Source of the DNA: an uncultured Candidatus Poseidoniales archaeon
Lineage (GTDB): Archaea > Thermoplasmatota > Poseidoniia > Poseidoniales > Thalassarchaeaceae
Length of the DNA stretch: 64,000 nucleotides
Direction of reading: 5' to 3'
Assembly: GCA_963934165.1 (NCBI GenBank)
Contig: CAWVXH010000001.1
Location: forward strand, 22,098-86,097
In this document: positions 1 to 64,000 of the stretch, piece by piece
How positions within the stretch are numbered: the first letter of the stretch is position 1
How the letters are laid out: each line of letters begins with the position of its first letter
Translations under genes and position numbers: made by a program
The notes under the pieces: generated by a model
What the model was told of the DNA's origin: nothing
Databases searched by the model: none
The model's input: only the letters and a program-made list of their open reading frames with translations

Positions 1-212
1 ATCCTTTCTCCAGTGACGAGGCGCACATCGGGAATTGCGTGTTGGTCACGAAGAATTGTACCAATCATTGCTGTTGAGTGACCTTCATTGAAATACTTGA
101 GAACTAATTCTTCGACTTCCTTTTTACTGGTCTCCGACCATACAGGAGCCTTGCTTGCATCTGGCTTTGATGAGCCACTTGTGCCTTTTCCTTTACTGTG
201 CATTCGAGCCAT
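1..212 (-). CDS. rps15: 30S ribosomal protein S15 (archaeal/eukaryotic S13e type), N-terminal part only; the gene runs off the left edge
   Basis: Not in the ORF track. Reverse complement from the ATG at 210-212 reads MARMHSKGKGTSGSSKPDASKAPVWSETSKKEVEELVLKYFNEGHSTAMIGTILRDQHAIPDVRLVTGER. The MARMHS..GK.SGS start and the G.ILRDQHGIP-like core are typical of archaeal S15. Confidence 0.85.
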   Translation of the reverse strand, partial: MARMHSKGKGTSGSSKPDASKAPVWSETSKKEVEELVLKYFNEGHSTAMIGTILRDQHAIPDVRLVTGER

Positions 213-286
213 TTTGATACCTCAGGCGTGCGGGCGACCTGCTGCCCCTCTTTAATCGCTACGCATACATACCCATTGAGTGAGTC

Positions 287-2071
287 TCACAATCGATGTT
301 GTGCCTTCGCCAACCTACCAGGTCCTTCAGGCCATTCCCAACCTGCTGCTTCGGCTCTTGCCGAGCCGATTAGTGTACCATTTTGATAGACTAAAACCTC
401 ATCACCAACGCGAATTTCACCATTTTTTGATTTAATATTGGTCGAAAACAGATCTCCTTTCCAATCGAAATTACCGACTAAATTTACAATCGGAAATTTA
501 CCGCTCTCGTGTAAAAGTGGTAAGCATGCTTTAGAAAATGAGAATCGACCAAGTCTTGGGTTCCACCTAGCTAATTGAGTTCTATCTTTTTTAATTGTAT
601 ATATTGGTGGTCGGCCCTCGACTTTACAACCGGACAGCCATTCGTCTGTACCATGTTGAAACAGTGATAATGCACATAATTTATTGAGACGATGTATGCT
701 TTCTTTTGGGCTTGAAAGCTTGTATTCTTGAGCGGCTCGGCCAACCTCATTTTCTAATCGGGTGAGAGATTCTGAATTGCCTGCACTCTCGCCTTGGCGT
801 GTATCAATTATGTCAATTCCTTCAACTTCAAGATGAATTCCAGAATGATTGATGATTCTTGAATATCCATTGCGAATTGCAAATTTATTAATCATCTCCC
901 TAATAGTAGTTAATTCATCTAAATCCCATTCCCCTGTAACTGGAATATCATAATTCCCAGCAGGCCATATATCTTCGAGTTCACGAGGAACAAGTCCCAA
1001 TGGAGCTGTCACCATCACCTCATGAACTCGATTAGATGTAATCGAGTTCCTAAATCTGCGATGTGAGGCTGATAATCGATAGGGCTTTTTTGCCGAACAA
1101 GGGAGAAGTAGTAATATTTCTGTTTGATGTTCTGGTGGAGAATGTGATTCGGCAATGCGCCTCTGCCAATCGACAATCAAAGCATCATTACGACTAGTAT
1201 ACGAATGGCAACGGAGTGGGAAATCTTGACCTTTTATTCTACTAAGTCCTGATTCTCCACCACTCAAACTACTCATTTTAGCATCGTGACGACGTAAACG
1301 CTCGACTGAACGAGGGCTGGACAAACTCTGACGCTCTGCTAATTCACGAAGTGAACCTTCGCGAATTGCTGAGCGTGTTTCGGCCAACGCGGCTTTCCAA
1401 GCCGCAAGTTGAGAAATCATCGTACAATCTTCATCGAGAGAATCCTCTACCGGCCTAGGGCCATCTTCAGTCAGAAGAACTTCAAGAGATGAAGCATGTC
1501 TCGATCTCGAGAGGTCGAACAAATCTACCCCCATCCAAGCCAAAAGAGCACAATTATCCGGTCCACCAATACCCACAGTCCAAAGTAATGACGTTGGGAA
1601 GCGCGTACGTAGTGTATAGATCGCATCAACGAGCATTCCGGGGCGCTGAGCAAGTTGCGGTGCATCGGTCAAAATAATTACCGATGGTTCAACTGTTTCA
1701 TCTAATAATGAAATATCATGAAGAAGTGATTGCCAAGAAACAGGTAATATTTGATCACCTGTTCCAAATTCTCCGGAATTAGATTCAGAAAGACTTGGGG
1801 GGAGAACCAAACCCTCACTTGCATGCCATTCATCGGTTGAATCGAATGGTAAACAAAGGTTACCTCTAGTGCTCATTTGTATCTTCGCAGGTAATGACTT
1901 TCCATCTCTTGAATAAGATAGAGGTGCGAGAGAAATTGGTAATTCATTATCTTCTGATCCGATTACTAATGCCGGGGACCAAGAAATTGGAGATTTGCGG
2001 TCACCGAGTGCGAAAAGGCGCGAAAAACGCTGCCTTGCGACGACACTCCGCGCCATCGCCCTCTCACTCAT
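287..2071 (-). CDS. arcS: Archaeosine synthase ArcS (tRNA-guanine transglycosylase-like protein with C-terminal PUA domain)
   Basis: 'LLLLPCSAKKPY' matches the PC-x3-KPY motif of the ArcS/DUF5591 domain. The C-terminus 'GEIRVGDEVLVYQNGTLIGSARAE' is PUA-like. The track ORF extends to a TTG at 2182. I prefer the ATG at 2069-2071 (MSERAMARS), which removes the overlap with the divergent gene at 2134. Confidence 0.8.
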   Translation of the reverse strand: MSERAMARSVVARQRFSRLFALGDRKSPISWSPALVIGSEDNELPISLAPLSYSRDGKSLPAKIQMSTRGNLCLPFDSTDEWHASEGLVLPPSLSESNSGEFGTGDQILPVSWQSLLHDISLLDETVEPSVIILTDAPQLAQRPGMLVDAIYTLRTRFPTSLLWTVGIGGPDNCALLAWMGVDLFDLSRSRHASSLEVLLTEDGPRPVEDSLDEDCTMISQLAAWKAALAETRSAIREGSLRELAERQSLSSPRSVERLRRHDAKMSSLSGGESGLSRIKGQDFPLRCHSYTSRNDALIVDWQRRIAESHSPPEHQTEILLLLPCSAKKPYRLSASHRRFRNSITSNRVHEVMVTAPLGLVPRELEDIWPAGNYDIPVTGEWDLDELTTIREMINKFAIRNGYSRIINHSGIHLEVEGIDIIDTRQGESAGNSESLTRLENEVGRAAQEYKLSSPKESIHRLNKLCALSLFQHGTDEWLSGCKVEGRPPIYTIKKDRTQLARWNPRLGRFSFSKACLPLLHESGKFPIVNLVGNFDWKGDLFSTNIKSKNGEIRVGDEVLVYQNGTLIGSARAEAAGWEWPEGPGRLAKAQHRL

Positions 2072-2133
2072 AGTGCGAGCGTGCCGCACGATTCGCTTGA
2101 AGGATTCTAAGGGGGAGTCGCGCCCGACAACGC

Positions 2134-4275
2134 GTGAACAAGAGGCTTGCCAGCGTTCTCGCTCTGCTGATGCTATCACCAATGGTGATGAATGTAGAAG
2201 CAGAAAGCGAAGAAATACATATTGTAGATGAAATTTTCATTTACAATTCAGGGTCATTTTATTATAGTCTTGAATGTGAAATAACAAGTTGCACTGGAAT
2301 GGAATTAGAGATAATCGATGGGAATACATCCATCTTTATCGAGGATCTTCACGAAGTCACCTGGTCTGGTTATTTGAATTCAGGTTCAACCGTTACTGCA
2401 AAAATTGACCTAGAACATTCCAACCACTATTCTTCATCGAGACTTGGGGGTTGGCTATTGTCATCAACCGAATCTTTAGACCAACCTAATTCTGTTCCTT
2501 CACCTGGGAGCGATGTAGAATTACCAATTCTAATGCCTTTATTGCACAATTGCTTCCTTTGGAATTGCAATGATGATCAAATCAATTCATCAATTGTGAT
2601 ATTTGTTGGCGGGTTAGATTCGACATCTGATAAAGATGCGATAATGATAGAGGGTGGTGCGGGAGATGTGGTATTGCTCAACCGTTTCGTAGCACCAGAA
2701 GGTGCCAATCTTGAAATTTGGTCACGAAATAGTTTAGAAAATAAACTGATTACACAATATAACCCGGCAGATTCAATAAATAAATTAATTGATTATCCAC
2801 AAGATGGACAACTTTGGTTCAGAATAACTCCAGAAGTAGGAGTGAATTATTCGACATATATGTTCGGAATATCTAGAGATTCAAATATCGATGAAGCACC
2901 GGGAGGGGGAGAATTATCCAATCCATGGAATCACGGAGAGCCGCTTTCGTTGAACGATTATACCAAATTCCGATCCTCAATCAGTTCTTTCGATAAAGAA
3001 GGAGATGCAGTTCTCTTAGATATTGGAGAAGAATATTCCTTCTCAATTACTCCCGAATTTATTTCAGGAATTAGCTATTACCAGATAATATTTCACCTTG
3101 AAGATGGTTCAGAAACAATCGAGTACATATCCGCTGAACCGATAACGACTGAATTTACAACACCAGTTGAAACTGTCGCTATCGAAGTTCGTATTACATC
3201 TGATGAGGTAGCAGTATGGTCTTTCATAATCGATCCAATCCAACCTCCTGATGCTGGAGATTTTGCTGATGCACAAGAAGAACTTCCAATTCCCTCCGAT
3301 ACTGTTAACGGAAATACACAATTATTACCAAATGAGGTGTATTCTGGCCATCTTCATTCAAATGATAATGTAGACATCTACCAAATAATCATCACCGATG
3401 AAAATGGTTCGCGTATCTTTATCGATGGCGGCACACTATCGAGGGTAAATTATCAAATTCAAGCCCTCGACCAAATCACCGGAGCAATAGTAAACACCAC
3501 TGATGGTTCAACAATTATTATTCCAAACGGATTACATGCTATTCGTATCGAGAGGCAGGGAGATCAAGGAACTATCATTGATTATTCCTTCGAAATAGGT
3601 TATCTTGGCCCTCATGAACCACCCGAACCAGGAATTTATACTGATTTTTCTTATCTATTCACCGATTTTTATATTTTGATTGGGTTTGTGTTGCTATCTC
3701 CTATCTTATTGGTATTATTTTGGAATCGTCGCTATATATTCTTTGGAGAAAATTTACCAGTTCAAATAGAAAAACATGAGAGGAAACGTCTTCAACGTCT
3801 TCGAGAAAGATTGTCGTTGGCTCTGGCTAGCGATTCGATTGATGAAGGTGCGATAGAATCGGCATTACACCAATTAGGAGATAGTCCATGGAAATCTATC
3901 ATCAGCGAATGGGGAGAACCGATCTTACGGCATATGACCGAGCAAGTAGAGATTTGTATCTGGCGTATAAGAGAAGGTACTGCGTCCTTATTGCTAGGCA
4001 TCAGAATAGGAGATAAGGATTGGAATTTAGCAGCAATGCGAGTCCACGCGCCAGAAGGAACATTGGTTAGCATCAGTGATGTTTCCCCATCACGATTATT
4101 CCAAAACGATGAGATTTTTCTCGATAAAATGAAAGCCCATTCGCAATTATTTTTGAGAATTACTCTAGACGGAAACCCTTCAAGTCTAGGATTTCAGTTA
4201 TCAGGACTGGTTGATGAACAACCTCTCGCTGCAGTGCCAAATCGAGCAATCGATTGGGATGCGTCTATCGAATGA
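2134..4275 (+). CDS. Single-pass membrane protein: signal peptide, about 480-aa ectodomain with PPC-like (pre-peptidase C-terminal-like) modules, one TM helix, about 190-aa cytoplasmic domain
   Basis: GTG start followed by 'MNKRLASVLALLMLSPMVMNVEA'. Modules such as 'YSGHLHSNDNVDIYQIIITDENGSRIFIDGG' are present. The TM helix is 'FYILIGFVLLSPILLVLFW', followed by a basic/helical stretch 'HERKRLQRLRERL'. No function recognised. Confidence 0.6.
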   Translation: MNKRLASVLALLMLSPMVMNVEAESEEIHIVDEIFIYNSGSFYYSLECEITSCTGMELEIIDGNTSIFIEDLHEVTWSGYLNSGSTVTAKIDLEHSNHYSSSRLGGWLLSSTESLDQPNSVPSPGSDVELPILMPLLHNCFLWNCNDDQINSSIVIFVGGLDSTSDKDAIMIEGGAGDVVLLNRFVAPEGANLEIWSRNSLENKLITQYNPADSINKLIDYPQDGQLWFRITPEVGVNYSTYMFGISRDSNIDEAPGGGELSNPWNHGEPLSLNDYTKFRSSISSFDKEGDAVLLDIGEEYSFSITPEFISGISYYQIIFHLEDGSETIEYISAEPITTEFTTPVETVAIEVRITSDEVAVWSFIIDPIQPPDAGDFADAQEELPIPSDTVNGNTQLLPNEVYSGHLHSNDNVDIYQIIITDENGSRIFIDGGTLSRVNYQIQALDQITGAIVNTTDGSTIIIPNGLHAIRIERQGDQGTIIDYSFEIGYLGPHEPPEPGIYTDFSYLFTDFYILIGFVLLSPILLVLFWNRRYIFFGENLPVQIEKHERKRLQRLRERLSLALASDSIDEGAIESALHQLGDSPWKSIISEWGEPILRHMTEQVEICIWRIREGTASLLLGIRIGDKDWNLAAMRVHAPEGTLVSISDVSPSRLFQNDEIFLDKMKAHSQLFLRITLDGNPSSLGFQLSGLVDEQPLAAVPNRAIDWDASIE

Positions 4276-4280
4276 ACCAA

Positions 4281-5438
4281 TCAAGAATGGCGACGTTGTC
4301 GTGCTTCAGAGCAAATTTTTTCTTCTAACATAACTGAGTCGATACTTAGTTCCCCCCGTATCCCTTCCAATTGTTTCTTCAAAGAACGAGGGATTTTTTC
4401 TGGAATATCGAGTTTTAACAACACCATCACCGAGCCGCGGCCAATTCTACTTCTCTGGCCCGGTAATCCTCTGCCGCGCAAAGAAATTGTATCTCCAGGT
4501 CTAGATCCGGCTGGAATTCTTATTTTCAAATTGTCACCATCAATATGAGGTATTTCTACAATTGTTCCAAGTACTAAATCGGGATAACTAACTGGTAAGG
4601 CCATCAATAAATCTGAACCATCTCGCTCAAACCATTCGTGTTCCTCAACCTGAATTTCGATATAGAGGTGACCTGGTTCACCACGATTACCTTTTGCAGC
4701 TTCACCATGTCCCGACATCCTTAATCGATTACCACTATCGATTCCAGGGGGCACATGAAATTGCATTTTCTTTGTTCGAGATGCTCTTCCCTCTCCCTGA
4801 CAGCTTGAACAAGGATTTGGGATTATACGCCCATCACCACGGCAACTCGCACAATTGCTGACAACCTGTTGGGAAAATGGTCCGACTCTCTCAATTCGCT
4901 GTACTCTTCCTCTTCCATCACATGCAGGACATTCTCTAATCTCATCCGGGCTCTTTGAACCCAAACCTGAACAATCATCACAAGACTTCAGCACATCGAT
5001 TTCAATAGAATCATCAATACCATCCATGGCTACTTGGAAAGGAACTTGGTGGTGAACTAGTAAATCAGAGCCGCGCTGATGGCGTTGTCTACCTCCTGCA
5101 GCACCCCCGAAAAGAGAACTGAAAATTGATTCAAATCCACCACCACCAAAAAGATCATCGAAATTGATATTGACACTCTGAAATCCGCTCGGACCAAACG
5201 GTGAGCCGCCGGGTCTTTGGTGACCAAATGTGTCAAATTTTCTTCGCTCATCAGGGTTTGATAAGACAGCAAAGGCTTCCTGAACTTCTTTGAAAAGTCG
5301 CTCGGAGTCAGAGTTATCAGGGTTCTTATCGGGATGGTGTTTTCGAGCTAGGCTACGAAAAGCATTTTTGATTTCTTTCTCTGAAGCAGATCTAGAAATT
5401 CCGAGAATTTCGTAATAGTCACGCTTCCCTGCCATCAT
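4281..5438 (-). CDS. dnaJ: Molecular chaperone DnaJ (type I Hsp40)
   Basis: J domain 'DYYEILGISRSASEKEIKNAFRSLARKHHPDKNP' with HPD. A G/F-rich linker follows. There are four CxxCxGxG zinc-finger motifs (CDDCSGLG, CPACDGRG, CASCRGDG, CSSCQGEG). Start set at the ATG at 5436-5438 (MMAGKRDYY) rather than the track start at 5549. Confidence 0.92.
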   Translation of the reverse strand: MMAGKRDYYEILGISRSASEKEIKNAFRSLARKHHPDKNPDNSDSERLFKEVQEAFAVLSNPDERRKFDTFGHQRPGGSPFGPSGFQSVNINFDDLFGGGGFESIFSSLFGGAAGGRQRHQRGSDLLVHHQVPFQVAMDGIDDSIEIDVLKSCDDCSGLGSKSPDEIRECPACDGRGRVQRIERVGPFSQQVVSNCASCRGDGRIIPNPCSSCQGEGRASRTKKMQFHVPPGIDSGNRLRMSGHGEAAKGNRGEPGHLYIEIQVEEHEWFERDGSDLLMALPVSYPDLVLGTIVEIPHIDGDNLKIRIPAGSRPGDTISLRGRGLPGQRSRIGRGSVMVLLKLDIPEKIPRSLKKQLEGIRGELSIDSVMLEEKICSEARQRRHS

Positions 5439-5485
5439 CTCACCTAAGCGTGGCTCCAAGGGACCCTCTTTGAATCTCTCCATCC

Positions 5486-6286
5486 TCAATCGAGGAATGA
5501 ACCACAAGAAGAACAATACGGAATTCCAGATTGGTTTAGTGTCCCACAATCATTACAAGAGACTACAGATTTAGCCATGGTAGAAGCCGCCGGTTCATTC
5601 CAACGAGATTTCATCAAGTCACCTTTTTCTGATTTCATTGCTTTTGCGGATGCTTTTGTGGCTTTCAACTCAGCTTTTGCCTGTGTTCTTTCTACTTTCA
5701 ATCGCTTCTTTTCAGCTTTCTTTTCGGCTTTGAATTTTAGTTTAGCCATGCGATTAGCCGCAGAGGAATCAAGACGGTCGGAAATTTTTGCTTTCTTCGG
5801 ATCATTTCCATCGACTACTTGTTGGTCAACTAATGTGTTGAATCCACTCAAATGAGTAACTACTTCTGTTTCAATATCTTCTTCGACTTCTACTTCGGGA
5901 GATTCTGCATTCATAGATCCGATACGACTAGACAGCATTGTTTGGGTTCGTAATGCACTCTTGCCTGTTTGTTGATTAGAAGCCGCTGATTCTAGTTTCT
6001 CGATTGCGATATCTCCCTTATCCCAAAGCCCTTTATCCTCTTGTGTATATGATTTTGTCAATCGCTTTATCGCAGCAGAGCGGTGATATTCATGATCTTC
6101 AACGACACGATATTTAAGGAACATCAAAATACCTATAATGATAGCTGTGGTATGTATTCCAATCTCGACTAAATAATCATTTGATATTGCCTCGTCGAGT
6201 ATCGGTAATCCAAATCTCAAGGCAACAACACACAAAGAAGGTGCGAGAAATAAAGCTACTCCAATGCCAGGTGAACGTTCCGTCAT
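5486..6286 (-). CDS. Membrane protein with two N-terminal TM helices, a Lys/Ala-rich helical region and a C-terminal zinc ribbon
   Basis: ATG at 6284-6286. Hydrophobic N-terminus. 'KLKFKAEKKAEKKRLKVERTQAKAELKATKASAKAMK'. C-terminal 'CNDCGTLNQSGIPYCSSCGSFLD' (CxxC...CxxC). Sits immediately upstream of dnaJ on the same strand. Confidence 0.55.
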   Translation of the reverse strand: MTERSPGIGVALFLAPSLCVVALRFGLPILDEAISNDYLVEIGIHTTAIIIGILMFLKYRVVEDHEYHRSAAIKRLTKSYTQEDKGLWDKGDIAIEKLESAASNQQTGKSALRTQTMLSSRIGSMNAESPEVEVEEDIETEVVTHLSGFNTLVDQQVVDGNDPKKAKISDRLDSSAANRMAKLKFKAEKKAEKKRLKVERTQAKAELKATKASAKAMKSEKGDLMKSRWNEPAASTMAKSVVSCNDCGTLNQSGIPYCSSCGSFLD

Positions 6287-6354
6287 GAATCGAGGTGGAT
6301 AGTTTCAGATTTGAACCATTCGTGTTGTTGCGAGATAGATGAAACAGAGAACAT

Positions 6355-6912
6355 ATGACCCATCGGCACCCGGAGGGACTCATGGAGCCGATGATTAGTG
6401 TCTCAACAACTGTTCGAGCATGGGAGGATGCGCAGAAAGTTGTCGAAGCAATCCAGAAATTATTCCCAGATTGGGTACCCGATAGGATTCCTGAGCGAGC
6501 TTCATTTCCTAGCGATCGACGAGCTCAACTAATGCACGGAAAGGCTGAATCATTAGAACTCATTTTGAACTTGATGAGAACTCAACGAATTTTAGACACT
6601 GCGCTAGATGCAATGTCGATGAACCTAGAATTTGACACGACTGTTTTCGACCTTTCCAGACAGGCTGCCATGGCGGGAAAGGTTGCTTTTGCACTTGAAG
6701 ATATTAATCTGGGCGGGAAATTAACCGTCAGCCTTTCTGGAGAGGACTTAGGTATATGGATCGAGCAACAAACTTGGCACGAAGGAAGAAATGAAATTCC
6801 TCGAAGTACTGGTGACGATTTATCGATGAGGAAGAGTGGTTCCCCAGTAGAATGGTTCGACAAAAGGGGTTATCCAACCATTAATCAAGAAGAAGAAGAG
6901 GGGAGTCCCTGA
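6355..6912 (+). CDS. UPF0201 / COG1931-family protein (predicted archaeal RNA-binding protein) with a C-terminal extension
   Basis: 'MISVSTTVRAWEDAQKVVEAIQKLF', 'LMRTQRILDTALDAM' and 'FDLSRQAAMAGKVAF' parallel, from memory, the conserved blocks of archaeal UPF0201 proteins (V.A.V.PTED..KV, R.ERILD.AR, KQAA..G..SF). The start could also be an ATG 27 or 36 nt downstream. Confidence 0.5.
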   Translation: MTHRHPEGLMEPMISVSTTVRAWEDAQKVVEAIQKLFPDWVPDRIPERASFPSDRRAQLMHGKAESLELILNLMRTQRILDTALDAMSMNLEFDTTVFDLSRQAAMAGKVAFALEDINLGGKLTVSLSGEDLGIWIEQQTWHEGRNEIPRSTGDDLSMRKSGSPVEWFDKRGYPTINQEEEEGSP

Positions 6913-7895
6913 CTCTGCCATTCTTGAATAATGGGTAAATCCGCAGGTAACCATTTTACCGACAATAACTCATTTTTTGAAAGCCAACGAATTTTATCAT
7001 GTTCAGTGGGGTTAACTTCGTTTGGATTGATAATTCCACAATTCAAAATTCGTAAATCTACTGTTCTATCATCATATTCATGAATTATGTTTTCAACCGG
7101 TTCAGCTTTCGAAATTAGCACTCCTAATTCCTCATCTAATTCTCTTCGAAGAGCTTCAAAATCACTTTCAACTCCATCGACTTTTCCCCCTGGGAATTCC
7201 CACCAACCTTCCCAAACATCACCAATTGGACGACGACATGCCAAGATCTCTTGATCTGAATTGAAGAGCAATGCCCCGACAACGTGCATATATGGTCGAT
7301 GAACAAGACAATTTATAATTCGTTTGACTACATTAATTTGAACATTCAATTCCAGAGAATCTTCTGGTGGCAAATGAATGAATATCGCTGGTAGTGTTCG
7401 TCCATTTGAATTCGATAATCCCAATTTTATGATTTGATTGAGGGTGCGATAGATTGTTTCATTGCATACATAACCACCAGCATCCTCACTCCAGCAAATG
7501 TTTTCATCGTCGTCAAATTCCTCATCAAAGACATGGATTGAAACTGTTGTTTCTAATCGATCAGTTCCACCTTCAATAATCTCACCTGATTTTATTATTC
7601 TACCTGAATTATCTTCCTCATTCATCCGAAATTGGTTTTTACCAAATCGTTCTAAAGAAATTTTTTGCCTTTTTGCAGCTAAACCTAAATGTAAAATCGC
7701 ATCGAATATATCTCCCTCTCGTAATTGTGATGCAACTTTGCTCGCCCCCACTTCATCGACGGATAAAATATCGGTTTCCAACTCAACACCGTCGATACCA
7801 TCGATAGATAATTGTTTTACTATCAACTCAGAAATATTTTTTGAATTATTCGAAAAAACAGGGAATCCAGTTACCAGAACCTTTGGTGTTGCCAT
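6885..7895 (-). CDS. Fusion protein: N-terminal pyroglutamyl-peptidase I (peptidase C15)-like domain plus C-terminal MutT/Nudix hydrolase domain
   Basis: The PCP-like Glu/Cys/His contexts are 'ISLERFGKN', 'DAGGYVCNETIY' and 'IFIHLPP', after 'KVLVTGFPVF'. A complete Nudix box is present: 'GGKVDGVESDFEALRRELDEELGV', preceded by 'WEFPGG'. Start placed at the ATG at 7893-7895 (MATPKVLVTGF). Confidence 0.75.
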   Translation of the reverse strand: MATPKVLVTGFPVFSNNSKNISELIVKQLSIDGIDGVELETDILSVDEVGASKVASQLREGDIFDAILHLGLAAKRQKISLERFGKNQFRMNEEDNSGRIIKSGEIIEGGTDRLETTVSIHVFDEEFDDDENICWSEDAGGYVCNETIYRTLNQIIKLGLSNSNGRTLPAIFIHLPPEDSLELNVQINVVKRIINCLVHRPYMHVVGALLFNSDQEILACRRPIGDVWEGWWEFPGGKVDGVESDFEALRRELDEELGVLISKAEPVENIIHEYDDRTVDLRILNCGIINPNEVNPTEHDKIRWLSKNELLSVKWLPADLPIIQEWQSQGLPSSSS

Positions 7896-7959
7896 TAGAG
7901 TTTCCAGCGAGCATCTACTGTTGGCGTTTTCTATGGCCAAGACAGCGTCAGATTGATGA

Positions 7960-8316
7960 TTGATATATGTTCAGACCTATCTAATGGTAGAGGAGTATGT
8001 GGTGCAAGTTGCTCCGGAAGAAGAGCCGAATCGTGTGAATCCCCTAAGTGTATTTGGCGTAATTTGGTCAGAACTCAGTGGTGGAATTGGGCCTTGGGGC
8101 ACATTTAGACCGTTAGTGGCTCTCGCATTATCTCTGATTCCGTTTTTATTCCTTGGCCAACACTTCAACCGCCAACATTCGAAAGCGGCTAGTTGGTTTT
8201 TGATTCAATTGCCACTGATTGTTTCAGTAGTACTTTGGCCACTCTTCTATTTCTGGTCAATAGGTGATGCATGGTGGGTTTCGAGTAGAATTGTCGCATC
8301 CGCTCAAAATGAATGA
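7960..8316 (+). CDS. Small hypothetical membrane protein
   Basis: The ORF has two to three hydrophobic segments (LVALALSLIPFLFLG, FLIQLPLIVSVVLWPLFYFW). No recognisable motif, and the start is uncertain. Confidence 0.35.
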   Translation: MIYVQTYLMVEEYVVQVAPEEEPNRVNPLSVFGVIWSELSGGIGPWGTFRPLVALALSLIPFLFLGQHFNRQHSKAASWFLIQLPLIVSVVLWPLFYFWSIGDAWWVSSRIVASAQNE

Positions 8317-8317
8317 T

Positions 8318-8785
8318 CTAAAAATTTTCAGGCAATTCAAAGGGACTGAATAGATGACCTGGGCTGTTCGCGCTGACCAATTGTTCCCTAGCCACTGATT
8401 CCCAATCTCGTAACAAAGTCAGACCGTTAATCAATGGTATTTCGGAATTATTCAGAATCGTTCGAATTATTGTATCAAATATATCCATCCTGTCTTGATC
8501 AATAGTTGAGATTACCCTCTCAATTGGGAATGAATCGATGGAGGGGTTTTGACCATCTGTATCGATATTCCAGGGTTGAGTTAATTCAATCGGCAAAATT
8601 TCACCGACAGCATCAGCCTTTGTGGTTAATTCATCACGTAATATTCGGATATATTTTGAAATAACTAATGCGACTTCAACAACCGGCAAACTGTATTGTT
8701 TGACGAAATTAGACATATTTTCTTGAAGGAATAATAATTTTTCTTCGATCGGCGCGTCAACGCTCGGAAATTGACTATCCTCCAT
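8318..8785 (-). CDS. Hypothetical acidic cytoplasmic protein
   Basis: 155-aa ORF that fills the gap between flanking genes without overlap. No recognisable motif. Confidence 0.4.
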   Translation of the reverse strand: MEDSQFPSVDAPIEEKLLFLQENMSNFVKQYSLPVVEVALVISKYIRILRDELTTKADAVGEILPIELTQPWNIDTDGQNPSIDSFPIERVISTIDQDRMDIFDTIIRTILNNSEIPLINGLTLLRDWESVAREQLVSANSPGHLFSPFELPENF

Positions 8786-8870
8786 CAGGTCGACCCAATC
8801 GTGATGAGCAAATTAATGCAATCCGTCCATATTCAGGAAATTAAATCAACACAATAAAAGAATCAGGAGA

Positions 8871-11800
8871 TTAAGTCGTCCTATCATCGTATCGAATTGG
8901 AGAACCACTATTTCCACGGACACCATCGAGCATATCGTCTTCGATTTCAAAGAAATCGTTCAACCAATCGCCATCGGTATCCCAATTTGTTGGATCAGTC
9001 CCATCAACGATTTGATCACCATCTATATCCAAAACCCACCAACCGAATACGTATTCTCCAAGTCCAGTATTCGGTAAATGGTACTGATCTCCAGCGAAGC
9101 GTTGCCATGAATCTGTCCATTCACCACTACACAATGTTTGATCATCAGAGGTGTCAAGATATTGGTAATCAACATCGTTGTCATCAATTATCAGCGCGAA
9201 TAAATCGTCCGCATTATTAATTCGGTACATGCGGAAATAATTCGAATTAATTGCTGCAGAACCAGCACATGTACCGAGAAGAGATTCTCGTAATTGCCAC
9301 CATTCTTGCACATAATTACCCGAACAATCGTAGAGCATAGCTTGTCGAACTAGCGTAGGTGAGGATAGAGTAGCGTTAACCACACCATAGTATTCTTGGA
9401 AATTATTGTACTGTTGATAAATGCATGAGCCACTAGAACATTCCCATCCCCCGTCTTTATCTGCATCTTGTCCAGCATCATCTGGATCGGTTGCATCATG
9501 GGTAAACCAAACCCAATTCAAAATAGGGCGAGCAATTATTCCTCCAGTAATATCAACAGGTTTCCAATTATTTACCGTTACTTGCTGCCATTGAACTTCG
9601 ATTTTTAGATAAGAAGACCAGTTGTCATTCGTTTCATTCCAGCCCCGATAATATTCATAGAAATCAGGCATCATATCGCCATCTGTATCATTATCGAGTG
9701 GATTTGTTCCATACTTGAACACCTCGCGCCCATCGCTCAAATTCATATTTTGAATATAATCGGTTACTTCACCGTTCAGGAAGACAGGTTCCATCACCAT
9801 CGAGTCATCATCTGAATCGGGATTGAGAGGAAGCGTACCATTCTCATATTCCATTAGATTACCAAAGAAAAGCCCAAGAGAACCATGACCAATCTGCATA
9901 TCGGTACCGAGGGCGGTAAATTCACGACTTTCCCAGGCACCTTGTGTTGCAGGGGTGTCGAGCCAGTTGCGGTCATACCAACCATCGGCATCTGGATCGT
10001 AATCAACATCCAACGGATTTATTGGATTCATCGACCAGCGATAATCATTAATTGGGAGAAATTCGCCATATATTGAGAAACAGAATTCCCAACCGTCCGG
10101 CATACCATCACGATCTGAGTCATCGTCAGTAGGGTCGCTAACACCAGCTAGGCTGATATTGAAATTATTTGAATCATGTTGATTGATTAGACCAGCACGT
10201 TCAGCGGAAATCAAACTTTTTGACACGAATTGAACATAAAGTTGGCCGAATGCTGCACTAGGAAGCATTCCTTCTTCATCGATGTAAGCATTAACTGCAT
10301 CAGCTCCGTAGGAGACTAAGCCGGTTCCGTTTGGTATAGTATCAATTGCAGTTTTCTTTCCATAGATTCTACTCTCAAATTCTGCGAGATTGTCAAATGA
10401 TTCGGAATCTGATATAATCCCATCATCATTGCAATCGAAGGAATCGCCATCAGAATCAACGTGAATATCAGTATCGGTTAATGGATTCATTTCCCATTGG
10501 TTGCTCTCTAAATTCCATTCGGTAAACCAATATTCGTAACCATCGCTCATCCCATCTCGATCAGTGTCATCTGAAGTTGGATCTGATACACCAAGCAATG
10601 CTTGCAACAGTGGCTTAGCGGGCTTACCTTCCTGCCAGTCTTGGAATTGCTCAAGCGCGATTAACGCCCGACCCTCTTTATTGAATAGAATGCGATAAAC
10701 TCGATTCACCGCTTCATCTGGGTCGAGCAATTCTGCCTCTTCCCACATTCGTGGTGCATCAGGCGGAGATAACCCACCGTTCGCAGGGTTGTTAATTGTC
10801 AGATTAAGTTCGATTTGGTCAGTAATGCCATCTCTATCTGAATCATATTGACCGTCTCCGGCAACCAAGGGGTTCAATGTCCAAACATTATTTGTTGAAT
10901 TCCATTTTGTGAAAATTAATTCGATACCGTCCAACAATCCATCCCCATCGGTATCAGGATTGTTTGGATCCGCAGTTAATCCAGTCAAATTTTTCTGTTC
11001 TTCGGACAAGAAAGTTCCGAAGGATTCCGAAGATTCAGCGGATAGCCATGGATTTGCGAGCAGCTCTCCGCCAATTGGTAATAGGTAAAATTGCGGAACT
11101 GTGATTAAATCATCAGTTTCACTCAAATTTCCATCAATGACATTGTATTCTTCCCAATTGTTCATCCCGTCACCGTCAGAATCACCATTTTTGTCACGTT
11201 CATCCACAGGATTCAATGTCCACTTCTCATCGAAAAGACTCCAACGTGCGTAATAAAATTCCCAACCATCAGGCATTCCATCACGATCAGAATCAGCAAG
11301 CAAAGGGTTTCCTGAGCCTACATCAAATGAAGTCGTTCCATTAACCAAACTCCGGTATGCGGGACTGGTGTATTCGCCAAATGATCCTCCTGCAAAATCT
11401 TCCCAAGTTAGATTATAGAGAACGGTAGTGAAATTTTCTGGGAACGGTATTGCATTATTCGTACTATCTCCGAAAATAACTTCAGTCTTCCAATGATATT
11501 CCAGCCAATTAACTAAACTCTCTTCGAGATCGAGTATCCCATCGTGGTTAACATCATAACCATCCCCGTCAGGATTATTCAATGCATCAGAACCATTTAA
11601 TGGATTAATTCCCGCTTCATCTTTACTCCAAGAACAAGTATATCGCGCTTCCCAGCCATCAGGTAAACTATCTCCATCAGAATCGATATTGTTAGGATCG
11701 GTCTTTGTCCAATTCTCAGCAGCCTCAGATGTTTCACCGTGACTCGGCAATCCATCTCGCAATACCTGATCGAGTAAGGCACCCCATTTGTATTCACACA

Positions 11801-14624
11801 AATTCGACAAACCGTCCCCATCTGCATCGAGTTCAGCATCGGCTGAATCTCTTGGATTCAATGTCCAGAGGTTTCCACCGTTATACACATCGCCAATCCA
11901 TCGGCGATGTTCAATCTCCCATCCATCTGGCATTCCATCGCCATCTGAATCTAAGTTGGTTGGATCAGTTGGACCATCGGTTCCGCCACCAGCTCCAGAT
12001 CCTAACCATCCTTCATAATGTACAGTTTGTGCAAAGTCGCCGGCAGTTTCATCACAAATATATACTGCATTCAAATAATGGCAATCAAAATTTGTTGATT
12101 CAGCAAACCATCCCCAGTATTCCTCGCCATCAGTAAGTCCATCGCCATCCGAATCCATCTCCCTTGGATCGGTACCGTTGAAACCCCCCTCGCTGGTAGA
12201 AATAAATCGATATTCGTCAAGATTTGTCCAACTACGATCAATGCCTTCTCCAGACGTAGGAGTGAAGTGAACTCCATCAGCATCGGCATCGCGATTACGA
12301 TCATAGGGGTCGGTAGGATCTAAACCATAGATGAATTCCCAACCATCTGGCATTCCATCCAAATCAGAATCCATCGACATTGGGTCGATAGGCATGATAT
12401 TCATGAATCGTCCGGGTGAGATACCAGCGAATAGGGAAACTCCATCCGTGCTTTCAAGAGTCACCAATGAAGTCACTAATCCAGGAAGATGCGTTTGATT
12501 ATCAGCGAGACCAGTAACACCGTAATGGCCACCATCGAGAACCCATGTTCCATCTCTAGAACCAACAAATATCTCATCATTAGTCGTGTATATCGAATGA
12601 ATATCATTCGCCCCATTTGTCCAACGCTCAAGATTCCACATCCTATCTGTATCGAACGCGCTCTTTGGTGTTGTCACCAATTTTGACAAGTCGGTTAGGT
12701 GCACTCCTCCTGCGGTTCCCATCCAAAATCCTGTGATTTCTTCGAATTCACCAGATGAATCTTTTGAACCTGCATTTACAAGGACGTTTACTATTGCAGA
12801 TTTTGAAACATTCAGTAAATCAGCACGTTGGACATAATTTTCTGCGTTTTCTGAATTGAAAACCCACCAAGGCCAACCTATTGAATCTGAACCATCGGTA
12901 GTATTCCATGCAATTAACCCAGCATCAGTCCCAATAACCAATAATGGGCCACGGCCATCCATCTCAATGTGTAATGCTGCGTTAACAGTAACATCTGCCG
13001 AGCTAAGTAAATCAGAGACATCCTCGCGAAAAATTGGTTCGGAAATCCTCGGCTCTTCGCTTGAATCATCACTGTTGACGACAATTGTCCAAGCCTCCCC
13101 TTTACCAAAAATCATCATTTCAAGTAATCCACTCCCTGTTAATAATGGCACCATAGAGTAAATTGGGCCGATCTCGTGATAGGCCCCCTCAGTATTCAAA
13201 TAAGAGTCAATTTGTGGTAATCCACTCACCAAATCGATGCTCAAAATACCCTCATTGGTTCCTATAATGAGATATTCAGATATGCCATGATTCCAATGAT
13301 GCATAGTGTACATCTCCAAACCATCAGGCAATTCGTAAAGTGTTGAACTCATACTGAATGGGTCGAGAATTGTAATTCCATATCGTGAACCAACAATAAG
13401 TCGATCTCGTTGTTGGTCAGGAATTACGGAATGAACTGCACCGTCAACGAGTTGAGGTGAAGTTGATTGATCAAATGAATAAATTTCATCTCCACTATTC
13501 GTCAAACTGACACCTCGAATACCAGGAGTCACCCAAGCACCACTATCATAGTGTATCATGTATTCTTCGTAATTACTGAATGCCTCGCCCCAAGCTGCGG
13601 TGGCAATCGATGTATCTGGGATAACATAACCATCCCCATCTAAATCCCAACCATCACCATCACTATCGAGGATAGAGTCACTCGCATTTCTTGGATCCAA
13701 TCCATAGTGAACTTCCCAACCATCAGGAATTCCATCGCCCGGAACGGCTAAGCCAATAGCGATAATTTCTGACCAAGTGTAATAATCAGAATCAGACTGA
13801 GTTGGATTGCTTCCTAGCCAACCATCATCACCGGTTTGCCGGCTAATTTCAGTTTGGCAGGCATTCTTGTCCAAACCACTGATTTCTCCCGAACACCATA
13901 ATCCATCACGCTCTGTAATCCAATCATCTGACATACCAAAAGCATACTCCTCTGAATTCGTATACATTTCTCCGCCATCGATTGTACCATCACGGTTGAC
14001 ATCGAAGCCATCGCCGCAGCCAAATGTAAAATCTTGACATCTGTCGATATCATCGTATTGATCGATTGGATTCAACGGGTCGAACCAAAGGCAATTCCAT
14101 GCATTTGTAGCATTAAGATATCCTAAACCACCCTCAGTACACATGAAAATTTCGTAACCATCTGGTAAACCGTCACCATCGGTATCAGCAACACGAGGGT
14201 CGAGAAATTCACGTAATCCAGATTCCGACAACTCAGGTGGTTTACCAGTAAGGGCGATACGATCTGTAAAACACTTGTCGAGAGTGAACGGCCAACAATA
14301 CTCGAGTAAGGCGCTTGCACCATCTCGATCAAAATCAGTCATATTATCAGTTCCGTTAGTAGGATCTAAACCTTTGATGCGAACCACGCCAGTAGATGTT
14401 TCAAGGAGAATTTCATTTCCAAAGAGTGCTTCATGTAAATCGGGGATCTGATCATCGTCAGCATCAGTCACAGGAGGAGCCCCCCCATGTGCGTCACCAG
14501 GGTTGATATGATCGACTGGGGCTTGAGGCCTAGTTTGTGAAACAAAAGCCAAACTACTCAATATCAAGAGAGTCATTAGTACTGCGGACTGCTTGCGACG
14601 CACAACATCATCTCCCCTAGACAA
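8871..14624 (-). CDS. Giant secreted protein (about 1,900 aa) with many thrombospondin-type-3-like Ca-binding repeats flanking a central beta-propeller-like region
   Basis: Uninterrupted 5.7-kb ORF. N-terminal signal-like 'RRKQSAVLMTLLILSSLAFVSQ'. Recurrent 'D.DGDG[ML]PDGWE' units include DTDGDGLPDGYE, DSDLDGMPDGWEF, DSDGDGMPDGWE, DSDRDGMPDGWEF and DTDRDGMSDGYE. The central part is G/S/T-rich strand-like sequence without these repeats. No C-terminal TM helix. The track start is TTG, and an ATG 48 nt downstream is also possible. Confidence 0.8.
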   Translation of the reverse strand: MSRGDDVVRRKQSAVLMTLLILSSLAFVSQTRPQAPVDHINPGDAHGGAPPVTDADDDQIPDLHEALFGNEILLETSTGVVRIKGLDPTNGTDNMTDFDRDGASALLEYCWPFTLDKCFTDRIALTGKPPELSESGLREFLDPRVADTDGDGLPDGYEIFMCTEGGLGYLNATNAWNCLWFDPLNPIDQYDDIDRCQDFTFGCGDGFDVNRDGTIDGGEMYTNSEEYAFGMSDDWITERDGLWCSGEISGLDKNACQTEISRQTGDDGWLGSNPTQSDSDYYTWSEIIAIGLAVPGDGIPDGWEVHYGLDPRNASDSILDSDGDGWDLDGDGYVIPDTSIATAAWGEAFSNYEEYMIHYDSGAWVTPGIRGVSLTNSGDEIYSFDQSTSPQLVDGAVHSVIPDQQRDRLIVGSRYGITILDPFSMSSTLYELPDGLEMYTMHHWNHGISEYLIIGTNEGILSIDLVSGLPQIDSYLNTEGAYHEIGPIYSMVPLLTGSGLLEMMIFGKGEAWTIVVNSDDSSEEPRISEPIFREDVSDLLSSADVTVNAALHIEMDGRGPLLVIGTDAGLIAWNTTDGSDSIGWPWWVFNSENAENYVQRADLLNVSKSAIVNVLVNAGSKDSSGEFEEITGFWMGTAGGVHLTDLSKLVTTPKSAFDTDRMWNLERWTNGANDIHSIYTTNDEIFVGSRDGTWVLDGGHYGVTGLADNQTHLPGLVTSLVTLESTDGVSLFAGISPGRFMNIMPIDPMSMDSDLDGMPDGWEFIYGLDPTDPYDRNRDADADGVHFTPTSGEGIDRSWTNLDEYRFISTSEGGFNGTDPREMDSDGDGLTDGEEYWGWFAESTNFDCHYLNAVYICDETAGDFAQTVHYEGWLGSGAGGGTDGPTDPTNLDSDGDGMPDGWEIEHRRWIGDVYNGGNLWTLNPRDSADAELDADGDGLSNLCEYKWGALLDQVLRDGLPSHGETSEAAENWTKTDPNNIDSDGDSLPDGWEARYTCSWSKDEAGINPLNGSDALNNPDGDGYDVNHDGILDLEESLVNWLEYHWKTEVIFGDSTNNAIPFPENFTTVLYNLTWEDFAGGSFGEYTSPAYRSLVNGTTSFDVGSGNPLLADSDRDGMPDGWEFYYARWSLFDEKWTLNPVDERDKNGDSDGDGMNNWEEYNVIDGNLSETDDLITVPQFYLLPIGGELLANPWLSAESSESFGTFLSEEQKNLTGLTADPNNPDTDGDGLLDGIELIFTKWNSTNNVWTLNPLVAGDGQYDSDRDGITDQIELNLTINNPANGGLSPPDAPRMWEEAELLDPDEAVNRVYRILFNKEGRALIALEQFQDWQEGKPAKPLLQALLGVSDPTSDDTDRDGMSDGYEYWFTEWNLESNQWEMNPLTDTDIHVDSDGDSFDCNDDGIISDSESFDNLAEFESRIYGKKTAIDTIPNGTGLVSYGADAVNAYIDEEGMLPSAAFGQLYVQFVSKSLISAERAGLINQHDSNNFNISLAGVSDPTDDDSDRDGMPDGWEFCFSIYGEFLPINDYRWSMNPINPLDVDYDPDADGWYDRNWLDTPATQGAWESREFTALGTDMQIGHGSLGLFFGNLMEYENGTLPLNPDSDDDSMVMEPVFLNGEVTDYIQNMNLSDGREVFKYGTNPLDNDTDGDMMPDFYEYYRGWNETNDNWSSYLKIEVQWQQVTVNNWKPVDITGGIIARPILNWVWFTHDATDPDDAGQDADKDGGWECSSGSCIYQQYNNFQEYYGVVNATLSSPTLVRQAMLYDCSGNYVQEWWQLRESLLGTCAGSAAINSNYFRMYRINNADDLFALIIDDNDVDYQYLDTSDDQTLCSGEWTDSWQRFAGDQYHLPNTGLGEYVFGWWVLDIDGDQIVDGTDPTNWDTDGDWLNDFFEIEDDMLDGVRGNSGSPIRYDDRTT

Positions 14625-14790
14625 TACTAAGCCACCTTGTTTGATTTATGACGGTGATGGAGCGTCGTTCGGACACGCACGGCTAAAGATGAAAATATGG
14701 TGATGTTACAAAGGTAAGAAAGAAGAAGTAATTCAGTAGATTTAACGGATTGATTCAAGGGGTGTCTGTCGCCGCAATGTATCGATTAAC

Positions 14791-15600
14791 ATGTCGTTAG
14801 AGATAACACCTCTCGGTTCAGGTAGTAGAGGTAATTCGACCTTGTTGAAATCTGGTTCGACAATGGTGCTAATCGATTGTGGATTTTCCTTAAAACAGCT
14901 CGAATTACGGCTGAGTAGAATGAATGTAAATCCTCTTGAGATCGATGGGATTTTTATCACACATCATCATTTAGATCATGCAAGATCTGCAAGACGTGCA
15001 TCAGAAAAATGGGATGCGGTTTTGCATTGCAGCCCTGAAACTGCGATTCGAATGGGATGGACTCCAATCTCTGAGTGCAGAACATTTGGTAATGTTGAAA
15101 GGATTCAAATTAGTGATGAAATGAGCTTATTACCAATTCCAATTCCACATGACGATTCAGATAATGTTGCGGTTATTGCAACAAATGGAGACGGGCATCG
15201 GGCAGCAATAGTAACGGATTTGGGTGAAGCAACCCATGAACTAAAGAGACATCTAAGTGGTTGTTCGCATATTTCTATCGAAGCAAATTATGATGATGAG
15301 CGTTTAATGACGGGCCCATATCCTCATTCATTAAAACGCAGAATAAGTGGACGAGGAGGGCATTTATCCAATCTTCAAACTGCAGAAATTTTACAAGACA
15401 TCATGAATCCAAAACTTCAGAGTATCGTCCTTTGTCATCTTTCTGAAAAAAATAATGCGCCACATCTAGCAGAAAGTGAAGTATTGATGCATATTGGAGA
15501 AGATTATTCCGGCACAATTTCAATTTCAGCCCAAGACGGCCCTGAATTCACAATCCGTGTTGGAGAATTAAAGAATAAAGGTGTAAGAATTCGATTATAA
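14791..15600 (+). CDS. Metallo-beta-lactamase-fold hydrolase (PhnP/YycJ-like)
   Basis: 'LEITPLGSGSRGNSTLL', 'LIDCG' and the HxHxDH motif 'ITHHHLDHA'. Its stop codon directly abuts the stop of the convergent gene at 15601. Confidence 0.75.
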   Translation: MSLEITPLGSGSRGNSTLLKSGSTMVLIDCGFSLKQLELRLSRMNVNPLEIDGIFITHHHLDHARSARRASEKWDAVLHCSPETAIRMGWTPISECRTFGNVERIQISDEMSLLPIPIPHDDSDNVAVIATNGDGHRAAIVTDLGEATHELKRHLSGCSHISIEANYDDERLMTGPYPHSLKRRISGRGGHLSNLQTAEILQDIMNPKLQSIVLCHLSEKNNAPHLAESEVLMHIGEDYSGTISISAQDGPEFTIRVGELKNKGVRIRL

Positions 15601-18156
15601 TCAATGACCCATAATCACTCGGTGCACTGAGTTTTGAACTTCTTTCATTCGATCAACTGCTCCTAATTCTCGGAAAACGGTCAAAGACCTTTGAAGATAA
15701 TCCATTCGTTGAGACCTATCGCTTTCTACCTCTCCTAATCGTGCTAATAATTCTCCTTGAAGGTGGCGGAAATCGTTCGCTTCAGCGAGTGCCAATCCTT
15801 CTAGATAATGTTCTGCAGCCTCATCCTTTTGATTAGCATCGCTGAGAACGTGGCCTAGAAGCATCTGAACTTCGACTGCGCTATGTGGGTCGGCTAATCG
15901 GGATAATACTTCCAATGCTCCTGAATAATGCATCATCGCCAATTCGTTGTCTTTAATCCGTGCATAATATCGACCAAGAACTGCTCGAGAACGTGCATGT
16001 AGAGTTTCATCACCGTTCTCTTTTGTTTCATCGTGAGCAATCATTGCATGATTTCGAGCTCGATCAAGTTCTCCCATCTCAAGGAAGGCGGATGCGAGTC
16101 TGATCCTCGATCCACAAAGTCTAGGGTCGCCTTCCGATTCAAGTAATTCCTCGACATTTCCGTAAACTTCCAGTGCATGACGATTATCTCGACGTCGGCG
16201 GAAAATATAGCCCATATTATTGTAGGATCTAGCTGCAGCAACTGCGTCCCTAATAGAGATTTGAATTTCTAGAGCTTTTCTGTGTAATTCTAATGCATCG
16301 TCGGTAGCGCCCCGCTTTACTGCTATATCTGCCCGAGCAGAATATAGGCGAGCCAATTGATTTCCTAACCGATTCTTTTTCGCGGAAGTAATTGCAGAAT
16401 CATACTCTAATTCAGCCTCATCCCATCGGCCTTGTAACGAAAGAATATTCCCTCTTAATTCACGAACCACACCCCAACCTTGAGCATCAAATCCATCCTG
16501 ATCCAACGCACGTAATATCCCCAATAATTCAGTGTGGCCGGCTTTAACCAGACCATGGCCTTCGTTGGTTAGTACTTCTGCTAATTCTTCAATTCGATCA
16601 GAACTATGAAGATGATAAATAAACTCAATTCGATCGGTTGGGCTATCTTTACGAGTTCGATACCAATCTACTGCTTTACCATGTAACTCTAGTTTGAGTT
16701 CAGATTCCATAGATCTCACTAAAAATTCACGGACTAAATCGTGCACATCATAATTCTCACTATCAGCTTGACGAGCAAGTCCTTTCTCAACTAATTCATC
16801 AAGTAAATCAATAACCACTTTTTGCTCACTAAGTGCATCTAATGACATCGGCTCACGGAATACAGCAATAGATCCTAGTAGCCTCTTTTGTGGCCCAGAA
16901 AGGCGGCTGAAAATTTCTTGCTCGACGAATGCTTCTAATGTTGCGTGGAACGTTCCACCAACACTCCCTCGATTAATCAATTCAAGTATGAGAGGATGGC
17001 CACGAGAAAGTGAATAAATATGTGAGAATTGTGTTGTTTCAATATCAGGCATTGCATTTAGAATTTGCCGGCTTGAATTTTGATCGAGCCCTTCTAGTGG
17101 CATGACCAAAGTCAAAATTTTTCCACTCGAATCTTGGTCAGGAATAACCATACGGAAGGACCGAGAAAACATCATTAGGCCAACTTCATCCAATTTTGGG
17201 AACTTTTTAGAAAGTCCACGTAATGTTGAGATCAACGTTTCATCTCCAACTTTGTGTAAATCATCGATGACGATAAGTGCTGGTGAATAGCCGATTCCTT
17301 CGACAATCAAATCGACTGCGACTGATGCCTGCGGGACTGGAGTCGCAGATAAATAATCAGATAAATCGTTAGAGCCCATCGCAGAGAGCCACTCTCCGAG
17401 CGCTTCAAGAAATGCTCTCGAACCTTCCCAATCTTGGCATCGATGATATATCAGATTACGGCGGTGGGTGAATCTCTCCAATACCTTCCCAGCCAAGGCA
17501 GTTTTCCCAATCCCTGCTATTCCAGGAACCAATATTGAAGATGATTGGGCTTCGAGAAGTTTGACTATATCTTCAACTTCCTTTTCACGGCCGTAAAATT
17601 TTCTTGTTCGAGGCAGATCATTAAGAGAGTAAATCAATTGTTTCTCAATTTGCTTAGATAAATCTCTCTCGATTAATTCTGCTGTAAGAACAGATAAATC
17701 AACCGAACCATTATCATCGATATAGCGAAGAAAATCTACATGACGTAATGGTAAATCGGTTATGTCCAGTGCTGAAGAGAGTACGACCGTCTCAGATCTC
17801 CCATCAGGATGAATTAATCTAACTGGTTGTTGGCTAACAGTATCCCAAATACTATTGGCGACTTCTGCTCCTGCATCGGTCAGAAAATATGCCTTTCTTT
17901 TTCTTGAAACACCAGTAACATGCGCTTGGCGTTCAATAAGTAAACCTTGTTCACGCATTCCAGATATCGCTCGAGGAACATTTGAACGAGCGATAGCAAC
18001 AGCATTTGCAATACCCATCTGGGAGAGGGCGAAAGGAACCTCGACCCTCTCCGAATAATCGACATAATCACGTAGATGCAATAGGATGCGTTCCTGAACA
18101 CCTGGACGTGGCAAGGCCATACTCGTCATACTTCGTCTGCGTGCTAATTCATTCAA
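15601..18156 (-). CDS. STAND-class NTPase: N-terminal winged-helix DNA-binding domain, NB-ARC-like P-loop module, C-terminal TPR array
   Basis: wHTH-like 'ILLHLRDY..FALSQMGIANAVAIARSNVPRAISGMREQGLLIE'. Walker A 'PGIAGIGKTALA' at about 17501-17524. Walker B 'ALIVIDDLH'. At least six TPR-like units lie in the last 300 aa or so (for example 'YNNMGYIFRRRRDNRHALEVY', 'ASAFLEMGELDRARNHA'). Confidence 0.8.
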   Translation of the reverse strand: MNELARRRSMTSMALPRPGVQERILLHLRDYVDYSERVEVPFALSQMGIANAVAIARSNVPRAISGMREQGLLIERQAHVTGVSRKRKAYFLTDAGAEVANSIWDTVSQQPVRLIHPDGRSETVVLSSALDITDLPLRHVDFLRYIDDNGSVDLSVLTAELIERDLSKQIEKQLIYSLNDLPRTRKFYGREKEVEDIVKLLEAQSSSILVPGIAGIGKTALAGKVLERFTHRRNLIYHRCQDWEGSRAFLEALGEWLSAMGSNDLSDYLSATPVPQASVAVDLIVEGIGYSPALIVIDDLHKVGDETLISTLRGLSKKFPKLDEVGLMMFSRSFRMVIPDQDSSGKILTLVMPLEGLDQNSSRQILNAMPDIETTQFSHIYSLSRGHPLILELINRGSVGGTFHATLEAFVEQEIFSRLSGPQKRLLGSIAVFREPMSLDALSEQKVVIDLLDELVEKGLARQADSENYDVHDLVREFLVRSMESELKLELHGKAVDWYRTRKDSPTDRIEFIYHLHSSDRIEELAEVLTNEGHGLVKAGHTELLGILRALDQDGFDAQGWGVVRELRGNILSLQGRWDEAELEYDSAITSAKKNRLGNQLARLYSARADIAVKRGATDDALELHRKALEIQISIRDAVAAARSYNNMGYIFRRRRDNRHALEVYGNVEELLESEGDPRLCGSRIRLASAFLEMGELDRARNHAMIAHDETKENGDETLHARSRAVLGRYYARIKDNELAMMHYSGALEVLSRLADPHSAVEVQMLLGHVLSDANQKDEAAEHYLEGLALAEANDFRHLQGELLARLGEVESDRSQRMDYLQRSLTVFRELGAVDRMKEVQNSVHRVIMGH

Positions 18157-18189
18157 GAATGTTCGTGATGGGTGATAATCAAAGTCTCA

Positions 18190-21100
18190 TCAATTATTGT
18201 AGTTTGGATCTTCTACCCATTCTTCAGATTCTTCGTCCCAAATCCATCCCTCATTGCTAGATTCTTCAGTAATTCCATCATCTTCAGAATCAGTAGATTC
18301 TTCGTCCTCTTCGAACTCCACAAAGAAATATGCAAATGCTCCTCCAATCAGACCTAAAACCACAATCGAGATTATTATTATCATCACTAATGGCATTCCT
18401 TCGTTAACTACTCCAACATATATTTTCTCTCCTTGGTAAATCTCTCCAGCATAACGGAATTCTGGAATCGATGAACCCCCCAATATCCTTGATGCAGGTA
18501 TTCCGAGAATCCAGGTGGAATTGTCACTGACAATTGTATTGTTGACAGGGTTTCCATCAATGGTTACTACTACGGTCTTTCCTGGTAGTGCGACGCCGGT
18601 GAATATTGCTAATTCGCCAGTCTGAATCCTATTCGATTCGGGAGAAAATATTTCGAAATTTATTCCGACAATTGTGAATGTTACCGGCATTGAGTTCATT
18701 TTCGAGCCATGAGGATCAGTTGCGAGAAAAACGACATTGTCTAAGGTCCATGTATCCATATCTGTATCATAGAAAAACATAGAAATTGGGTCATAAACAG
18801 CAATACCATCGACGCCGACACTGATTACAAGACCATAGTCGTCATCCGAAGTGAGTTCGGGATTATTGTAAACTGATAATATCAATTCTTGATTAACATC
18901 AGCATCGGAAAAGAATTGCATCAAATCAATTGAAGCCTTTGTACAGCGATCTTGAGATTGGGAATCAATTTCACAATAAAGTGTGATCTCTTGTACCCAA
19001 TTTGCTGAATCGAATGATGGTTGATTATTTCCAGCATCTGGTGGATTATCTGCTGTGATAGCGATTGTAGTCATCTCACTGTAATCGTATCCGTCATATG
19101 CAGTAACTTCAATCGAATATTGATAATCATGAATCAAGTGCGTTGAATCCCAGTCGGCTACCCAACCACCATTCGGTAATATCTCAGTCACTGATTGTTC
19201 GTGGACAATTGTACCGCCATTGAAAATATCTCTGACAGTTATGTCTATTCTAGATACTTCACCATCATTATCTCTCGCAACCCCTTGAATCTGAGAATTT
19301 ACTCCAACAGACATTCTATCGCCATCTTGTGGTGAAATCAAACTAACAAACGGCATTGAATTGGAATTGTCCACAGTTAATGTAAGAACGACTGGCTCAC
19401 ATTCATCAATCACTCCAATGCAGAAATTTCCATCGGATGCCCAGATTGTAAATGTATAGTCAGCAACAGTCCTAGGTTGCCCACTAAAGTCCCAATTCCA
19501 GCTCCAATCGGAACCACCAGACGTGGGTGTGACACCCTCAAAATTAGGGCCACTGATATGGAAATATACAGAGCCAATGTCCTTACTACAATCGAGAGGG
19601 CACCCGTATTGATCGTAGGAGGTTCCTTCGAAAGTTATCGAACCTTCAGACCATGTTGAATGATCGCTTGGTGTCGTGACTGAAATTATTGGTGCTGCTG
19701 TATTCAATTTGATGGTTCGGGAAATTATCGGACTGTAATCAATACCATCATATGCGCGGAATTCAAAGGTGTAATCGCCCTCTTGCCGATTAGACATATC
19801 AAAAGAATAGTACCAATCAGAGAATGGATGATTATGCCTAGTTACGGTTCCTGTTGCCATTCCACTATCATCGACAGCGAGACCTGCCTCAATCCACTCA
19901 CCGGTGAATGGATTTCTGATTTCAATGGAGTGAACATATCCTTGTTGATCCCATTGAGCTAATTCATCGGTAGCGTAGAAACCGGCTAATTGTCCATCGT
20001 GAGCGGACCCGGTGAAATTAACAATCCTACGGAATGAATACCCCTCATATTGACTGACCGACACAGTAGGGCCATCATTGACCAGAGTGACCGTTTGTTG
20101 ATATGTAGTATCATCTAATGTGAACTCCCCTCTATCATATCCAAAACCAAATTTGTAAGCAGTATAGAAATATCGCGATAATTCCCGAGTTCCTGCTGCA
20201 TGATCGCAATCGTCATCGTCAGCATCAATATTCAAATCCCCATCGTTATCGATTCCATCCGAGCATGAATCTTCATATTCATCATCGGCAAATCCATCTG
20301 GATTATTTCCTCCCTCTAAACCTCTGAAGTCAAGATGAAAATCCGAGGGTAAAGCAAACCACGGAGTATATCCATCTTGATCTGTGTGCAATGAATAAAT
20401 ATCGTTTCCTAGCGCATCTTCGATCAAAACATTCGCGCTTTCAACGCGCTCACCATTGACTAAAGTTTGGAATCTTACCATCTCCGCTCGACGCACCTGA
20501 ACTGCAAATGGAGTTGGTTGAGTTGCAATATTTATTTTCGAGCGGTCTAGATTAGACAAATTTGCAAACGTGAAGGTTGTCGAATTATTATCCATCGATA
20601 CCGCCAGAGGGAAATCGATAGGAGTCAAATTGTCGCATGAAGAGCACTCTGAAACGGGGGTCGGAATGATTGCGTTTTGAAACCCATTTGCAGGCCATGC
20701 TTCTTGATCGGACCAAGAAAGCAATACGGGATTAATTCCCGCAGGAGGGCTGGGGATATATTCAGACTGAACTGTTACTGAAGATTTAGTGACATTGTAA
20801 GTAGTATCCACACCATTCCATAAATTTTGAGAAAAGAACGCTAACGAACCATATTGTTGAGAGTTTGCATAACCATCATCATAATGTTTGATAATTGCAC
20901 CGGTGCTTGGAACGTCGAAAATATTTCGTTGAACATCTAAAATAGCACCGATGGCACGGATTCCATCTGCATCTCCTCCAACACTAATTTGATTATCTTT
21001 CAAAGTAACTCCAGTTCGGAATACACTTACAGCTGGGCAAGTATAATCTCCGCCCCAATATTTATCACTGGAGCAAACTCCAGGTGAATTTTGAGTAATT

Positions 21101-22455
21101 GTATTGTTAACGAAATAGAGACGCGAAGCTGCCGGTGAAGGAGCTTGGTTACCAAATTCTCCCGCACGGAGTGGCTCTTTAGCAGTATTAACGATATTGT
21201 TTCGCTCTGCTATTACATCGTATGAACCAGTTAACCAAATTCCATTCCACCCACCTATAGGTCCTATATCGTTATCATGCATATTCACTTTACTAGATGA
21301 TATCGAAATTCCAGATGCTTCGCTTACTCCTGAAATTTCATTGCTGAATAATTCAGCCATCGCTCCATCATAAACATAAATTCCAGATCCTTCGGCAGTA
21401 GTTATTTCATTGTTAGAAATTGAGAATTCATAATCAACGCCTTGAATTGCTTTGCGACCATTTATCTCAATTGCATTACAATTCACACCCAAAACAGAAT
21501 TTGTAACATGACCTGCTGAATTGATTAAACTAAATCCATAATCCCCGATTCCAATATTTGCATTATTAATTTCGATAAATGTGTTTTCAGCCCAAACGGT
21601 TGGCCGACCACCATCTCGTTGACCACAGCCATTATCTGTTCCAACAAATGAAGGACTATCCATAACCAGTGGAGAAATATGTGTTCCAGAACCGTAGATT
21701 TGAACTGCGGAACCACCAACATCGCTCTCTGCGTCATTTCCTGCGACATATTCGCCACCGATAAAAGTTGGTTGAGCTAAATTTGTGGTCAGAACACTGC
21801 TGGTATTGATATCTGTGAAGGTCATTTCCGTCAACGTAGGGGCAGCACCATCGATAACCATTACACCATACCTCCAACGATTTACTGAATCGATAAAGTA
21901 TGGAATTCCCCAAGCCCCATCGAATGTCATATGTCGAAGTCCGGTTTGTGAAAGATCAATCGAACTTCGGATCAAAATCCCCTCAAAACATGATGGATCG
22001 TTAATATCGATGCTCTGGGTACCCTCTGACATTCCCAAACAAGTTCCATTTGCTTGGTCGTCAATGGGATCTGTCCACCTGAATGTAATTCTATTCGCGA
22101 GACTAGAATCGCCAGAAGCGCCACAAGAGGATTTTCCAGCACAGAGGTTTCCACGGACGTCGAGATAAGTTCCATTAGGAAAAATAACTGTAGTTCCTGG
22201 TTCGACAATTAGCTTGGCACCCGCAGAGATTGTAATGTCACCAGTTAGTTGATGAGTTCCCGACCAAACTTCAGTTCCAGAAATTGTTCCAGCCGTCGTT
22301 TCGTTATTTGCCATTACTATGCTTGCAGGGCCAACTAATGCAACTAACACACTTGAGAACATCAGGAAAACAAGGAAGTAACTTCTCGCACGCGGGTCAG
22401 TCATGTAATTTGCGGGTTCGAATTGTGATTTAATCATAGGGTCATATCGAGCCAT
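18190..22455 (-). CDS. 1,421-aa surface protein: signal anchor, right-handed parallel beta-helix region, Ig-like beta-sandwich modules, C-terminal TM anchor with acidic tail
   Basis: PbH1-like repeats ('ISNNEITTAEGSGIYVYDGAMAELFSNEISG', 'MHDNDIGPIGGWNGIWL', 'ERNNIVN'). Acidic Cys motif 'CSDGIDNDGDLNIDADDDDCD'. C-terminal 'LVMIIIISIVVLGLIGGAFAYFFV' followed by 'EFEEDEESTDSEDDGITEESSNEGWIWDEESEEW'. Confidence 0.8.
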   Translation of the reverse strand: MARYDPMIKSQFEPANYMTDPRARSYFLVFLMFSSVLVALVGPASIVMANNETTAGTISGTEVWSGTHQLTGDITISAGAKLIVEPGTTVIFPNGTYLDVRGNLCAGKSSCGASGDSSLANRITFRWTDPIDDQANGTCLGMSEGTQSIDINDPSCFEGILIRSSIDLSQTGLRHMTFDGAWGIPYFIDSVNRWRYGVMVIDGAAPTLTEMTFTDINTSSVLTTNLAQPTFIGGEYVAGNDAESDVGGSAVQIYGSGTHISPLVMDSPSFVGTDNGCGQRDGGRPTVWAENTFIEINNANIGIGDYGFSLINSAGHVTNSVLGVNCNAIEINGRKAIQGVDYEFSISNNEITTAEGSGIYVYDGAMAELFSNEISGVSEASGISISSSKVNMHDNDIGPIGGWNGIWLTGSYDVIAERNNIVNTAKEPLRAGEFGNQAPSPAASRLYFVNNTITQNSPGVCSSDKYWGGDYTCPAVSVFRTGVTLKDNQISVGGDADGIRAIGAILDVQRNIFDVPSTGAIIKHYDDGYANSQQYGSLAFFSQNLWNGVDTTYNVTKSSVTVQSEYIPSPPAGINPVLLSWSDQEAWPANGFQNAIIPTPVSECSSCDNLTPIDFPLAVSMDNNSTTFTFANLSNLDRSKINIATQPTPFAVQVRRAEMVRFQTLVNGERVESANVLIEDALGNDIYSLHTDQDGYTPWFALPSDFHLDFRGLEGGNNPDGFADDEYEDSCSDGIDNDGDLNIDADDDDCDHAAGTRELSRYFYTAYKFGFGYDRGEFTLDDTTYQQTVTLVNDGPTVSVSQYEGYSFRRIVNFTGSAHDGQLAGFYATDELAQWDQQGYVHSIEIRNPFTGEWIEAGLAVDDSGMATGTVTRHNHPFSDWYYSFDMSNRQEGDYTFEFRAYDGIDYSPIISRTIKLNTAAPIISVTTPSDHSTWSEGSITFEGTSYDQYGCPLDCSKDIGSVYFHISGPNFEGVTPTSGGSDWSWNWDFSGQPRTVADYTFTIWASDGNFCIGVIDECEPVVLTLTVDNSNSMPFVSLISPQDGDRMSVGVNSQIQGVARDNDGEVSRIDITVRDIFNGGTIVHEQSVTEILPNGGWVADWDSTHLIHDYQYSIEVTAYDGYDYSEMTTIAITADNPPDAGNNQPSFDSANWVQEITLYCEIDSQSQDRCTKASIDLMQFFSDADVNQELILSVYNNPELTSDDDYGLVISVGVDGIAVYDPISMFFYDTDMDTWTLDNVVFLATDPHGSKMNSMPVTFTIVGINFEIFSPESNRIQTGELAIFTGVALPGKTVVVTIDGNPVNNTIVSDNSTWILGIPASRILGGSSIPEFRYAGEIYQGEKIYVGVVNEGMPLVMIIIISIVVLGLIGGAFAYFFVEFEEDEESTDSEDDGITEESSNEGWIWDEESEEWVEDPNYNN

Positions 22456-22493
22456 AGGCTCGTTTGATACAATGGAATAATACTTGATACAAA

Positions 22494-23732
22494 TTAGTCA
22501 TCAATATTCAATTCAAAAGCGATGGATTCAGCCCATTTCATTGCATCTAATTTCCCATAGCCAGAGTGAGAATCATGTGAATTTGTATCAAAATTATTTC
22601 GATTTGCAGATACCGCAAGGTTACGTTTTACTAGATCCATTTCTTCGGCATCCACCATGCCATCCTCACCGGCAATTTCGTCCCCATATAATTGTAAAAT
22701 TAGTGCAAGAGCACCTGTAACGAATACGGTCGAGTCACTGGTTCCTGAAGAGTACCCATAGTTTGTTACAGAATTCATTGATACGGTTGAAAATATATTT
22801 ACACCAGGGGCAATAATTTCTGGTTTTTGATTAGGAAAATCTCTATCTAATCCTGTGGATAGATCGCTCTGTGAACCATATGCACTTCTACTCCAAACCA
22901 TGCCATTCTTTGTTTGTGCTCCTACTGAAATAACGCCCTCGATGCTCGAGGGTGTTGAAACATCATTAGCATCAGTGTCGAGTCCAGTGTTTCCTGCAGC
23001 TGCGACAACAAATATACCTACGTCAAGCGCTTCTTGAACCGCTGCAGCAGTAGCTGAATGTTGAGCCATACCAACTCCTGACTCACCACCTAAACTGAGG
23101 CTGATGATATCAACGCGTTCAGTTATCCGACACCATCTGATGGCTTGTGCTACTTTGTCCCCTTGACCTGAACTTCCTTCAGGTCCAAGGGCAAGAGCAA
23201 CGGAGAGATCTATATTTGGTGCAGCGCCCCTAAATGTCCCATTTGCAATCAAAATACCAGACATTAGAGTTCCGTGATATTCATCACCTACATCACGAAC
23301 ATTATCGTGTTGCTCATTATAAAAATCTCGAAATCCAACCAAACTTTGATGTCGAAAATCAGGGTGACTCATGTCAATTCCGGTGTCGACAATACAAACA
23401 TGAATTCCACTTCCATCGAGACCTAAACTTTGTAATTCTCGGATTCCAGACTCCTCAAAAGCCCATTCTGAATTAGGTAATATAGGAGTCAAATATGCAT
23501 TCACCCATGGCCATGCGACGATTAAAAAAACCGTCCCAATCGAAAACATTACCGCTCCCCATGGCCACAAAAATTCCTTGATTGGCCCAGCCGGCCAACG
23601 AAGTTCCTTTGCATCTTGATCGCTAATGCCGTAATCCTTGCCAGGATAACCAGGTGCTGATGGGTCGATAGCAGTTAGAATTCGATGATCCTCAGGTTCG
23701 GGAAGTAACTCTAATCCATCCAATGACCGCAT
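22494..23732 (-). CDS. Membrane-anchored subtilisin-like serine protease (peptidase S8)
   Basis: Catalytic contexts are 'VCIVDTGID' (Asp), 'YHGTLMSGIL' (His) and 'YSSGTSDSTVFVTGALAL' (Ser). N-terminal TM helix 'GAVMFSIGTVFLIVAWPW'. Start set at the ATG at 23730-23732 (MRSLDG), because the longer track ORF overlaps the end of the upstream gene. Confidence 0.8.
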   Translation of the reverse strand: MRSLDGLELLPEPEDHRILTAIDPSAPGYPGKDYGISDQDAKELRWPAGPIKEFLWPWGAVMFSIGTVFLIVAWPWVNAYLTPILPNSEWAFEESGIRELQSLGLDGSGIHVCIVDTGIDMSHPDFRHQSLVGFRDFYNEQHDNVRDVGDEYHGTLMSGILIANGTFRGAAPNIDLSVALALGPEGSSGQGDKVAQAIRWCRITERVDIISLSLGGESGVGMAQHSATAAAVQEALDVGIFVVAAAGNTGLDTDANDVSTPSSIEGVISVGAQTKNGMVWSRSAYGSQSDLSTGLDRDFPNQKPEIIAPGVNIFSTVSMNSVTNYGYSSGTSDSTVFVTGALALILQLYGDEIAGEDGMVDAEEMDLVKRNLAVSANRNNFDTNSHDSHSGYGKLDAMKWAESIAFELNIDD

Positions 23733-23779
23733 CTTAATTCCTTCCAAATATCCCGATGGTGGCTCGTGTAATAGCCCTA

Positions 23780-26700
23780 TCAGAATGGTGCACTCGGTCG
23801 GCGTGAACGAGTTTTGGTTAATACGAATGCTGCTATTAACAGCATTGCGCCCAATAACCATCCAATCCAATCGGTGGTTCCATCAAGTGAAGGTGAACGG
23901 ACATCGACATTCTTCGATGGAAATTCCTCTACCGAGTTGAAACCACTTGAATTGATATCGAAATCAATATAATATGGTCCAATATCAATATCAGATAAGT
24001 CGATAACTAAACTATATGACACAGAAGATCCAGCAGGAATGTCCTTGATTGCAAATGCTGAAACATCAGTTGGTTCGGCACAATAGATATCATAGCAAAG
24101 AGTTGCATTCACTTGTACCAAAGATGCATCCACGAGACCACTATTCTCAACAGTCACAAGATAATTTACTTTTGTTCCTGTTTCCGCCTGTCCCAAATTA
24201 CCACTCGATGCTGAGAAATCTAATATTTTCAAAATTGGTTCTGAAGTTCTCACATTAATTTCAATTATTTCATAGGTGCCATTTGCCTTATCAGTAACCG
24301 AGACATAGATTGTGAAATCCTCTTCACCTGTAGCATTTGCAGGAGCAGAGACAATCATAGTATGCGTCGAGCTGACAAATCCGCCAATAGTGTGTGAAGT
24401 TGCTCCAGTTCGTTCCCAACTCAGAGGGAGTTCAGAATCATCAAATTCAAATTCGTATCTTTCATCACCATTTCCAGAGTTAGTGAATTTGATGCCGATT
24501 TGCTTTGACTCTCCAATAGAAATACCATACACATCATCCATCGGCTCGGAAAGTTCGAAGTCATGCAGCTGTGGAACTCTCACCAAGACATCATGAGATA
24601 GGAAGAAGCCATCTTGAGTTGAAAATTGAATAGATATTGTGTGTCCTTCTATGAAAGAATGAGATACATTTTGTTCTGCTGGAGTCACACGAATGTGCAA
24701 ATCAGTGAACGAAACTGAATTATCTAATCCGATATCAAAAGTAGTAGAAATATTCCAATCGCCTGAACCATTGTGGAACTCAACAACCCAATCTGCTGAA
24801 TCAGAACCGGTTACAAGTGCACCGACCGAGTAAGAGTCGAAGGATTCGTGACCCAGATAATCTACAGCAAATATAAATTCCACTGGCACAAAGCCGTTTT
24901 CATCATCAGCGACGACCAGGACATTTCCAGCGGAACCAATGTATGAATCATCGCCGCTGGTTAAATTCAATGTAGTCACATCAATTGAATGATCTGCAGT
25001 TCGTGCATGTGTTAATGTCATATCAGGAGTTTCTTGTCCCGCATGAATATCAATTCCTTGGCCTCCGATGTAGGACATATTTCTGTCCATTTGATAGACC
25101 TCAAATTCACTTCGAAGATCGACTCGACCATTTGGCAGAATGATGCTCATTCCACCATCCTCATCAATTTCACCAACCCATTCTAAGCCGAGGCCTAGGT
25201 CAAGAACTAATTCTGAATCTACAACATCGACAAGAGTGAATGAATTTCCATCATAACCCAACCAATGCGTCTTGAGGGTTAAAATCCCACCATTAGATAA
25301 CGAAATATCTAGGTTTCCACCATCTGCTACGCTTGCATCAACCAACCCCATAGCAACTAAAGTTTGGTCGGTAACACTAGCACGCAGTATCCAATTGCCT
25401 GGTTCTACCATAGCAGACCAGTTTCCATTCCACACACCATCTTCTAGTACCTTTTCTGGAGTTATGTGATCTCGAATCAATCCCTTGGTTGGAATCAACT
25501 CTAGAACGATTGAATCAGATATTGAAGAGAATTCGGTTTCATCGATATACGAGATCATTCCTGATATCAATACTTGACCAGCTGTTAATTCAATATCGAT
25601 ACTGTTTGAGGAGCTTCCAACCGAAACAGCACGGCTGACATCCTCGAACCCTTCGTATGAAGTATTTAGGTCCCAAAATGTATCAGCAGGAACGTAATAA
25701 CTCCAATCGCCATTAACATCCGTCGTTAGATTCGCTTCTAACATTCCATCACTATCGATAATCATCAAAGTAACATTGACGATTCCTTCAACCGCATTGG
25801 CCTCATTGTTATCGTTCAAATCCCAGAAGATAGTGCCGCTGAGTTCTACGAATAATTGAGCTGTGATGTTGTAATCATTTTCTCCGCCAACATCGACTGA
25901 AATTGGAATGGACTCGACTAACCACTGTTTACCAGAATCAATGTGATCCAATGACACCTCCCAATTCCCTGGAACCAGATCGATAGTGACCGTTCCGTCA
26001 GAATTGGTATTGTCGATACTGAAGGTGCCTAAACCATCTGTAGATTCAAGATTTAATCGCACATCACCAATAGGGCTTACTGAATTATCTTCATAGAGAG
26101 TGAAAGAGACTTGTGCCAATTCGCTAGTAGACATTTCTAGATCTAATTCAGCGTTATCAGCAGAAACCGAAATCAACTCACGTAAGCCTTCTGAAATTCC
26201 TATTGATTCAACATCGGTAGAGACAATCCAATCGCCCTCACCAATGAAATCATTAATCATTCCATTATCATCAGTAATTCTTGAAAGAATCCAACTACTG
26301 TCTGTATTGGTAAATCTAACTAATTGTTCAGCTAAAATACCGCCGCTCTCGTTAGTGAAAGCAATACTAACGCGCCATTCAGGATCGAAACCAATAGCCC
26401 GCTCAACAACGGTACCATCAAGGCCAATATCGAAAAGAACATCACCACTCATGATTCGAGTTCCAAATAAGTCACCATCATTCGCATCGGAAATATCAAC
26501 CGAGATTCGGTATGTTCCAGGTTCGAGTGGAACCACTGCGTGACCGACATTTGTCCATTCGGTTCCATTCCACTGAATTGGGTAATCAATTCCAGAATTC
26601 ATCATTGAGATAATTGTGAAATTGTAGCGCACTGCAGTCCCGTTCGAGGCATTGTTATCATCGGAATGATCGAGGAAGAAATCTATTTCTGCATTTGTAT

Positions 26701-29700
26701 TTGCAGGATAAACTAAGATTTCAACCGTATTATTGATTCCATCGACATTTGTTGAATTGGTAACAGGAGCCAACCATTCGCTATCTTCAAGAGTGAAATT
26801 CCACATACCCTTAGGGAGAACCATTTGGAATAGTCCGGTCTCATCGACTCCAGCCCGCCATGTCACATCATAATCAGAATTTGTAGCAATAACCACTACT
26901 GGCTCCCAACCTCCAATATTTGCGTTGTAAGTATTACCGATTCGATTGATGTCAATAGCACCCGCAATACCATGGCCTGGACGAGCATCGATTGAAACAG
27001 CATCCATGCCATCTTCGACAATGAAACGAATTCCATCGACTAATTTGATATTCTCACCGAGTTGAACTGTTGCATCTACTGTCGACCCTTGAGGAAGAAC
27101 AACTGAGAAGTATCCATCACCATCAGTTTGAACCGAGGTACTAAATCCACTCCAATAGAAGTCGACCTGAACATGATCGAGAGTTTTGGACACATTCAGT
27201 GGTGAATCCAGACTTGCATTTTCATTATAGTAAACCGTTCCAGTTACTAACTGGCTGGTGTGGAAGTAATAATCTGCACTAAAATCATCAGAACCAATCT
27301 CAATCTGCTCCCATAGTTGTTCTTCATTCGAAAGTGTATGGTTTAGAATCCATATTCCCTCCGTTAACTCTACGTAATACGAACCAGCCTCTGAATCATA
27401 AATTGCTTCGACCAGATTACCACTTCCATCTTTCATGTGGAAACTGACGTTTAGGTCAGCAATCTCTTCATCGACACCGTCGACTGTCTGAAATAGTCCA
27501 AAGCTGACATCAGAAGTCACAGGAACCGGCATTGGGAATTCAAATTCGGATGATTCATTCGCATCGAATAAGTAATTTGCAGATAATTCGTTGAATCCAT
27601 CTCCATCAATATCGATTTCTGCAATATATTCACCAGGAATAATAGGGCCGAATTCAAATTTGCCTTCTTCATCAGGTGTAATCAAACAAGGAGCTTGACC
27701 AGTTTCTTCACAATTATCAACAACATCTGCTGCATCCGTGTCAGCATCGCGGAGAATAACTGTTCCAGTGACCGCTTCACCATCAAAATTGATTAGGTTA
27801 CCAAAGAGAGATCCTCCTGTAATATCAATCTTAGTGATGTAATTCACAGCGTTTTGAGGTATTGTAAATCCATCATTGATTTCAATACGGCGATCATCAC
27901 CAAAGACAATGGTCACATCGTAATTACCAGGTATTGCATCGACGATGTGGAATGTACCTGGCTCGACCATATCTCCACCAAATACCCCTTCACCGGTAAA
28001 GATACCAGATCCATTTAGAGTCCCATATGATTCGAGATCCATCGTAGTGTCAGTCGTGAACACACCACTTCCAATCAGCGTTGAATGGCTATACTTTTGC
28101 GTGAAAGAGGACGACCCATTTGCTGTGAATCGCCCGGTCGCATTAACGGCTCCATTGAGCAAATATTCCCCAGATGAAGTCATACAAAGCCCAGAGTCTT
28201 CTGGCATAGTATCATTCTCATCACAATCGGAAATTTCAATATCATCGTTAACCATTCCATCGAGCAAACCTCGCCCGGAGAATTCTCCGTCACCAGTCAA
28301 ACTGTGATTATGATAAATGACTTGAGTGAAATTTCCAGTGAAATCAGTTGCAGTCACTATACTTTGAGAAACTACGGAACCATCACCAGTGAATGTTACT
28401 TCTCCGATACCATCGAATCTTAGGTTTTCACCCTCGACAGTCCCAACTGAAGTTGTTAGCACATATGGTTGGAGTTGAATCTCATCCCAAGATGGAGTCA
28501 GTTCGATCGTAACATCAGTAACTGAATCTCCATCGAATAATTCTGAACCACTCCAAACTAGGCGTCCTATAGCGTGAGCTGGGTTGACAATTATTGGAGC
28601 ATCGATGTGAGCCTCTCCATTACTGTGTCCATCTTCGCCTGAAATATTAACGATGGTTTCAGATAACCATGTTGAACCGGAAACATTTGCGAGAATTCCA
28701 GTAACTGGATTTATCGATCTTACCCCTGTTGATGAGGCTTCGAATATATCACCGAAAGTAGATTGAATGTCTGAAGTCATGATTTGAGCACGAGCAGATG
28801 CAAGATCAGATTCACCGAAATATGCAGTAACACGAATCTTACCTGCAGGTGCTTGGAAACTATATCTACCGTTTTCATCAGCATCAGTGGTTCCAATAGG
28901 AATCCAATAAGTTCTGTCATCTCGATCTATGACTTCTCCATCAACAGCGATTTCATCGCCACTGAAAGCATCACGCTCTATCAAAATACGAGCATTGGGG
29001 ACTACTCCATGGCCATCTAATTCGACAGTCCCTTCTAGAGTTGCACCACTATAGTACTTCATTACCTTCACTTGAGTATTTGCAGATCCTATGGTCGGGT
29101 TCGAGCAAGTCGAGTCAAGTTTTGTTCCGTTTTCATCTACTTCACAACGCTCTGCATCATACCAATTCGAAAGAACTAGGTTGTTCATCATAGCACCAGG
29201 AAGTGGGTAGGCATTTTCGAGGTATGAACCAGGAGCACCGCTCAAGTAAAAATGAGGCATTGGTGCTTCTGCATCCCCTCCCAATCCTAGAGTCGAAGTG
29301 CCGTATCCTACGTATATACGTGCAACCATGGTTTCGAAAAATTCCGGCTGGTGTTGATAATCAATATCGACCATGCGAATAATAGGAGTTCCATCACCTT
29401 GGCCACTGTATTGATTGAGAATTATATCATTCTGGTACTCTAGATCGAATTCTTCAACGGTTCGAGGAATTATCGGGTCATCCCCTCTCTGTGTAAGATA
29501 AACAGATGAGACGTATGTATCAGTATCTAATCCTGAAAGCGTAGTAGGGGCATGGAAAATCCCAGTAGTTTGTCCTCGGTGATAGGAATAATCTTCGTAA
29601 TATTTACCTCCAAGTGGGTATAGTCTGTTATCTACAGCAAAGTAACGAATATCGTTATTTCGAGTTATCATTTCTCCGAGACTGCCTTCGTAATCTTGTA

Positions 29701-32700
29701 CATCATACTCGATATTTGTGGTCATGTCATGATACATATCACCGAGTTGATCATTGTCGAAAGCTTCTAAGAGGAATGCTCGACTAAGAGATAACCTTGC
29801 ATTTGTACGATGAAGACCCGTTGAGACATCATCGTAATCTTTAATCAAATCAGGAGTGTAGAGGTAACCACTAATTTCATAGTATTCAACCTCTAAATCA
29901 AATTCCCCCACACTAGAACGAGCCTGGTTGTAGAGAGACATCGCCTCCGACCGGTCGGTTGAAAGGTTGCCATATTGTTCACCATCTAAGCGAACCATCC
30001 ACTGGTCTTCTAATTCTAATGTACCATCATCTGCAAGAATACCACCAAAGAGTAGTTCCACATTGTCATCTGTAGCCATTACCGCTAGTGCGCGAGATTC
30101 AACCATTTCAGAGTCACCAACTGCAAGACTAATGATTAAGTTGAATTCTTCAATCTGGGCATCGCTCATGTGTGACAACAGTATATCATTGAATTCATCA
30201 GTGAATCCTTGACCATCATTGTATCTACGGTCACCTTGAGCGAGGGTTGTGATGAATAGAGAAAGTGTATCATCTTGGCCCGCAGCGAGTAACATTGCTC
30301 CGCTATTTGGGATACCAGACTGAAAGTTATCAGCCACTGTTGGGTGCTGACCTTGTGCTAAAGCCTGGAAACCATAATCCCACCATGAAACGAATGCGGG
30401 TCGCTCAGAAAATGAAACGTCAGAATCTTGTTCAGATAGCCAGTCATAAGCCATATTCCAAGACCCAGAATTGAAACCTGGGCCGAATGTACCCATGTAC
30501 CAAAGATCCCCTCCTTCTGGGTCGTAATTATTACTGTTTAGAACTGATAAACCAAGGGCTTCAAGTCGGAAAATATCAGGTGCAATGTCATGAATAATTT
30601 GGTCGACATCAGTTGCTGAATTTTCACCACGTGGGATACCGGAGTCTATTCCATAAGTCATGTGTTGTGAGGAAATCATCAATATTACCATCAACATTGC
30701 TGGTATGCCAGGATTACTCTTACTAGCAGGCCAAATCGAACGGAATCGTGTTCGAGGAGTTCCAATACCAGAACGACGCCATTCCTTAGCGAAGCCAACG
30801 AAATTAGCACGTTGCCACATCGACGAGATTCCAATTCCGCCAACAACAGCCATTGCAGGTGTAGCGTTGAAAATGAAACGGCCTGCTGAGAAGGCCATGT
30901 ATGCTGCGATGAATACCCAGAGGCCGAGGAGCATATCTCCTTGCTTCTCCTTTCTTGCACCTTTCCATATCATGATAAAAGCAACACCCATTGAAATTAG
31001 GAATACAATAGGTCCATATGAAGCGAAAAGAACACCTCGGCTTGGTGCTTGTGCCTCACCAATTGTTCCGAAAATCTTGTTCTTAGAGAAGTAAAAACCG
31101 CCAGTAAAGAGGATGTCCCAGCCATTGTAAATTTCTGCGTATTGTAGAGCATATAGTAAACCTAAAATTCCACCCATTAGGAATATTCCACTACCTAGAA
31201 CAAGAAGCCAAGGCTTGTCACGGAATGAACATGTGACCCAACCAAGAGCAAGGGTAAATCCAATGATGTAAAACATCGGTTGGAATCCGCTAGGGTCGAA
31301 TAATAAATTCAATCCAGGCCAGGTGTAGAATGGTAATGGAATCAAGAAAGTAGTTAGCATCATTTGCAGAGCTGCCGAAGTCAATGGTAGACTGTCACGT
31401 CGGCGAATCATATTCAGGAAAATTTGTCCAGCAAAAGCAAGGAATAGAATTCCGGGCCCGTAAACAAAACCTTTCCAACCAAGTGCAACTGTTGCAAATG
31501 ATATTCCAGAAAGAGTAGCATTGGCCATCACAGCAGGGCTGCGTGACCACATTTCTCTAATTCCGGCGAATAGATAGAGGGGGTTTGAACTAGGATTTGA
31601 GAAAATCCTCTCGTTCTGAATTTGATCGACTGCTTTCACCCAGAAGTAAAATGCCAAAGCGAGGAATAACAGAGCGAAAGCGTCGTGATCGGCCAAACCG
31701 AATGTGGAATGGCTGATATGACCCGGCATCAAAGCGATTAGCCAAGCAGCAAATATTCCTGCTTGCTTACTATGAACACGGCGTGCTAATCCAGCTATTG
31801 GTAATACGATTAACGCACCAAATATCGCTGGCATAGCGGCAACGCTCCACCATGCAACCTCTTCTACGGCAATTCCGGTAAGCCAAGAAAGGCCGATTCC
31901 ACCGAGTGCTAACGACCACGAGAAAAGTGGTGGTCGAGGATTAATGGCACCCATTGGATAAGCTCGATCAGCATCAAAGATGTAGTGGCTGCGTTCTGCG
32001 ATGATATAATCGACAACACGCTTCATGTACCAAGGGTCAGAGCCGCCAGTCATATCCCAAAGTCCGGTTCCTGATGCATTCATAGCAGGAAGGACGTTCC
32101 ATCCAGTTCGAATAGCTAGACCGACAAATATGGCTGAACCAACTAAAATTCCATACGAGTGGGCTTGCCACCAGCGGCGAATATCTGATTTCTGTCGCAT
32201 AGGAGCAATGCCACCAAAGTAACCGCGGGATGCTATCATTACCCCGCCAACATTCAACCAGAAAGCCAAGAAGAACCAAGCTATTGTGCTGGTGAAACTA
32301 TTACCTGAAAGCAATTCAGGGAAACTATTACCTATTTCTTGTAGATGACCAAAGGTGTACATCATCCAGTTCACTCCTACAAGCGTCCCCAATACATGCC
32401 AGCGTTCTGCATGACAGAATGCAAGGAACATGATAACTAACGATGTAAATAATGCCCACACAGAACCGAGATACTGATGGTCAGAGAAAACTTGTAAATC
32501 ATTGATTTGACCAAGCCAAATTATTGGAATCAAGTTTACAACAAAAATTGCACCCACAAATGATAAACCTTCAACTCCGAAAACCAGTGGGATATCAGAG
32601 AACCAAGAACCTGAGCCGGCTTCTTCGATTCTGCCCCGCATTGCCAATGTAAGGAATAAACCCAGAACTATTGCCGCTGCCCAGAATCCAAAGAACATCG

Positions 32701-33217
32701 ATCCACTTGCTGCTCGAGCTACATCAATCATCTCTGCTGCATTACCAGCCCAATTACTGTCATCGAATACATGTCGAGCCGAATATGCAACTGCGAGATG
32801 AAAACCGATTACAATTGATAGAAGAATTGATGACTCTTCATTCCTATTGCTCAAAATAAGCGCAAAGGTGGAAATACCAATGAATGCGAATGTGAATCCG
32901 ATTATCGAAGATGTTAGTCCTGCATAAATCGAAATTATTGAAGCGGCTAAAAATCCTAGTGGGACAATTGCTGCTCGGTGTTTCGAGGTGAATGAATTGC
33001 TAAGTGAAATAACTGTAGCGATTCGGCCCAGTGCCGCAGCAAATGCTGCAGCAATTGGCAGAATCAGGATGTTCATATATCCGTCATTTTCAATATTACC
33101 ATTTGCAAGGAAATCAGCTCCAAAGAAAAGTACCAGTAAAGTCACTAGTACAGCAGGGGCTGCAAGGATTTTTCCGAGTGGAAAATCGCTATCCTTTGCA
33201 TCTTTCATTTCGTTCAT
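23780..33217 (-). CDS. aglB: Giant (about 3,145 aa) archaeal oligosaccharyltransferase AglB/STT3 fused to an extra N-terminal polytopic block and a very long C-terminal beta-sandwich extension ending in a TM anchor
   Basis: Uninterrupted 9.4-kb ORF. The STT3 signature 'WWDYG' is encoded at 30371-30385 ('FVSWWDYGFQALAQGQHPTVADNFQ'). The first-loop acidic motif 'GGSDPWYMKR' is at 32027-32038, and a second acidic motif is 'GLADHDAFALLF'. The polytopic region holds more than 20 hydrophobic segments. The C-terminal part repeats units such as 'GRYSFQAPAGKIRVTAYF' and 'DGTVTIDLVPGNWEVSL', then ends in 'WIGWLLGAMLLIAAFVLTKTRSRR'. The track start is TTG at 33223, and the first ATG is at 33217. Confidence 0.85.
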   Translation of the reverse strand: MNEMKDAKDSDFPLGKILAAPAVLVTLLVLFFGADFLANGNIENDGYMNILILPIAAAFAAALGRIATVISLSNSFTSKHRAAIVPLGFLAASIISIYAGLTSSIIGFTFAFIGISTFALILSNRNEESSILLSIVIGFHLAVAYSARHVFDDSNWAGNAAEMIDVARAASGSMFFGFWAAAIVLGLFLTLAMRGRIEEAGSGSWFSDIPLVFGVEGLSFVGAIFVVNLIPIIWLGQINDLQVFSDHQYLGSVWALFTSLVIMFLAFCHAERWHVLGTLVGVNWMMYTFGHLQEIGNSFPELLSGNSFTSTIAWFFLAFWLNVGGVMIASRGYFGGIAPMRQKSDIRRWWQAHSYGILVGSAIFVGLAIRTGWNVLPAMNASGTGLWDMTGGSDPWYMKRVVDYIIAERSHYIFDADRAYPMGAINPRPPLFSWSLALGGIGLSWLTGIAVEEVAWWSVAAMPAIFGALIVLPIAGLARRVHSKQAGIFAAWLIALMPGHISHSTFGLADHDAFALLFLALAFYFWVKAVDQIQNERIFSNPSSNPLYLFAGIREMWSRSPAVMANATLSGISFATVALGWKGFVYGPGILFLAFAGQIFLNMIRRRDSLPLTSAALQMMLTTFLIPLPFYTWPGLNLLFDPSGFQPMFYIIGFTLALGWVTCSFRDKPWLLVLGSGIFLMGGILGLLYALQYAEIYNGWDILFTGGFYFSKNKIFGTIGEAQAPSRGVLFASYGPIVFLISMGVAFIMIWKGARKEKQGDMLLGLWVFIAAYMAFSAGRFIFNATPAMAVVGGIGISSMWQRANFVGFAKEWRRSGIGTPRTRFRSIWPASKSNPGIPAMLMVILMISSQHMTYGIDSGIPRGENSATDVDQIIHDIAPDIFRLEALGLSVLNSNNYDPEGGDLWYMGTFGPGFNSGSWNMAYDWLSEQDSDVSFSERPAFVSWWDYGFQALAQGQHPTVADNFQSGIPNSGAMLLAAGQDDTLSLFITTLAQGDRRYNDGQGFTDEFNDILLSHMSDAQIEEFNLIISLAVGDSEMVESRALAVMATDDNVELLFGGILADDGTLELEDQWMVRLDGEQYGNLSTDRSEAMSLYNQARSSVGEFDLEVEYYEISGYLYTPDLIKDYDDVSTGLHRTNARLSLSRAFLLEAFDNDQLGDMYHDMTTNIEYDVQDYEGSLGEMITRNNDIRYFAVDNRLYPLGGKYYEDYSYHRGQTTGIFHAPTTLSGLDTDTYVSSVYLTQRGDDPIIPRTVEEFDLEYQNDIILNQYSGQGDGTPIIRMVDIDYQHQPEFFETMVARIYVGYGTSTLGLGGDAEAPMPHFYLSGAPGSYLENAYPLPGAMMNNLVLSNWYDAERCEVDENGTKLDSTCSNPTIGSANTQVKVMKYYSGATLEGTVELDGHGVVPNARILIERDAFSGDEIAVDGEVIDRDDRTYWIPIGTTDADENGRYSFQAPAGKIRVTAYFGESDLASARAQIMTSDIQSTFGDIFEASSTGVRSINPVTGILANVSGSTWLSETIVNISGEDGHSNGEAHIDAPIIVNPAHAIGRLVWSGSELFDGDSVTDVTIELTPSWDEIQLQPYVLTTSVGTVEGENLRFDGIGEVTFTGDGSVVSQSIVTATDFTGNFTQVIYHNHSLTGDGEFSGRGLLDGMVNDDIEISDCDENDTMPEDSGLCMTSSGEYLLNGAVNATGRFTANGSSSFTQKYSHSTLIGSGVFTTDTTMDLESYGTLNGSGIFTGEGVFGGDMVEPGTFHIVDAIPGNYDVTIVFGDDRRIEINDGFTIPQNAVNYITKIDITGGSLFGNLINFDGEAVTGTVILRDADTDAADVVDNCEETGQAPCLITPDEEGKFEFGPIIPGEYIAEIDIDGDGFNELSANYLFDANESSEFEFPMPVPVTSDVSFGLFQTVDGVDEEIADLNVSFHMKDGSGNLVEAIYDSEAGSYYVELTEGIWILNHTLSNEEQLWEQIEIGSDDFSADYYFHTSQLVTGTVYYNENASLDSPLNVSKTLDHVQVDFYWSGFSTSVQTDGDGYFSVVLPQGSTVDATVQLGENIKLVDGIRFIVEDGMDAVSIDARPGHGIAGAIDINRIGNTYNANIGGWEPVVVIATNSDYDVTWRAGVDETGLFQMVLPKGMWNFTLEDSEWLAPVTNSTNVDGINNTVEILVYPANTNAEIDFFLDHSDDNNASNGTAVRYNFTIISMMNSGIDYPIQWNGTEWTNVGHAVVPLEPGTYRISVDISDANDGDLFGTRIMSGDVLFDIGLDGTVVERAIGFDPEWRVSIAFTNESGGILAEQLVRFTNTDSSWILSRITDDNGMINDFIGEGDWIVSTDVESIGISEGLRELISVSADNAELDLEMSTSELAQVSFTLYEDNSVSPIGDVRLNLESTDGLGTFSIDNTNSDGTVTIDLVPGNWEVSLDHIDSGKQWLVESIPISVDVGGENDYNITAQLFVELSGTIFWDLNDNNEANAVEGIVNVTLMIIDSDGMLEANLTTDVNGDWSYYVPADTFWDLNTSYEGFEDVSRAVSVGSSSNSIDIELTAGQVLISGMISYIDETEFSSISDSIVLELIPTKGLIRDHITPEKVLEDGVWNGNWSAMVEPGNWILRASVTDQTLVAMGLVDASVADGGNLDISLSNGGILTLKTHWLGYDGNSFTLVDVVDSELVLDLGLGLEWVGEIDEDGGMSIILPNGRVDLRSEFEVYQMDRNMSYIGGQGIDIHAGQETPDMTLTHARTADHSIDVTTLNLTSGDDSYIGSAGNVLVVADDENGFVPVEFIFAVDYLGHESFDSYSVGALVTGSDSADWVVEFHNGSGDWNISTTFDIGLDNSVSFTDLHIRVTPAEQNVSHSFIEGHTISIQFSTQDGFFLSHDVLVRVPQLHDFELSEPMDDVYGISIGESKQIGIKFTNSGNGDERYEFEFDDSELPLSWERTGATSHTIGGFVSSTHTMIVSAPANATGEEDFTIYVSVTDKANGTYEIIEINVRTSEPILKILDFSASSGNLGQAETGTKVNYLVTVENSGLVDASLVQVNATLCYDIYCAEPTDVSAFAIKDIPAGSSVSYSLVIDLSDIDIGPYYIDFDINSSGFNSVEEFPSKNVDVRSPSLDGTTDWIGWLLGAMLLIAAFVLTKTRSRRPSAPF

Positions 33218-33335
33218 TATCAATCACCATTAGGTCGAGCCTATAGGCTCGGCAACGCGGCCAAAATTATTCGTGTTATAGCCTTGCTGGCGAGAGAGAT
33301 AAAACCATTCGCCATAGTAATGCTTCTTCCTTGGC

Positions 33336-34604
33336 TCAAAGTGCCCGATAAGCAATGTCGAAACGGTAATGCGAACCATCTAATTTGATGCTTTCTATTA
33401 CTTCATAAGCCGCGTTGACTGCTGAATCTAAATCTGGCGCAATTCCAGTTGCTGCAAGCACGCGACCACCCGTTGACTCAACATAACCTGCCTCAGAAAT
33501 CCCAGTTCCCGCATGATGGACAAAGGCTTGAATTTGTCCCTCGTCTAATTTTGTGTCATAGCCAAAAATTTTCCTGCCTATTTTTGATGTGGCAGGATAA
33601 CCTTCAGATGCAAGTACAATCGTCGCAGCTGAATAATTATGAAACTCTACATCAAATTCAGACAAACGACCTTCGGCTGCCGATAACAAAAGTTCACCAA
33701 GATCACTTGCAATCAAAGGCACTGTAACCTGAGTCTCTGGATCACCGAATCGGACGTTATATTCAACAACTTTAGGAGCGCTATTTTCATCAATCATCAA
33801 CCCAACATAGAGGCAACCTCGGTAAGGAATTTTCTGGTTGCGCAAATAATGATGCATCGGTTCAATAATCTCATCGATAGCCCTCTGCATCACCGCTGAA
33901 GTTGCGATTGGCGCTGGAGCATATGCTCCCATTCCACCTGTATTAGGTCCAGTATCTCCATCACCAACCCGTTTGTGATCTTGGCTTGGTGGTAAACAGA
34001 CATAACCAGATTCATCCATTATTACCAAAACAGAGGCTTCTTCTCCTGATAAAAATTCTTCAAGAAGAACAAAACCATCGCATTCTATACCGTAGGATAA
34101 TGCCTCATTAGCTTCTTTTCTAGATTCTGTCACAACAACTCCTTTACCGCCGGCTAATACATCTCTTTTCACTACCCAAGGTGGTGAAAATGTATTCAGC
34201 GCTTCTTCGATGCGCTCGGAATTTTCAATCAAAATTAATCCAGCAGTTGGAATCTTTAATTCTTGCATAATTTTCTTTGCATGTAATTTCGAACCTTCCA
34301 ATTCAGCTCCAGCTGAATGTGGACCAAAACAGGATATCCCCACTTCCCTTAGTCGATCGGCCAACCCAGCTACGAGTGGCCCCTCAGGGCCAACAATAAC
34401 GAGATCAACTTCAAGATGTTGTGAAAGAGAAACTAGACCATCCACATCTCCCGCCTCAACTTGATGATTCAAGCCCAGTGATGCGGTTCCAGCATTCCCA
34501 GGAGCGATATGTATGGCATTGACAGATGGGCTCTCATTCAATCCTATTACCAAAGCATGCTCACGCCCACCGCCACCGACAACCAAGACATTCATGCCCG
34601 ACAT
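33336..34604 (-). CDS. purD: Phosphoribosylamine--glycine ligase (GAR synthetase)
   Basis: 'MNVLVVGGGGREHAL' N-terminus. ATP-grasp body with 'GPNTGGMGAY' and 'VEYNVRFGDPETQ'. Confidence 0.92.
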   Translation of the reverse strand: MSGMNVLVVGGGGREHALVIGLNESPSVNAIHIAPGNAGTASLGLNHQVEAGDVDGLVSLSQHLEVDLVIVGPEGPLVAGLADRLREVGISCFGPHSAGAELEGSKLHAKKIMQELKIPTAGLILIENSERIEEALNTFSPPWVVKRDVLAGGKGVVVTESRKEANEALSYGIECDGFVLLEEFLSGEEASVLVIMDESGYVCLPPSQDHKRVGDGDTGPNTGGMGAYAPAPIATSAVMQRAIDEIIEPMHHYLRNQKIPYRGCLYVGLMIDENSAPKVVEYNVRFGDPETQVTVPLIASDLGELLLSAAEGRLSEFDVEFHNYSAATIVLASEGYPATSKIGRKIFGYDTKLDEGQIQAFVHHAGTGISEAGYVESTGGRVLAATGIAPDLDSAVNAAYEVIESIKLDGSHYRFDIAYRAL

Positions 34605-34662
34605 GGCTTAAGGCAGGACATAAAGGAAATAATTAGTTCCACTGCGAATTCAGAAATCAAGT

Positions 34663-35313
34663 TCAATATGGTACATCTTTTAGTCCGACTTTATGGCCGA
34701 AAATATTGAATGTGCGATGAATAATTGGTGTAAAAATAATCAATCCAAAAATAGAGTTTTTAAAGCTCTCATCGACTATTATTTGATTCGGGAAAAATGC
34801 ATATGCAAACACAAAAATCAGAATTGCAAATGGTAATGTATCTAAAATTGGTGCTTTCGAACTGATGTCACCTTCACGCTTCAAACCCCTCCTACGCTTC
34901 ACAAACGAACCCAGAGAATCGCCGACCAAGCACCCGAAACCAAGGATGAATCCCATCGTAAAAGCAGCTCCCCACTCGCTACCGAACCAAAACCAGTGAG
35001 ATTCATTTGCAAAAAAGAGTGGGTCGACGAACGGTTTAGCCTCAAGACCTTGCTCAAAAAACAAAAAATGAGTCGACATCATCAATAGACCTGAAAAAAA
35101 TGCTCCACCAAACAATCCATTCCAAGATTTGCCATCACCTAGAATACGATTGCCATCTCGCCAGTCCTTACCGCCATCAATAACAAATTTAGGAAGATTA
35201 AATTTTTCTGGCAACCACTTCCCGAATAGCATTGCACCAGTATTTGCCAAATATGCTGGTGCTGCGATTAATAGCACAGTAGCGATATCCATTGGGAGTC
35301 CGGCTATAGACAT
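34663..35313 (-). CDS. carS: CDP-archaeol synthase (CDP-2,3-bis-O-geranylgeranyl-sn-glycerol synthase, DUF46 family)
   Basis: 'PAYLANTGAMLFGK', 'IDGGKDWRDGNRILGDGKSWNGLFGG' and 'LGSFVKRRRGLKREG' match the conserved CarS blocks. About five TM helices. Confidence 0.8.
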   Translation of the reverse strand: MSIAGLPMDIATVLLIAAPAYLANTGAMLFGKWLPEKFNLPKFVIDGGKDWRDGNRILGDGKSWNGLFGGAFFSGLLMMSTHFLFFEQGLEAKPFVDPLFFANESHWFWFGSEWGAAFTMGFILGFGCLVGDSLGSFVKRRRGLKREGDISSKAPILDTLPFAILIFVFAYAFFPNQIIVDESFKNSIFGLIIFTPIIHRTFNIFGHKVGLKDVPY

Positions 35314-35385
35314 ACAAACGGTGCGAGTTGATTGGGGACATCAACCCTCGCCAACTCCATCTCAAGAATCGAACTCTTAATTGAT

Positions 35386-37137
35386 ATGATTCGTCGCCGC
35401 AGAATTATGTCTCGCACGGCGGCGATTTTCCAAACAACTTTGATTATAATATCGTCCATAGCAATTTTATCCTCATCAATGGTATTTGCTGACACCAATG
35501 ATACGATTACCATAGATTCTGATACTATTTGGGAAAATGACGAATCAATTACGGGTTTGATCTCAATTCTCAATGGAGGTAGCCTGACGATTAATAACGC
35601 GGAGATTACCATGATGGCTGGCTCGAGTATCGAAATTGCAGAAGAAGGCAGTCTACGACTCGATTCATCATTACTAAGCGCAAATTCTCCTCCAACATCC
35701 CTGATCTCATCAACATATTGGGATGAGGAAAATCGTTCCCGTATTCTAATTCCACGAGGAGACTATAATGAATCATTCGACGCAACTTTATTTCCAGTCG
35801 ATGGGCTCTCATTTGATGGAACACATGCATATATCGAAGGTAGTGAACCAATCGAGATGAACGGGGGGGAATATACCCTCTCATTCCCTGCAGGAACAGA
35901 GGATATTTGGGTAGGATTAACGGCCTTTGGATTCGCTCCAGTGACCCTATCTAAGATTCAGACAATGATGTCTACAGGCACCTTAATCGATGAATTGCTA
36001 GGTAGTGAATTAGAATATCACAATATGATGATTGAGGGCGATGCAGGTTTTACGATTGATTCATCTGGAAATATCGAAATAATTGCATCTACTATGCAAA
36101 GTGGGCAAATAAATTCTGATGGCTCGATTATAATCGATGATTCTGCTATTGAAAATAGTGCTCCAATAAATTTAGTATCTAATTCAGCAGAAATTGACAT
36201 CAGAGGGTTTTCGACACTTTCAGGAAGTCACGATGACCACTATGTCAGAGCATTTCCTGAATCCGTCATTCAGTGGGGAGATAATGTAGAAACGAGTGTA
36301 GATATTATCGATCGATGGGAAAGGCGAATCAGTGGTCAATCGATTCATTTCGATGCGATTGGCGTTTTCTATAGCATAGTAGGAGAGAGCCCAATAGGAG
36401 GTTTTGAATTTAACAATATAAGTGGAAACGATGGAGTTTCATACATAGTTGGAGGGGAAGAAAGAGTTATCGAAATTGGCTGGGCAGATGGAACTGTAAC
36501 CAAAGAAAATACGAATATAATAATCACATCGTACAGAACTGCTTGGAACCCAGAAACACTTGAAAATGATATCGGAAATTATGGTCCACAAACGATGCCT
36601 CTAACTTGGGATAAACAAATAATAATTGATTCAAACATCCCTGATATCCAATGGGAATCACTCGCCATTGTAGGGGAAGTTACTGAAAGCTCGACTGTAC
36701 ACTCAGTTCCAATTCTTGCTCGATTGGCAAACCGTGGAACGGCTCCAGCTAATTTTTTCTTCACCTGTGACATCACAGAAAACGGTGAAGCAGCAGATAT
36801 TGGAGGATATCAAAATGCAGTCATTGATGCAGGAGAATCTATCGAAATTTCATTCGGTTGGAGAAATGCAAACCAAGGTAATGCAAGCCTGACCTGTCGC
36901 ATTTTAACTCCGACTCAACTAGTCGATGATGATGCATACGGTGGAGGCTTGAGAACTACTAGTGTAATTACATGGATGAAACCGGTTGAAGAAGAAAGTA
37001 GAACGATAATTCCTATCCTTATCGCCACTGCTTTGACAATGTTTGGAATTGGTTATTATTACTTTAAGAAAGTCGCCATGCAAGAAAATGAGGAAGATTT
37101 CATCGATGACCATTACGAATACGATAAGGGTGAATAA
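35386..37137 (+). CDS. Secreted surface protein with beta-helix-like N-terminal part, CARDB-like module and C-terminal TM anchor plus acidic tail
   Basis: 'MIRRRRIMSRTAAIFQTTLIIISSIAILSSSMVFA' signal. 'ILNGGSLTINNAEITMMAGSSIEIAEEGSLRLDSS'. CARDB-like 'PILARLANRGTAPANFFFTCDI..IDAGESIEISFGW'. TM helix 'IIPILIATALTMFGIGYYYF', then 'QENEEDFIDDHYEYDKGE'. Confidence 0.65.
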   Translation: MIRRRRIMSRTAAIFQTTLIIISSIAILSSSMVFADTNDTITIDSDTIWENDESITGLISILNGGSLTINNAEITMMAGSSIEIAEEGSLRLDSSLLSANSPPTSLISSTYWDEENRSRILIPRGDYNESFDATLFPVDGLSFDGTHAYIEGSEPIEMNGGEYTLSFPAGTEDIWVGLTAFGFAPVTLSKIQTMMSTGTLIDELLGSELEYHNMMIEGDAGFTIDSSGNIEIIASTMQSGQINSDGSIIIDDSAIENSAPINLVSNSAEIDIRGFSTLSGSHDDHYVRAFPESVIQWGDNVETSVDIIDRWERRISGQSIHFDAIGVFYSIVGESPIGGFEFNNISGNDGVSYIVGGEERVIEIGWADGTVTKENTNIIITSYRTAWNPETLENDIGNYGPQTMPLTWDKQIIIDSNIPDIQWESLAIVGEVTESSTVHSVPILARLANRGTAPANFFFTCDITENGEAADIGGYQNAVIDAGESIEISFGWRNANQGNASLTCRILTPTQLVDDDAYGGGLRTTSVITWMKPVEEESRTIIPILIATALTMFGIGYYYFKKVAMQENEEDFIDDHYEYDKGE

Positions 37138-37140
37138 TAT

Positions 37141-38364
37141 TCAGCATGATCCAACTTCGGTCCATGATTCGTCAGTTGGGTTACCTGCGCCGTCATCACC
37201 ATTCTCGCTGAATTCATAGTAAGTAGTAGAAATAATAGAGCTAGAATCACTAGCCCAAGGTTGGACCTGATTTACCTCTATCAAGAATGTGTAGCAACCA
37301 TAATCGTTCTCCGTCATATCTTTAATTGGAACGTATTTCATCCCCAAATTCACATCATCAACAGATCCGTCTAGAGTTAATTCTGAACCAAAATCACCAA
37401 CGGTGGCTGAACCGGAACCGTATTCTCCAGATATTGAATCCCAACTTGCTACTGTGTTTACCACTGAAACTTCAGGATAATCAATTGCGGAGTTCCCGAC
37501 AATACTGAGGGTTGCCTTCAACGTATAATCAGCAAATGGCATTGCTCCAGGTCGGTTGATATTGCCCATCGTATCAAGGCCAACCCAAGCGCGTAAACTT
37601 ACACCTACTACACATGAATTTTTATCGTCACAATCATTTCCAGTTCCCATGGCGGCAGCAGAATTCCCTTGCGCATCAGTTACTGTCCGAATTAGATCTG
37701 ATGAATCCAAAGTGTATGACGCAGATGAAGTTCCTGAAGAAAAGTCGACAGTGTATAATTTCAAATTATCAGCATTCCCTTGATAAAATTCAGATACAAT
37801 CAAACTGACAATACCATAATCTCCAATTCCGTCAGCACGATCCATCGAGAAATCCATCTCAGTCATGTATACTTCGGAATCTCCATAATTAATTGAAATC
37901 GTTGCAGAATTCGATGTTGAGCTGAAAAATGCTCCGGACTCTCTAATTGTCAATGTGATTTCATTTGAATCAGAAGATAATTGACTACTTGTAATTGCGA
38001 TGGATCCAGAAGTTAAGCTGGTCAACGCATATGGAGTGGCTAATAAGAGGAGATATACAACTGCCAAAACAACTGTTTTTTTCCTATCAAACGATGTCCA
38101 AACGAAATAAAATGAACCTCCTAGAACTAATAACGGAATTAAAATCGCTAAAGAATATTCGCTTTGCATTTTTGGACTAGAGATGATGAAAGTTAGGATA
38201 AATCCGAGAACGGCTAAACCAGCACCAAGCTTCAGATTAAAAGAAATACCTTTTGATTCTGCTGGTGCAGAACTTGAATTACTTGTTGAAACAACACCTG
38301 TCATGACCGTATCAGATTCAGATTGTTGTTCGATTGCTTTCTGTAGAAGTCCGCCATCACTCAT
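37141..38364 (-). CDS. Hypothetical membrane protein (three N-terminal TM helices plus a roughly 280-aa extracellular domain)
   Basis: Hydrophobic segments 'LGAGLAVLGFILTFIISS', 'LAILIPLLVLGGSFYFVW' and 'VVLAVVYLLLLATPYAL', followed by a Ser/Thr-rich beta-type domain. No motif recognised. Confidence 0.5.
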   Translation of the reverse strand: MSDGGLLQKAIEQQSESDTVMTGVVSTSNSSSAPAESKGISFNLKLGAGLAVLGFILTFIISSPKMQSEYSLAILIPLLVLGGSFYFVWTSFDRKKTVVLAVVYLLLLATPYALTSLTSGSIAITSSQLSSDSNEITLTIRESGAFFSSTSNSATISINYGDSEVYMTEMDFSMDRADGIGDYGIVSLIVSEFYQGNADNLKLYTVDFSSGTSSASYTLDSSDLIRTVTDAQGNSAAAMGTGNDCDDKNSCVVGVSLRAWVGLDTMGNINRPGAMPFADYTLKATLSIVGNSAIDYPEVSVVNTVASWDSISGEYGSGSATVGDFGSELTLDGSVDDVNLGMKYVPIKDMTENDYGCYTFLIEVNQVQPWASDSSSIISTTYYEFSENGDDGAGNPTDESWTEVGSC

Positions 38365-38456
38365 TGAGAAACACCACGTTGGATAAACTCGGGTCTCACT
38401 CGCGGGTTATCAACCCGTTGCCGTTTAGTTACGTCCGAATTAGAAAATATCTGCTA

Positions 38457-39392
38457 TTAGAAAATCCGGGCATCCAATTCTCTGGGCTGTTCAGAGTCGT
38501 CGTCTTCATCACTGCGATATCGACCAGCAAAGGCAGCAGCAGCAAGAGCAGTAATCATCGTAGTGCCCAGTAATTCGAATCCAGGGAGATAAACTCCACG
38601 GATGTAAATTGTAACAGTTTGAATCTGATAATTTGGAATTCCTTCTGTTCTAACTGAATACTCAGAAGTTGCTTTGAATTGTAAATTAAAATATTTATCG
38701 GTCCAACCTTGATTTTTTGGAGTTCTCATTTGTATTCGAACCTTTTCAGCAGGAGACATCGATTCAATTTCGACCGAAACCAATGGAATACTTAACTGGA
38801 ATCCTTCATCATTTAATTCGTCGTAATTTGAAATTTCAACATTGAAGCGATCCATAGCATTTCCATCATTGTATAAGTCGAAGACTAGATTGTAATCTAC
38901 TTTAGGTCTGAGTTGAAGGAAAGCTATCTCGGAGGCAACTCGGAGCCGGCTGAATTGTTTAATCACTGCAAGTACCTTGTAAGTTGTAGGAGTACCAACT
39001 ACAGTCACACCATTTGCCTGCACCACTTCTGCAGTTATTGAAATTTGATGCTGCCCCTCAGCCATTCGCAACTCTCCCCGGAGGATGACCTGGAAATTCA
39101 CCACGCCTCCTGCACCAACAGTCAGAGAAGCAGGTCCAGCTGAGATGAGAGCACCGGATTGAATCTGGATGTTTACTTTCTCTGAATAAATCGTTGGATT
39201 ATCTAATTTGCAATTGATAATTGCTGTTCTGGTTGAGCCAGGATAAACCTCGATGGGTTGAGGATTGTCACAGGTTAGAGTGATGTCGGGAGTGGGGTTC
39301 TGTGCTTGCACTGCAGCAACACCAGCGAACATGCTCAGCATGTACACAACGAGTATCATCAAGACAGGTCTAACCGAGCGTGCCGACTTCAT
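38457..39392 (-). CDS. Hypothetical secreted protein with two beta-sandwich-like modules and a C-terminal TM anchor plus acidic tail
   Basis: Signal 'RPVLMILVVYMLSMFAGVAAVQA'. C-terminal 'LLGTTMITALAAAAFAG', then 'RYRSDEDDDSEQPRELD'. Confidence 0.55.
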   Translation of the reverse strand: MKSARSVRPVLMILVVYMLSMFAGVAAVQAQNPTPDITLTCDNPQPIEVYPGSTRTAIINCKLDNPTIYSEKVNIQIQSGALISAGPASLTVGAGGVVNFQVILRGELRMAEGQHQISITAEVVQANGVTVVGTPTTYKVLAVIKQFSRLRVASEIAFLQLRPKVDYNLVFDLYNDGNAMDRFNVEISNYDELNDEGFQLSIPLVSVEIESMSPAEKVRIQMRTPKNQGWTDKYFNLQFKATSEYSVRTEGIPNYQIQTVTIYIRGVYLPGFELLGTTMITALAAAAFAGRYRSDEDDDSEQPRELDARIF

Positions 39393-39627
39393 TAACCGAA
39401 TGCCGCCAAAGGCCGTATTTGAGCCTTCTCACGCTGAGTGTGGCGAAAAGCATCAAAACCGAACCTAAATAATAGATGGGACACAAATAATCGAATAGTC
39501 AAATCATGATGGGAAAGTTCAATATTGGGCTAAATTAAGTAAAACTTTAGTAATTTTTTCATTGAGATGTTACAGTTCCCAGACCGTATCAAAATTAACT
39601 AATTAGAGTTGTAAACGATTTGAAAGA

Positions 39628-39704
39628 TGGTGGACCCGACCGGATTTGAACCGGTGGCCACTCGGTTATGAGCCGAGCGCTCTAACCAACTGAGCTACGG
39701 GTCC
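39628..39704 (-). tRNA. tRNA with CAU anticodon (elongator tRNA-Met, or tRNA-Ile2 if C34 is modified), genomically encoded CCA
   Basis: Reverse complement: GGACCCG TA GCTC AGTTGGTTA GAGC G CTCGG CTCATAA CCGAG TGGCC ACCGG TTCAAAT CCGGT CGGGTCC A CCA. All four stems are perfectly paired. The G1-C72 pair argues against an archaeal initiator. Confidence 0.9.
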
Positions 39705-39750
39705 TGAGGTGTCTCATCTAACAATCGGAGATGAACTTATCTTATGCCAA

Positions 39751-39757
39751 TTTTAAA
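39751..39757. promoter_or_regulatory. Candidate TATA-like element (TTTTAAA) in the divergent intergenic region between tRNA-CAU and the gene at 39815
   Basis: This is the only strong A/T box in the 110-nt divergent spacer. The spacing is about 47-53 nt from the tRNA 5' end and about 58-64 nt from the ATG at 39815, so a leader would be required. Weak evidence. Confidence 0.2.
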
Positions 39758-39814
39758 TTCTTCCAGTTGATTACCACTCAACCTTGAAGCGTTACCGACG
39801 ACCGCCAGTAGTTC

Positions 39815-41434
39815 ATGACTAACAAATCGAGACTGGCGAAAATTCTCAGAGCACCATTTGAGCCAACAGGCGGCGAGGGAAAATTATGGGTGATGTTCTT
39901 CACGTCACTGCTTTTAGTTTCAGGAATGAATTTCTATGCGATTATCCGTGAACCTGACATGATTGAAATAGAGGAAATTCAAAATTTCCCACGAGAAACT
40001 GTGAAAGTTGAAGGGGTTTTAACCAGTTATGTAAGAGACCCATATGGTGAACAGGCAAATCGAATAGATTTACAGATTGCCTCACATGATGGTAATTCTG
40101 TAATTAAAGTCAGATGGAATGTTGACCTGACAGTTACTGTTCCTCCGATTGGTAGCATCGTAACAATAGAAGGAGAAGTGTCTGAATGGAATGGAAGAAT
40201 TTGGTTACAATCCAATGGTTATGGTGCGATTACGGCGAAAGAGCAAGTGATTCAATTTAGAGGAGAGACTCTTGTGCATGTCGCTCAAAATCCTCCAAAA
40301 TATGCAAACCAATCCCTTGAAATTGAAGGATATCTAAGTGAAGCTTTATCGCCGAACATAACCTATCAATCTCTCAGCCTAATGGATAATCCAGCTTATG
40401 GAAATTCAGACCACCTCCTCTACATGCAAGTAGAAGGCCGTCTCGAACCAGAATTGGGCACTATCGAAGCTGGCAGTCATGTCATCGTTTCAGGATGGCT
40501 ACAATATGATGAGAGATCATTGAGATGGCGTCTGATTGCTCAGGCGACATCCGTTGAGGTTCTAAATTATGCAGACCCTGTGAAAATCAAGTGGGATGTA
40601 GAACCATATACACTAACTTATGATGTTGGAAAAATGGTCATTATCGATGGTACCGTATCATTTGATGGAACGAATTGGTGGTTACTCGGCCCGGCCCCTA
40701 CCGATAGATTGTGCCTTCTTGCCTCCCCTGAGGATGTTTCGAATAATATCGATGGAATTTCAGACGAATGGACAGGGCGACTTGTTTGGGCAACCGATGA
40801 AGCGGTAATTTGCCTTGATCGAGGCCAACAACCCGAATTCGGCAATCCTCATGGTCAAATTGGTGAAGATGCAATAAACATGCTTGATGTCGCTCAAAAT
40901 CCATTTGGTTTTGTAAATCAAAATCATACCTTTGAAGGATGGATTACAGATCCTATTTCACCAGATTATGATAAGGGCTATGTTGGCGATGGTCCTGATT
41001 ATTACTCACGAGATACTAAATTACGGATACAATTAATCGGCGAACACGTCGAATGGATCGAAGCGGGTCAATTAATTCGATTCAACGCGACAGTTATCTG
41101 GTCCGAATCAGAGGGCCGGGTTATCTTAGATGCTCGTTCATGGACCTTAGGTGACACTCCTGAACCCACCGCCTTGAATTGGGGGGACGGGTATGATTCA
41201 TGGCGTTGGGAAGTTGGAAAATTAGTCAGCATCACCGGCGAAGCAGTGATAGATGAGGATGGAAACCAATGGGTCAATCGTTCTGGTTCTATTGAACAAA
41301 TATGCTTACTTGGAGACGGAACAGAACCCAACCAACAGGCAAATGCAGGTGAGCCTTTGACTTGGATTGGCAGATTGATAATGTCAGAGGTACCACTTGC
41401 AAATACTATTTATTTCTGCTTAGATGTACGCTGA
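39815..41434 (+). CDS. Membrane-anchored extracellular protein built from internally duplicated OB-fold-like modules
   Basis: N-terminal anchor 'LWVMFFTSLLLVSGMNFYAII'. The repeated module pair can be seen by eye: 'YDVGKMVIIDGTVSFDGTNWWLLG..RLCLL..WTGRLVW..VICLD' versus 'WEVGKLVSITGEAVIDEDGNQWVN..QICLL..WIGRLIM..YFCLD'. Each is preceded by a 'VEG/IEG/FEG...V.GW' barrel-like unit. Confidence 0.55.
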   Translation: MTNKSRLAKILRAPFEPTGGEGKLWVMFFTSLLLVSGMNFYAIIREPDMIEIEEIQNFPRETVKVEGVLTSYVRDPYGEQANRIDLQIASHDGNSVIKVRWNVDLTVTVPPIGSIVTIEGEVSEWNGRIWLQSNGYGAITAKEQVIQFRGETLVHVAQNPPKYANQSLEIEGYLSEALSPNITYQSLSLMDNPAYGNSDHLLYMQVEGRLEPELGTIEAGSHVIVSGWLQYDERSLRWRLIAQATSVEVLNYADPVKIKWDVEPYTLTYDVGKMVIIDGTVSFDGTNWWLLGPAPTDRLCLLASPEDVSNNIDGISDEWTGRLVWATDEAVICLDRGQQPEFGNPHGQIGEDAINMLDVAQNPFGFVNQNHTFEGWITDPISPDYDKGYVGDGPDYYSRDTKLRIQLIGEHVEWIEAGQLIRFNATVIWSESEGRVILDARSWTLGDTPEPTALNWGDGYDSWRWEVGKLVSITGEAVIDEDGNQWVNRSGSIEQICLLGDGTEPNQQANAGEPLTWIGRLIMSEVPLANTIYFCLDVR

Positions 41435-41443
41435 GGTGATTTC

Positions 41444-43096
41444 ATGGACCCTTTTTTCGTAGACTTCGGATGGTTAATCGCCTCTTTCGTCATCGGAGTA
41501 TTCCTTGGCTGTTTAACTGGTTTAATTCCCGGTTTCCACGTGAATAACGTCGCATTGATTGCACTTTCATTATCCCCCATCGCAGTAGGTCTAGGAATTC
41601 CTCTCGATGCAGTCGCAGGAATAATTGTCGCAACTGGAACCGTTCATACTTTCCTGAATTATATCCCTAGTGCGCTGATCGGCGCGCCAGATGATAATAT
41701 GGCGTTAGCACTTTTACCAGGCCACAGAATGCTGGTTTCAGGCCAGGCAGCCCAGGGAGTTGCTTACTCAGCCCGAGGCTCTCAAATGGGCATGATGATG
41801 TCTATTCCATTGCTAATTGTTGCTCGTCTATTATTCGGTAAAGAGCCAGGATTGGGTTTGTATGAAGCAAGCCGTGAAGTCTTACCTTGGTTGCTTTTAT
41901 TCATTTCAATATTCTTAATCGCAACAGAGACGACTCGATTACCTTGGCCAGTTTGGGTACAAAAAATGACCAAAAATTTGAGATGGAAACTACCGAAAAA
42001 ATTCGAACTATCGGTCCCTTTGGGTAAAAGCAGGATCTATCGAAGTTGGGAATACCTCGATTTCACATTTGGCTCAAGTTCTAGAATGGCTGGAATTCTC
42101 GCCGCTACTGCCTTCTTTTGCTTGTCTGGATTTTACGGCTGGGCTGTATTCGAGTTACCGGGTAGATCACCTATTGGAATGCCTTCTGCAACCCTCTTGT
42201 TCCCGGGACTTGCAGGCCTTTTCGGAATCGCAAACCTCATCGATATCTATGTTACGACATCAGAGATTCCACCACAAGAACCGAATTGGGAGATGCCGAA
42301 GATGCGTCCGCTTGCAGTTCCAACATTTCTATCGGCTATCGTATCTTCAGTAATGGCAATATTACCTGGAATGACTGCTGCTCAAGCCACCGTCGTGGTA
42401 ATGAGTATGCGAAATTTCTGGGGTCGATTGACCGATCCCAATTATGTTCCAGCAGATTTTGAACATGGGACTCAGGACTTCCCGAAAATAAATTCTGGCT
42501 CAATTTACGAGGGATTAGACGATTTATCTGATGAAGAAGCTGCATTATTTTCTGCAGCACTTGAAGAAGCAGGGGGTACTTCAGAGGAAGATTTTGCAAG
42601 TAGGAGCCAGCAACAGGATTTGGAAATTATTGCAATTCTGTCCTCCGTTAATACAGCGGTAACAGTAATGGTTCTCGGATTTCTATACATGGTAGGAAGA
42701 CCACGTTCCGGAGCTGCCCTCGCTCTGAACATGATGTACCCAATCGACCTTTGGAACGGCATCAGTCCTCCATCTGATTTTATTCGTCTTCTCGGAATAA
42801 CGATAGGTGCTGGTTTATTTGCAGTTCCAGTAATGATTCGAGTTGGGAAAGGAATGTTACGAGTTCATGAAATGGTTCCATTGCGAACATTAGTTGGTGC
42901 AGTCACACTCCTCGTTACAGTACTGGTTTGGTTATCGACAGGTTGGATAGGAGTTGGAGTTCTAATGATCGGTACTCAACTCGGATTGATGCCACCCCGA
43001 ATTGGTATACGAAGAAGTCATGCGATGGGAATCATTCTCGTGCCGATAATGCTCTACACTTTTGCTCAAGAATTCGATGGCTTCGGATTTATTTGA
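41444..43096 (+). CDS. Polytopic membrane protein, possibly TctA/DUF112 (COG1784)-like transporter subunit
   Basis: More than 10 hydrophobic segments. The N-terminal 'GCLTGLIPGFHVNNVALIAL' resembles the G.PG motif of TctA-family proteins. There is an acidic cytoplasmic insert 'DLSDEEAALFSAALEEAGGTSEEDF'. The start lies 9 nt after the upstream stop. Confidence 0.4.
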   Translation: MDPFFVDFGWLIASFVIGVFLGCLTGLIPGFHVNNVALIALSLSPIAVGLGIPLDAVAGIIVATGTVHTFLNYIPSALIGAPDDNMALALLPGHRMLVSGQAAQGVAYSARGSQMGMMMSIPLLIVARLLFGKEPGLGLYEASREVLPWLLLFISIFLIATETTRLPWPVWVQKMTKNLRWKLPKKFELSVPLGKSRIYRSWEYLDFTFGSSSRMAGILAATAFFCLSGFYGWAVFELPGRSPIGMPSATLLFPGLAGLFGIANLIDIYVTTSEIPPQEPNWEMPKMRPLAVPTFLSAIVSSVMAILPGMTAAQATVVVMSMRNFWGRLTDPNYVPADFEHGTQDFPKINSGSIYEGLDDLSDEEAALFSAALEEAGGTSEEDFASRSQQQDLEIIAILSSVNTAVTVMVLGFLYMVGRPRSGAALALNMMYPIDLWNGISPPSDFIRLLGITIGAGLFAVPVMIRVGKGMLRVHEMVPLRTLVGAVTLLVTVLVWLSTGWIGVGVLMIGTQLGLMPPRIGIRRSHAMGIILVPIMLYTFAQEFDGFGFI

Positions 43097-43172
43097 ATAT
43101 TTCAAGTGAAATCGCCTGCTAACAGTAACTGGAACGCTTATGTCAGGAAACCGTTCGTAGCCATATAGAGCA

Positions 43173-45899
43173 GTGGATACCGTGAATGGAAATATGAATG
43201 GAAAAAATAAAATGATACCAGCAATTTTTGTCGTTGTTGGAATGTTACTGATGATTGTCAATGCGGTGATTTTGACATCGATTGTTGATGGAATAGTCGC
43301 GGATACTGTCGCGGGAGCAATCGCAGATGCTCGCGATAACCTTGAAGATTGGGAAGGTGACGATAGTTGGATGAATTCAACAGATGAGAGAGCATATTAT
43401 GCATATAATCTTGCCAATATTGATGCAATCAATTCCGGCGAAACAGATGCGCCTGAATTTGAATTGATTGGCCCTGCAATCTACACAGTTACAACCCATC
43501 GGGAAGTTCTTGCTTTTGATGAAGATGCTGGAGAAATGACATATTCAGAATACGATGTATTCGAATGGTGTGAAATTTGTACTCACGATGGAAAGATATC
43601 GGTATCAGGAGAAACTGAACTCACCAATGTCAATATCCTATATAACACTCAGAAAGTCGCTGGCCTATCAACTGGGATTACGTATGGTGAAATTTTCGCA
43701 AAAGCTGGGTTTTCCAACGCGATGATAGCTAACGATTTACAAAACCGTGCACCAAGCATTTGGTCGGCTGCTGAAATCAATATGATGGTGGATGGAGTAG
43801 CAGCACAACTGGTGCAAGCAGGATATGACGAAGCCACGGCTTCAGCAATGGCTCCGGTCGCATACCTTAACGCAGCTTATGCAAATTGGAATGCTTCAGC
43901 AGGAGGAGCGAGTCCTATGGATCCAGATTTCACTGAAGTTGCAAATTATATTCTCTATGATGCAGTAGACCCTTCAACTGGTGATTGTATCGCATTAACA
44001 TGTGAAATCGGACCAATGTTAGCTGCTGGAATCGGTGAGCCGGCTGACGAAACTACTGCAGTCCGTGCAGCACTTTACGGATATTCAGACCGTCTCGACA
44101 CCACCCTCATCGACTGGACTGTTTACGCATTGGCTGGAATAACTTTCCAATCTAATGGAGGAGGTGCAGATTTAGAAAGTGCAGAAAATCTTCGTGAAAG
44201 ATTACGAACTGCAACCGACCCTAATTTAAATCAGGACTCAAATAATAATGGAATTCCATACGATGATGGAATGGATATTACAAATCCAGACACCTTGAAT
44301 TATTTATTATTCGGAATCAATGAAGATACTGGATTAGGAGCTGGCTTATTGACTGAGACTGATTTCAATGGCATTCCACTACACGGTGTCGCACTTCTAT
44401 TATTGGGAGCACAAAGTGATGCATTCGGAACGATGTTAGAATACAACATCAATCTTGCTCAAGTACTCGCACTTGCCGATTATGCTGGAGGATGGATTGG
44501 CATGGTTGGAACAATGACTGAATTTGAAGCGATTTTAATCGGTGGGCAAGGCACGATCAATGCTGACCTTTGGTGGCAACTTTCATTCGGTTCAGTCGAA
44601 CCTCTTGAGGGAGGATACCTATCTATTGGATTGAATAGAGCAGATCATGCAGGAGATGCTGACTTAACAATTGAAAAGGTTAGAGAAATTCTCTATGATG
44701 GCCCATTTGCACTGACCGGTAATTTTGCTATTACTTTCATGTATAGTGAATTATCTGGAAAGACACTACCAACCGGGGCAGATGGAATTCCGGTGAGTGG
44801 TGGAGAGCAGATCGATTGGACTGATGAATTAGTTGCAGGTATGTATGGAATCGATACCGAAGCAGCAGCAGCACTTCGATCATGGGTGAAGGATTTAATG
44901 TTCGATCAAGTAATCGGGGCATTGTTAGGTTTCCAATATGGAACATCACCTTATACAACTCAATCACTCAATAACTGGCTCTATGGTTGGAGAGATATCG
45001 CAGTTGCAGATACGCTTGGCGATATCAACGACATGAATCTCGGTTGGGTTAGTTTGGAAACAAACATGACCTACTATGGATCAGATGGTGTTAGCACAGG
45101 AGATTATTCAGTTTACAAGATGAGCACGGGAAGCGGTCCAGACGGTCTCGCTAGTGTCGAGCATAGAATTGCTGAAGGATACATCAGTGGAGAAACTGGC
45201 GAAATTTATGACATGAGTGAATATTTGCCTTGGAGGTCTCCGGCTGCTGAAGAAGAAAAATATGGGTTATTGACTGATCATGTAGGTAATGCAAATACAA
45301 TCCTCAATGGAACCATAGGTGGCATTGGAGATGCTGATGAATCATTCAAAGTAAATTTAGTTGGTTATGCTATAGCGGACAGTATCGTTGGAGACAATGT
45401 GGTCTACAAGGGAATCCCCATGGTAGAGCATACGGTAAATCTCGACCCTTCGACGCACCAAATTCAAGCAAAATTACTCGCAACAGGAACAATCCTTGAT
45501 GTAGTGCCGGGTGGATTACCAATTTACTTCGGCTCGACAGTTGACCTGAAAGTAGAACCGGTTACCAATGTAGTCATGTATGGAAAATCTGTTTCACGAT
45601 TCTACCTTGACCTGAGAGGAGCCGGGTCAATGAATCCAGACTTTGGCTCTGACTCATCAGATGTTCAACCGGTTTTTGAAATCCATACCTTTAGCGAAAT
45701 TAGTGATGAAGATGCGGCTTCCTTCAAAGAAGCCGTTAACGACAATATGGGTCTAACTTACTGGACCAATTTCGACTCTGGCGCAGATGCAAAGTATATC
45801 GATTATGTAGCGGCTTCAATCTATATTATCAGTATAGTAATGATGGCGTTCGGTTCCAGGAAATTTATGGAATCTCATTCTAACAATAAAGAGGAATAA
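43173..45899 (+). CDS. 908-aa ectodomain protein with N- and C-terminal TM anchors; both ends resemble the CD36/LIMP-2/SR-B family
   Basis: TM helices 'IPAIFVVVGMLLMIVNAVILTSIV' and 'YVAASIYIISIVMMAF'. 'YYAYNLANIDAINSGETDAPEFELIGPAIYTV..VLAFDEDAGEMTYSEYDVFEW' parallels the CD36-family N-terminal consensus (F.F.V.NP.EV..GE.P...E.GPY.Y...V.F...N.TVSY). C-terminal 'YKGIPMVEH', 'GLPIYFGS' and 'VDLKVEPVTNVVMYGKSVSRFYLDL' parallel 'LKGIPVYRF', 'PV[FY][IL]S.PHF' and 'LDIEP.TG..L...KRLQ.NL'. GTG start; ATGs 21 and 39 nt downstream are possible. Confidence 0.5.
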   Translation: MDTVNGNMNGKNKMIPAIFVVVGMLLMIVNAVILTSIVDGIVADTVAGAIADARDNLEDWEGDDSWMNSTDERAYYAYNLANIDAINSGETDAPEFELIGPAIYTVTTHREVLAFDEDAGEMTYSEYDVFEWCEICTHDGKISVSGETELTNVNILYNTQKVAGLSTGITYGEIFAKAGFSNAMIANDLQNRAPSIWSAAEINMMVDGVAAQLVQAGYDEATASAMAPVAYLNAAYANWNASAGGASPMDPDFTEVANYILYDAVDPSTGDCIALTCEIGPMLAAGIGEPADETTAVRAALYGYSDRLDTTLIDWTVYALAGITFQSNGGGADLESAENLRERLRTATDPNLNQDSNNNGIPYDDGMDITNPDTLNYLLFGINEDTGLGAGLLTETDFNGIPLHGVALLLLGAQSDAFGTMLEYNINLAQVLALADYAGGWIGMVGTMTEFEAILIGGQGTINADLWWQLSFGSVEPLEGGYLSIGLNRADHAGDADLTIEKVREILYDGPFALTGNFAITFMYSELSGKTLPTGADGIPVSGGEQIDWTDELVAGMYGIDTEAAAALRSWVKDLMFDQVIGALLGFQYGTSPYTTQSLNNWLYGWRDIAVADTLGDINDMNLGWVSLETNMTYYGSDGVSTGDYSVYKMSTGSGPDGLASVEHRIAEGYISGETGEIYDMSEYLPWRSPAAEEEKYGLLTDHVGNANTILNGTIGGIGDADESFKVNLVGYAIADSIVGDNVVYKGIPMVEHTVNLDPSTHQIQAKLLATGTILDVVPGGLPIYFGSTVDLKVEPVTNVVMYGKSVSRFYLDLRGAGSMNPDFGSDSSDVQPVFEIHTFSEISDEDAASFKEAVNDNMGLTYWTNFDSGADAKYIDYVAASIYIISIVMMAFGSRKFMESHSNNKEE

Positions 45900-45972
45900 T
45901 AATTTTCGTCCAGCTATGCTGAGCGGAATACATCGACCCAAAGGGTTCAATCCTTATTGGACGACTGGATGA

Positions 45973-48522
45973 GTGATGCAGATGTGTCGAAAACGGGTTT
46001 TGGCTGGTCTGATTTGTGGTATTCTTATTTTTATGTCGATGAGCCCCTTGAGCGAGATTCAACTTGAAAAACAGACTCAGACAATCAATACATCCGATAG
46101 TGATGAACAAGTTGTGAAATTCACCCGAATTATGCCTTCAGCAGTACCCGAACGAGAAAATGATTGGTTTGAAATTACTAATTTTGGAAGTGAAGATGTC
46201 GAACTAGGGGATTGGACAATTGAGAGGATTCAATCCTCGAGTCCATGGATTTCAAATTTCAACGAATTTACTCTCATATCTGGCCAATCATTAGTTCTTA
46301 CAGAAAATCCAACGAATCTTCTAGAAGATGGTGGAATTGTTGCCCAAGATGGAAATATCGTTCTCAATAACATGCCTTGGTTGATAGATTCCGGTAGCGC
46401 ACTTCAGCTGAAAAATCCAGATGGAATCGTTGCTGATTCGATTGTTTTCGGGGGAGGCATTACAGAAACCGAAGGCTGGTCTGGGCCAGCAATATCCGTT
46501 CCAGGAGATGGCTCACCCGGCTTAATTCTGATTAGAGGAGATGGGTGCACTAGTGGTACCGATTCAGATAGTTCAGCGGACTGGGAAGAGCGGTGGATCA
46601 GAATCGGCGCATCGATTTTTTGTGATGGTGGCGATATTGCTGCACATCCAAATATGGCTGCATCAGCTTCAATTAGTCCAGGTACAGCACTTTCAGAACT
46701 ACTCGGTTGGCTAGAAAGTGCTGAACAATCAATTCACCTTAGTATCTACGAATCGATGAGTCCGGACCTGACAAATGCACTTTTAGAAGCGATTGAAAGA
46801 GGAGTTGAAGTGACCATTTTGTTGGAAGAAGGAATTTTGGATGATTCTGAAACAAAAGAAAATCAACGTGGACACGCACAAATATTGAGCCAATCTGGCG
46901 CTATTGTATATTGGATGATAACACCATCAGAAATCAGCGCACCATATGCGTTTATTCACAGCAAAGTAGCAGTAAAAGATAGTGAAAGCATTTGGATTTC
47001 TTCGGGGAATTGGAAAGATTCTAGTTTGCCTCCTGTTGGAGCATCAGGCAATAGAGAATGGTCATTATTCCTCGATTCCGAGCCAATGGCTCAATTAATA
47101 TTGTCTAGAATGGCATGGGATGAAAACTCGAATCACCTTCATATCGTAGAACATTCGTCTCAATATTCACCTGACGCTGGATGGTCACTCCCCTCTCCAA
47201 CAATCACTCCTGCGATCACTCCAACCCCAGATACTACCACTAGTTTTCGAACGAAATTATTGACCTGTCCCGACGACTGTGTAGACGGCCTCATCTCTGA
47301 GATAAATTCCGCTGATGAGTCAATTCGTATATCGGTTCAATATCTCGACATGGATTGGTATTGGGGATTTGGAGCCGAGAATCCAATACTTACTGCTCTA
47401 CATGATGCCGCTGTTCGCGGAGTCGAAGTTCGCATTCTTCTGAACGCGTATTATGCTGATGAGAGCGAAGATATTCACGATGCTGTAAATTTGTTCAATA
47501 CCGATTGGAATCAATCTCAAGGATTAGATATCACTGCCAGATTAATGTCGACAGCGGCTGATATTTGGAAATTACACAATAAAGGCATGCTTGTCGACGA
47601 TGATACAGTATTGGTTGGAAGCATGAATTGGGGTTCAAGTTCAATGTTGCGAAACCGCGAGATGAGTATCGTCGCGGAATCTTCAGAATTGGCTGCAATA
47701 TTTAGTAACTCATTCGAAATTGATTGGAATCGATTAGATGATTCAACAGATTCTGATGGTGATTTACTACCAGACTCATGGGAACTAATGTACGGCTTAG
47801 ACCGGCATAGTGCTGCGGTAATTGGCACGGCATTGAGCGAGCAATCATTGGACCCTGACAATGATGGATTGAATAATTTACAAGAATTTCAATTGGGGGG
47901 TGATCCGAGTGATGCTGATACAGATGGAGATTGTATTCTAGATGGAGAAGAGATTGAATTTGCTCAGAGCTTGTTACGAGCACCTTCAGTTGCAATGAAT
48001 TCGGCGGATGTCGATGAAAATGGAATACCTGATGGCGAGCAATATGGCTGTTCTGAAAATCCTGCCATCAATAATTCAGATAATGGAGATGATGGTAATG
48101 GAACCGAACCAAAAGAGCAGGATGAAGAGGAAGCCTTCGTCAATATTAGGGAAGATCCACTCTCTCAACCAGGAGCGAAGGTCTTACTCTACCTAATGAT
48201 GATTTCTGGGGCTTCTGTCGCAGTTGCTGCTGCGTCTATGTTTTATTCACCGAAAAGGCGAACAGAAGATGTCCTTTTCGATGATTCCGGTTACAAATTT
48301 GAAGACCCCTCATCATCGAAAGCGATTCTTAGTGGTACTAGTTTCGATGATGAACGAGAAGATGTACGCTCGCGTAAACAAGGAAAGGATGACGGGACGC
48401 ACGGAAAAATAAATCTCGATGGCTTTGGTTTTGAAAATGCAACTCGGGACGAGGTTCAATTCCTTTTAGACCAAGGTCATTCAATTGATGAGGTTCACAA
48501 AATTCTCGGAGATAATGAGTGA
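45973..48522 (+). CDS. Secreted, membrane-anchored phospholipase-D-superfamily protein (two HKD motifs) with N-terminal lamin-tail-like domain and thrombospondin-type-3-like repeats
   Basis: Signal 'VLAGLICGILIFMSMSPL'. LTD-like 'VKFTRIMPSAVPERENDWFEITNFGSEDVELGDWTIE'. HKD-1 is 'FIHSKVAVKDSESIWISSGNW' and HKD-2 is 'LHNKGMLVDDDTVLVGSMNWG'. Repeat motifs 'DSDGDLLPDSWELMYGLD', 'DPDNDGLNNLQEF' and 'DADTDGDCILDGEE'. TM helix 'VLLYLMMISGASVAVAAASMFY' plus a roughly 90-aa tail. Confidence 0.75.
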   Translation: MMQMCRKRVLAGLICGILIFMSMSPLSEIQLEKQTQTINTSDSDEQVVKFTRIMPSAVPERENDWFEITNFGSEDVELGDWTIERIQSSSPWISNFNEFTLISGQSLVLTENPTNLLEDGGIVAQDGNIVLNNMPWLIDSGSALQLKNPDGIVADSIVFGGGITETEGWSGPAISVPGDGSPGLILIRGDGCTSGTDSDSSADWEERWIRIGASIFCDGGDIAAHPNMAASASISPGTALSELLGWLESAEQSIHLSIYESMSPDLTNALLEAIERGVEVTILLEEGILDDSETKENQRGHAQILSQSGAIVYWMITPSEISAPYAFIHSKVAVKDSESIWISSGNWKDSSLPPVGASGNREWSLFLDSEPMAQLILSRMAWDENSNHLHIVEHSSQYSPDAGWSLPSPTITPAITPTPDTTTSFRTKLLTCPDDCVDGLISEINSADESIRISVQYLDMDWYWGFGAENPILTALHDAAVRGVEVRILLNAYYADESEDIHDAVNLFNTDWNQSQGLDITARLMSTAADIWKLHNKGMLVDDDTVLVGSMNWGSSSMLRNREMSIVAESSELAAIFSNSFEIDWNRLDDSTDSDGDLLPDSWELMYGLDRHSAAVIGTALSEQSLDPDNDGLNNLQEFQLGGDPSDADTDGDCILDGEEIEFAQSLLRAPSVAMNSADVDENGIPDGEQYGCSENPAINNSDNGDDGNGTEPKEQDEEEAFVNIREDPLSQPGAKVLLYLMMISGASVAVAAASMFYSPKRRTEDVLFDDSGYKFEDPSSSKAILSGTSFDDEREDVRSRKQGKDDGTHGKINLDGFGFENATRDEVQFLLDQGHSIDEVHKILGDNE

Positions 48523-49796
48523 TGGGTTCAATTTCTGAGTTCATTGACGAAGTTGTTTCGGACAAACTCGAAGATGAAGTCGTAATCGAATGGTTAAAGA
48601 AAATTTTTGCAGATGGACTCAACGAAGCTCAGACTATCGAATTAACAAAATCGATGCGTGATTCTGGAGAAAAGTTGGAATGGCCAGCTGAATGGGCAAA
48701 TCTTGTCGTCGACAAACATTCAACAGGTGGAGTTGGAGATAATGTTTCGATTCCACTCGCTCCTGCCCTCGCGGCTTGTGGACTCAAAGTCCCCATGATT
48801 TCTGGGCGAGGATTGGGTCATACTGGGGGAACTCTGGATAAATTGGAGAGCATCCCTGAATTCAGAGTCGATTTGTCGGTCGCGGAACTCAGTGAACAAA
48901 TCGAAAAAATCGGTGTAGCAATGGTCGGCCAGACCAATGATTTAGTGCCCGCCGATCGACGATTATACGCCCTGCGAGATGTAACAGGAACAATAGCTTC
49001 GGTTCCACTAATCACATCTTCAATCATATCAAAAAAGGCAGCTGAAGGCTTAACTGCTCTAGTTCTCGATGTAAAATTTGGGCGTGCTGCCTTCATGGTC
49101 GAGCGTGCTGAAGCTGCAAAACTCGCTCGCTCAATGAGCGCAGTCGCTAATGCACTGGGGATTCAAACAACTTCGATATTGTCTGATATGAATTCACCTT
49201 TAGGCTGCGCTGTAGGAAATGCTCTGGAAATTGTCGAATCAGTAGAAACACTATGTGGGAGAGGTCCGCTTGATTTGGAAGAATTAGTTTGTGTCCAAGG
49301 TGGGATTTTATTGTATTTGGCTGGAATTGCAACAGATGAAAATCATGGAGCTGTGATGATTCATGACAGCCTCAACGACGGCAGTGCTTTCAATAAATTC
49401 CTAGAAATGGTTGAATATCAAGGTGGAAACGCCGATGATTTCCTCACAGATACTACATTATACACTGCCTTAGGGTTATTAGATTCAAACCTGAATACAA
49501 CAGAAATAATTGCTGAGATTTCAGGGAACATTTGTGATATCGATGCGATGATAATTGCAGATATTTGTTTAAATCTAGGTAGCGGAAGGAATTCATTAGG
49601 GGGCGAAATCGATCATCGTGTTGGGATAATTCTCGAGAAGCAAATCGGCGAATTAATAGAAATTGGAGACCATTGGGCAACGATATACCATTCCGACGAA
49701 CTTGATGAGGAAAAAATTAAATCAATTCAATCATCTCTCCGAACAACTAATGATAACGTCGAGGTCGAATCACGAATCGTGGAGATGATAAGATGA
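48522..49796 (+). CDS. deoA: Thymidine / pyrimidine-nucleoside phosphorylase
   Basis: 'VDKHSTGGVGDNVS' and 'SGRGLGHTGGTLDKLESIPEF' are hallmark motifs. About 424 aa, so the bacterial-size enzyme rather than the longer archaeal AMP phosphorylase. The ATG overlaps the upstream TGA (TGATG); a GTG at 48519 is also possible. Confidence 0.88.
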   Translation: MGSISEFIDEVVSDKLEDEVVIEWLKKIFADGLNEAQTIELTKSMRDSGEKLEWPAEWANLVVDKHSTGGVGDNVSIPLAPALAACGLKVPMISGRGLGHTGGTLDKLESIPEFRVDLSVAELSEQIEKIGVAMVGQTNDLVPADRRLYALRDVTGTIASVPLITSSIISKKAAEGLTALVLDVKFGRAAFMVERAEAAKLARSMSAVANALGIQTTSILSDMNSPLGCAVGNALEIVESVETLCGRGPLDLEELVCVQGGILLYLAGIATDENHGAVMIHDSLNDGSAFNKFLEMVEYQGGNADDFLTDTTLYTALGLLDSNLNTTEIIAEISGNICDIDAMIIADICLNLGSGRNSLGGEIDHRVGIILEKQIGELIEIGDHWATIYHSDELDEEKIKSIQSSLRTTNDNVEVESRIVEMIR

Positions 49797-50866
49797 GATT
49801 GCTCTATATTGACAGGATTCGAGCTATAGCAATTCTTGCGATGGTTCAGGTCCATACCGCGGCCATTGTACCTCCTGAAGGAATTACCGTAGGAGACCCC
49901 ATTGCATTGGTTTCAGCTGCAATCGGAGGAATGGCGGCTCCATTATTTGTAACAATTTCAGGTTGGGGAATTTATAGAAGTGCGATATCTAGGGATACCA
50001 AATCGAATGATGATTTTAGAGCTTGGTCAAAATGGATTTTACCACGAATTACAATGTTGATTTTCTGCCAATTTTTAGTCAATTTTTTACTATCAACCGA
50101 TCGAGGAGGGCGTTTTGAATCATTTACTCCAGGAGTTCTAACATTACTGGCAATCGCTACGATAATCGCGCCAATAATAATCCATTTTTCTCATCAAACT
50201 CGCATTGTGCTATTGATTGTCCTTGCTGGCTCTCAATACTTCCTCGGAGATTTGGCTGGCACTGATTGGACCTGGTTTGAGCGTGTTTCCCAAGATAGCT
50301 TTACAGAATGGATTGAGCGTCTTCTATGGAATGGAACATATCCAGCACTACCATGGTTGGCTTACATTATGCTCGGCTCAATAATTTTCGAATTGGAGGG
50401 TGAGCCAAATACTAGAGACAAAATGATGTATGGCGGACTTGTAATCACTACAGCAACTCTGATTTATTCATTTACTTCAAATCAAATGTGGGCACTTCCA
50501 GAAGGAGAAGCAGTCCTAACGTTCTTCCCTGCCTCGACTACTTTCATCTTTGTTTCAGGTACTTTTGTTCTGATGACATTCAGGATATTAGAAGGTAGAG
50601 AAATCCAAGGAGGCCCCCCAACTGGTGGTCAAAAATTGGCAATTTTTGAACCGGCTGGGCGACTCTCGTTGACAATTTATGTCGCCCATTTCGCTGTACT
50701 CGGAATAGTTGCTAACATGATGTATGGTCAAGCTAGGCTCGATGTAATTCCTGCCTTCGCAGTAACCCTAATCCATACGGCGATTTGGATTCCACTATCG
50801 ATTTTACACGAACGTTTAATTTCAGATTATTCACTCGAAAAATTATTGCAGAAACTCAACTCGTAG
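49793..50866 (+). CDS. Polytopic membrane protein, acyltransferase-3 / DUF1624 (heparan-alpha-glucosaminide N-acetyltransferase-like) candidate
   Basis: The 'RLLYIDRIRAIAILAMVQVH' N-terminus is typical of this family (R..sLD.fRG.a...M...H). About 9-10 TM helices. ATGA overlap with the deoA stop. Confidence 0.4.
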   Translation: MRLLYIDRIRAIAILAMVQVHTAAIVPPEGITVGDPIALVSAAIGGMAAPLFVTISGWGIYRSAISRDTKSNDDFRAWSKWILPRITMLIFCQFLVNFLLSTDRGGRFESFTPGVLTLLAIATIIAPIIIHFSHQTRIVLLIVLAGSQYFLGDLAGTDWTWFERVSQDSFTEWIERLLWNGTYPALPWLAYIMLGSIIFELEGEPNTRDKMMYGGLVITTATLIYSFTSNQMWALPEGEAVLTFFPASTTFIFVSGTFVLMTFRILEGREIQGGPPTGGQKLAIFEPAGRLSLTIYVAHFAVLGIVANMMYGQARLDVIPAFAVTLIHTAIWIPLSILHERLISDYSLEKLLQKLNS

Positions 50867-53800
50867 TTGTCCAACTTACCGGTCCGAACCATTTGTCGCC
50901 TTCCTCATGTGAGGCTTTGATTCGCGCATAATAAGTCGTACTAGAACTAAGGCTCGTCAGTTCTTCATCATCCCATCCGACGACAGCATTACCCAAGCTT
51001 ACCGAATTACCCCAAGTGAGGGACTGATTACCCATATCCATGGTTCCATAATACAAAGTCAGTGTCGTGTTGGTACCATTATCATAAGTTTCCCAAATGA
51101 AATTTGTCGCTGAATTTGTTATATTCAACACGGATTCATTTCTAAGAATCGCATCGTAAACAAAATAATCACCCCTGAGAGGATCATTAACCCAAACCGG
51201 AAGATGGTCTAACGAATCGAACGTCGCCTGAGTAAGTGGGAATCCCCAGGCTGCAAAATATGGTGCTAAATTATAACCACTCGAATTAGAATTGTGTAGA
51301 ACCCAAGCATTGAATTCTTCATCGTCACCATTCGGAACTTCAGCTGTAGGGAGTGTGTAATAGACTACCAGTGCATTGGTTATTACACCCCACCCCCATT
51401 CTTCTTTAATTAACAAAAATGTGTCGAGTGCAATCCAAACTGACCAACTTGCGATATTGGAACCACCATCGAAATAATTTCTCATTCGAGTATCTCGAGC
51501 AACTGGGTCGACGGCGCTATGACCTGTAACACCAACTAATTCTTCCATCAAATATACGCTTGCGAAATTACATCCTGTCTCGGTCATACCTGGCAAAGTT
51601 GATGGCATCCACTGATGATTGTGACCCAATTCATGGAACATACCCCAATCGCCAGAACCGTTCATTTGTTCGAGGTCGATGACATCGACAACCGATAAAT
51701 CATGTGCCATGAATGGATAGCCAGAATGCATCCAACCAGCAGAAATCTGAGCGTCGAAAACCGCTCGCTCGACCCTTGGCCATGGTGAAAAACCGTAAAG
51801 TGAATGCTCCATTGATAGGGCTTGGTCCCACCATTGCATCAGAGCGCTGGCATTTTCTAAATCTCTGATTTGACCGCTGGGCACCGTCATAATGAAATTA
51901 TCACTTACCAATTCGGTCCATGGTGCCGGGTTATATCTTTCAGTGGTCTCCCATTGAAAATCACTAGTTACACCAAGAATGAACATAGGTGCGCGAACCG
52001 CACCAGAAATTTCAATATCGATTTCACCGAGTGTTGAGCCTGCAGGAATACCAACATAGATTGGGCCGCCGAAAGCATTTCCAATCTCAGATATAGGATC
52101 GGATATCGCCCACCAACGAGTAATCGAAGAATGTCGTTTGATGATGTCTTTGTTCCATAAACTGTCTGAATGTGCCCCAACCAATATGTAGATTCCAGAA
52201 TCGGCGAGTTCTTGTGATACCGTGACTGTAATCACCTCACCAGGCGCTGCATAAAGCCCCGTCGTCATTCTTATCGAAGACCTCGCACCAGAATATCCGA
52301 AATTACTTGGAAGGCCAGATTGAGTGCCATTGACAGTCACAGTGCGAGTAATCCTAGTCGCATTAGCTGGAACTTCACCTGGGAATTGAGTATGACTTGG
52401 GTGGACTGGTAATTCATCAGCAGGTAAATTTCTGACCAATCCTTCTTCTAACCGTAAAATAATATCTGCTACAGGGTCTACTCCCAAATCATGACCAGTA
52501 TTACTCCAAAGTGTACTATAAGGTATCACAGTCCACCCGGTTTGATTGACTAAATTTCGGAGTGGTGTCCAGAAATCTTCGAAATCCAGCGTTACCGCCC
52601 CGGTACAATCCGAAATTGATGAATAGGCGATTTCTGCTTCAGAAGAACTCAAAATCACACCATCAATACGATCAGCCCAAACAGCTTCAATCGCATTGTG
52701 AGGCGTGTATAATTCATCTGGAACCGTCTGGAAATTAACATCATTATAGCCCCAAGAGGTGGATACGAAAAGCCCACTGACCTTTGCAATTTTATTGCCA
52801 GGATAATTGTGGGCAGCATCCGAATTTGAATAGCTCCAATACCATGAATGACCCCCCATGACAATTCCACCACCATCCAGCATAAATTCTTCTAAATTAC
52901 GATTATCAGTGTCATCGTGGCCATTCCAAAATTCGTCAAGAAGACAATCGATTGCAGAAAGGTCGGCTGGCGTTACCGAGAGATGGACTGTGTAGCCAGC
53001 CGCTTGTAATTCGTCTTCATAATGGTCGAATCCTGCCCCATAAGCCAAGCCAACATCCGTTCCACCATCGCAAACCCAATCGATCGCACGCATAGTGAAA
53101 TCATGGGTTGTAGCAACCCATCCTTCATGACCATAACCGAGTATTTTCCCTTTGCCTACGTGGCTCGCCGAAACTATAGGATTTGAATTTTCATCCAATC
53201 CTATTGGGAATGACCATTCTCCAATCGGGAGTATCAGCGAAGGCCATCCACCGAAATCAGCCATGCCTATATCACGCAATAAATCATTTTGATCCGCACG
53301 AATATCATGTACAGTAATTTCGAGAAGTAAACCGACCGCCCCGCCAGTATTATTCGCCCAAATCGTATATTCATCCCAGGCAGTTCTCGTATCAGGCGTA
53401 CCGACAATCGAACCATTATCCAATAGGCTAAGCCCGGATGGCAATTGCGGTGAAACTTCCCAACTATCGATAGTTGGACCATCATTTGTTGCATAAATTC
53501 CAACCGATTCATTGGATTTCAAAACATAAATAGAATCGGCCCAAGAAATCAAATCAGGCGCCATGCTTGAAATTTTTATTCGAATAATTGTTGAAGTATA
53601 TCCTCCAGTATTATTTGCCCAAATCTGATGAGTACTCCAATCTTGGATAGAAGTTGCAACTCCACTTAATTGTCCATTAGTTGAATCAAAGAAAAATCCG
53701 TCGGGAAGATTAGGAGAAATATCCCAACTAGATGGAGTTCCGTCCATCCAAGAAGGTGATATATTGCCAATATCATCATCGATAGTAAGATCGAAATCAT

Positions 53801-54839
53801 AAGGCGTATACAACAGATTTACGGGTGCGATATCCTTGACTTCAATCAAAATTGATACTGTCAATTCCCCACCTGAATTCGATGCTGAAATGTAATGGGT
53901 TCGAATGGCATGTAATTCAGTAGTCGTCCCTCTGATTGAGCCATCTAATTGAACTAATTCTAACCCATTTGGAAGTGGAGGCTCAATTGACCAATGCAAG
54001 ATTTCACCACCCCCTACCATTGGAATTATCTGAACCGATTCACCGAGATTCAAATGGTAAGGATGGCCTGGATAATTCAATCCATTCGGTGCTTCATGCA
54101 ATGTAATTATACGAATGTCTACACTAATTGAACCGCCTAGATTTCCAGCGGTAATCGTATGATTTGAATCTCCTAAAACATATGCAATTCCAGAAATCCC
54201 ACCGGACTCATCCAAAGACAATCCTTCTGGAAGAGCGGGGTTGACAGCCCAAGTTTCAGCGAGACCGCCGTAAACATATGGCTCATCAAGGCCGCATTCG
54301 CGACCGAGTTTACACTGAATTTGATTCGTGGAATAAATGAGTGAATCAGGAGCAGCGGGAAGAATAAGAATATCTATAGTGGCAACTGAAGATCCGGCTG
54401 CATTGACTGCAATAATCGTGTAACGCAACTCCTCCGTAGCAATTGTAGGAATTCCCGAAATTTCACCACTAGACTGATCGAGAACTAATCCCGACGGTAA
54501 TCTAGGGTTTACCAACCAATTCTTTGGCCCATCTCCTTCAAAACTCGGCGTTAACGATTGCATCTGTAAACCGACGACCAATCGAAGAGAATCTACGCCA
54601 AAATTCAAATTTTTGGGCGTCAACATAAATCGGCATGCACTGCCTGTGAAAATCTGATTAAACGCGCAATCATCTTCTGTCACCCCTCCCGGTTCACAAT
54701 CCACATGAGTGGGATTTTGTTCACAATCAATTGGAGTGAGAGTCGGTTCTTCGCCCTCAAGAAAGCCTAAACATCCAGCGCTCAGCATCATAGCGACGAG
54801 GAAAATCGGGGCTAGCCGAACTGACTTCATAGAAGTCAA
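50856..54839 (-). CDS. 1,327-aa secreted lipoprotein-like protein: putative-Ig (He_PIG-like) repeats plus peptidase M60 (enhancin-like) zinc metalloprotease domain plus C-terminal Fn3-like module
   Basis: Lipobox-like 'VAMMLSAGCLGF'. There are five or more 'LP.GL.LD..SG.ISG.P' repeats. The zincin motif 'FHELGHNHQW', followed by 'LMEE', is encoded at 51621-51635. The accessory region 'IRMTTGLYAAPGEVITVTV' is typical of M60-like N-domains. Confidence 0.75.
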   Translation of the reverse strand: MTSMKSVRLAPIFLVAMMLSAGCLGFLEGEEPTLTPIDCEQNPTHVDCEPGGVTEDDCAFNQIFTGSACRFMLTPKNLNFGVDSLRLVVGLQMQSLTPSFEGDGPKNWLVNPRLPSGLVLDQSSGEISGIPTIATEELRYTIIAVNAAGSSVATIDILILPAAPDSLIYSTNQIQCKLGRECGLDEPYVYGGLAETWAVNPALPEGLSLDESGGISGIAYVLGDSNHTITAGNLGGSISVDIRIITLHEAPNGLNYPGHPYHLNLGESVQIIPMVGGGEILHWSIEPPLPNGLELVQLDGSIRGTTTELHAIRTHYISASNSGGELTVSILIEVKDIAPVNLLYTPYDFDLTIDDDIGNISPSWMDGTPSSWDISPNLPDGFFFDSTNGQLSGVATSIQDWSTHQIWANNTGGYTSTIIRIKISSMAPDLISWADSIYVLKSNESVGIYATNDGPTIDSWEVSPQLPSGLSLLDNGSIVGTPDTRTAWDEYTIWANNTGGAVGLLLEITVHDIRADQNDLLRDIGMADFGGWPSLILPIGEWSFPIGLDENSNPIVSASHVGKGKILGYGHEGWVATTHDFTMRAIDWVCDGGTDVGLAYGAGFDHYEDELQAAGYTVHLSVTPADLSAIDCLLDEFWNGHDDTDNRNLEEFMLDGGGIVMGGHSWYWSYSNSDAAHNYPGNKIAKVSGLFVSTSWGYNDVNFQTVPDELYTPHNAIEAVWADRIDGVILSSSEAEIAYSSISDCTGAVTLDFEDFWTPLRNLVNQTGWTVIPYSTLWSNTGHDLGVDPVADIILRLEEGLVRNLPADELPVHPSHTQFPGEVPANATRITRTVTVNGTQSGLPSNFGYSGARSSIRMTTGLYAAPGEVITVTVSQELADSGIYILVGAHSDSLWNKDIIKRHSSITRWWAISDPISEIGNAFGGPIYVGIPAGSTLGEIDIEISGAVRAPMFILGVTSDFQWETTERYNPAPWTELVSDNFIMTVPSGQIRDLENASALMQWWDQALSMEHSLYGFSPWPRVERAVFDAQISAGWMHSGYPFMAHDLSVVDVIDLEQMNGSGDWGMFHELGHNHQWMPSTLPGMTETGCNFASVYLMEELVGVTGHSAVDPVARDTRMRNYFDGGSNIASWSVWIALDTFLLIKEEWGWGVITNALVVYYTLPTAEVPNGDDEEFNAWVLHNSNSSGYNLAPYFAAWGFPLTQATFDSLDHLPVWVNDPLRGDYFVYDAILRNESVLNITNSATNFIWETYDNGTNTTLTLYYGTMDMGNQSLTWGNSVSLGNAVVGWDDEELTSLSSSTTYYARIKASHEEGDKWFGPVSWTTTS

Positions 54840-54897
54840 AGGCGGCTATTGACCAATAACCCTAACCCAGACAGGCCCGAGAAAAATCACTTGACTA

Positions 54898-56181
54898 TCA
54901 ATCTAGATTTGGGTACGCTGGTCCTTCTTCGAAACAATATTTTACAGTCTGAAAATTTGATTTGAAATCGGCGACATCAATCTTCACCGATGCCGAATCT
55001 TCAGCAGCTATTAACGCCCGAGCAAAGAACCCAGCAACATCTTGCATCTCATCAGTACCCATTCCAACTCTTGTCAACTCTGGCACACCGAGCCGTAAGC
55101 CACTCGGTCCAGTCATAGCCTTGGTATCACCTGGAAGCATATTCATGTTTGTGATGATTCCTGCATCTTCGAGTATTACAGCAGCCCGGAATCCAGCACC
55201 AGAATCGATTCCACCATGCCTCGTCAAGATTTGATGACTAGCAGTGTAGCCACGATCCTCTGCAATTACATCGAATCCTTCAGCCGCTAAAGCTGCGCCT
55301 AAAGCCTTGGCATTGGCAATAATATCTCTAGCATAATCTGCTCCAAAAGCTTCAAACTCTGCCAAGGCGACAGCTTTTCCTGCAACATGATGAAGATGGT
55401 ACGATGAACAAGTTCCTGGAAAAATAGAATTGTTTAATTTTCTTTGAAATTTCTCATCATCAGAATTTGACAACATGAAACCGCCCTGAGAACCAGGGAA
55501 GGTTTTGTGACTTGAACCAGTCATGACATCAGCGCCTTCACGAAGTGGGTCTTGGAACTGCCCCCCGGCAATTAATCCAAGGACGTGCGCACCATCATAC
55601 ATCACTTTGGCACCGACTTCGTGAGCCACATCGGCGATCTCTTGCAAAGGAGTTGGAAAAAGGAAAACCGATTGTCCAAACAAAGCGATTTCTGGCTTTG
55701 TTTGACGAATGATCTCACACGCTGCGTCAATATCCGGCTCCATTCTTGCCTCATCCCACGGATATGTAACCACATTCAATCCACGAACCCCTACCGCACC
55801 CATTCGAGCGTGTGAAATGTGCCCACCATCGGCTGTAGATACTGCTGTAATCGTGTCGCCAGGTTTTGCTAACGCCTTCAGAGCAGCCATATTGGAGACT
55901 GTACCTGAAATTGATTGAATATTTGCAAATCGGCAATTAAACACACGTTTCGCCGATTCAATTCCAATATTCTCAATCGTATCAAAATCATCACATCCTT
56001 GATAATATCGTTTACCTGGTAATCCTTCCGCATAACGACCGTGTAAATCGGAATTTACAGCCTTTGCAACCAAAGGTGAGATGATATTTTCACTTGCAAT
56101 CATCGGAATAGAATCTCGGTAAAGTCTACCGGATTTATCAACAGCATCGAGGATTGAATCGGCTTGGGTTCTCGCGTCCAT
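54898..56181 (-). CDS. glyA: Serine hydroxymethyltransferase
   Basis: 'IASENIISP', 'RYYQGC' and the PLP-lysine context 'TGSSHKTFPGSQGG'. Start set at the ATG at 56179-56181 (MDARTQ). Confidence 0.92.
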   Translation of the reverse strand: MDARTQADSILDAVDKSGRLYRDSIPMIASENIISPLVAKAVNSDLHGRYAEGLPGKRYYQGCDDFDTIENIGIESAKRVFNCRFANIQSISGTVSNMAALKALAKPGDTITAVSTADGGHISHARMGAVGVRGLNVVTYPWDEARMEPDIDAACEIIRQTKPEIALFGQSVFLFPTPLQEIADVAHEVGAKVMYDGAHVLGLIAGGQFQDPLREGADVMTGSSHKTFPGSQGGFMLSNSDDEKFQRKLNNSIFPGTCSSYHLHHVAGKAVALAEFEAFGADYARDIIANAKALGAALAAEGFDVIAEDRGYTASHQILTRHGGIDSGAGFRAAVILEDAGIITNMNMLPGDTKAMTGPSGLRLGVPELTRVGMGTDEMQDVAGFFARALIAAEDSASVKIDVADFKSNFQTVKYCFEEGPAYPNLD

Positions 56182-56289
56182 GGCATTTGATAGAAAACAG
56201 GTCAAAGAGGTTAGCGGAACTCCTACTTCAGTCAATTTGTTGATTAATCGGTAGAAGACTTATTCTTCCCCACGCTCACTTGCTGCTCC

Positions 56290-58389
56290 ATGAGCACCCA
56301 CCGACGCTTGACTACCTCGCTGATTATTCTGATGTTATTACTGTCTTTACCCACAGTAAGTGCAGATGATGCCGATGGAGATGGAGTTGATGATGCGCAG
56401 GATGATTTCCCGAATAACCCCTGCGCCTCGAAGGATACTGATGGAGATGGAATGCCAGATTCAGTCATACCAAATTGTGGTAACGCAGGTGTAGTCGCAT
56501 TTACTTCATTTGAAGATCCTTTTACTATTGATGGGATAAAATACACCGATACAGGTAATCAATCGACAAATCATTATTTGTCGAATAATGTCAATGAACC
56601 TCATGTTGAACATACCCAAACAACTGGCAGTGAAATGGGTTTTACGTTATATTATGAGTCTAACGGTGGCGTTGGATTGACTGATGGAGATTACTTCGGG
56701 ACAATCAATTACACGGGCACTGTTGGAAATTTCACAGATGGAAACAATGGCTATCAGATGTCGGATGTCGATGGAATTACGACTCTTGCCCTAGATGATG
56801 TCACTGCCGATACGATGGTGATGGATATATTCCTACAAGAAACCGACTGGGAATCAGCAGATTATATCATCATACGATTTGTAACTTCGACTAATTCAAT
56901 AGACCTGTTCAACACTAGTGGTTCAGATATCGATACCACATTTTCAGCCTACGAAGATGTTTGGACTACTCTGGTCCTCTCAATCGGTGGCGATACGGGT
57001 CATCTAGAAGTTGAGGTGCAAACAAATTCAGGCTATGAAGCAATTTATATCGATAACATCATTTTCACTGGAAGTGCAAGTTTAACTGAAGATCTCGATG
57101 ATGATGATGATGGATGGCCTGATTTAGATGAAGATAATTGTGGCACGGATTCATTGGACGACACTGATGTCCCGGTTGATACGAATCAGGATGGAGTATG
57201 TGATGCGATTCAGCAAACTGATAATGATGGAGATGGAATCTCAGACAATGATGACCCTGATGATGATGATGACAACTGGACTGATACAGATGAGTTAGAT
57301 TGTTCCACCGATCCAATGAATTCCAGTTCGTTTCCGAATGATTTTGATGGAGATTTAATCTGTGATATTATCGACAATGATGACGATGATGATGGAGTCG
57401 AAGATCAAGACGATGCCTTTCCTCTAGATGCTTCCGAATCTAATGATAATGATGGAGATGGGCAAGGCGATAATGCAGATTTAGATGATGATAATGATGG
57501 ATGGAGCGATTCAGATGAAATTGATTGCTATACCGATTGGATGAATGGAGAAGTTTTCCCTAGTGACGATGATGGAGATGGTATTTGCGATTACCTAGAT
57601 GCTGACTTGGATAACGATGGAGTTCCAGATGTAGACGATGCATTTCCAGAAGATCCCAATGAAACAGTTGACTCAGATGGTGATGGACAAGGAGATAATT
57701 CAGATTCAGATGATGATGGTGATGGCTTTGATGACATTACAGAAGAAACCTGTATGTCAGACCCATTGAATTCAGATTCAATTCCAAGCGATTTCGATGA
57801 AGATACATCATGTGATAATGTCGATTCAGATGATGATAATGATGGTGCAATCGACTCTGAAGATGCATTCCCAAGAGATGGTTCAGAAACTAGAGACACA
57901 GACGGTGATGGACAAGGTGATAATTCGGATTTGGACGATGATGGTGATGGTTGGCCGGATTTGACTGAAAATAATTGTGGATCAGATTCGATGGATGCAC
58001 ATTCCACTCCTGCTGATGCAGATGAGGATGGGCAATGCGATTCCGACGATCTTGATGATGATGGAGATGGAGTTGCTGATGCTCTAGATGCATTCCCTGC
58101 AGATGGTTCAGAATGGCTGGACTTAGATTCGGATGGAATCGGAGATAATTCCGATACCGACGATGATGGAGATAGCGTATCTGATGAAGATGAAGCATCA
58201 TGTAACTCGGATCCTTTCAATGCCGATAGCTTACCATCGGATTGGGATAATGACGGTCTTTGTGATGCTCTAGATGCTGATATTCAACCTCCACCAATAT
58301 CTGATGAAACTCCAGGATTTGGCTTCTTACTAGCAATTTCGATGCTAGTTGTTGCAACTCGGGTCCGTTCAAGAAAGTCAAAGTATTGA
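56290..58389 (+). CDS. Secreted Ca-binding repeat protein (thrombospondin-type-3-like repeats) with N-terminal jelly-roll-like domain and PGF-CTERM archaeal sorting signal
   Basis: Signal 'LTTSLIILMLLLSLPTVSA'. Repeated units 'DAFP.D..E..D.DGDGQGDN.D.DDD.DGW.D..E..C..D' are present. The C-terminal 'ETPGFGFLLAISMLVVATRVRSRKSKY' is a PGF motif plus TM helix plus basic tail (PGF encoded at 58312-58320). AT-rich codon usage (Asp mostly GAT). Confidence 0.85.
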   Translation: MSTHRRLTTSLIILMLLLSLPTVSADDADGDGVDDAQDDFPNNPCASKDTDGDGMPDSVIPNCGNAGVVAFTSFEDPFTIDGIKYTDTGNQSTNHYLSNNVNEPHVEHTQTTGSEMGFTLYYESNGGVGLTDGDYFGTINYTGTVGNFTDGNNGYQMSDVDGITTLALDDVTADTMVMDIFLQETDWESADYIIIRFVTSTNSIDLFNTSGSDIDTTFSAYEDVWTTLVLSIGGDTGHLEVEVQTNSGYEAIYIDNIIFTGSASLTEDLDDDDDGWPDLDEDNCGTDSLDDTDVPVDTNQDGVCDAIQQTDNDGDGISDNDDPDDDDDNWTDTDELDCSTDPMNSSSFPNDFDGDLICDIIDNDDDDDGVEDQDDAFPLDASESNDNDGDGQGDNADLDDDNDGWSDSDEIDCYTDWMNGEVFPSDDDGDGICDYLDADLDNDGVPDVDDAFPEDPNETVDSDGDGQGDNSDSDDDGDGFDDITEETCMSDPLNSDSIPSDFDEDTSCDNVDSDDDNDGAIDSEDAFPRDGSETRDTDGDGQGDNSDLDDDGDGWPDLTENNCGSDSMDAHSTPADADEDGQCDSDDLDDDGDGVADALDAFPADGSEWLDLDSDGIGDNSDTDDDGDSVSDEDEASCNSDPFNADSLPSDWDNDGLCDALDADIQPPPISDETPGFGFLLAISMLVVATRVRSRKSKY

Positions 58390-58419
58390 GAAATTAGTTT
58401 CGACTAATGTGTGAAAGTG

Positions 58420-58490
58420 TCGCGCTGACAGCAGGACTCGAACCTGCGACCTGTGGATTAACAGTCCACTGCTCCGCCAACTATTCGGCC
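58420..58490 (-). pseudogene. Degenerate copy of tRNA-Asn(GUU) (pseudo-tRNA)
   Basis: Aligns along its whole length to the intact tRNA-Asn at 61204-61279. A 43-nt block is identical (58427-58469 = 61211-61253), covering the T arm, variable loop and anticodon arm. Outside it there are 6 substitutions. A 6-nt deletion removes positions 7-12 (5' strand of the D stem). Two acceptor-stem pairs are broken, and the 3' end is CGA instead of CCA. Confidence 0.8.
58427..58469. repeat. 43-nt perfect direct repeat, copy 1 (within the pseudo-tRNA-Asn)
   Basis: gacagcaggactcgaacctgcgacctgtggattaacagtccac, identical to 61211-61253. Confidence 0.95.
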
Positions 58491-58578
58491 CAGTTTGCGG
58501 TCTGAGCTCCGAGGCATCCCCCAGGAGAAAGGAGCAGGAGACAGTAGGAATCAAAGGTGCGTCTGTTGGCCTCGGCCT

Positions 58579-61203
58579 ATGCCACGGGGCAGAGGTTCAC
58601 GCGTCGCGCTACTCGTAGTGCTGATCGTGCTGATAGCGATTCCCGTCGACACCTTCGCCAACAGCAGCGGGAAGACAGGATCATCGAGCACAGGGTGCAC
58701 CTGCCACTACAACACCGCCTCGGTGAGCCCAACACTCTCGGGCCTGCCCAGCGTCGGCTACATCGGCGACACCACCTACAACCTCTCCATAGGTGGTAGC
58801 GGGGGACCCAGTGGAACCAAGGGCGGGTTCAACCTCGCTACGACTCAAGGATCGTTCTCCGACCCCGGGAGCAACGTGCAACTCTCATCGGGCGAGGTGA
58901 CACACTCTAACTCCAACTCTAGGTCGTGGATGGTCAACTGGACCTCTCCGAGTAATGGCTCGGGCAATGTGACATTCAACCTCGCAGTCAACTTCGTCAA
59001 TGGAAACGGATTCAATACGGGCGACGGCTGGGGTACTGCTTCTTGGACAGTCTCTGAGGCGGACTCGGACGGCGATGGCTGGACCGACGCCGATGAGGGG
59101 GCGTGCGGCACCAACCCGAACGACTCGGGTGATGTACCGAGCGACACCGATGGCGACGGTACCTGCAACGGTATCGATACCGACGACGACGGAGATGGCT
59201 GGTCCGACTCGGAAGAAGCGGACTGCGCAACCGACTCGAACAACTCCACATCCATGCCCGTCGACACAGACAACGACGGAATCTGCAACTACCTCGACGG
59301 AGACGACGACGGAGACGGAACGCCCGACGACGAGGACGACTTTCCCCTCGATGCAGGAGAGGACACCGACACGGATGATGATGGGGTCGGCGACAATGCT
59401 GACACGGATGACGACAACGACGGTTGGAATGACACCGCCGAGGCCGACTGCGGTACCAACTCCACCGATCCGAACTCGGTCCCACTCGATACCGACGGAG
59501 ATGGACTTTGCGACATTGTAGATGAGGACGACGACAATGATGGTACCCCCGACGACGAGGATGACTTTCCCCTAGACTCCGGTGAGAACACGGACACGGA
59601 CGGGGACGGCATCGGGAACAACGCAGATACGGATGATGACGGTGATGGCTGGGGAGACGAAACCGAGGCAGCCTGTGGCACTAATTCGACCGACTCGGGC
59701 TCCGTTCCGACAGACACCGATGGCGATGGCACCTGCGACACCCTTGACGACGACGACGACGACGACGGCTGGAACGACACCGCCGAAATCGACTGCGGCA
59801 CAGAGCCTCTCAATGGCACCTCTACGCCGATCGATACCGACGACGACGGAATATGCAATGCGCTCGATGATGACGACGACGACGACGGTACACCGGATGC
59901 GAGCGACGCCTTTCCTCTCGATTCGAGCGAGGACACAGACACCGACATGGACGGCATCGGGAACAACGCTGATGCGGACGACGACGGCGACGGCGCCAAC
60001 GACACTGCCGACGCCTTTCCTCTCGATTCGAGCGAGGACACCGATACCGACATGGACGGTATCGGGAACAATGCCGATGTGGATGACGATGAGGACTCCT
60101 GGAACGATGTCAACGAGACTGCATGCGGCACCGACCCGTTAGACGCACAGTCAATTCCCAGTGACTTAGACAACGACACCTGGTGCGACTTCCTCGACCC
60201 CGATGATGATGGGGATGGAGTAGCAGACATTGCTGACGCATACCCCGCAGATCCGACGGAGTGGAGCGACACCGACGGCGACGGCACCGGTGACAACGCC
60301 GATCTAGATGACGACGGTGACGGCTGGAGTGACAATTACGAGAATCTCTGCAGCACGGATCCCCTCGATGATGCGTCAGCACCCGTGGACACCGACAGTG
60401 ACGGCTCGTGCGACTTTATCGATGATGATGATGATGATGATGGTACACCCGACGCAAGTGACACTTTTCCACTCGACCAATGGGAGCATGTTGATTTCGA
60501 CGGTGACGGGATTGGCGACAACGCTGACCCAGACGACGATGACGACGGCTGGTCAGACGCGGACGAGTTCGCCTGTGGAACCATCAGTATGAACCCGTCC
60601 ATATTCCCGAAAGACACCGACTGGAACGGTTTGTGTGATGCGCTAGACGAAGACGACGACGGAGACGGATTCGCTGACTCTGACGATGTGTTTCCACTCG
60701 ACGCGGCTGAGCATGTTGATTTCGACGGCGACGGAGTGGGTGACAACGCCGACTCAGACGATGATGATGACGGCGTCGATGACGAAGACGATGCCTTCCC
60801 GAAGGACGCCTCTGAGCAATCTGACTATGACGGTGATGGCACCGGTGACAACTCGGACAATGATGATGACGGTGACGGCGTAATCGACAGCGCCGATGCA
60901 TACCCCTTTGATGACTCGGAGAGTTCAGACGCTGACGGCGACGGAGTGGGTGACAACGCCGACCCAGACGATGATAATGACAGCTGGTCCGACCAACAAG
61001 AGAGCCAGTGCGGAACTGCCTCAAATGACTCCTTGGACATTCCTCAGGACATCGATGGCGATGGCTTGTGCGACGAGATTGACAACGATGACACGGATGG
61101 CCCCCTCTGGCAAGATCCAGATGAGGGCGGAAGCACCCCCGGGTTCGGACTGATCTCAGCTCTAGCCGTGCTCACTCTCGCTGCTCTCGCTCGCAGGGAC
61201 TGA
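58579..61203 (+). CDS. GC-rich secreted Ca-binding repeat protein (thrombospondin-type-3-like repeats) with PGF-CTERM sorting signal
   Basis: Start set at the ATG at 58579 (MPRGRGSRVALLVVLIVLIAIPVDTFA); the track start at 58495 is TTG. The N-terminal domain of about 140 aa has no repeats. It is followed by more than 10 units 'D.FPLD..E..DTDGDG.GDNAD.DDD.DGW.D..E..CGT....S.P.DTD.DG.CD'. C-terminal 'STPGFGLISALAVLTLAALARRD' (PGF at 61138-61146). The stop codon at 61201-61203 abuts the tRNA-Asn 3' end. Confidence 0.85.
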   Translation: MPRGRGSRVALLVVLIVLIAIPVDTFANSSGKTGSSSTGCTCHYNTASVSPTLSGLPSVGYIGDTTYNLSIGGSGGPSGTKGGFNLATTQGSFSDPGSNVQLSSGEVTHSNSNSRSWMVNWTSPSNGSGNVTFNLAVNFVNGNGFNTGDGWGTASWTVSEADSDGDGWTDADEGACGTNPNDSGDVPSDTDGDGTCNGIDTDDDGDGWSDSEEADCATDSNNSTSMPVDTDNDGICNYLDGDDDGDGTPDDEDDFPLDAGEDTDTDDDGVGDNADTDDDNDGWNDTAEADCGTNSTDPNSVPLDTDGDGLCDIVDEDDDNDGTPDDEDDFPLDSGENTDTDGDGIGNNADTDDDGDGWGDETEAACGTNSTDSGSVPTDTDGDGTCDTLDDDDDDDGWNDTAEIDCGTEPLNGTSTPIDTDDDGICNALDDDDDDDGTPDASDAFPLDSSEDTDTDMDGIGNNADADDDGDGANDTADAFPLDSSEDTDTDMDGIGNNADVDDDEDSWNDVNETACGTDPLDAQSIPSDLDNDTWCDFLDPDDDGDGVADIADAYPADPTEWSDTDGDGTGDNADLDDDGDGWSDNYENLCSTDPLDDASAPVDTDSDGSCDFIDDDDDDDGTPDASDTFPLDQWEHVDFDGDGIGDNADPDDDDDGWSDADEFACGTISMNPSIFPKDTDWNGLCDALDEDDDGDGFADSDDVFPLDAAEHVDFDGDGVGDNADSDDDDDGVDDEDDAFPKDASEQSDYDGDGTGDNSDNDDDGDGVIDSADAYPFDDSESSDADGDGVGDNADPDDDNDSWSDQQESQCGTASNDSLDIPQDIDGDGLCDEIDNDDTDGPLWQDPDEGGSTPGFGLISALAVLTLAALARRD
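59905..60114 (+). repeat. Tandem 105-nt (35-codon) duplication inside the GC-rich repeat gene
   Basis: Copies start at 59905 and 60010. The first 65 nt or so are nearly identical (gacgcctttcctctcgattcgagcgaggacac...gacatggacgg.atcgggaacaa). The protein units are DAFPLDSSEDTDTDMDGIGNNADADDDGDGANDTA and DAFPLDSSEDTDTDMDGIGNNADVDDDEDSWNDVN. Confidence 0.85.
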
Positions 61204-61279
61204 TGGCGCCGACAGCAGGACTCGAACCTGCGACCTGTGGATTAACAGTCCACCGCTCCACCAACTAAGCTATGTCGGC
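61204..61279 (-). tRNA. tRNA-Asn (GUU), genomically encoded CCA
   Basis: Reverse complement: GCCGACA TA GCTT AGTTGGTG GAGC G GTGGA CTGTTAA TCCAC AGGTC GCAGG TTCGAGT CCTGC TGTCGGC G CCA. 76 nt, all stems paired (one G-U in the D stem). Confidence 0.9.
61211..61253. repeat. 43-nt perfect direct repeat, copy 2 (within the intact tRNA-Asn)
   Basis: Identical to 58427-58469. Confidence 0.95.
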
Positions 61280-61416
61280 CTAAGCCTGCCGCTGAAACAA
61301 TCATTCATGAATCAATCGGGTTAGATGAGTGAAAAATTATATCAAAATATTCTGTATTTAAGCTATATATCCTTAGGTGGGAAATAATTTGAATAAGAGA
61401 CTGTGAAGTGGAGAAA

Positions 61417-62373
61417 TTACTCCCACTCAATTGTCCCCGGGGGCTTGTTAGTAATATCATAGACAACTCGATTTACCTCGCCCTTCAGTGTATTCGTGAT
61501 TTCAGTGCTCACTTGGGTCAGGACATCATGAGGAATCGGTGAATAACGTGCACTCATACCATCTAAACTAGTCACCGCTCGAACGACGACAGTCTCGCCG
61601 TGAACCCGTGCATCACCGTGAACTCCAACTGAGCGAACTGGTAAAAGTGCAGCAAAATATTGCCAAGGTAAATCACAAATTCCAGCCGCTGCTGCTTCTT
61701 GGAAATGTCTCTCAACAATATCACATGCAATTCGACATGATTCGACCCTTGAGGGTGTTAGGTCACCTAAGACACGTACGGCAAGACCTGGCCCGGGGAA
61801 TGGTTGTCGCTCGCTTGATTTTATTTTTAATTCACGAGCGATTTGACGAACCTCATCTTTGTAAAATTCACGTAAAGGTTCGACGATAGTCAGGTCAATA
61901 TCCTCTGGCAAACCGCCGACATTATGGTGGCTCTTGATGACATCACGCTCTCCGCCACCAGATTCAATCCAATCTGGGGCTATCGTGCCTTGAACAAGGT
62001 ATTTAGCCCCACATATTGCTTGTTCTTCTTCAAAAACTCGGATGAATTGTTCACCAATTACCTTTCTTTTTGCTTCCGGATCAGTTACTCCTTCCAAATT
62101 TGAAAAGAACCTCTCCGATGCGTCGACGACCTTCAGGTCAATGCCCATTTCAGCGAACATTTCAGCGACTTCTTCCGACTCACCCCTACGCATAAATCCA
62201 GTGTCGACATAAACACAATGCAGTAAACTTCCGACCGCACGGTGAGCGAGTACAGCAGCAACTGAACTATCAATTCCGCCTGAACAAGCGATAATCGCAG
62301 TATCATCAATTTGAGATTCTAAAGTTTCGATTGCTTCACCAATTAACATACTGGTTTGCATCATCGCAATCAC
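61417..62373 (-). CDS. guaAB: GMP synthase (glutamine-hydrolysing) subunit B, ATP pyrophosphatase subunit of the split archaeal enzyme
   Basis: PP-loop 'ACSGGIDSSVAA', 'HHNVGGLP' and the C-terminal 'KPPGTIEWE'. There is no glutamine amidotransferase domain in this ORF. The GTG start overlaps the purE stop (GTGA); ATGs 9-12 nt downstream are possible. Confidence 0.9.
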   Translation of the reverse strand: MIAMMQTSMLIGEAIETLESQIDDTAIIACSGGIDSSVAAVLAHRAVGSLLHCVYVDTGFMRRGESEEVAEMFAEMGIDLKVVDASERFFSNLEGVTDPEAKRKVIGEQFIRVFEEEQAICGAKYLVQGTIAPDWIESGGGERDVIKSHHNVGGLPEDIDLTIVEPLREFYKDEVRQIARELKIKSSERQPFPGPGLAVRVLGDLTPSRVESCRIACDIVERHFQEAAAAGICDLPWQYFAALLPVRSVGVHGDARVHGETVVVRAVTSLDGMSARYSPIPHDVLTQVSTEITNTLKGEVNRVVYDITNKPPGTIEWE

Positions 62374-62843
62374 CCCTGTAATGATTCATCATCTGCGATG
62401 ACTTTCGCAGTTTTTTCCACTCGCCACGAGTCATAACGGCGAGCCAAGTCTGAATCCCCGAGTGCCAACATCTGAATTGCAAGTGCAGCGGCATTGTCGC
62501 CGCGGTCTACTCCAACAGTTGCAACTGGCATTCCCGGCGGCATTTGGACGATTGAGAGCAATGAATCAAGTGGCACTTTTCCACCGATGGGAACACCGAT
62601 TACCGGCAAGGTAGTCATAGAGGCGATGACTCCCGGGAGGGCGGCTGCCATACCCGCCATTCCGATGAAAATTTTACATCCGGAATCAACGGCCGCATCG
62701 ACGACTGACTCAAGATATTTGGGCGCACGGTGAGCACTAGCAACCCTAACTTTGTGAGGGATATCAAATTCAGAAAGCAAGGTAGTGCACTTATTGGCGA
62801 TAGGCAAGTCAGACTTCGACCCCAAGACAACACATACGTCCAT
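62370..62843 (-). CDS. purE: Phosphoribosylaminoimidazole carboxylase catalytic subunit / N5-CAIR mutase
   Basis: 'VVLGSKSDLPIANK', 'RVASAHRAP' and 'FIGMAGMAAALPGVIAS..LPVIGVP' are the conserved PurE blocks. Confidence 0.9.
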   Translation of the reverse strand: MDVCVVLGSKSDLPIANKCTTLLSEFDIPHKVRVASAHRAPKYLESVVDAAVDSGCKIFIGMAGMAAALPGVIASMTTLPVIGVPIGGKVPLDSLLSIVQMPPGMPVATVGVDRGDNAAALAIQMLALGDSDLARRYDSWRVEKTAKVIADDESLQG

Positions 62844-62902
62844 GGCAATTGGGACAAGAGACAGTTCAAATGCCTGCCGTAGTCATAATTTGCTAAATTC
62901 AA

Positions 62903-63811
62903 TTATTCTTCTTCAAAGTTAATGATGAAATTTGACGGCCAAGCATCGCCTGAAATTGTCAGTGGTGGCTTGGAAATAATCTCAGCGAAGAGTTTATTTA
63001 CAACAAAATTCGAAGTGAAAATATCATGAATTAATCCACTTCGATGGCGGAGAACGAAGGTGATAAATCGGTGCTCACCGTGAGAAATTCCAACCAGATC
63101 TGCCGAGTAATCATCCAATGTCTCGGACCAACTTGCAATCGGCCCATTTCTGAAGACCTTTGATTCCCTCTCCCAACCATCTGCCAAAATTCCCAAGGGA
63201 ACATCTTCTACCTTGATTGGCAATAACCATCTCCCAGAAGGAGGTTTGACCGAGTGTGCAAGATTGGATATCGTGAGTCCCCATGAATATAAGAAACAAA
63301 GATAGGAAATCCATCCAAGCCGTGGATCAATAATAATATGCAAGGTGAAAATCATCACACCTAAAAGAAATGGCAAAAATGCAAATGGATATACATCGAA
63401 TTTTTTTCGCGCGCGATTTTCAAGCCCATCACTCATCGAAAGAATTGGTACCAAGGTCAATATCCACGCTATACAAAACAACACAATAGCAAGATTTTGA
63501 TCATCAATTGGTGTTTTGTCAGGAAATGCCAAAGGGAATACAGTTGATATTAGGAAGAATAATGACCAAGAAGTCGGTAACAAAATTTTACCTCCCGCAG
63601 GTTGTAACCGCTGTCTCATCCACCCTCTGCCACCGGAAACAACATCGGTAGTAATCCAAGGTTCTGACGGCTCTATTTCACCATCTCTCAATAGTGGTGG
63701 CCGTCCCTCATTAGATGGCCACCACCGGCTCTCGCCGAGTAACCAATCTTTGTCGAGGGATGCTTCCACGCTCCGCCGAGCGTGCTCCGGGTCTTGTGTT
63801 TTCGCTCTCAC
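62903..63811 (-). CDS. Hypothetical membrane protein (about four TM helices) with a C-terminal soluble domain
   Basis: The ORF sits between gcvPB and purE on the same strand. Its GTG start overlaps the gcvPB stop (GTGA); internal ATGs are possible. No motif recognised. Confidence 0.45.
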
Positions 63812-64000
63812 TCAGTGCCATTTGGGTGACGTAAAATCAGGTTTCGTGCCGCTAAAACTTCGTCAACTCGACGAACATCAGTAGTATGTGGTGCAGTCTT
63901 AACCAAATCTGGATCTTCACCAAGAATTGTTAAAAAATCTGCGGCAAATTTGTCGAGAACTTCTTTTGATTCAGTCTCAGTTGGTTCTATCATCAGACAT
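63808..64000 (-). CDS. gcvPB: Glycine dehydrogenase (decarboxylating) subunit 2, C-terminal end only; the gene continues beyond the right edge
   Basis: '[24 protein letters not shown]...[22 protein letters not shown]' matches the conserved C-terminus of GcvPB (MIEPTE.ESK.ELD.F ... aPh...v.R.DE..AaR). Confidence 0.8.

Follow-up and report, generated by a model that had tools for sequence, protein, structure and literature searches.

A conserved, Poseidoniales-specific envelope gene neighbourhood with a giant AglB-type oligosaccharyltransferase

The window analysed here, a 64-kb (64,000-nucleotide) stretch of DNA from an uncultured Candidatus Poseidoniales archaeon, carries four consecutive genes on its minus strand, which were called in an initial annotation and are confirmed as ORFs (Table 1). 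They encode a giant AglB, an S8 subtilase, a surface protein made of a beta-helix and Ig-like domains, and a STAND regulator, and the domain identities originally given to all four proteins are correct (Pfam STT3, Peptidase_S8, Beta_helix with Big_7, and AAA_16 with TPR). The spacer of about 47 nt between aglB and the S8 gene also holds, but the two others had been measured from the wrong starts. The beta-helix protein begins at M18 of the uncorrected ORF (nt 22404), the position of the start conserved in orthologues, in which the frame upstream is closed; this widens the spacer in front of it from 38 to 89 nt; alignment of orthologues places the likeliest start of the STAND gene at ATG 18129 or 18120 and not at TTG 18156, which turns a spacer of 33 nt into one of 60-69 nt. 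Among orthologous loci the median spacers are 55, 91 and 67 nt (aglB to S8, S8 to beta-helix, and beta-helix to STAND, respectively), the first junction being the shortest and the second spacer the longest.

Table 1. Genes, protein regions and putative regulatory elements of the locus (nt, position in the window; aa, position in the protein)
Feature	Position	Strand	Remarks
purD	33336..34604	minus	Pfam GARS_N/A/C; housekeeping
Palindrome GAGCCTATAGGCTC	33237..33250		20 nt upstream of aglB ATG; followed by SD-like GGTGAT
aglB	23780-33217 (or to 33223)	minus	3,145-aa predicted oligosaccharyltransferase
AglB N-terminal extra 10-TM block	aa 1-~350, nt ~32168-33217		~10 TMs by hydropathy
AglB STT3/AglB core	aa ~350-1050		D394 (DPWY), DHD 510-512, TIGE 718, WWDYG 945
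AglB sequon-rich beta-sandwich stalk	aa ~1050-3110, nt ~23888-30067		~2,100 aa, extracellular
AglB C-terminal TM	aa 3115-3133		By hydropathy; conserved RRPSAPF tail
S8 subtilase	22494-23732 (ORF up to 23870)	minus	412 aa
S8 to beta-helix spacer	22405..22493	minus	89 nt after start correction
Two GTATCA/TGATAC boxes	22465-22490		20 nt apart, in the S8 to beta-helix spacer
Palindrome GAGCCTATGGCTC	22449-22461		In the S8 to beta-helix spacer
TATA-like TGATTAAATC box	22427-22436		23-32 nt upstream of beta-helix ATG 22404
Beta-helix/Ig surface protein	18190-22404 (uncorrected ORF to 22455)	minus	1,404 aa
Box ACGAACATTCTTGAATG	18150..18166	minus	17 nt; about 20-37 nt upstream of STAND ATG 18129
PH0952-type STAND regulator	15601-18129 (uncorrected ORF to 18156)	minus	842 aa

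The close packing of the four genes had been taken to suggest a single transcription unit, but such spacing is ordinary for this compact genome. Other same-strand pairs in the window are equally close (carS and purD, as well as SHMT and an M60 peptidase, are 58 nt apart), and several overlap by 4 nt or sit 9 nt apart. Because background spacers are as short as this and the window contains two same-strand runs of six genes, nothing can be read from the spacing by itself. Moreover, large proteins that are secreted or membrane-bound account for about one third of the ORFs in the window, and chance alone would thus be expected to place a surface-protein gene next to aglB.

Judged from its sequence, aglB encodes an oligosaccharyltransferase (OST) with intact catalytic motifs. 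Its product matches STT3 (PF02516) over aa 381-617 with 75.7 bits against a cut-off of 24.5 and AglB-L (PDB 3WAJ) with an E-value of 2.8e-10, and the motifs DPWY, ADHD (from 509), TIGE and WWDYG are invariant or nearly so in 14 orthologues, which are 3,146-3,228 aa long; we take these motifs to be equivalent to the A. fulgidus residues by position, not from a structure-based alignment. The archaeosortase-A-associated STT3 model TIGR04154 (NCBIfam) is missed, with 155.2 bits against a cut-off of 450. The N-terminal 10-TM block has no match in Pfam, and a Foldseek search with its AlphaFold2 (AF2) model (pLDDT 78, pTM 0.78) retrieved no solved fold (best E 0.23, TM-score at most 0.24). The stalk is rich in N-glycosylation sequons, with 37 observed against 19 expected (z 4.7), and z rises to 12 in orthologues; enrichment is strong in 9 of 11 Poseidoniales sequences, amounts to 2- to 3.5-fold in most orthologues from the order, and is seen in several giant AglBs beyond it. 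The stalk is only 32-53% identical between orthologous loci in which the STAND protein is 70-80% identical. BLASTP comparison of the stalk, the beta-helix protein and the 1,917-aa protein discussed below, as a check for repeats or paralogy, gave no match at 1e-3. Among the ORFs of at least 150 aa in the 64-kb window, Pfam detects no glycosyltransferase, flippase, or sugar-synthesis or sugar-nucleotide gene, the sole Glycos_transf_3 match being a nucleoside phosphorylase. We infer that AglB is the general N-glycosylation enzyme of the cell and that its own stalk is the best in-cis substrate within the locus. Giant AglBs sit in databases under misleading names, e.g. 'carboxypeptidase regulatory-like domain-containing protein', and our literature search retrieved no description of them or of this gene cluster, nor any paper combining Poseidoniales and AglB.

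The second gene encodes an ecto-subtilase, a type-II protein anchored via one N-terminal TM, in agreement with the membrane-anchored subtilase originally proposed. Hydropathy predicts an N-in cytoplasmic tail of ~53 aa, a single TM at aa 54-72 and an external catalytic domain. The latter covers positions 1-288 of the 288 in the Peptidase_S8 profile (PF00082, 133 bits), with the triad D116/H153/S332 in that order (DTG 116, HGT 153, GTS 330) and the oxyanion residue N248 (NTG 248), and matches subtilisins and intracellular subtilisin proteases in the PDB with E-values from 1e-27 to 1e-23. The best of these matches are propeptide-less intracellular subtilisins; likewise, Pfam gives no Inhibitor_I9 propeptide match here, the tail and TM standing where a classical precursor has its signal peptide. 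The model of mycosin, the membrane subtilase of T7SS (TIGR03921), is missed as well (98.6 bits, cut-off 278.75). A published MAG lists the S8 gene under the name 'halolysin' and the STAND gene under 'FtsY'. Anti-phage defence of the STAND/Avs-like, subtilase-associated kind was also considered and rejected, since PADLOC returned a generic subtilase and marginal matches (E ~1e-4) only.

The third protein is, according to its model, a membrane-anchored combination of a right-handed beta-helix and Ig-like domains, in the fold class of lyases, tailspikes and adhesins. The domains and the C-terminal anchor of the initial annotation are thereby retained, but its length of 1,421 aa is reduced by the corrected start. 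In the corrected numbering, a signal/TM segment is followed by the beta-helix (aa ~30-510), a Cys/Asp-rich DNDGD motif and Big_7 Ig-like domains (both Beta_helix and Big_7 being matched in Pfam), and hydropathy indicates a C-terminal TM with an acidic cytoplasmic tail behind it. The AF2 model of the N-terminal 500 aa, which rests on a shallow alignment of 14 homologous fragments, has a pLDDT of 72.5, exceeding 85 along most of the helix, and its nearest solved structures in Foldseek are polysaccharide lyases, epimerases, phage tailspikes and an adhesin. With this fold the description as S-layer-like is not upheld, and neither Pfam nor NCBIfam assigns the protein to an S-layer family. Nor does the sequon count bear out the suggested glycosylation link: 12 sequons are observed where about 14.6 are expected, and 27 orthologues average 12.2 for an expectation of 14.5. 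Eight sequon positions are nevertheless kept in at least 24 of the 27, and the protein may well be a glycoprotein, given these conserved sites. An orthologue in SIMO Bin 19-2 is unannotated and moderately transcribed (coverage 0.16-0.18), and the gene is absent from the 'highly transcribed' genes described in PMC9723583. Its apparent loss from one locus (L007) proved to be merely a 100-N scaffold gap.

The last gene is assigned by sequence comparison to the PH0952/MalT-like STAND regulators. Its product aligns with PDB 6MFV over aa 172-787 (E 7.8e-29), exceeds the Pfam cut-offs of AAA_16 and TPR_12, and carries a Walker A (GIAGIGKT) and a Walker B motif (LIVIDD) that are invariant in orthologues. 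The N-terminus yields sub-threshold HTH matches only (HTH_Crp_2 with 21 bits, PadR and MarR_2 in Pfam), and the putative wHTH at aa ~9-84 is nearly invariant between the two MGII families. Of the original description as a wHTH-NB-ARC-TPR protein, the plan of a putative wHTH followed by STAND and TPR regions stands, while the NB-ARC label is approximate: NB-ARC (PF00931) is not matched in Pfam at E<=0.01, and the PH0952 clade is sister to the APAF1 clade (PMC6468293). In the same work PH0952 is described as an ArsR-like effector joined to a NOD and a TPR region. The regulator found here would accordingly be expected to be autoinhibited until a ligand releases it, to multimerise with ATP and to bind promoter boxes that occur in repeats (PMC6468293).

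The proposed check by synteny was borne out, as the order of the four genes is conserved across both families of Poseidoniales (Marine Group II, MGII): all 80 informative metagenome loci of MGIIb retain it, as do the two MGIIa representatives, and between MGIIa and MGIIb it persists at 33-55% amino-acid identity. The downstream flank differs between the two families, the switch occurring exactly at the end of the STAND gene, and carS is variably present upstream; because of the latter, the region is not frozen. Retention of the order at such identity next to a changed downstream flank may reflect selection for linkage. On the other side of the block, purD adjoins aglB upstream in the whole order, with a synteny equal to that of the four genes themselves (loci L001-L009 and L013 and the published MAG); it therefore serves as a control when synteny is interpreted. 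As in the initial annotation, it is regarded as an unrelated housekeeping gene, and it is judged to have no functional part in the block. The 601-aa gene upstream of purD is retained as well, and none of the 80 MGIIb loci lacks MBL or the 1,917-aa gene. Giant aglB genes are widespread outside the order, but those of MGIII and other Thermoplasmata have neither an S8 nor a beta-helix nor a STAND gene beside them, and the neighbours outside MGII are unrelated (PTH2, Endo_dU, a tRNA synthetase and others).

Comparative footprinting revealed several conserved non-coding elements; the promoter-like boxes among them are read as such from conservation and position only. The palindrome upstream of aglB appears as GAGCCTGCAGGCTC in other MGIIb genera and as CAGCCTTTAGGCTG or CAGCCTTGAGGCTG in MGIIa, both arms having changed together; its only exact match in the window is at this site, and a search of the window for a regulon of such GAGCC palindromes gave one further palindrome, inside the PLD gene at 47080. 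Nothing but an SD-like motif is conserved between aglB and the S8 gene, and because of this the two are probably co-transcribed. The TATA-like box in front of the beta-helix gene shows 75-90% conservation over 60 distinct orthologous upstream regions, and pairs of TGATAY boxes, which we regard as candidate operator sites, occur in 35% of these regions against 2.4% of shuffled sequences, including both MGIIa loci, although roughly one lineage in two lacks the boxes. The window has a single additional TGATAC pair, at 35499 within the 601-aa ORF, and at this scale neither the boxes nor the palindromes reveal a wider regulon. In the box upstream of the STAND gene several positions are at least 90% conserved over 75 distinct orthologous regions, in a spacer that is otherwise not conserved. 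Of the distinct orthologous spacers behind the S8 stop, 38% carry a run of at least five T, such runs being concentrated there, and with the longest spacer at the same place the end of the S8 gene is a likely boundary of a transcription unit; the spacers of this window itself contain no oligo-T run. In a published MGIIb metatranscriptome the four genes have similar coverage, above that of both flanks: S8, beta-helix and STAND reach 0.18/0.16/0.19 and 0.16/0.18/0.18 in the two informative samples, and aglB has about twice the coverage of S8 in the published MAG. The near-equal values of the last three genes are explained by a polycistronic message no less well than by separate promoters. The single transcription unit proposed earlier thus has the coverage on its side and the conserved promoter-like boxes and T-runs inside the block against it, and is doubtful.

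Taken together, the results show a genuine neighbourhood of envelope genes that is specific to the order and includes a giant AglB of undescribed architecture; the original view of a self-contained glycoprotein factory is only partly supported. As the best explanation, to which we give an even chance, we regard it as a conserved neighbourhood specific to Poseidoniales, probably comprising two or three coordinated units, and not a dedicated glycoprotein factory. The beta-helix gene would have its own TATA-like promoter, compatible with a leaderless mRNA, and, because of the repeat boxes upstream, would be the gene on which the neighbouring STAND factor most probably acts. Upon binding of a ligand to its TPR sensor, this factor would multimerise, as MalT and PH0952 do, and switch on the surface beta-helix protein and perhaps itself; MalT follows the same course of ligand-released autoinhibition, multimerisation and binding to repeated promoter boxes. 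The S8 and beta-helix proteins would then be surface-anchored polymer-processing or adhesion proteins of the kind typical of MGII, and not a maturation protease and its substrate.

It is unlikely, but deserves the first place among the alternatives, that the order is purely historical, i.e. that four functionally unrelated genes have stayed adjacent through the compactness and slow rearrangement of Poseidoniales genomes. The order-wide adjacency of purD and aglB speaks for it, as do the retained 601-aa gene, the MBL and 1,917-aa genes of MGIIb, spacers at the background level of the genome and the abundance of large surface-protein genes. Such inertia, however, agrees poorly with a downstream flank that changed between MGIIa and MGIIb precisely where the STAND gene ends, with the variable presence of carS and with the coordinated coverage of the four genes. 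In addition, a regulator gene adjoining a target gene with upstream repeat boxes is a common arrangement, and a regulator directly following a gene with such conserved boxes is what is found here.

We consider it decidedly unlikely that the four genes form a single self-contained operon in which AglB glycosylates the beta-helix/Ig protein as the major envelope or S-layer-like glycoprotein, S8 matures it and the STAND protein controls it. Conservation of the order in both MGII families despite the altered flank, a similar transcript coverage above the surroundings, the eight conserved sequons, the absence of oligo-T runs from the spacers of the window and the exposure of all three non-regulatory products on the membrane exterior (by hydropathy) are in its favour. 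Yet the supposed major glycoprotein is not sequon-enriched, has a lyase- or tailspike-like and not an S-layer-like fold, and is moderately covered rather than ranked among the 'highly transcribed' genes of PMC9723583. Conserved promoter-like elements and T-runs moreover lie within the block, and its four genes are not linked beside the giant AglBs of MGIII and other Thermoplasmata. The self-contained character claimed for it fails on the lack of any glycan-assembly gene in the 64-kb window and on the equal synteny of purD.

Finally, it is very improbable that OST and principal surface glycoprotein are one polypeptide in Poseidoniales, and in simpler form across Thermoplasmatota, the stalk being glycosylated in cis by the fused enzyme, separated, trimmed or released in MGII by the co-transcribed S8 and held by the C-terminal TM, with the adjacent STAND protein coupling envelope or glycan status to beta-helix expression: the sequon enrichment within and beyond the order, divergence as fast as in exposed surface domains, the conserved final TM with its RRPSAPF tail and an aglB-S8 junction that is both the shortest and the sole one without a conserved element suggest it, but beyond MGII no protease gene lies next to a giant aglB, a conserved site of cleavage was not identified, and aglB is covered about twice as deeply as S8. 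We know of no experimental precedent for such an arrangement. If true, it would be an envelope-building unit undescribed in any archaeon, in which the glycoprotein is AglB itself and not the beta-helix protein.

Few uncultured microbes of the surface ocean are as abundant as the Marine Group II archaea, whose cell envelope is, to our knowledge, essentially uncharacterised. The gene set, which does not vary across the order, provides a concrete and testable handle on this envelope, comprising an OST with a huge and probably heavily glycosylated stalk, an ecto-protease, a surface protein of carbohydrate-active type and a ligand-sensing regulator with candidate operators. Glycosylation of the stalk in cis would make AglB an unusual fusion of enzyme and substrate; failing that, the locus would retain its use as a marker and as a candidate regulon in studies of MGII surface biology.

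Compared with known proteins, the N-terminal ~500 aa of the beta-helix protein share their fold with PL6 alginate lyases, AlgE4, a K1 capsule lyase and PfbA, an adhesin (Foldseek probability ~1.0, E 1e-4 to 1e-3). Sequence identity to these lyases, epimerases, tailspikes and PfbA is no more than 8-13%, with TM-scores of 0.2-0.4, and the archaeal protein continues with Ig-like domains (~850 aa), a membrane anchor and an acidic cytoplasmic tail. The STAND protein follows the plan of the PH0952/MalT type (NOD with Walker A/B and TPR sensor, preceded by a putative N-terminal wHTH effector) but falls well short of the NCBIfam cut-offs for the MalT and AfsR families.

In Haloferax volcanii, AglB with the agl genes and archaeosortase ArtA processing act on the S-layer glycoprotein, and this pathway is conceptually the module originally proposed for our locus. 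Here, however, there is a subtilase but no archaeosortase and no PGF-CTERM signal, aglB is not set in an agl glycosyltransferase/flippase cluster, and the beta-helix candidate, in contrast to the S-layer glycoprotein, is neither sequon-rich nor equipped with an S-layer domain. Giant AglBs also occur in MAGs of MGIII, Methanomassiliicoccales and other Thermoplasmata (2,000-2,800 aa), with a core 28-37% identical and a collinear, weakly homologous stalk (20-27% identity) that is sequon-enriched in several of them; they are without the N-terminal 10-TM block and 500-900 aa shorter than MGII AglB. With A. fulgidus AglB-L (3WAJ, whose alignment spans the TM core) and with H. volcanii AglB, for which the S-layer link is cited in PMC3750248, the MGII enzyme has in common the STT3/GT-C core with the EL1 acidic motif, DHD, TIxE and WWDYG, but it is ~3.5 times longer, adding to this core the 10-TM block and the stalk of ~2,100 aa with a TM of its own.

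The minus-strand block encodes, in order of transcription, a giant AglB, an S8 subtilase, a β-helix/Ig surface protein and a PH0952-type STAND regulator, and the domain calls made for all four products in the initial annotation were borne out by Pfam (table). The catalytic motifs of AglB (DPWY 394, DHD 510, TIGE 718, WWDYG 945), the catalytic residues of S8 (D116, H153, S332) and the STAND motifs (GIAGIGKT and LIVIDD) are all intact. According to hydropathy analysis, AglB comprises about 10 TM helices ahead of the STT3 core, which starts at about aa 350, and one further TM at the extreme C-terminus. The S8 subtilase, which is devoid of a propeptide, exhibits a single TM (aa 54-72) with positive charges on its N-terminal side, and therefore its catalytic domain is predicted to face outward; its gene is 96% identical to a counterpart on a Candidatus Poseidoniales MAG contig. 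The β-helix protein carries a signal/TM at the N-terminus and a C-terminal TM with an acidic tail behind it. In the STAND protein, residues 9-84 are nearly invariant between MGIIa (Poseidoniaceae) and MGIIb (the family of the window organism, a Thalassarchaeaceae-like archaeon of Marine Group II), which would imply a conserved DNA target, and a scan for anti-phage defence revealed no defence-system signature.

Positions of the genes and elements discussed in the text
Feature	Position (nt)	Strand	Size	Domains or remarks	Basis
Four consecutive ORFs	15601-33223	minus			ORF analysis
AglB	23780-33217	minus	3,145 aa	STT3	Pfam
AglB N-terminal block	32168-33217	minus	aa 1-~350		
AglB C-terminal tail	23780-23800	minus		R-R/K-P-x-A-P-F-stop	
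S8 subtilase		minus		Peptidase_S8, full-length	Pfam
β-helix surface protein		minus		Beta_helix + Big_7	Pfam
STAND regulator		minus		AAA_16 + TPR; N-terminal HTH matches weak	Pfam
Palindrome upstream of aglB	33237-33250			GAGCC-N4-GGCTC	
TGATAC boxes upstream of β-helix gene	22465-22490			TGATAC-N14-TGATAC	
17-nt box upstream of STAND gene	18150-18166		17 nt		
Metallo-β-lactamase (MBL) fold gene	14791-15600				
Acidic secreted protein gene	8871-14624		1,917 aa		
Further TGATAC-N15-TGATAC pair	35499-35525				
Further GAGCC-N3-GGCTC palindrome	47080-47092				
CD36-like and PLD-like genes (whole region)	43173-48522		908 aa (CD36-like), 849 aa (PLD-like)		Pfam
M60-like peptidase	50856-54839		1,327 aa	enhancin-type; He_PIG Ig domains	
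TSP3-repeat gene	56290-58389		699 aa		
TSP3-repeat gene	58495-61203		902 aa		
tRNA-Asn(GTT), degenerate copy	58422-58489				
tRNA-Asn(GTT), intact	61204-61279				

The initial annotation had singled out conservation of the gene neighbourhood as its main test, and within Poseidoniales the neighbourhood is indeed preserved. The order aglB-S8-β-helix-STAND was found in three species-representative genomes, one of them a Poseidoniaceae (MGIIa) MAG whose proteins are 34-55% identical; in further MGIIb genera (S8 identity 63-69%); next to the AglB representative that has diverged furthest (full-length identity 33%, 41% within the N-terminal 1,200 aa); in 80 of the 80 metagenome loci found by a STAND profile, as far as the contigs reach; in a published MAG and, judged from the order of locus tags, in the original MG2 genome. 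One apparent break of the order in MGIIb is a scaffold gap. The flanks are similarly stable, with purD upstream of aglB in all loci, a 601-aa gene upstream of purD in both families, and a convergent MBL gene followed by a 1,917-aa gene downstream of the block in all 80 MGIIb loci. That unrelated flanking genes are equally syntenic limits what the synteny of the block means. The MBL gene abuts the STAND stop with zero spacer, and the 1,917-aa acidic secreted protein contains 25 sequons vs 16; both are replaced by other genes in MGIIa.

Among 1.84 billion representative proteins searched, there are two tiers of giant AglBs. Those of Poseidoniales (3,146-3,228 aa) keep the N-terminal block, while the second tier, with more than 100 representatives of 2,000-2,800 aa annotated as Marine Group III (MGIII, outside Poseidoniales), Thermoplasmata and Methanomassiliicoccales MAG proteins, can be aligned from the STT3 core onward only, with stalks weakly collinear with that of the window AglB. 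No S8, β-helix or STAND-like genes were found within 10 kb of aglB in one MGIII genome and two other Thermoplasmata contigs, which suggests that the linkage ends at the order boundary. On Thermoplasmata contig Ga0265292_1000186 (L011, positions 1-9762), the genes upstream of a giant AglB on the same strand encode proteins of 8,356 aa and 1,077 aa, the latter with Ig/PKD repeats; giant AglBs elsewhere thus also adjoin very large surface proteins, though different ones.

Tight spacing of the four genes had been taken as a sign of a single transcription unit, an argument that did not survive comparison with orthologues. The upstream frame of the β-helix gene is closed in other genera and the conserved start is M18 of the ORF as initially annotated (nt 22404), so the spacer after S8 measures 89 nt, not 38; for the STAND gene, the likeliest start is the ATG at 18129 or that at 18120, so the spacer before it measures 60-69 nt, not 33. 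Across 51-72 distinct orthologous junctions the median spacers (aglB to S8, S8 to β-helix, β-helix to STAND) are 55, 91 and 67 nt. Unrelated same-strand neighbours in the window are separated by 58 nt (carS-purD, and likewise SHMT-M60 peptidase), by 9 nt or overlap; block spacers are therefore ordinary for this genome and uninformative on co-transcription.

Footprinting of 57-75 distinct orthologous upstream regions revealed no conserved element upstream of S8 apart from SD-like GGTG motifs. The β-helix gene, on the other hand, is preceded by a TGATTAAATC box, located 23-32 nt upstream of the ATG and 75-90% conserved per position. An archaeal TATA box is expected at this distance from the start of a transcript whose leader is short or absent, and we infer that the box may serve as the TATA box of this gene. 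Farther upstream, 35% of distinct sequences contain pairs of TGATAY boxes at a distance of 19-20 nt, vs 2.4% of shuffles; both MGIIa loci have such pairs, and this window has one in inverted orientation. The STAND ATG is preceded, at about 20-40 nt, by a 17-nt box, ACGAACATTCTTGAATG, with several positions at least 90% conserved, and aglB itself is preceded in every lineage by a SAGCC-N4-GGCTS palindrome 20-26 nt from its ATG, both arms of which changed together between the two families. The window contains only one further TGATAC-N15-TGATAC pair, in the 5' part of the 601-aa ORF divergent from carS/purD, and one further palindrome, GAGCC-N3-GGCTC, inside the PLD-like gene; either may be a related site or a match by chance. 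Archaeal transcription usually terminates at runs of at least five T. Such runs come after the S8 stop in 38% of the distinct spacers among orthologues, compared with 12% after aglB and 4% after the β-helix gene; this window's own S8 spacer has none. Together, the conserved boxes and T-runs point to a boundary at least between S8 and the β-helix gene and to separate regulatory input to the β-helix and STAND genes.

For SIMO Bin 19-2, two samples were informative (FN66 and FN71, one MAG dataset), with normalised transcript coverages of 0 and 0.08 for purD, 0.35 and 0.38 for aglB, 0.18 and 0.16 for S8, 0.16 and 0.18 for the β-helix gene, 0.19 and 0.18 for STAND, and 0.01 and 0.05 for MBL (PMC9723583, supplementary file 4). 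The four genes are covered above their flanks and the last three nearly equally, which is compatible with read-through transcription and points in the opposite direction from the boxes and T-runs. Of the proposed single transcription unit, coordinated expression is backed by the data, a single promoter is not. In the same file the automatic annotation of the orthologous cluster (genes 304-309) is misleading: STAND is labelled 'Signal recognition particle receptor FtsY', S8 'Halolysin' and purD 'Pyruvate carboxylase subunit A', and the β-helix orthologue carries no annotation.

The most economical reading, which we hold with moderate confidence, is that the block is a neighbourhood of coordinately expressed envelope genes specific to Poseidoniales. 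AglB would probably be a general OST bearing a lineage-typical glycosylated stalk, its gene probably co-transcribed with that of the ecto-subtilase, while the β-helix gene would have its own, separate promoter and, judging from gene position and the repeat boxes, would most plausibly be controlled by the PH0952/MalT-like STAND sensor-regulator. About one third of the window ORFs code for secreted or membrane proteins of large size, among them acidic TSP3-repeat proteins, an M60-like peptidase and one protein each of PLD-like and CD36-like type, and therefore a surface-protein neighbour of aglB is unsurprising. A purely historical synteny of the four genes would be in line with the equally conserved flanks; the coverage above those flanks speaks for coordinated expression, and we consider historical synteny alone rather unlikely.

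Several of these surface proteins deserve mention in their own right. The CD36-like protein (Pfam CD36, 37 bits vs a threshold of 26.5) represents a family known chiefly from eukaryotic lipid scavenger receptors; its gene adjoins that of an 849-aa PLD-like phospholipase with a lamin-tail domain, and in this presumed lipid feeder the two may act as a pair in acquiring lipids at the surface. M60 enzymes typically target glycoproteins or mucins, and the secreted M60-like peptidase is therefore another large surface hydrolase in the window. The two TSP3-repeat genes are paralogous, their products being of extreme acidity (about 30% D+E), and each gene has a convergent tRNA-Asn(GTT) behind it, the degenerate copy sharing the 3' ~45 nt with the intact one and having a degenerate 5' half. 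This arrangement suggests either that a unit of gene plus tRNA was duplicated in tandem or that an integration took place at the tRNA long ago. The 902-aa paralogue is sequon-enriched (18 vs 8.8), with a local GC of 57% vs 42% elsewhere.

As to glycosylation, the β-helix protein had been cast as the glycoprotein product, and its sequons are not enriched: the extracellular part contains 12 N-x-S/T sites vs 14.6 ± 3.3 expected from shuffles, and 27 orthologues contain on average 12.2 vs 14.5 expected. Eight sequon positions are conserved in at least 24 of the 27, and the protein may be glycosylated; its sequence is not that of a heavily glycosylated coat protein. The extracellular stalk of AglB (aa ~1050-3110) contains 37 sequons vs 19 expected (z 4.7), with an excess of up to 66 vs 18 (z 12.5) in ten other Poseidoniales orthologues and a similar enrichment in several MGIII/Thermoplasmata giant AglBs. 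It also evolves faster than any other part of the block (32-53% identity vs 70-81% for STAND), and therefore the AglB extension is the foremost candidate for dense N-glycosylation among the products of this locus. A more novel variant, in which the stalk itself is the glycoprotein and is processed by S8, is improbable. No glycosyltransferase, flippase or sugar-nucleotide genes were found in the 64-kb window, so the block is neither an agl-type island nor the self-contained module once envisaged, and an integrated glycoprotein 'factory' operating from the four genes, despite their fixed order, is quite improbable.

In Poseidoniales, AglB has a 10-TM block fused ahead of its core; the block is specific to this order and contains several invariant Trp/Phe/Arg/Glu residues; it belongs to no Pfam family, and its model, although good (AF2 pLDDT 78, pTM 0.78), matches no solved structure. 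The short tail after the C-terminal TM is kept across MGIIb genera, in DNA as well as in protein sequence, even though the stalk preceding it is highly variable, and may serve for sorting or interaction in the cytoplasm.

Compared with known systems, the S8 subtilase resembles intracellular subtilisins, whereas its similarity to mycosins is below threshold, and the regulator matches the solved TPR-sensor STAND protein PH0952 with E 7.8e-29. The β-helix protein is predicted by AlphaFold (15-sequence alignment, mean pLDDT 72.5, >85 over most of aa 30-500) to form a long right-handed parallel β-helix, a fold different from those of known S-layer proteins, so that the earlier S-layer-like label is not upheld by the model. 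Its nearest solved structures (Foldseek E 1e-4 to 1e-3, identity 8-13%) are the Klebsiella K1 capsule lyase, PL6 alginate lyases, the mannuronan epimerase AlgE4, phage tailspike depolymerases, a GH87 glucanase and the pneumococcal adhesin PfbA, and the modelled fold is thus that of surface proteins binding or cleaving carbohydrate. In the literature searched, neither the architecture of giant AglBs, above all that of Poseidoniales with its added 10-TM block, nor the order-wide fixed association of aglB with a membrane subtilase, a β-helix surface protein and a PH0952-type regulator has been described; the components themselves belong to known families.

What the first reader, a model, noticed from the sequence alone, without database searches (positions are those of the whole stretch)
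23780..33217. 3,145-aa oligosaccharyltransferase: AglB/STT3 core with extra N-terminal membrane block and a huge anchored tail
**Seen in the sequence**
- One uninterrupted 9.4-kb ORF.
- The diagnostic STT3 'WWDYG' is encoded at 30371-30385 (about aa 946).
- The first-loop acidic motif 'SDPWYMKR' is at 32027-32038 (about aa 396).
- About 350-390 aa holding roughly nine or ten additional hydrophobic helices precede the first STT3 helix.
- After the catalytic periplasmic-type domain comes well over 1,500 aa of repeated beta-sandwich modules, for example 'GRYSFQAPAGKIRVTAYF', 'DGYFSVVLPQGSTVDATV', 'DGTVTIDLVPGNWEVSL' and 'NGDWSYYVPADTFWDL'. These look carboxypeptidase-regulatory-like, Ig-like or CARDB-like.
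- The protein ends in a second membrane anchor, 'WIGWLLGAMLLIAAFVL', followed by 'TKTRSRR'.

**Established knowledge**
Characterised AglBs (Archaeoglobus, Pyrococcus, Haloferax) are roughly 600-1,050 aa and have none of these additions.

**Inference**
The enzyme may be wired into the cell envelope. Possible roles for the tail are a spacer or ruler spanning the pseudo-periplasm, a substrate-recruiting scaffold, or an adhesin that glycosylates itself.
Basis: partly seen in the sequence, partly recalled or inferred. Interest (0 to 1): 0.8.

Follow-up and report, generated by a model that had tools for sequence, protein, structure and literature searches.

The report
Giant double-anchored archaeal N-glycosylation enzyme
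This is a real 3,145-residue version of the archaeal N-glycosylation enzyme AglB, found in every Marine Group II (Poseidoniales) genome examined; it is about three times the usual size because an unmatched 10-helix membrane module is fused in front and a 1,760-residue, sequon-rich, re-anchored tail behind, and the accessible literature does not discuss it.

Summary
Window 23780-33217(-) is one uninterrupted 3,145-codon gene with a Shine-Dalgarno-like GGTGA before the ATG.

- **Enzyme core.** It matches STT3/AglB by sequence (Pfam E 7e-21) and by predicted fold (Foldseek to A. fulgidus AglB, E 3e-9). The catalytic motifs D394, D510-H-D512, TIGE718 and WWDYG945 are invariant.
- **Not an assembly artefact.** Full-length collinear homologues (33-91% identity; 3,122-3,305 aa, SD 36) occur in 466 GTDB species genomes. 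All inspected are Poseidoniales, including single-cell genomes and a 1.6-Mb contig.
- **N-terminal block (aa 1-345).** It is a confidently modelled 10-helix bundle (pLDDT 88.6) with no PDB structural match. Among 1.84 billion representative proteins it has no homologue outside this family.
- **AglB proper (aa 346-1355).** About 1,010 aa, within the normal size range.
- **Tail (aa 1386-3112).**
  - A unique conserved region is followed by about 11 CarboxypepD_reg-like β-sandwiches and then DUF11/CARDB-like domains.
  - It carries twice the expected number of N-x-S/T sequons (z = 5).
- **C-terminus.** It ends in a membrane helix and a basic cytoplasmic peptide; 149 of 150 members end in Phe.

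Verdict: an active oligosaccharyltransferase built into the cell envelope. It is a new variant of a known kind; databases list it mostly as "hypothetical" or "STT3 domain-containing". The roles of the N-block and the tail remain inferred.

The parts
23780..33217 (-). Complete coding sequence of the giant AglB (3,145 aa plus the stop codon at 23780-23782)
   Evidence: Uninterrupted ORF. Full-length collinear homologues of 3,122-3,305 aa exist.
33224..33228 (-). Shine-Dalgarno-like GGTGA, 6 nt upstream of the ATG at 33217
   Evidence: Read directly from the sequence. Homologue N-termini agree with this start.
32183..33217 (-). N-block, aa 1-345. Ten transmembrane helices at 19-39, 47-73, 78-98, 104-122, 126-148, 160-193, 215-236, 252-270, 274-294 and 308-330. 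Family-specific, with no known structural relative.
   Evidence: AF2 model has pLDDT 88.6 and pTM 0.85. Foldseek against the PDB gives best E 0.87 and TM <= 0.2. A profile search of 1.84 billion proteins returns only 55 hits, all N-termini or fragments of this family. There is no internal repeat and no similarity to the STT3 membrane domain. Invariant or nearly invariant (>=90%) polar residues are R65, E127, D165, R168, E271, N283, E294 and N322.
30638..32182 (-). STT3/AglB GT-C membrane domain, aa 346-860
   Evidence: Pfam STT3 E 6.9e-21 over aa 379-615. TIGR04154 E 2.4e-45 over aa 359-979. HMMER alignment to A. fulgidus AglB-L, PDB 3WAJ. Foldseek hits to 3wak/7e9s, yeast and human STT3, and PglB at E 3e-9 to 2e-4.
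32018..32047 (-). First external loop motif GGSDPWYMKR (aa 391-400), containing the catalytic-type Asp394
   Evidence: Aligns with GGNDPWYY (D47) of A. fulgidus AglB-L. G391 to R400 are all invariant in 62 sequences.
31682..31690 (-). Second acidic motif D510-H511-D512
   Evidence: Aligns with the N-D-H-H block of A. fulgidus AglB-L. Invariant.
31055..31066 (-). TIGE (aa 718-721), a TIXE-type motif in the flexible external loop 5
   Evidence: Motif located. T718, I719 and E721 are invariant. It sits in a low-pLDDT loop, aa 697-733, between membrane helices.
30371..30385 (-). WWDYG motif (aa 945-949)
   Evidence: Located. Aligns to the WWDYG of 3WAJ and to the AglB C-terminal domains 3VGP and 3VU0. 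Invariant.
29153..30637 (-). Extracytoplasmic head domain of the AglB proper, aa 861-1355. It holds WWDYG and a strongly conserved alpha/beta region that includes the RYFAVDNRLYPLGG..HRGQTTGIF block.
   Evidence: Identity is 0.58-0.81 across homologues. Alpha/beta secondary structure is predicted with pLDDT 74-90 for aa 980-1170. There are no Pfam or PDB sequence matches beyond the WWDYG-proximal ~70 aa.
29063..29152 (-). Variable linker between head and tail, aa ~1356-1385
   Evidence: This is the main indel hot spot. Insertions of up to 84 aa occur after aa 1354-1369 in 18-27 of 112 homologues, and identity drops to 0.47.
27959..29062 (-). Proximal tail, aa 1386-1753. It has one CarboxypepD_reg-like module (1441-1487) and a unique, conserved Gly-rich region with G-x-G-x-F-x-G motifs and two conserved Cys pairs.
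   Evidence: Module detected by iterated HMM. Invariant G/F/C columns seen. No Pfam or PDB match.
24926..27958 (-). Array of about 11 tandem beta-sandwich modules of ~93 aa (CarboxypepD_reg / prealbumin-like), aa 1754-2764
   Evidence: hhalign self-matches have offsets that are multiples of about 93 aa. Modules lie at 1919-1982, 2013-2077, 2104-2168, 2295-2362, 2383-2451, 2479-2544, (2597-2639, weak) and 2669-2724. PF13620 matches 17/21 and 18/21 family members, with best E 6.5e-11 and 2.2e-11.
23882..24925 (-). Distal block of Ig-like domains (DUF11/CARDB-like), aa 2765-3112, set off by a second indel-prone linker at ~2765-2775
   Evidence: DUF11 matches 11/21 members and CARDB 4/21. Weak hits in the query itself. 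Linker identified.
23819..23875 (-). C-terminal transmembrane anchor, aa 3115-3133
   Evidence: Kyte-Doolittle 19-residue peak of 1.87. Present in 149 of 150 full-length members.
23783..23818 (-). Conserved basic cytoplasmic tail TKTRSRRPSAPF (aa 3134-3145), ending in Phe
   Evidence: R, R, A, P and F are >=90% conserved. 149 of 150 members end in F and 110 end in APF; median tail length is 12 aa. There is no PGF motif, unlike two PGF-CTERM proteins in the same window.
22494..23732 (-). Context: conserved downstream neighbour, a membrane-anchored S8 subtilase with its catalytic domain outside the cell. A functional link to AglB is inferred, not shown.
   Evidence: Pfam Peptidase_S8 E 1.5e-38. 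One TM helix precedes the catalytic domain, and the probable start is ATG 23732. It lies downstream of the AglB in 57 of 80 loci and in the most distant member, L081.
18190..22455 (-). Context: conserved second downstream neighbour, a 1,421-aa surface protein (beta-helix plus Big_7) with a C-terminal anchor and an acidic cytoplasmic tail
   Evidence: Pfam hits. Termini read. Synteny shown.

Best explanation
**What it is.** The gene encodes the N-oligosaccharyltransferase (AglB) of a Marine Group II archaeon (Poseidoniales, Thalassarchaeaceae-like), built as one polypeptide that is integrated into the cell envelope.

**How it most likely works.**
- *Shown:* a complete AglB of normal size (aa 346-1355) keeps every catalytic motif tested.
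- *Inferred from the family:* it transfers a lipid-linked glycan to Asn in N-x-S/T on the outer face of the membrane.
- *Shown:* an orphan 10-helix membrane module is fused in front of it.
  - *Inferred:* this module packs beside the STT3 membrane domain. It either handles the lipid carrier or lipid-linked oligosaccharide (delivery, flipping or recycling) or mediates assembly.
- *Shown:* after a variable linker, a 1,760-aa acidic ectodomain follows. It has fixed length and fixed domain order, and it returns to the membrane through a C-terminal helix whose short basic tail ends in an invariant Phe.
  - *Inferred:* the tail forms a large arch or canopy anchored at both ends. It is itself heavily N-glycosylated, probably by its own catalytic head. 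It acts as a structural envelope element that positions the enzyme within the surface layer, rather than as a variable adhesin.
For: **Family and catalytic integrity.**
- Pfam STT3 scores 75.7 bits against a cutoff of 24.5. TIGR04154 is the best NCBIfam match.
- HMMER aligns D394 and D510-H-D512 to the metal-site residues of A. fulgidus AglB-L.
- Foldseek puts AglB, STT3 and PglB as the top 17 hits.
- The motifs are invariant in 62 sequences.

**Real, selected architecture.**
- More than 120 clusters of full-length homologues were found, and 466 GTDB species genomes carry a relative.
- The ORF is uninterrupted at 3,147-3,346 codons in nearly all loci whose contigs are long enough; three have shorter reading frames. 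These include single-cell genomes and a 1.6-Mb contig.
- The family is collinear down to 33% identity. Length SD is 36 aa, and indels are confined to three linkers.

**N-block.**
- The 10-helix model is confident. An even helix count and the positive-inside pattern are consistent with STT3 TM1 starting in the cytoplasm.
- It is exclusive to this family.
- Invariant charged residues lie at both membrane faces.

**Tail as a glycosylated envelope component.**
- It has 35 sequons against 17.0 +/- 3.6 expected (z = 5.0). N1524, N1735 and N2192 are conserved in about 100% of homologues.
- It is acidic: D+E 16.7%, K+R 3.5%.
- It contains CarboxypepD_reg and DUF11/CARDB-type surface domains.
- A C-terminal TM helix plus basic tail is present in 149 of 150 members.

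**Expression.** An aglB gene of an MGIIb genus-O1 MAG was about 4-fold enriched in metatranscriptomes in which that genus was active (PMC9723583).
Against: - No experiment exists on any member of the family.
- The DK/MI Ser/Thr-pocket motif could not be aligned. Only a candidate, Q1021-x-x-E1024-x-x-x-I1028, is offered.
- Whether these genomes carry a second, ordinary AglB was not tested.
- Two-thirds of the tail was never modelled in 3D, so 'arch anchored at both ends' rests on topology logic alone.
- The N-block's role is pure inference; nothing links it to lipid handling.
- The AF2 model of aa 1-1200 has low confidence around the active-site loops.
- The tail might be cleaved off after synthesis; a membrane-anchored subtilase is encoded next door.
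Confidence: 0.55

Rival explanations
1. Precursor or polyprotein. The gene is translated as one chain and then cleaved in the variable linker (aa ~1355-1385). The cut could be made by the adjacent membrane-anchored S8 subtilase. The products would be an ordinary-sized AglB (with the N-block) and a separate, C-terminally anchored, heavily glycosylated surface (S-layer-like) protein.
For: - The head/tail boundary is the main indel hot spot.
- The head alone is AglB-sized.
- The tail has its own anchor, is sequon-rich, and is built from surface-protein domains.
- An S8 protease with an extracytoplasmic catalytic domain is the conserved downstream gene, even in the most distant member.
Against: - No cleavage motif was identified.
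- Synteny in this order is conserved in general: the unrelated purD is just as constantly adjacent, so neighbourhood is weak evidence.
- The fusion has never been resolved into two genes in any of the inspected genomes. That is unexpected if the two parts functioned independently.
Confidence: 0.2
2. Adhesin or substrate-capture protein. The tail is mainly a long reach-out adhesin for particles, algae or polymers, and the AglB head serves chiefly as its membrane anchor.
For: - Tandem beta-sandwich arrays are typical of prokaryotic adhesins.
- Poseidoniales are thought to attach to particles (PMC6461757).
Against: - The tail is tied to the membrane at both ends.
- Repeat number and total length are fixed across the order (SD 36 aa), whereas adhesins usually vary in repeat number.
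- The catalytic motifs are invariant, so the head is more than an anchor.
Confidence: 0.1
3. Catalytically inactive AglB-derived scaffold (pseudoenzyme), with glycosylation carried out by another STT3 paralogue elsewhere in the genome.
For: - The TIGR04154 score (155) is far below that model's cutoff of 450.
- The DK/MI motif was not recognised.
- The presence of a second AglB was not excluded.
Against: D394, D510/D512, TIGE, WWDYG and many flanking residues are invariant across sequences that are only 33-60% identical overall. This is the pattern of a working active site.
Confidence: 0.04
4. Assembly, frameshift-correction or chimeric artefact that joins an ordinary AglB to neighbouring surface-protein genes.
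For: None found. Three of 80 loci (L011, L036, L059) have shorter reading frames.
Against: The same 3.1-3.3-kaa ORF appears in hundreds of independent assemblies from different studies, in single-cell genomes and on a 1.6-Mb contig. All are collinear and end in the same C-terminal peptide.
Confidence: 0.01

Closest known systems
Archaeoglobus fulgidus AglB-L (PDB 3WAJ, 3WAK, 5GMY, 7E9S); characterised archaeal AglBs in general
   Same: - Best sequence and structure match.
- Same GT-C/STT3 membrane domain.
- Same first-loop Asp motif (GGxDPWY), second acidic motif, TIXE-type loop-5 motif and WWDYG.
- The catalytic domain faces outward.
   Different: - AfAglB-L chains are 875 aa, against 3,145 aa here.
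- AfAglB-L has no N-terminal 10-helix module, no tail and no second anchor.
- The second motif here is D-H-D rather than D-H-H.
- The region after WWDYG (aa 975-1355) has no detectable similarity.
- The DK/MI motif is not recognisable.
TIGR04154 archaeo_STT3 (oligosaccharyltransferase associated with the archaeosortase A system; Haloferax volcanii AglB type)
   Same: - Best NCBIfam model, covering aa 359-979.
- The window also encodes two PGF-CTERM (archaeosortase A-type) surface proteins. The same enzyme-plus-sorting-system pairing therefore exists in this genome.
   Different: - Scores 155 bits against a cutoff of 450, so it is not a member at the curated threshold.
- The giant protein's own C-terminus lacks the PGF motif and carries an extra conserved RRPxAPF peptide.
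Eukaryotic OST complex (STT3 plus Ost1-6, Swp1, Wbp1; PDB 6EZN, 6S7O, 6S7T)
   Same: - STT3 fold and motifs.
- Conceptually, a catalytic STT3 surrounded by additional transmembrane helices and lumenal/extracellular beta-rich domains.
   Different: - There, the extra helices and domains are separate subunits. Here they are fused in cis.
- No sequence or structural similarity of the N-block to any solved OST subunit, or to any other PDB entry, was found.
Large archaeal and bacterial surface proteins built from CarboxypepD_reg, CARDB and DUF11 beta-sandwich arrays with a C-terminal anchor
   Same: - The tail shares the same domain families, acidic composition, sequon richness and C-terminal TM-plus-basic anchor.
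   Different: - Such proteins start with a signal peptide and are anchored at one end only. This one starts with a 23-helix-scale enzyme and is anchored at both ends.
- Domain number is fixed across the whole order.

Membership tests
STT3/AglB oligosaccharyltransferase (Pfam PF02516; GT-C fold) | Significant match to the STT3 profile HMM above the curated threshold | tested here: met
   PF02516 scores 75.7 bits (cutoff 24.5), E 6.9e-21, over aa 379-615. The family profile against PDB AglB gives E 2.7e-16.
STT3/AglB oligosaccharyltransferase (Pfam PF02516; GT-C fold) | Multi-helix GT-C membrane domain structurally superposable on solved AglB, STT3 or PglB | tested here: met
   Foldseek on the AF2 model of aa 1-1200 gives 3wak E 3.4e-9 at probability 1.0. 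All 17 hits with E <= 1e-3 are AglB, STT3 or PglB. TM-scores are modest (0.26-0.55) because the query carries extra parts and its loops are low-confidence.
STT3/AglB oligosaccharyltransferase (Pfam PF02516; GT-C fold) | Catalytic Asp in the first external loop | tested here: met
   GGSDPWYMKR (D394) aligns to GGNDPWYY of A. fulgidus AglB-L. The motif is invariant.
STT3/AglB oligosaccharyltransferase (Pfam PF02516; GT-C fold) | Second acidic metal-binding motif (DxD, DxE or DxH type) | tested here: met
   D510-H511-D512 aligns with the D-H-H block of A. fulgidus AglB-L. The motif is invariant.
STT3/AglB oligosaccharyltransferase (Pfam PF02516; GT-C fold) | TIXE/SVSE motif in the flexible external loop 5 | tested here: met
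   TIGE at aa 718-721 has T, I and E invariant. It lies in the low-confidence loop 697-733 between helices. It was identified by pattern and position, not by residue-level alignment to a solved structure.
STT3/AglB oligosaccharyltransferase (Pfam PF02516; GT-C fold) | WWDYG motif in the extracytoplasmic domain | tested here: met
   aa 945-949. It aligns to the WWDYG of 3WAJ, 3VGP and 3VU0 and is invariant.
STT3/AglB oligosaccharyltransferase (Pfam PF02516; GT-C fold) | DK or MI motif helix that completes the Ser/Thr-binding pocket | tested here: inconclusive
   HMMER alignments end about 25 residues after WWDYG. The invariant Q1021, E1024 and I1028 have the same i, i+3, i+7 spacing as DxxKxxx(M/I) and lie in a predicted helix at 1019-1029. 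This is inference only.
STT3/AglB oligosaccharyltransferase (Pfam PF02516; GT-C fold) | Oligosaccharide transfer from a lipid carrier to Asn of N-x-S/T | not testable with these tools
   This needs biochemistry or genetics.
TIGR04154 archaeo_STT3 (archaeosortase A-associated subfamily) | Score at or above the curated cutoff (450 bits) | tested here: not met
   155.2 bits, E 2.4e-45. It is the best model but far below the cutoff, so I do not file the protein as a member.
PGF-CTERM archaeosortase A substrate | P-G-F motif immediately before the C-terminal TM helix and basic cluster | tested here: not met
   The C-terminus reads ...DGTTDWIGWLLGAMLLIAAFVLTKTRSRRPSAPF and has no PGF. Two other window proteins do end in TPGFG...-type signals.
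CarboxypepD_reg-like beta-sandwich (PF13620) | Profile match for the repeated tail modules | tested here: met
   In the query the match is just under the cutoff (31.9 against 32.3 bits, E 1.7e-7). PF13620 matches 17/21 and 18/21 family members in the two array segments, with best E 6.5e-11 and 2.2e-11.
CARDB / DUF11 Ig-like surface domains | Profile match in the distal tail | tested here: inconclusive
   DUF11 matches 11/21 members (best E 7.9e-6) and CARDB 4/21. Hits in the query itself are sub-threshold.

The most novel reading that the evidence does not exclude
The protein is a self-contained envelope-building machine specific to Poseidoniales.
- The orphan 10-helix N-block is a new type of lipid-linked-oligosaccharide or dolichol-phosphate handling module (a flippase, or for delivery or recycling) fused directly to the transferase.
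- The double-anchored, auto-glycosylated tail is the cell's principal surface lattice, standing in for a conventional S-layer.
- The invariant cytoplasmic ...RRPxAPF-COOH peptide reports envelope state to the cytoplasm. One candidate receiver is the TPR-containing STAND NTPase with an HTH domain, which is conserved three genes downstream.
Probability: 0.1. Interest if true: 0.85.

Novelty: new variant of a known kind. Interest (0 to 1): 0.62.

Why it matters
Marine Group II archaea are among the most abundant archaea in surface oceans, yet they remain uncultured and their cell envelope is unknown. This gene matters for four reasons.

- **Conservation.** It is present across 466 species-level genomes of the order and is held to a constant length. 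It is therefore likely to be a core determinant of how these cells build and glycosylate their surface.
- **Relevance to ecology.** The surface is the interface for virus attachment, particle association and dissolved-organic-matter capture.
- **Relevance to glycobiology.**
  - This is by far the largest STT3-family protein I could relate to a solved or characterised one.
  - It fuses in cis the kinds of accessory parts (extra membrane helices and extracytoplasmic β-domains) that eukaryotic OST recruits as separate subunits.
  - It also offers a confidently predicted 10-helix membrane fold with no structural relative.
- **Testability.** It provides a concrete target: the catalytic head can be tested by complementation, and the tail can be sought in existing ocean metaproteomes.

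Tried and rejected
**N-block as a duplication of the STT3 membrane domain, or an internally duplicated transporter-like 5+5 bundle.** hhalign found nothing in either comparison (probability <1%).

**N-block as a known family or fold.**
- No Pfam or NCBIfam hit.
- An exhaustive profile search of 1.84 billion representative proteins found it only in this family.
- Foldseek against the PDB found no match despite a confident model.

**Region 975-1385 and region 1380-1760 as known domains.**
- Pfam on pieces gave nothing.
- Family profiles against all PDB sequences gave nothing significant.
- Per-member Pfam scans gave almost nothing.

**Residue-level alignment of the DK/MI motif to 3WAJ.** The alignment stops too early.

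**Tail modules shared with other envelope proteins in the window.** None were found.

**C-terminus as a PGF-CTERM or similar sorting signal.** Rejected: there is no PGF, and there is an extra conserved peptide after the basic cluster.

**Literature.** Seven searches or look-ups combining AglB, STT3, oligosaccharyltransferase or N-glycosylation with Marine Group II or Poseidoniales terms found no discussion of this protein. The only trace was an 'aglB' row in a transcriptome table.

- A first attempt to align 90 full-length sequences failed on the size limit.
- Both structure-prediction jobs went on aa 1-1200 and aa 1-345, so the tail was not modelled.


Full report
**1. The observation**

Window 23780..33223 on the minus strand is a single open reading frame of 3,147 codons.
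- The ATG at 33217 gives 3,145 aa. It is preceded by GGTGA with a 6-nt spacer and matches the N-termini of homologues.
- WWDYG is at aa 945-949, window 30371-30385, exactly as reported.
- The four quoted tail peptides and the C-terminal anchor plus TKTRSRR are all present.
- An open frame of this length cannot arise by chance in 42% G+C DNA.

**2. Family assignment**

- Pfam STT3 (PF02516) matches aa 379-615 at E 6.9e-21, 75.7 bits against a cutoff of 24.5.
- The best NCBIfam model is TIGR04154, the archaeosortase-A-associated archaeal STT3. It gives E 2.4e-45 over aa 359-979, but 155 bits against a cutoff of 450, so the protein is not a member of that subfamily at the curated threshold.
- phmmer and a family profile against PDB sequences put A. 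fulgidus AglB-L (3WAJ, 5GMY) first, followed by yeast and human STT3.
- These alignments place D394 (GGSDPWYMKR) on the GGNDPWYY Asp of AfAglB-L, and D510-H511-D512 on its D-H-H block.
- TIGE (718-721) is a TIXE-type loop-5 motif.
- In a 62-sequence alignment, all of these residues and WWDYG are invariant.
- An AlphaFold2 model of aa 1-1200 (pLDDT 72, pTM 0.68) hits AglB, STT3 and PglB as the 17 best PDB matches (E 3e-9 to 2e-4).
- The DK/MI pocket motif could not be aligned. The invariant Q1021, E1024 and I1028, in a predicted helix, have the right spacing, but that is inference.

**3. Not an artefact; an order-wide gene**

- A search of 5.8 billion protein clusters returned more than 120 full-length homologues at 44-91% identity and 3,122-3,305 aa. 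Sources name them as uncultured marine group II/III, Thermoplasmatota or Poseidoniales proteins, labelled 'hypothetical', 'STT3 domain-containing' or 'dolichyl-phosphooligosaccharide-protein glycotransferase'.
- In GTDB species-representative genomes, 466 loci encode a relative. The 80 best are all Poseidoniales or Thalassarchaeaceae. The window is 94-97% identical to two MAGs.
- Where the contig is long enough, nearly all loci hold an uninterrupted ORF of 3,147-3,346 codons. These include single-cell genomes and a 1.6-Mb contig. Three loci (L011, L036, L059) have shorter reading frames.
- More distant members, 33-40% identical over the full length and 3,146-3,194 aa, are also labelled Poseidoniales.
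- Across 150 full-length members the length SD is 36 aa.
- Indels are concentrated in three places: aa ~1354-1369, ~2765-2775 and ~3100.

**4. Anatomy**

*(a) N-block, aa 1-345.*
- Modelled alone, it gives pLDDT 88.6 and pTM 0.85 with ten membrane helices.
- The even helix number and the basic loops are consistent with both ends in the cytoplasm, as STT3 TM1 requires. I read this topology from the sequence.
- Foldseek finds no PDB relative (best E 0.87, TM <= 0.2).
- An exhaustive profile search of 1.84 billion representative proteins finds 55 hits, all of them N-termini or fragments of this family.
- It is neither internally duplicated nor related to the STT3 membrane domain.
- Invariant or nearly invariant (>=90%) polar residues (R65, E127, D165, R168, E271, N283, E294, N322) suggest more than a passive anchor.

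*(b) AglB proper, aa 346-1355.*
- At about 1,010 aa it is within the usual size range of long AglBs.
- It includes a strongly conserved alpha/beta region after WWDYG that matches nothing outside the family.

*(c) Variable linker, aa ~1356-1385*.

*(d) Proximal tail, aa 1386-1753.*
- It has one CarboxypepD_reg-like module.
- It also has a unique conserved Gly-rich region with two conserved Cys pairs.

*(e) β-sandwich array, aa 1754-2764.*
- It holds about 11 modules of ~93 aa.
- Self-comparison offsets are multiples of about 93.
- Eight clear modules and one weak one are recovered by an iterated profile.
- PF13620 matches 17/21 and 18/21 family members.

*(f) Distal block, aa 2765-3112.* DUF11/CARDB-like domains.

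*(g) C-terminus.*
- A transmembrane helix lies at aa 3115-3133, followed by a 12-residue basic tail.
- 149 of 150 members end in Phe, and 110 end in APF.
- There is no PGF motif, although two other proteins in the window carry PGF-CTERM signals.

**5. Clues to function**

- The tail (aa 1386-3112) has 35 N-x-S/T sequons against 17.0 +/- 3.6 in composition-preserving shuffles (z = 5.0). The membrane part and the head show no enrichment.
- N1524, N1735 and N2192 are conserved in about 100% of 112 homologues, and N1692 and N2289 in about 90%.
- The tail is strongly acidic.
- Together with the surface-type domains, this marks the tail as an extracytoplasmic, probably heavily N-glycosylated structure. 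It is tethered to its own glycosyltransferase at one end and to the membrane at the other.
- Fixed length and domain order across the order argue for a structural role and against a variable adhesin.
- A published metatranscriptome study lists an aglB gene of an MGIIb genus-O1 MAG as about 4-fold enriched when that genus was active (PMC9723583). It does not comment on the gene's size.

**6. Neighbourhood**

- The order CarS > purD > AglB > S8 subtilase > 1,421-aa β-helix/Big_7 surface protein > STAND NTPase with HTH and TPR is conserved in most loci and in the most distant member.
- The subtilase has a single membrane helix ahead of its catalytic domain, so it acts outside the cell. This keeps alive the rival reading that the tail is cleaved off.
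- The unrelated purD is equally conserved next door. Synteny in this order is therefore weak evidence of a functional link.

**7. Comparison and novelty**

- The enzyme works like, and by every testable criterion but one is, an AglB/STT3.
- It differs from all solved or characterised relatives in three ways:
  - the orphan N-terminal membrane module;
  - the 1,760-aa tail;
  - the second anchor with a conserved cytoplasmic peptide.

  For scale, the solved chains listed run 696-935 aa.
- The architecture is already deposited many times in public databases. In the searchable literature it is not described.
- I rate it a new variant of a known kind.

**8. What remains open**

- Whether it is the only AglB in these genomes.
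- The 3D structure of the tail.
- Whether the tail is cleaved.
- What the N-block and the terminal ...APF peptide do.
- Any direct evidence of activity.

Noticed in passing
window 58422-61279: Two tRNA-Asn(GTT) genes on the minus strand bracket a single 902-aa ORF (58495-61203, + strand). One tRNA, at 61204-61279, is intact. The other, at 58422-58489, has a 6-nt D-arm deletion but a near-identical 3' half. The ORF's G+C is about 0.55 (0.53-0.57 in 2-kb windows) against about 0.42 for the window. This looks like a tRNA-targeted insertion or duplication carrying a foreign surface-protein gene.
   Followed up: partly
window 56290-58389 (+) and 58495-61203 (+): Both proteins end in PGF-CTERM-type signals (TPGFGFLLAISMLVVATRVRSRKSKY and TPGFGLISALAVLTLAALARRD). 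The genome therefore uses an archaeosortase A-like sorting system. Neither protein has a Pfam match at E <= 1e-4.
   Followed up: partly
window 15601-23732 (-); L081 14408-22737: A three-gene set lies downstream of the AglB and is conserved even in the most distant family member (33% identity). It comprises a membrane-anchored S8 subtilase, a ~1,420-aa beta-helix/Big_7 surface protein, and a cytoplasmic HTH + AAA_16 STAND NTPase + TPR protein. The beta-helix protein's cytoplasmic tail keeps a motif, GW(I/L)WD...W-V-x-D-P-(N/D)-Y, in both the window and L081.
   Followed up: partly
window 43173-45899 (+): A 908-aa membrane protein matches the CD36 family (PF01130, E 1.8e-9), which is otherwise typical of eukaryotes. 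This is unusual for an archaeon.
   Followed up: no
window 50856-54839 (-): A 1,327-aa secreted protein carries an M60-like (enhancin-type) peptidase domain (E 1.2e-57) plus He_PIG Ig domains. It is a candidate glycoprotein- or mucin-degrading enzyme.
   Followed up: no
window 45973-48522 (+): An 849-aa protein combines a lamin-tail domain with two phospholipase-D-like domains.
   Followed up: no
window 8871-14624 (-): A 1,917-aa ORF has an N-terminal signal-like segment and no Pfam match at all. Partial similarity to it appears upstream of the AglB cluster in some related loci.
   Followed up: no
window 23783-23818 (-); all family members: The cytoplasmic C-terminal peptide of the giant AglB ends in Phe in 149 of 150 members. 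The ending is APF in 110 of them and x-R-F or x-P-F in the divergent Poseidoniales members. No other ORF in the window combines a terminal hydrophobic helix with a basic tail ending in Phe as this one does.
   Followed up: partly

Follow-up and report, generated by a model that had tools for sequence, protein, structure and literature searches.

A highly divergent archaeal CD36-type protein with an enlarged apex in Marine Group II

The window analyzed here is a 64,000-nucleotide stretch of DNA from an uncultured archaeon of the Poseidoniales, or Marine Group II (MGII). On its forward strand, a maximal open reading frame at 43173..45899 (stop codon included) encodes a protein of the CD36 superfamily, 908 residues long when read from a GTG codon. 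Translation probably begins at the ATG at 43194 (M8) rather than at the GTG at 43173, which gives a coding sequence at 43194..45899 and a protein of 901 residues. This start is favored because the aligned methionine is the first residue in all homologues, because P0001, a homologue with 95% identity, is 901 residues long, and because an ATATA sequence, a candidate archaeal TATA box, is found on the same strand at 43163..43167, about 30 nucleotides 5′ of the ATG. The position of this element suggests that the gene is transcribed from a promoter of its own and that its mRNA is leaderless or has only a short leader. The GC content of the locus is that of its surroundings. The reading frame and all the peptides quoted in the original prediction are present in the translation, whose numbering is used throughout: YYAYNLANIDAINSGETDAPEFELIGPAIYTV begins at residue 75, YKGIPMVEH spans residues 745-753, GLPIYFGS 781-788, VDLKVEPVTNVVMYGKSVSRFYLDL 790-814 and QPVFEIH 832-838.

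The gene is preceded at 41444..43096 (+) by a gene for a TctA-family membrane protein (Pfam PF01970, E=2.6e-43) and followed at 45973..48522 (+) by one for a membrane-anchored PLD-superfamily protein, in which Pfam recognizes a lamin-tail domain, two PLDc_2 domains and TSP3-like repeats. An Acyltransferase_3 membrane protein (PF01757) is encoded farther downstream at 49793..50866 (+). Giant surface proteins are numerous in the window and in related loci, including an M60 peptidase, He_PIG and FG-GAP proteins and the LTD-PLD protein. Conservation of these neighbors was followed over the 80 best genome loci. The TctA-family gene is present in 24 of them, syntenic in the closest clade only, and is not regarded as forming a system with the CD36-type gene. 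The PLD gene, whose adjacency had been put forward in support of a lipid-related role, is indeed an immediate neighbor by its Pfam domains, but it recurs in no more than 22 loci out of 80, which all belong to the closest clade and some of which have an additional 1.5-2.5 kb of intervening DNA, and it is missing from the sister clade; this adjacency is local synteny, uninformative on function. The most persistent neighbor is the acyltransferase (31/80), which directly adjoins the CD36-type gene in the PLD-less sister clade and is absent from distant clades. Among the best 80 loci, distant clades share none of the neighbors seen in the window, and no family-wide conserved neighbor points to lipid metabolism.

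Hydropathy (Kyte-Doolittle, 19-residue window) exceeds 1.5 only at residues ~10-50 and 875-895, and the AF2 model (pLDDT 78.8, pTM 0.73) has terminal helices at 14-52 and 873-901, which bears out the CD36 topology first proposed by eye, with one transmembrane helix at each end and a large ectodomain. The N-terminal transmembrane helix, IPAIFVVVGMLLMIVNAVILTSIV (residues ~15-38, 43215..43286, +), comes after a short lysine-bearing tail predicted to be cytoplasmic, and the C-terminal one (residues ~876-894, 45798..45854, +) is followed by the short tail SRKFMESHSNNKEE. With tails of 7-14 residues at the N-terminus and 14 at the C-terminus, the protein is predicted to be a membrane hairpin whose two helices enclose an ectodomain of ~830 residues.

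Three parts can be distinguished in this ectodomain. The N-terminal barrel segment (residues ~60-155, 43350..43637, +) is delimited by positions 2-153 of the Pfam CD36 profile, by alignment with LIMP-2, by AF2 and by invariant columns; it contains long predicted β-strands at 68-80, 96-116 and 121-132, the CD36 signature YYAYNLaN...ElIGPaiY and a conserved CxxC (C133/C136). The apex insert (residues ~156-588, ~430 residues, 43638..44936, +) corresponds to the gap between two stretches aligned by hhalign and HMMER and is also delimited in the AF2 model. The C-terminal barrel segment (residues 589-869, 44937..45779, +) is defined by hhalign to P0260, a canonical CD36-type protein of 528 residues used as template, and by AF2 strands between residues 594 and 842, and it carries the motifs NWLYGW (the ‘ELLWGY’ motif of CD36), YKGIPMVEH, VDLKVEPVTNVVM and QPVFEIH. 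In the predicted model, the N- and C-terminal segments jointly form an asymmetric CD36 β-barrel. The protein has only four cysteines (133, 136, 272 and 277) and none in its C-terminal half; they make up two invariant local pairs, 133/136 and 272/277, compatible with an extracytoplasmic domain. The metazoan ectodomain disulfide pattern is absent when cysteine positions are checked over the whole sequence. The pattern is no defining trait of the entire family, since a family-wide study of class B scavenger receptors (SR-Bs) treats it as a metazoan feature (PMC10715195).

Homology to the CD36/SR-B family is found at several levels. The Pfam CD36 profile (PF01130) matches the window protein with E=1.8e-9 and 37.0 bits, above its gathering score of 26.5 bits, over residues 22-189, aligned with positions 2-153 of the 463 in the profile, which is its first third only. 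It is matched by all 25 aligned homologues as well (best E=9.9e-11), so that the N-terminal resemblance noticed in the original prediction is statistically real. Profile-profile comparison extends this homology, in collinear order, over the whole ectodomain including its C-terminal half: the MGII family alignment matches an Asgard-plus-eukaryote CD36 alignment over residues 17-825 (hhalign probability 99.8, E=2.1e-28), and residues 589-869 taken separately match positions 182-473 of P0260 (probability 99.4, E=1.2e-21). When the family profile is compared with PDB sequences, LIMP-2/SCARB2 is the sole match, in two collinear stretches. The N-terminal barrel segment is aligned there to LIMP-2 residues 7-85, with FYFFNVTNP...VEEVGPYTY of LIMP-2 facing YFAYsLTN...FEKmGPFIY, and in hhalign the C-terminal strand D-V-EP-l-TG is aligned with D-L-K-V-EP-V-T. 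The N- and C-terminal strand motifs M1, M2 and M17 are described in the SR-B study as the most conserved regions of the family across Eukarya (PMC10715195), and the aligned strand regions may be their counterparts.

At the level of single motifs, local hhalign reproduces three of the four C-terminal pairings drawn by eye, namely YKGIPMVEH with FKQIELFRF, VDLKVEPVTNVVM with YLDVEPLTGIVM and QPVFEIH with LPVLFLE. The fourth, GLPIYFGS with PVYISLPHF, does not survive, the PHF motif being placed in a template-only insertion, while NWLYGW with ELIWGY is a pairing that had not been drawn by eye. In hhalign alignments, the MGII protein is only ~10-19% identical overall to CD36 proteins of eukaryotes and Asgard archaea, and the barrel signature motifs of CD36 are retained despite this divergence.

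The predicted fold agrees with these alignments. In a Foldseek comparison of the AF2 model with the PDB, the 13 best matches are CD36 (5LGD) and LIMP-2 entries, all with a probability of 1.00, with E-values from 1.8e-6 (CD36 5LGD) to 1.4e-4 and 317-347 aligned columns on targets of 316-400 residues (mostly ~390). Target-normalized TM-scores (TMt) are only 0.38-0.44, with rmsd of 6-10 Å, and the barrel geometry of the predicted model is similar to that of CD36, not superimposable on it. The next match is mycobacterial LmcA (7N3V; E=3e-3, probability 0.99, TMt 0.28, rmsd 16 Å); besides CD36, LIMP-2 and LmcA, no PDB match falls below E=0.3. Three independent tests (Pfam, profile-profile comparison and predicted fold) thus agree on the archaeal homologue of CD36/LIMP-2/SR-B that had been suspected, and by homology and fold the gene almost certainly encodes a genuine, highly divergent archaeal member of the CD36/class B scavenger receptor superfamily. 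An unrelated two-helix surface protein that resembles CD36 by chance could be argued from the Pfam match, which is confined to the N-terminal third of the profile, and from a single-sequence phmmer search of the window protein against the PDB, which gave no match. This reading, of negligible probability, is effectively ruled out by the Pfam matches of 25/25 homologues, by hhalign, in which the two halves align separately and collinearly (E=2e-28, with E=1e-21 for the C-terminal one), and by Foldseek, whose matches below E=0.3 are all CD36-fold proteins.

The most distinctive part of the protein is its apex. The insert of ~430 residues replaces ~50 canonical residues, positions 130-182 of P0260, which form the apex helix bundle; an insert had been foreseen, and its existence is confirmed at a size slightly below the ~450 residues first claimed. 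It is mostly helical, has a pLDDT of ~85-93 over most of its length in AF2, includes the conserved pair C272/C277 and is as conserved as the barrel (column entropy of 1.4-1.9 bits versus 1.5). The insert alone has no match in Pfam, PDB or BFVD, and shows no detectable similarity to eukaryotic or Asgard apex regions (E=0.11). Its last helix, together with NWLYGW, is aligned to LIMP-2 residues 121-163 by the family profile, and part of the canonical apex helix bundle may be kept. As modeled, the membrane-distal apex is a conserved, mostly helical domain of ~430 residues specific to MGII. The apex, including Lys164, is the ligand-entry region of CD36, and because this region is replaced, the ligand specificity of CD36 is not transferable to the MGII protein. 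In the SR-B study, receptors outside Metazoa are also variable at the apex, and length variation in MGII falls at the same membrane-distal site as the lineage-specific expansions of eukaryotes (Boohar et al. 2023, PMC10715195).

Such an apex raises the question of whether the protein serves chiefly in adhesion or as a receptor, attaching to surfaces such as particles or phytoplankton, to other cells or to protein ligands, with the barrel as a mere stalk. Apex ligands of CD36 and LIMP-2 include thrombospondin, PfEMP1, glucocerebrosidase and enteroviruses. Half of the ectodomain consists of the insert, which is conserved like the barrel, many giant surface proteins are encoded in the window and in related loci, and the eukaryotic apex is presented in the SR-B study as a ligand-sensing region in which lineage-specific expansions are common (PMC10715195). 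Against an adhesin, column entropy places the barrel under the same constraint as the apex, its signature motifs survive at 10-19% identity, beyond the needs of a passive stalk, and no adhesion-type domain is found in the apex in Pfam, PDB or BFVD. A predominantly adhesive role is considered unlikely.

The protein family is represented in at least 173 species genomes, drawn from both families of the Poseidoniales, with 30-55% identity among its members, and the best 80 genome loci all belong to Poseidoniales/MGII, in line with the archaeal host originally proposed. Some Poseidoniales members are already named ‘CD36 family protein’ by NCBI, and no paper on these proteins was found. Horizontal acquisition of the gene in recent times from a marine eukaryote, or an assembly contaminated with eukaryotic DNA, would suit archaea that live alongside phytoplankton and protists, and many protists possess SR-Bs with expanded apices (PMC10715195). 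Either origin is very hard to reconcile with a family present in both Poseidoniales families at 30-55% identity and in archaeal synteny, with a locus whose GC content matches its surroundings, with a mere ~10-19% identity to eukaryotic and Asgard CD36 proteins, and with profile comparisons that set the MGII family about as far from the Asgard branch (E=2e-20) as from the eukaryotic (E=3e-16) and short archaeal (E=7e-14) ones. A transfer in the distant past is conceivable.

The view that the CD36 fold is essentially eukaryotic, which accompanied the original prediction, is overstated in light of the LmcA/PgfA structure, the NCBI labels on archaeal members and the Asgard homologues. Latest among family-wide studies, the SR-B survey traces the origin of the family to the last eukaryotic common ancestor only and makes no mention of prokaryotes (PMC10715195). 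Asgard CD36 proteins, for example Lokiarchaeota MBD3340896.1 and Promethearchaeota MFX1408260.1, are much closer to the eukaryotic ones, matching the whole Pfam CD36 profile with E=1e-63 to 1e-89 and eukaryotic SR-Bs in hhalign with E=3e-59; they are apparently undescribed in the literature. Asgard is the branch closest to the MGII family by hhalign (E=2.4e-20), and both share an archaeal host, two transmembrane helices and a large apex expansion (Asgard proteins are 800-980 residues long). The MGII protein is nevertheless far more divergent (37 bits against Pfam), and homology between the two apex inserts is not demonstrable. With eukaryotic SR-Bs (CD36/SCARB3, LIMP-2/SCARB2 and SR-BI) it shares the two-helix hairpin with short tails, the asymmetric β-barrel built from N- and C-terminal segments, and the motifs F/Y-x-F/Y-N-x-T/aN ... 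E-x-GP-x-x-Y, W-L-x-G-W/Y, KGI, D-x-EP-x-T and P-V/I-x-x-x-x. It differs from them by its ~430-residue helical apex, by the lack of metazoan disulfides and by its host, an archaeon that has one membrane and lacks an endolysosomal system.

Shorter archaeal CD36/PorA-like proteins (P0226 and P0250, of 522-534 residues, and a 554-residue paralogue on L081) are very rare, with two clusters in 5.8 billion sequences. Like the MGII family, which they match with E=7e-9 in HMMER and E=7e-14 in hhalign, they have two transmembrane helices, as well as similar C-terminal motifs (KGIDTL, DIEPLSG and IHEYGEIEDDDAEEF). Unlike it, they have no apex insert and match both PF01130 and PF11271 (PorA, DUF3068); PF11271 also matches a further short relative, P0229. 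In bacteria, LmcA/PgfA (MSMEG_0317, Rv0227c; PDB 7N3V) is a DUF3068 protein of CD36 fold for which a crystal structure has been published; it has enclosed cavities and takes part in the trafficking of lipoglycans and mycolates (PMC8972800, PMC9678360). Mycobacterial and corynebacterial LmcA/PgfA resemble the MGII protein as prokaryotic, membrane-anchored and extracytoplasmic elongated β-barrels of CD36 type. They differ from it in that LmcA has ~300 residues and a single apex helix and is, according to the literature, restricted to Actinobacteria, with a role in lipoglycan and mycomembrane trafficking. PF11271 does not match the window protein even at E<=10, and the weak structural match between LmcA and the MGII model fits a shared superfold, not PorA/DUF3068 membership.

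Palmitate is bound in the cavity of CD36, and lipids are bound by LIMP-2. Lipid binding by CD36-fold proteins extends to mycobacteria (PMC8972800, PMC9678360), and all MGII genera encode fatty-acid degradation, lipid or fatty-acid use being thought likely (PMC6461757). By this analogy, the barrel would act as a shielded hydrophobic conduit that links the apex with the cell membrane's outer face. At the enlarged apex, sources of ligand would be captured or docked, for example free fatty acids, vesicles, particles rich in lipid, or membranes from algae or detritus; hydrophobic molecules would then descend the barrel into the membrane and enter the fatty-acid degradation pathway of MGII. From homology, a role in shuttling lipids or fatty acids can reasonably be proposed. 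That some hydrophobic or lipid ligand is handled by the protein is rather probable, whereas nutritional uptake as its role is possible but somewhat doubtful, and the bacterial relatives of the fold, which act in envelope biogenesis and not in nutrition, count against it. Taken as a whole, the reading of the protein as a divergent CD36 member using an enlarged apex for lipid uptake has about an even chance of being right.

The same fold could also work in the opposite direction, in the manner of LmcA/PgfA, to export the cell's own lipids, lipid-linked glycans or anchors to S-layer or surface glycoconjugates. The Acyltransferase_3 family, which usually O-acylates surface glycans, provides the most persistent neighbor (31/80 best loci, adjacent in one clade), and the order-wide presence of the CD36-type gene is housekeeping-like. 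LmcA/PgfA (DUF3068), which traffic lipoglycan and mycolate, are the sole characterized prokaryotic relatives of the fold (PMC8972800, PMC9678360), and LmcA is the next Foldseek match behind CD36 and LIMP-2. This match is however much weaker (E=3e-3, TMt 0.28) than those with CD36 and LIMP-2 (E~1e-6, TMt 0.41), PF11271 is silent on the window protein, and linkage to the acyltransferase is lost in distant clades. Moreover, we know of no archaeal surface lipid in MGII that would require such a carrier. Export for envelope biogenesis is thus judged improbable, to much the same degree as adhesion.

In animals, CD36-type receptors are central to the uptake of fat, the transport of cholesterol, phagocytosis and the entry of pathogens. 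The present data carry the history of the family beyond eukaryotes, with an order-wide presence in abundant ocean archaea and much closer homologues in Asgard archaea. The Pfam and NCBI PGAP labels on MGII proteins were already in place, and a bare domain match is no discovery; what is new is that the meaning of the CD36 label is recognized and the architecture of the MGII protein described. In a more speculative scenario, to which only a modest probability is given, the CD36/SR-B fold would have arisen in archaea, or among prokaryotes at large, rather than in eukaryotes, with MGII as an ancient nutritional branch that has its own apex and an Asgard branch ancestral to eukaryotic SR-Bs. If so, the MGII protein would be the first CD36-type receptor for nutritional lipid uptake in a prokaryote, and SR-B would be added to the Asgard-derived eukaryotic signature proteins. 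The apex of MGII offers a natural experiment on how the apex controls ligand specificity in the CD36 fold. No uptake route for lipids or fatty acids in MGII was met in the literature consulted, and the CD36-type protein is a concrete candidate for their acquisition by these uncultured archaea.

The open reading frame assigned to the CD36 family in the original prediction does exist, spanning 43173..45899 (+) of the window, whose DNA is archaeal with a GC content of ~42%. It encodes 908 amino acids from a GTG start (the numbering used here), and its translation contains every peptide quoted in support of that assignment. Translation probably begins instead with the ATG at 43194 (M8), since the aligned methionine is the first residue in all homologues, P0001, the closest homologue with 95% identity, has 901 aa, and an ATATA element at 43163, a candidate promoter, lies ~30 nt upstream of this ATG. 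Such a spacing is expected for archaeal TATA boxes with a short or absent leader. No second copy of the gene was found within the window.

The topology proposed from the sequence, with one transmembrane helix at each end, is borne out by hydropathy analysis, which gives only two hydrophobic segments (residues ~10-50 and 875-895). Both termini are short and carry Lys/Arg beside the hydrophobic helices, so that the intervening ~830 residues should face outward. The four cysteines are arranged as two local pairs (C133/C136 and C272/C277), which are invariant or nearly so in the Marine Group II (MGII, Poseidoniales) family formed by the protein and its archaeal relatives; this fits an extracytoplasmic domain.

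The resemblance to CD36, initially recognized by eye, is real, as Pfam, profile comparison and predicted fold, three independent tests, are in agreement. The Pfam CD36 profile (PF01130) matches the protein with E=1.8e-9 and 37 bits against a curated threshold of 26.5 bits, over residues 22-189 only (profile positions 2-153 of 463), and it also matches all 25 aligned homologues. Searched alone with phmmer against PDB sequences, the protein gave no match, so a family profile was required. Against all PDB sequences, this profile retrieved only LIMP-2/SCARB2 entries, each weakly (E=0.13-0.37), in two collinear stretches flanking a large gap. When a 29-sequence alignment of the family was compared, profile to profile, with nine bona fide CD36 proteins, residues 17-825 were matched with a probability of 99.8 and E=2.1e-28. 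Taken separately, the C-terminal half (residues 589-869) aligned with a canonical CD36-type protein of 528 aa over its positions 182-473 (E=1.2e-21). This alignment recovered three of the four C-terminal motif pairings first proposed (YKGIPMVEH, VDLKVEPVTNVVM and QPVFEIH), while that of GLPIYFGS with the PHF motif is unsupported; it added NWLYGW, the form taken here by the family ELLWGY motif.

A first AF2 model, built from a shallow alignment of 25 close homologues, was discarded (pLDDT 49.5). With 13 more divergent family members added to the alignment, a second model reached a pLDDT of 78.8 and a pTM of 0.73. Its best 13 Foldseek matches in the PDB are CD36 (5LGD, E=1.8e-6) and LIMP-2 structures, with a probability of 1.00, ~340 aligned columns, targets of 316-400 residues (mostly ~390) and target-normalised TM-scores of 0.38-0.44. 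Mycobacterial LmcA (7N3V) comes next (E=3e-3), and beyond CD36-fold proteins no PDB entry fell below E=0.3. The predicted structure is that of a surface protein anchored as a hairpin, in which a barrel of the CD36 type bears a large apex domain that is conserved.

In this model, long N-terminal barrel strands occupy residues ~60-155 and the remaining strands residues ~589-869. Between them, a membrane-distal insert (residues ~156-588) takes the place of the apex helices (~50 residues) of canonical proteins. It is mostly helical, is confidently modelled with a pLDDT of ~85-93, and is conserved on a par with the barrel across the family (column entropy of 1.4-1.9 bits versus 1.5); the divergent member P0144 is the only one missing a sub-region of it. 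On its own the insert matches nothing in Pfam, the PDB or BFVD, and beyond CD36-fold proteins no BFVD entry fell below E=0.29. Internal repeats were rejected (best E=0.03, for a short 'YG-I/Y...A-L..W' motif; not significant), as was homology with the expanded apex of Asgard CD36 proteins (E=0.11 by hhalign, likewise not significant). In eukaryotes, the apex is the ligand-sensing region and also a site of lineage-specific expansions (PMC10715195). That the MGII apex serves mainly in adhesion or as a receptor is considered unlikely.

The family is widespread in its order. The closest 120 database clusters, among the matches listed, belong to Marine Group II archaea (Thalassarchaeaceae), and a few of these relatives already carry the NCBI name 'CD36 family protein'. 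In GTDB contigs, with one genome per species, 173 stretches encode a relative; the best 80 of these are all from Poseidoniales and represent MGIIb as well as MGIIa (Poseidoniaceae, Poseidonia). Among 1.84 billion representatives, searched exhaustively with HMMER, there were only 177 matches, ~20 of them full-length and of MGII type, followed by a tier of true CD36 proteins. One Poseidoniales MAG (CAZPJQ01) contains two divergent copies on different contigs (L057 and L071; 31-34% identity to the window protein), and paralogy thus exists within the family.

The genomic neighbourhood is not conserved across the family. A co-directional run of genes for an OB-fold protein, TctA, the CD36-type protein, a PLD-family protein, a pyrimidine-nucleoside phosphorylase-like protein and acyltransferase_3 occurs only in the closest clade, at 22-24 of the best 80 of the 173 loci, and at some loci of this clade additional DNA separates the CD36-type gene from the PLD gene. 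In a sister clade, TctA, PLD and phosphorylase are absent and the CD36-type gene directly adjoins that of acyltransferase_3. More distant clades have none of these neighbours; CoxL/S/M-type dehydrogenase genes, a TrmB-like regulator and others are found instead. The PLD neighbour, which had been offered as functional support, is therefore a matter of local synteny and not evidence of function, and TctA was rejected as a functional partner on the same distribution. The PLD gene (45973-48522, +) encodes a membrane-anchored mosaic, in which a lamin-tail domain, two PLDc_2 (HKD) domains and TSP3-like Asp-rich repeats are combined with a hydrophobic segment at the N-terminus and a transmembrane helix at the C-terminus; its activity may be that of a phospholipase, of a nuclease or of some other HKD enzyme. 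At 39815-41434 (+), a 539-aa protein with an N-terminal transmembrane segment and only a sub-threshold OB-fold (tRNA_anti-codon) match is encoded; its gene always accompanies that of TctA in the closest clade (24 loci), and the product may be a TctA-associated extracytoplasmic partner.

By analogy with CD36, LIMP-2 and LmcA/PgfA, the barrel would shield hydrophobic ligands on their passage between apex and membrane. CD36 holds palmitate in its cavity, and lipid-bound structures of LIMP-2 are among the Foldseek matches of the model. The cavities of LmcA/PgfA are enclosed, and these proteins take part in lipid trafficking (PMC8972800, PMC9678360). Export or envelope biogenesis, as in these bacterial relatives of the fold, is weakly hinted at by the recurrent acyltransferase_3 neighbour and is judged improbable. 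Since all MGII genera encode fatty-acid degradation, and growth on lipids/fatty acids is thought likely (PMC6461757), nutritional uptake would be the most economical reading, and is tentatively put forward.

Elsewhere in the window, two tRNA-Asn(GTT) genes on the minus strand (58422-58489, with a 6-nt deletion in the D-arm, and 61204-61279) flank a 2.7-kb segment with a GC content of 0.53-0.57 versus ~0.42 elsewhere. The one ORF in this segment (58495-61203, +) is 902 aa long and has no more than a weak TSP3-repeat match, and a tRNA gene seems to have been the site of an insertion or duplication here (58422-61279). The minus strand also carries a 3147-aa ORF (23780-33223) and, at 50856-54839, an M60 (enhancin-like) peptidase of 1327 aa that contains a He_PIG Ig-like domain; the peptidase fits the protein-/glycoprotein-degrading lifestyle proposed for MGII.

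The MGII protein falls within the operational definition of SR-B, a CD36 ectodomain between two transmembrane helices (PMC10715195). It is far more divergent than any eukaryotic member (~10-19% identity), Pfam covers only one third of the domain, and the metazoan disulfides are absent. Nor is it a member of PorA/DUF3068 (PF11271). A rare group of short archaeal proteins (522-554 aa; P0226, P0250), with two transmembrane helices and no apex insert, matches both Pfam CD36 and PorA/DUF3068 and may bridge the two families. An 83-kb archaeal contig carries two such paralogues at a distance of 2.6 kb (L081 10001-11569, +, P0226; and 5701-7365, -), adjoining an HMG-CoA synthase/thiolase/DUF35 trio, Nre and an archaeal pilin.

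Full-length CD36 proteins are also encoded by Lokiarchaeota/Promethearchaeota and Hermodarchaeota (~20 clusters; PF01130 E=1e-63 to 1e-89), for example P0248 (Lokiarchaeota MBD3340896.1), P0254 (Promethearchaeota MFX1408260.1), P0274 (Hermodarchaeota) and P0275-P0286. They have large apex expansions of their own, some are tandem paralogues, and their next-best matches are eukaryotic (Percolomonas and Dictyostelium). One such gene is at L083 10001-12511 (GCA_016839555.1, contig JAEOUA010000010.1); a 504-kb contig carries one amid typical archaeal gene content. In hhalign comparisons, Asgard and eukaryotic CD36 proteins are very close (E=3e-59), while the MGII family matches the Asgard (E=2.4e-20), eukaryotic (E=3e-16) and short archaeal (E=7e-14) branches and appears about equidistant from all three, these E-values varying with alignment depth and not constituting a phylogeny.

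The 2023 family-wide SR-B study, with its 279 proteins, covered Eukarya only (PMC10715195), and a literature search combining CD36 with Poseidoniales/MGII, Asgard, Lokiarchaeota, other archaeal taxa or eukaryotic signature proteins found no relevant paper. Databases already contain the bare domain assignment (Pfam precomputed matches, PGAP names) and a bacterial CD36-fold protein has been published; what is therefore rated as new here is a branch of the CD36 superfamily that spans an archaeal order and has an apex domain of its own. The Asgard proteins, for their part, are relevant to how the eukaryotic family arose and would make SR-B/CD36 a candidate Asgard-derived eukaryotic protein.
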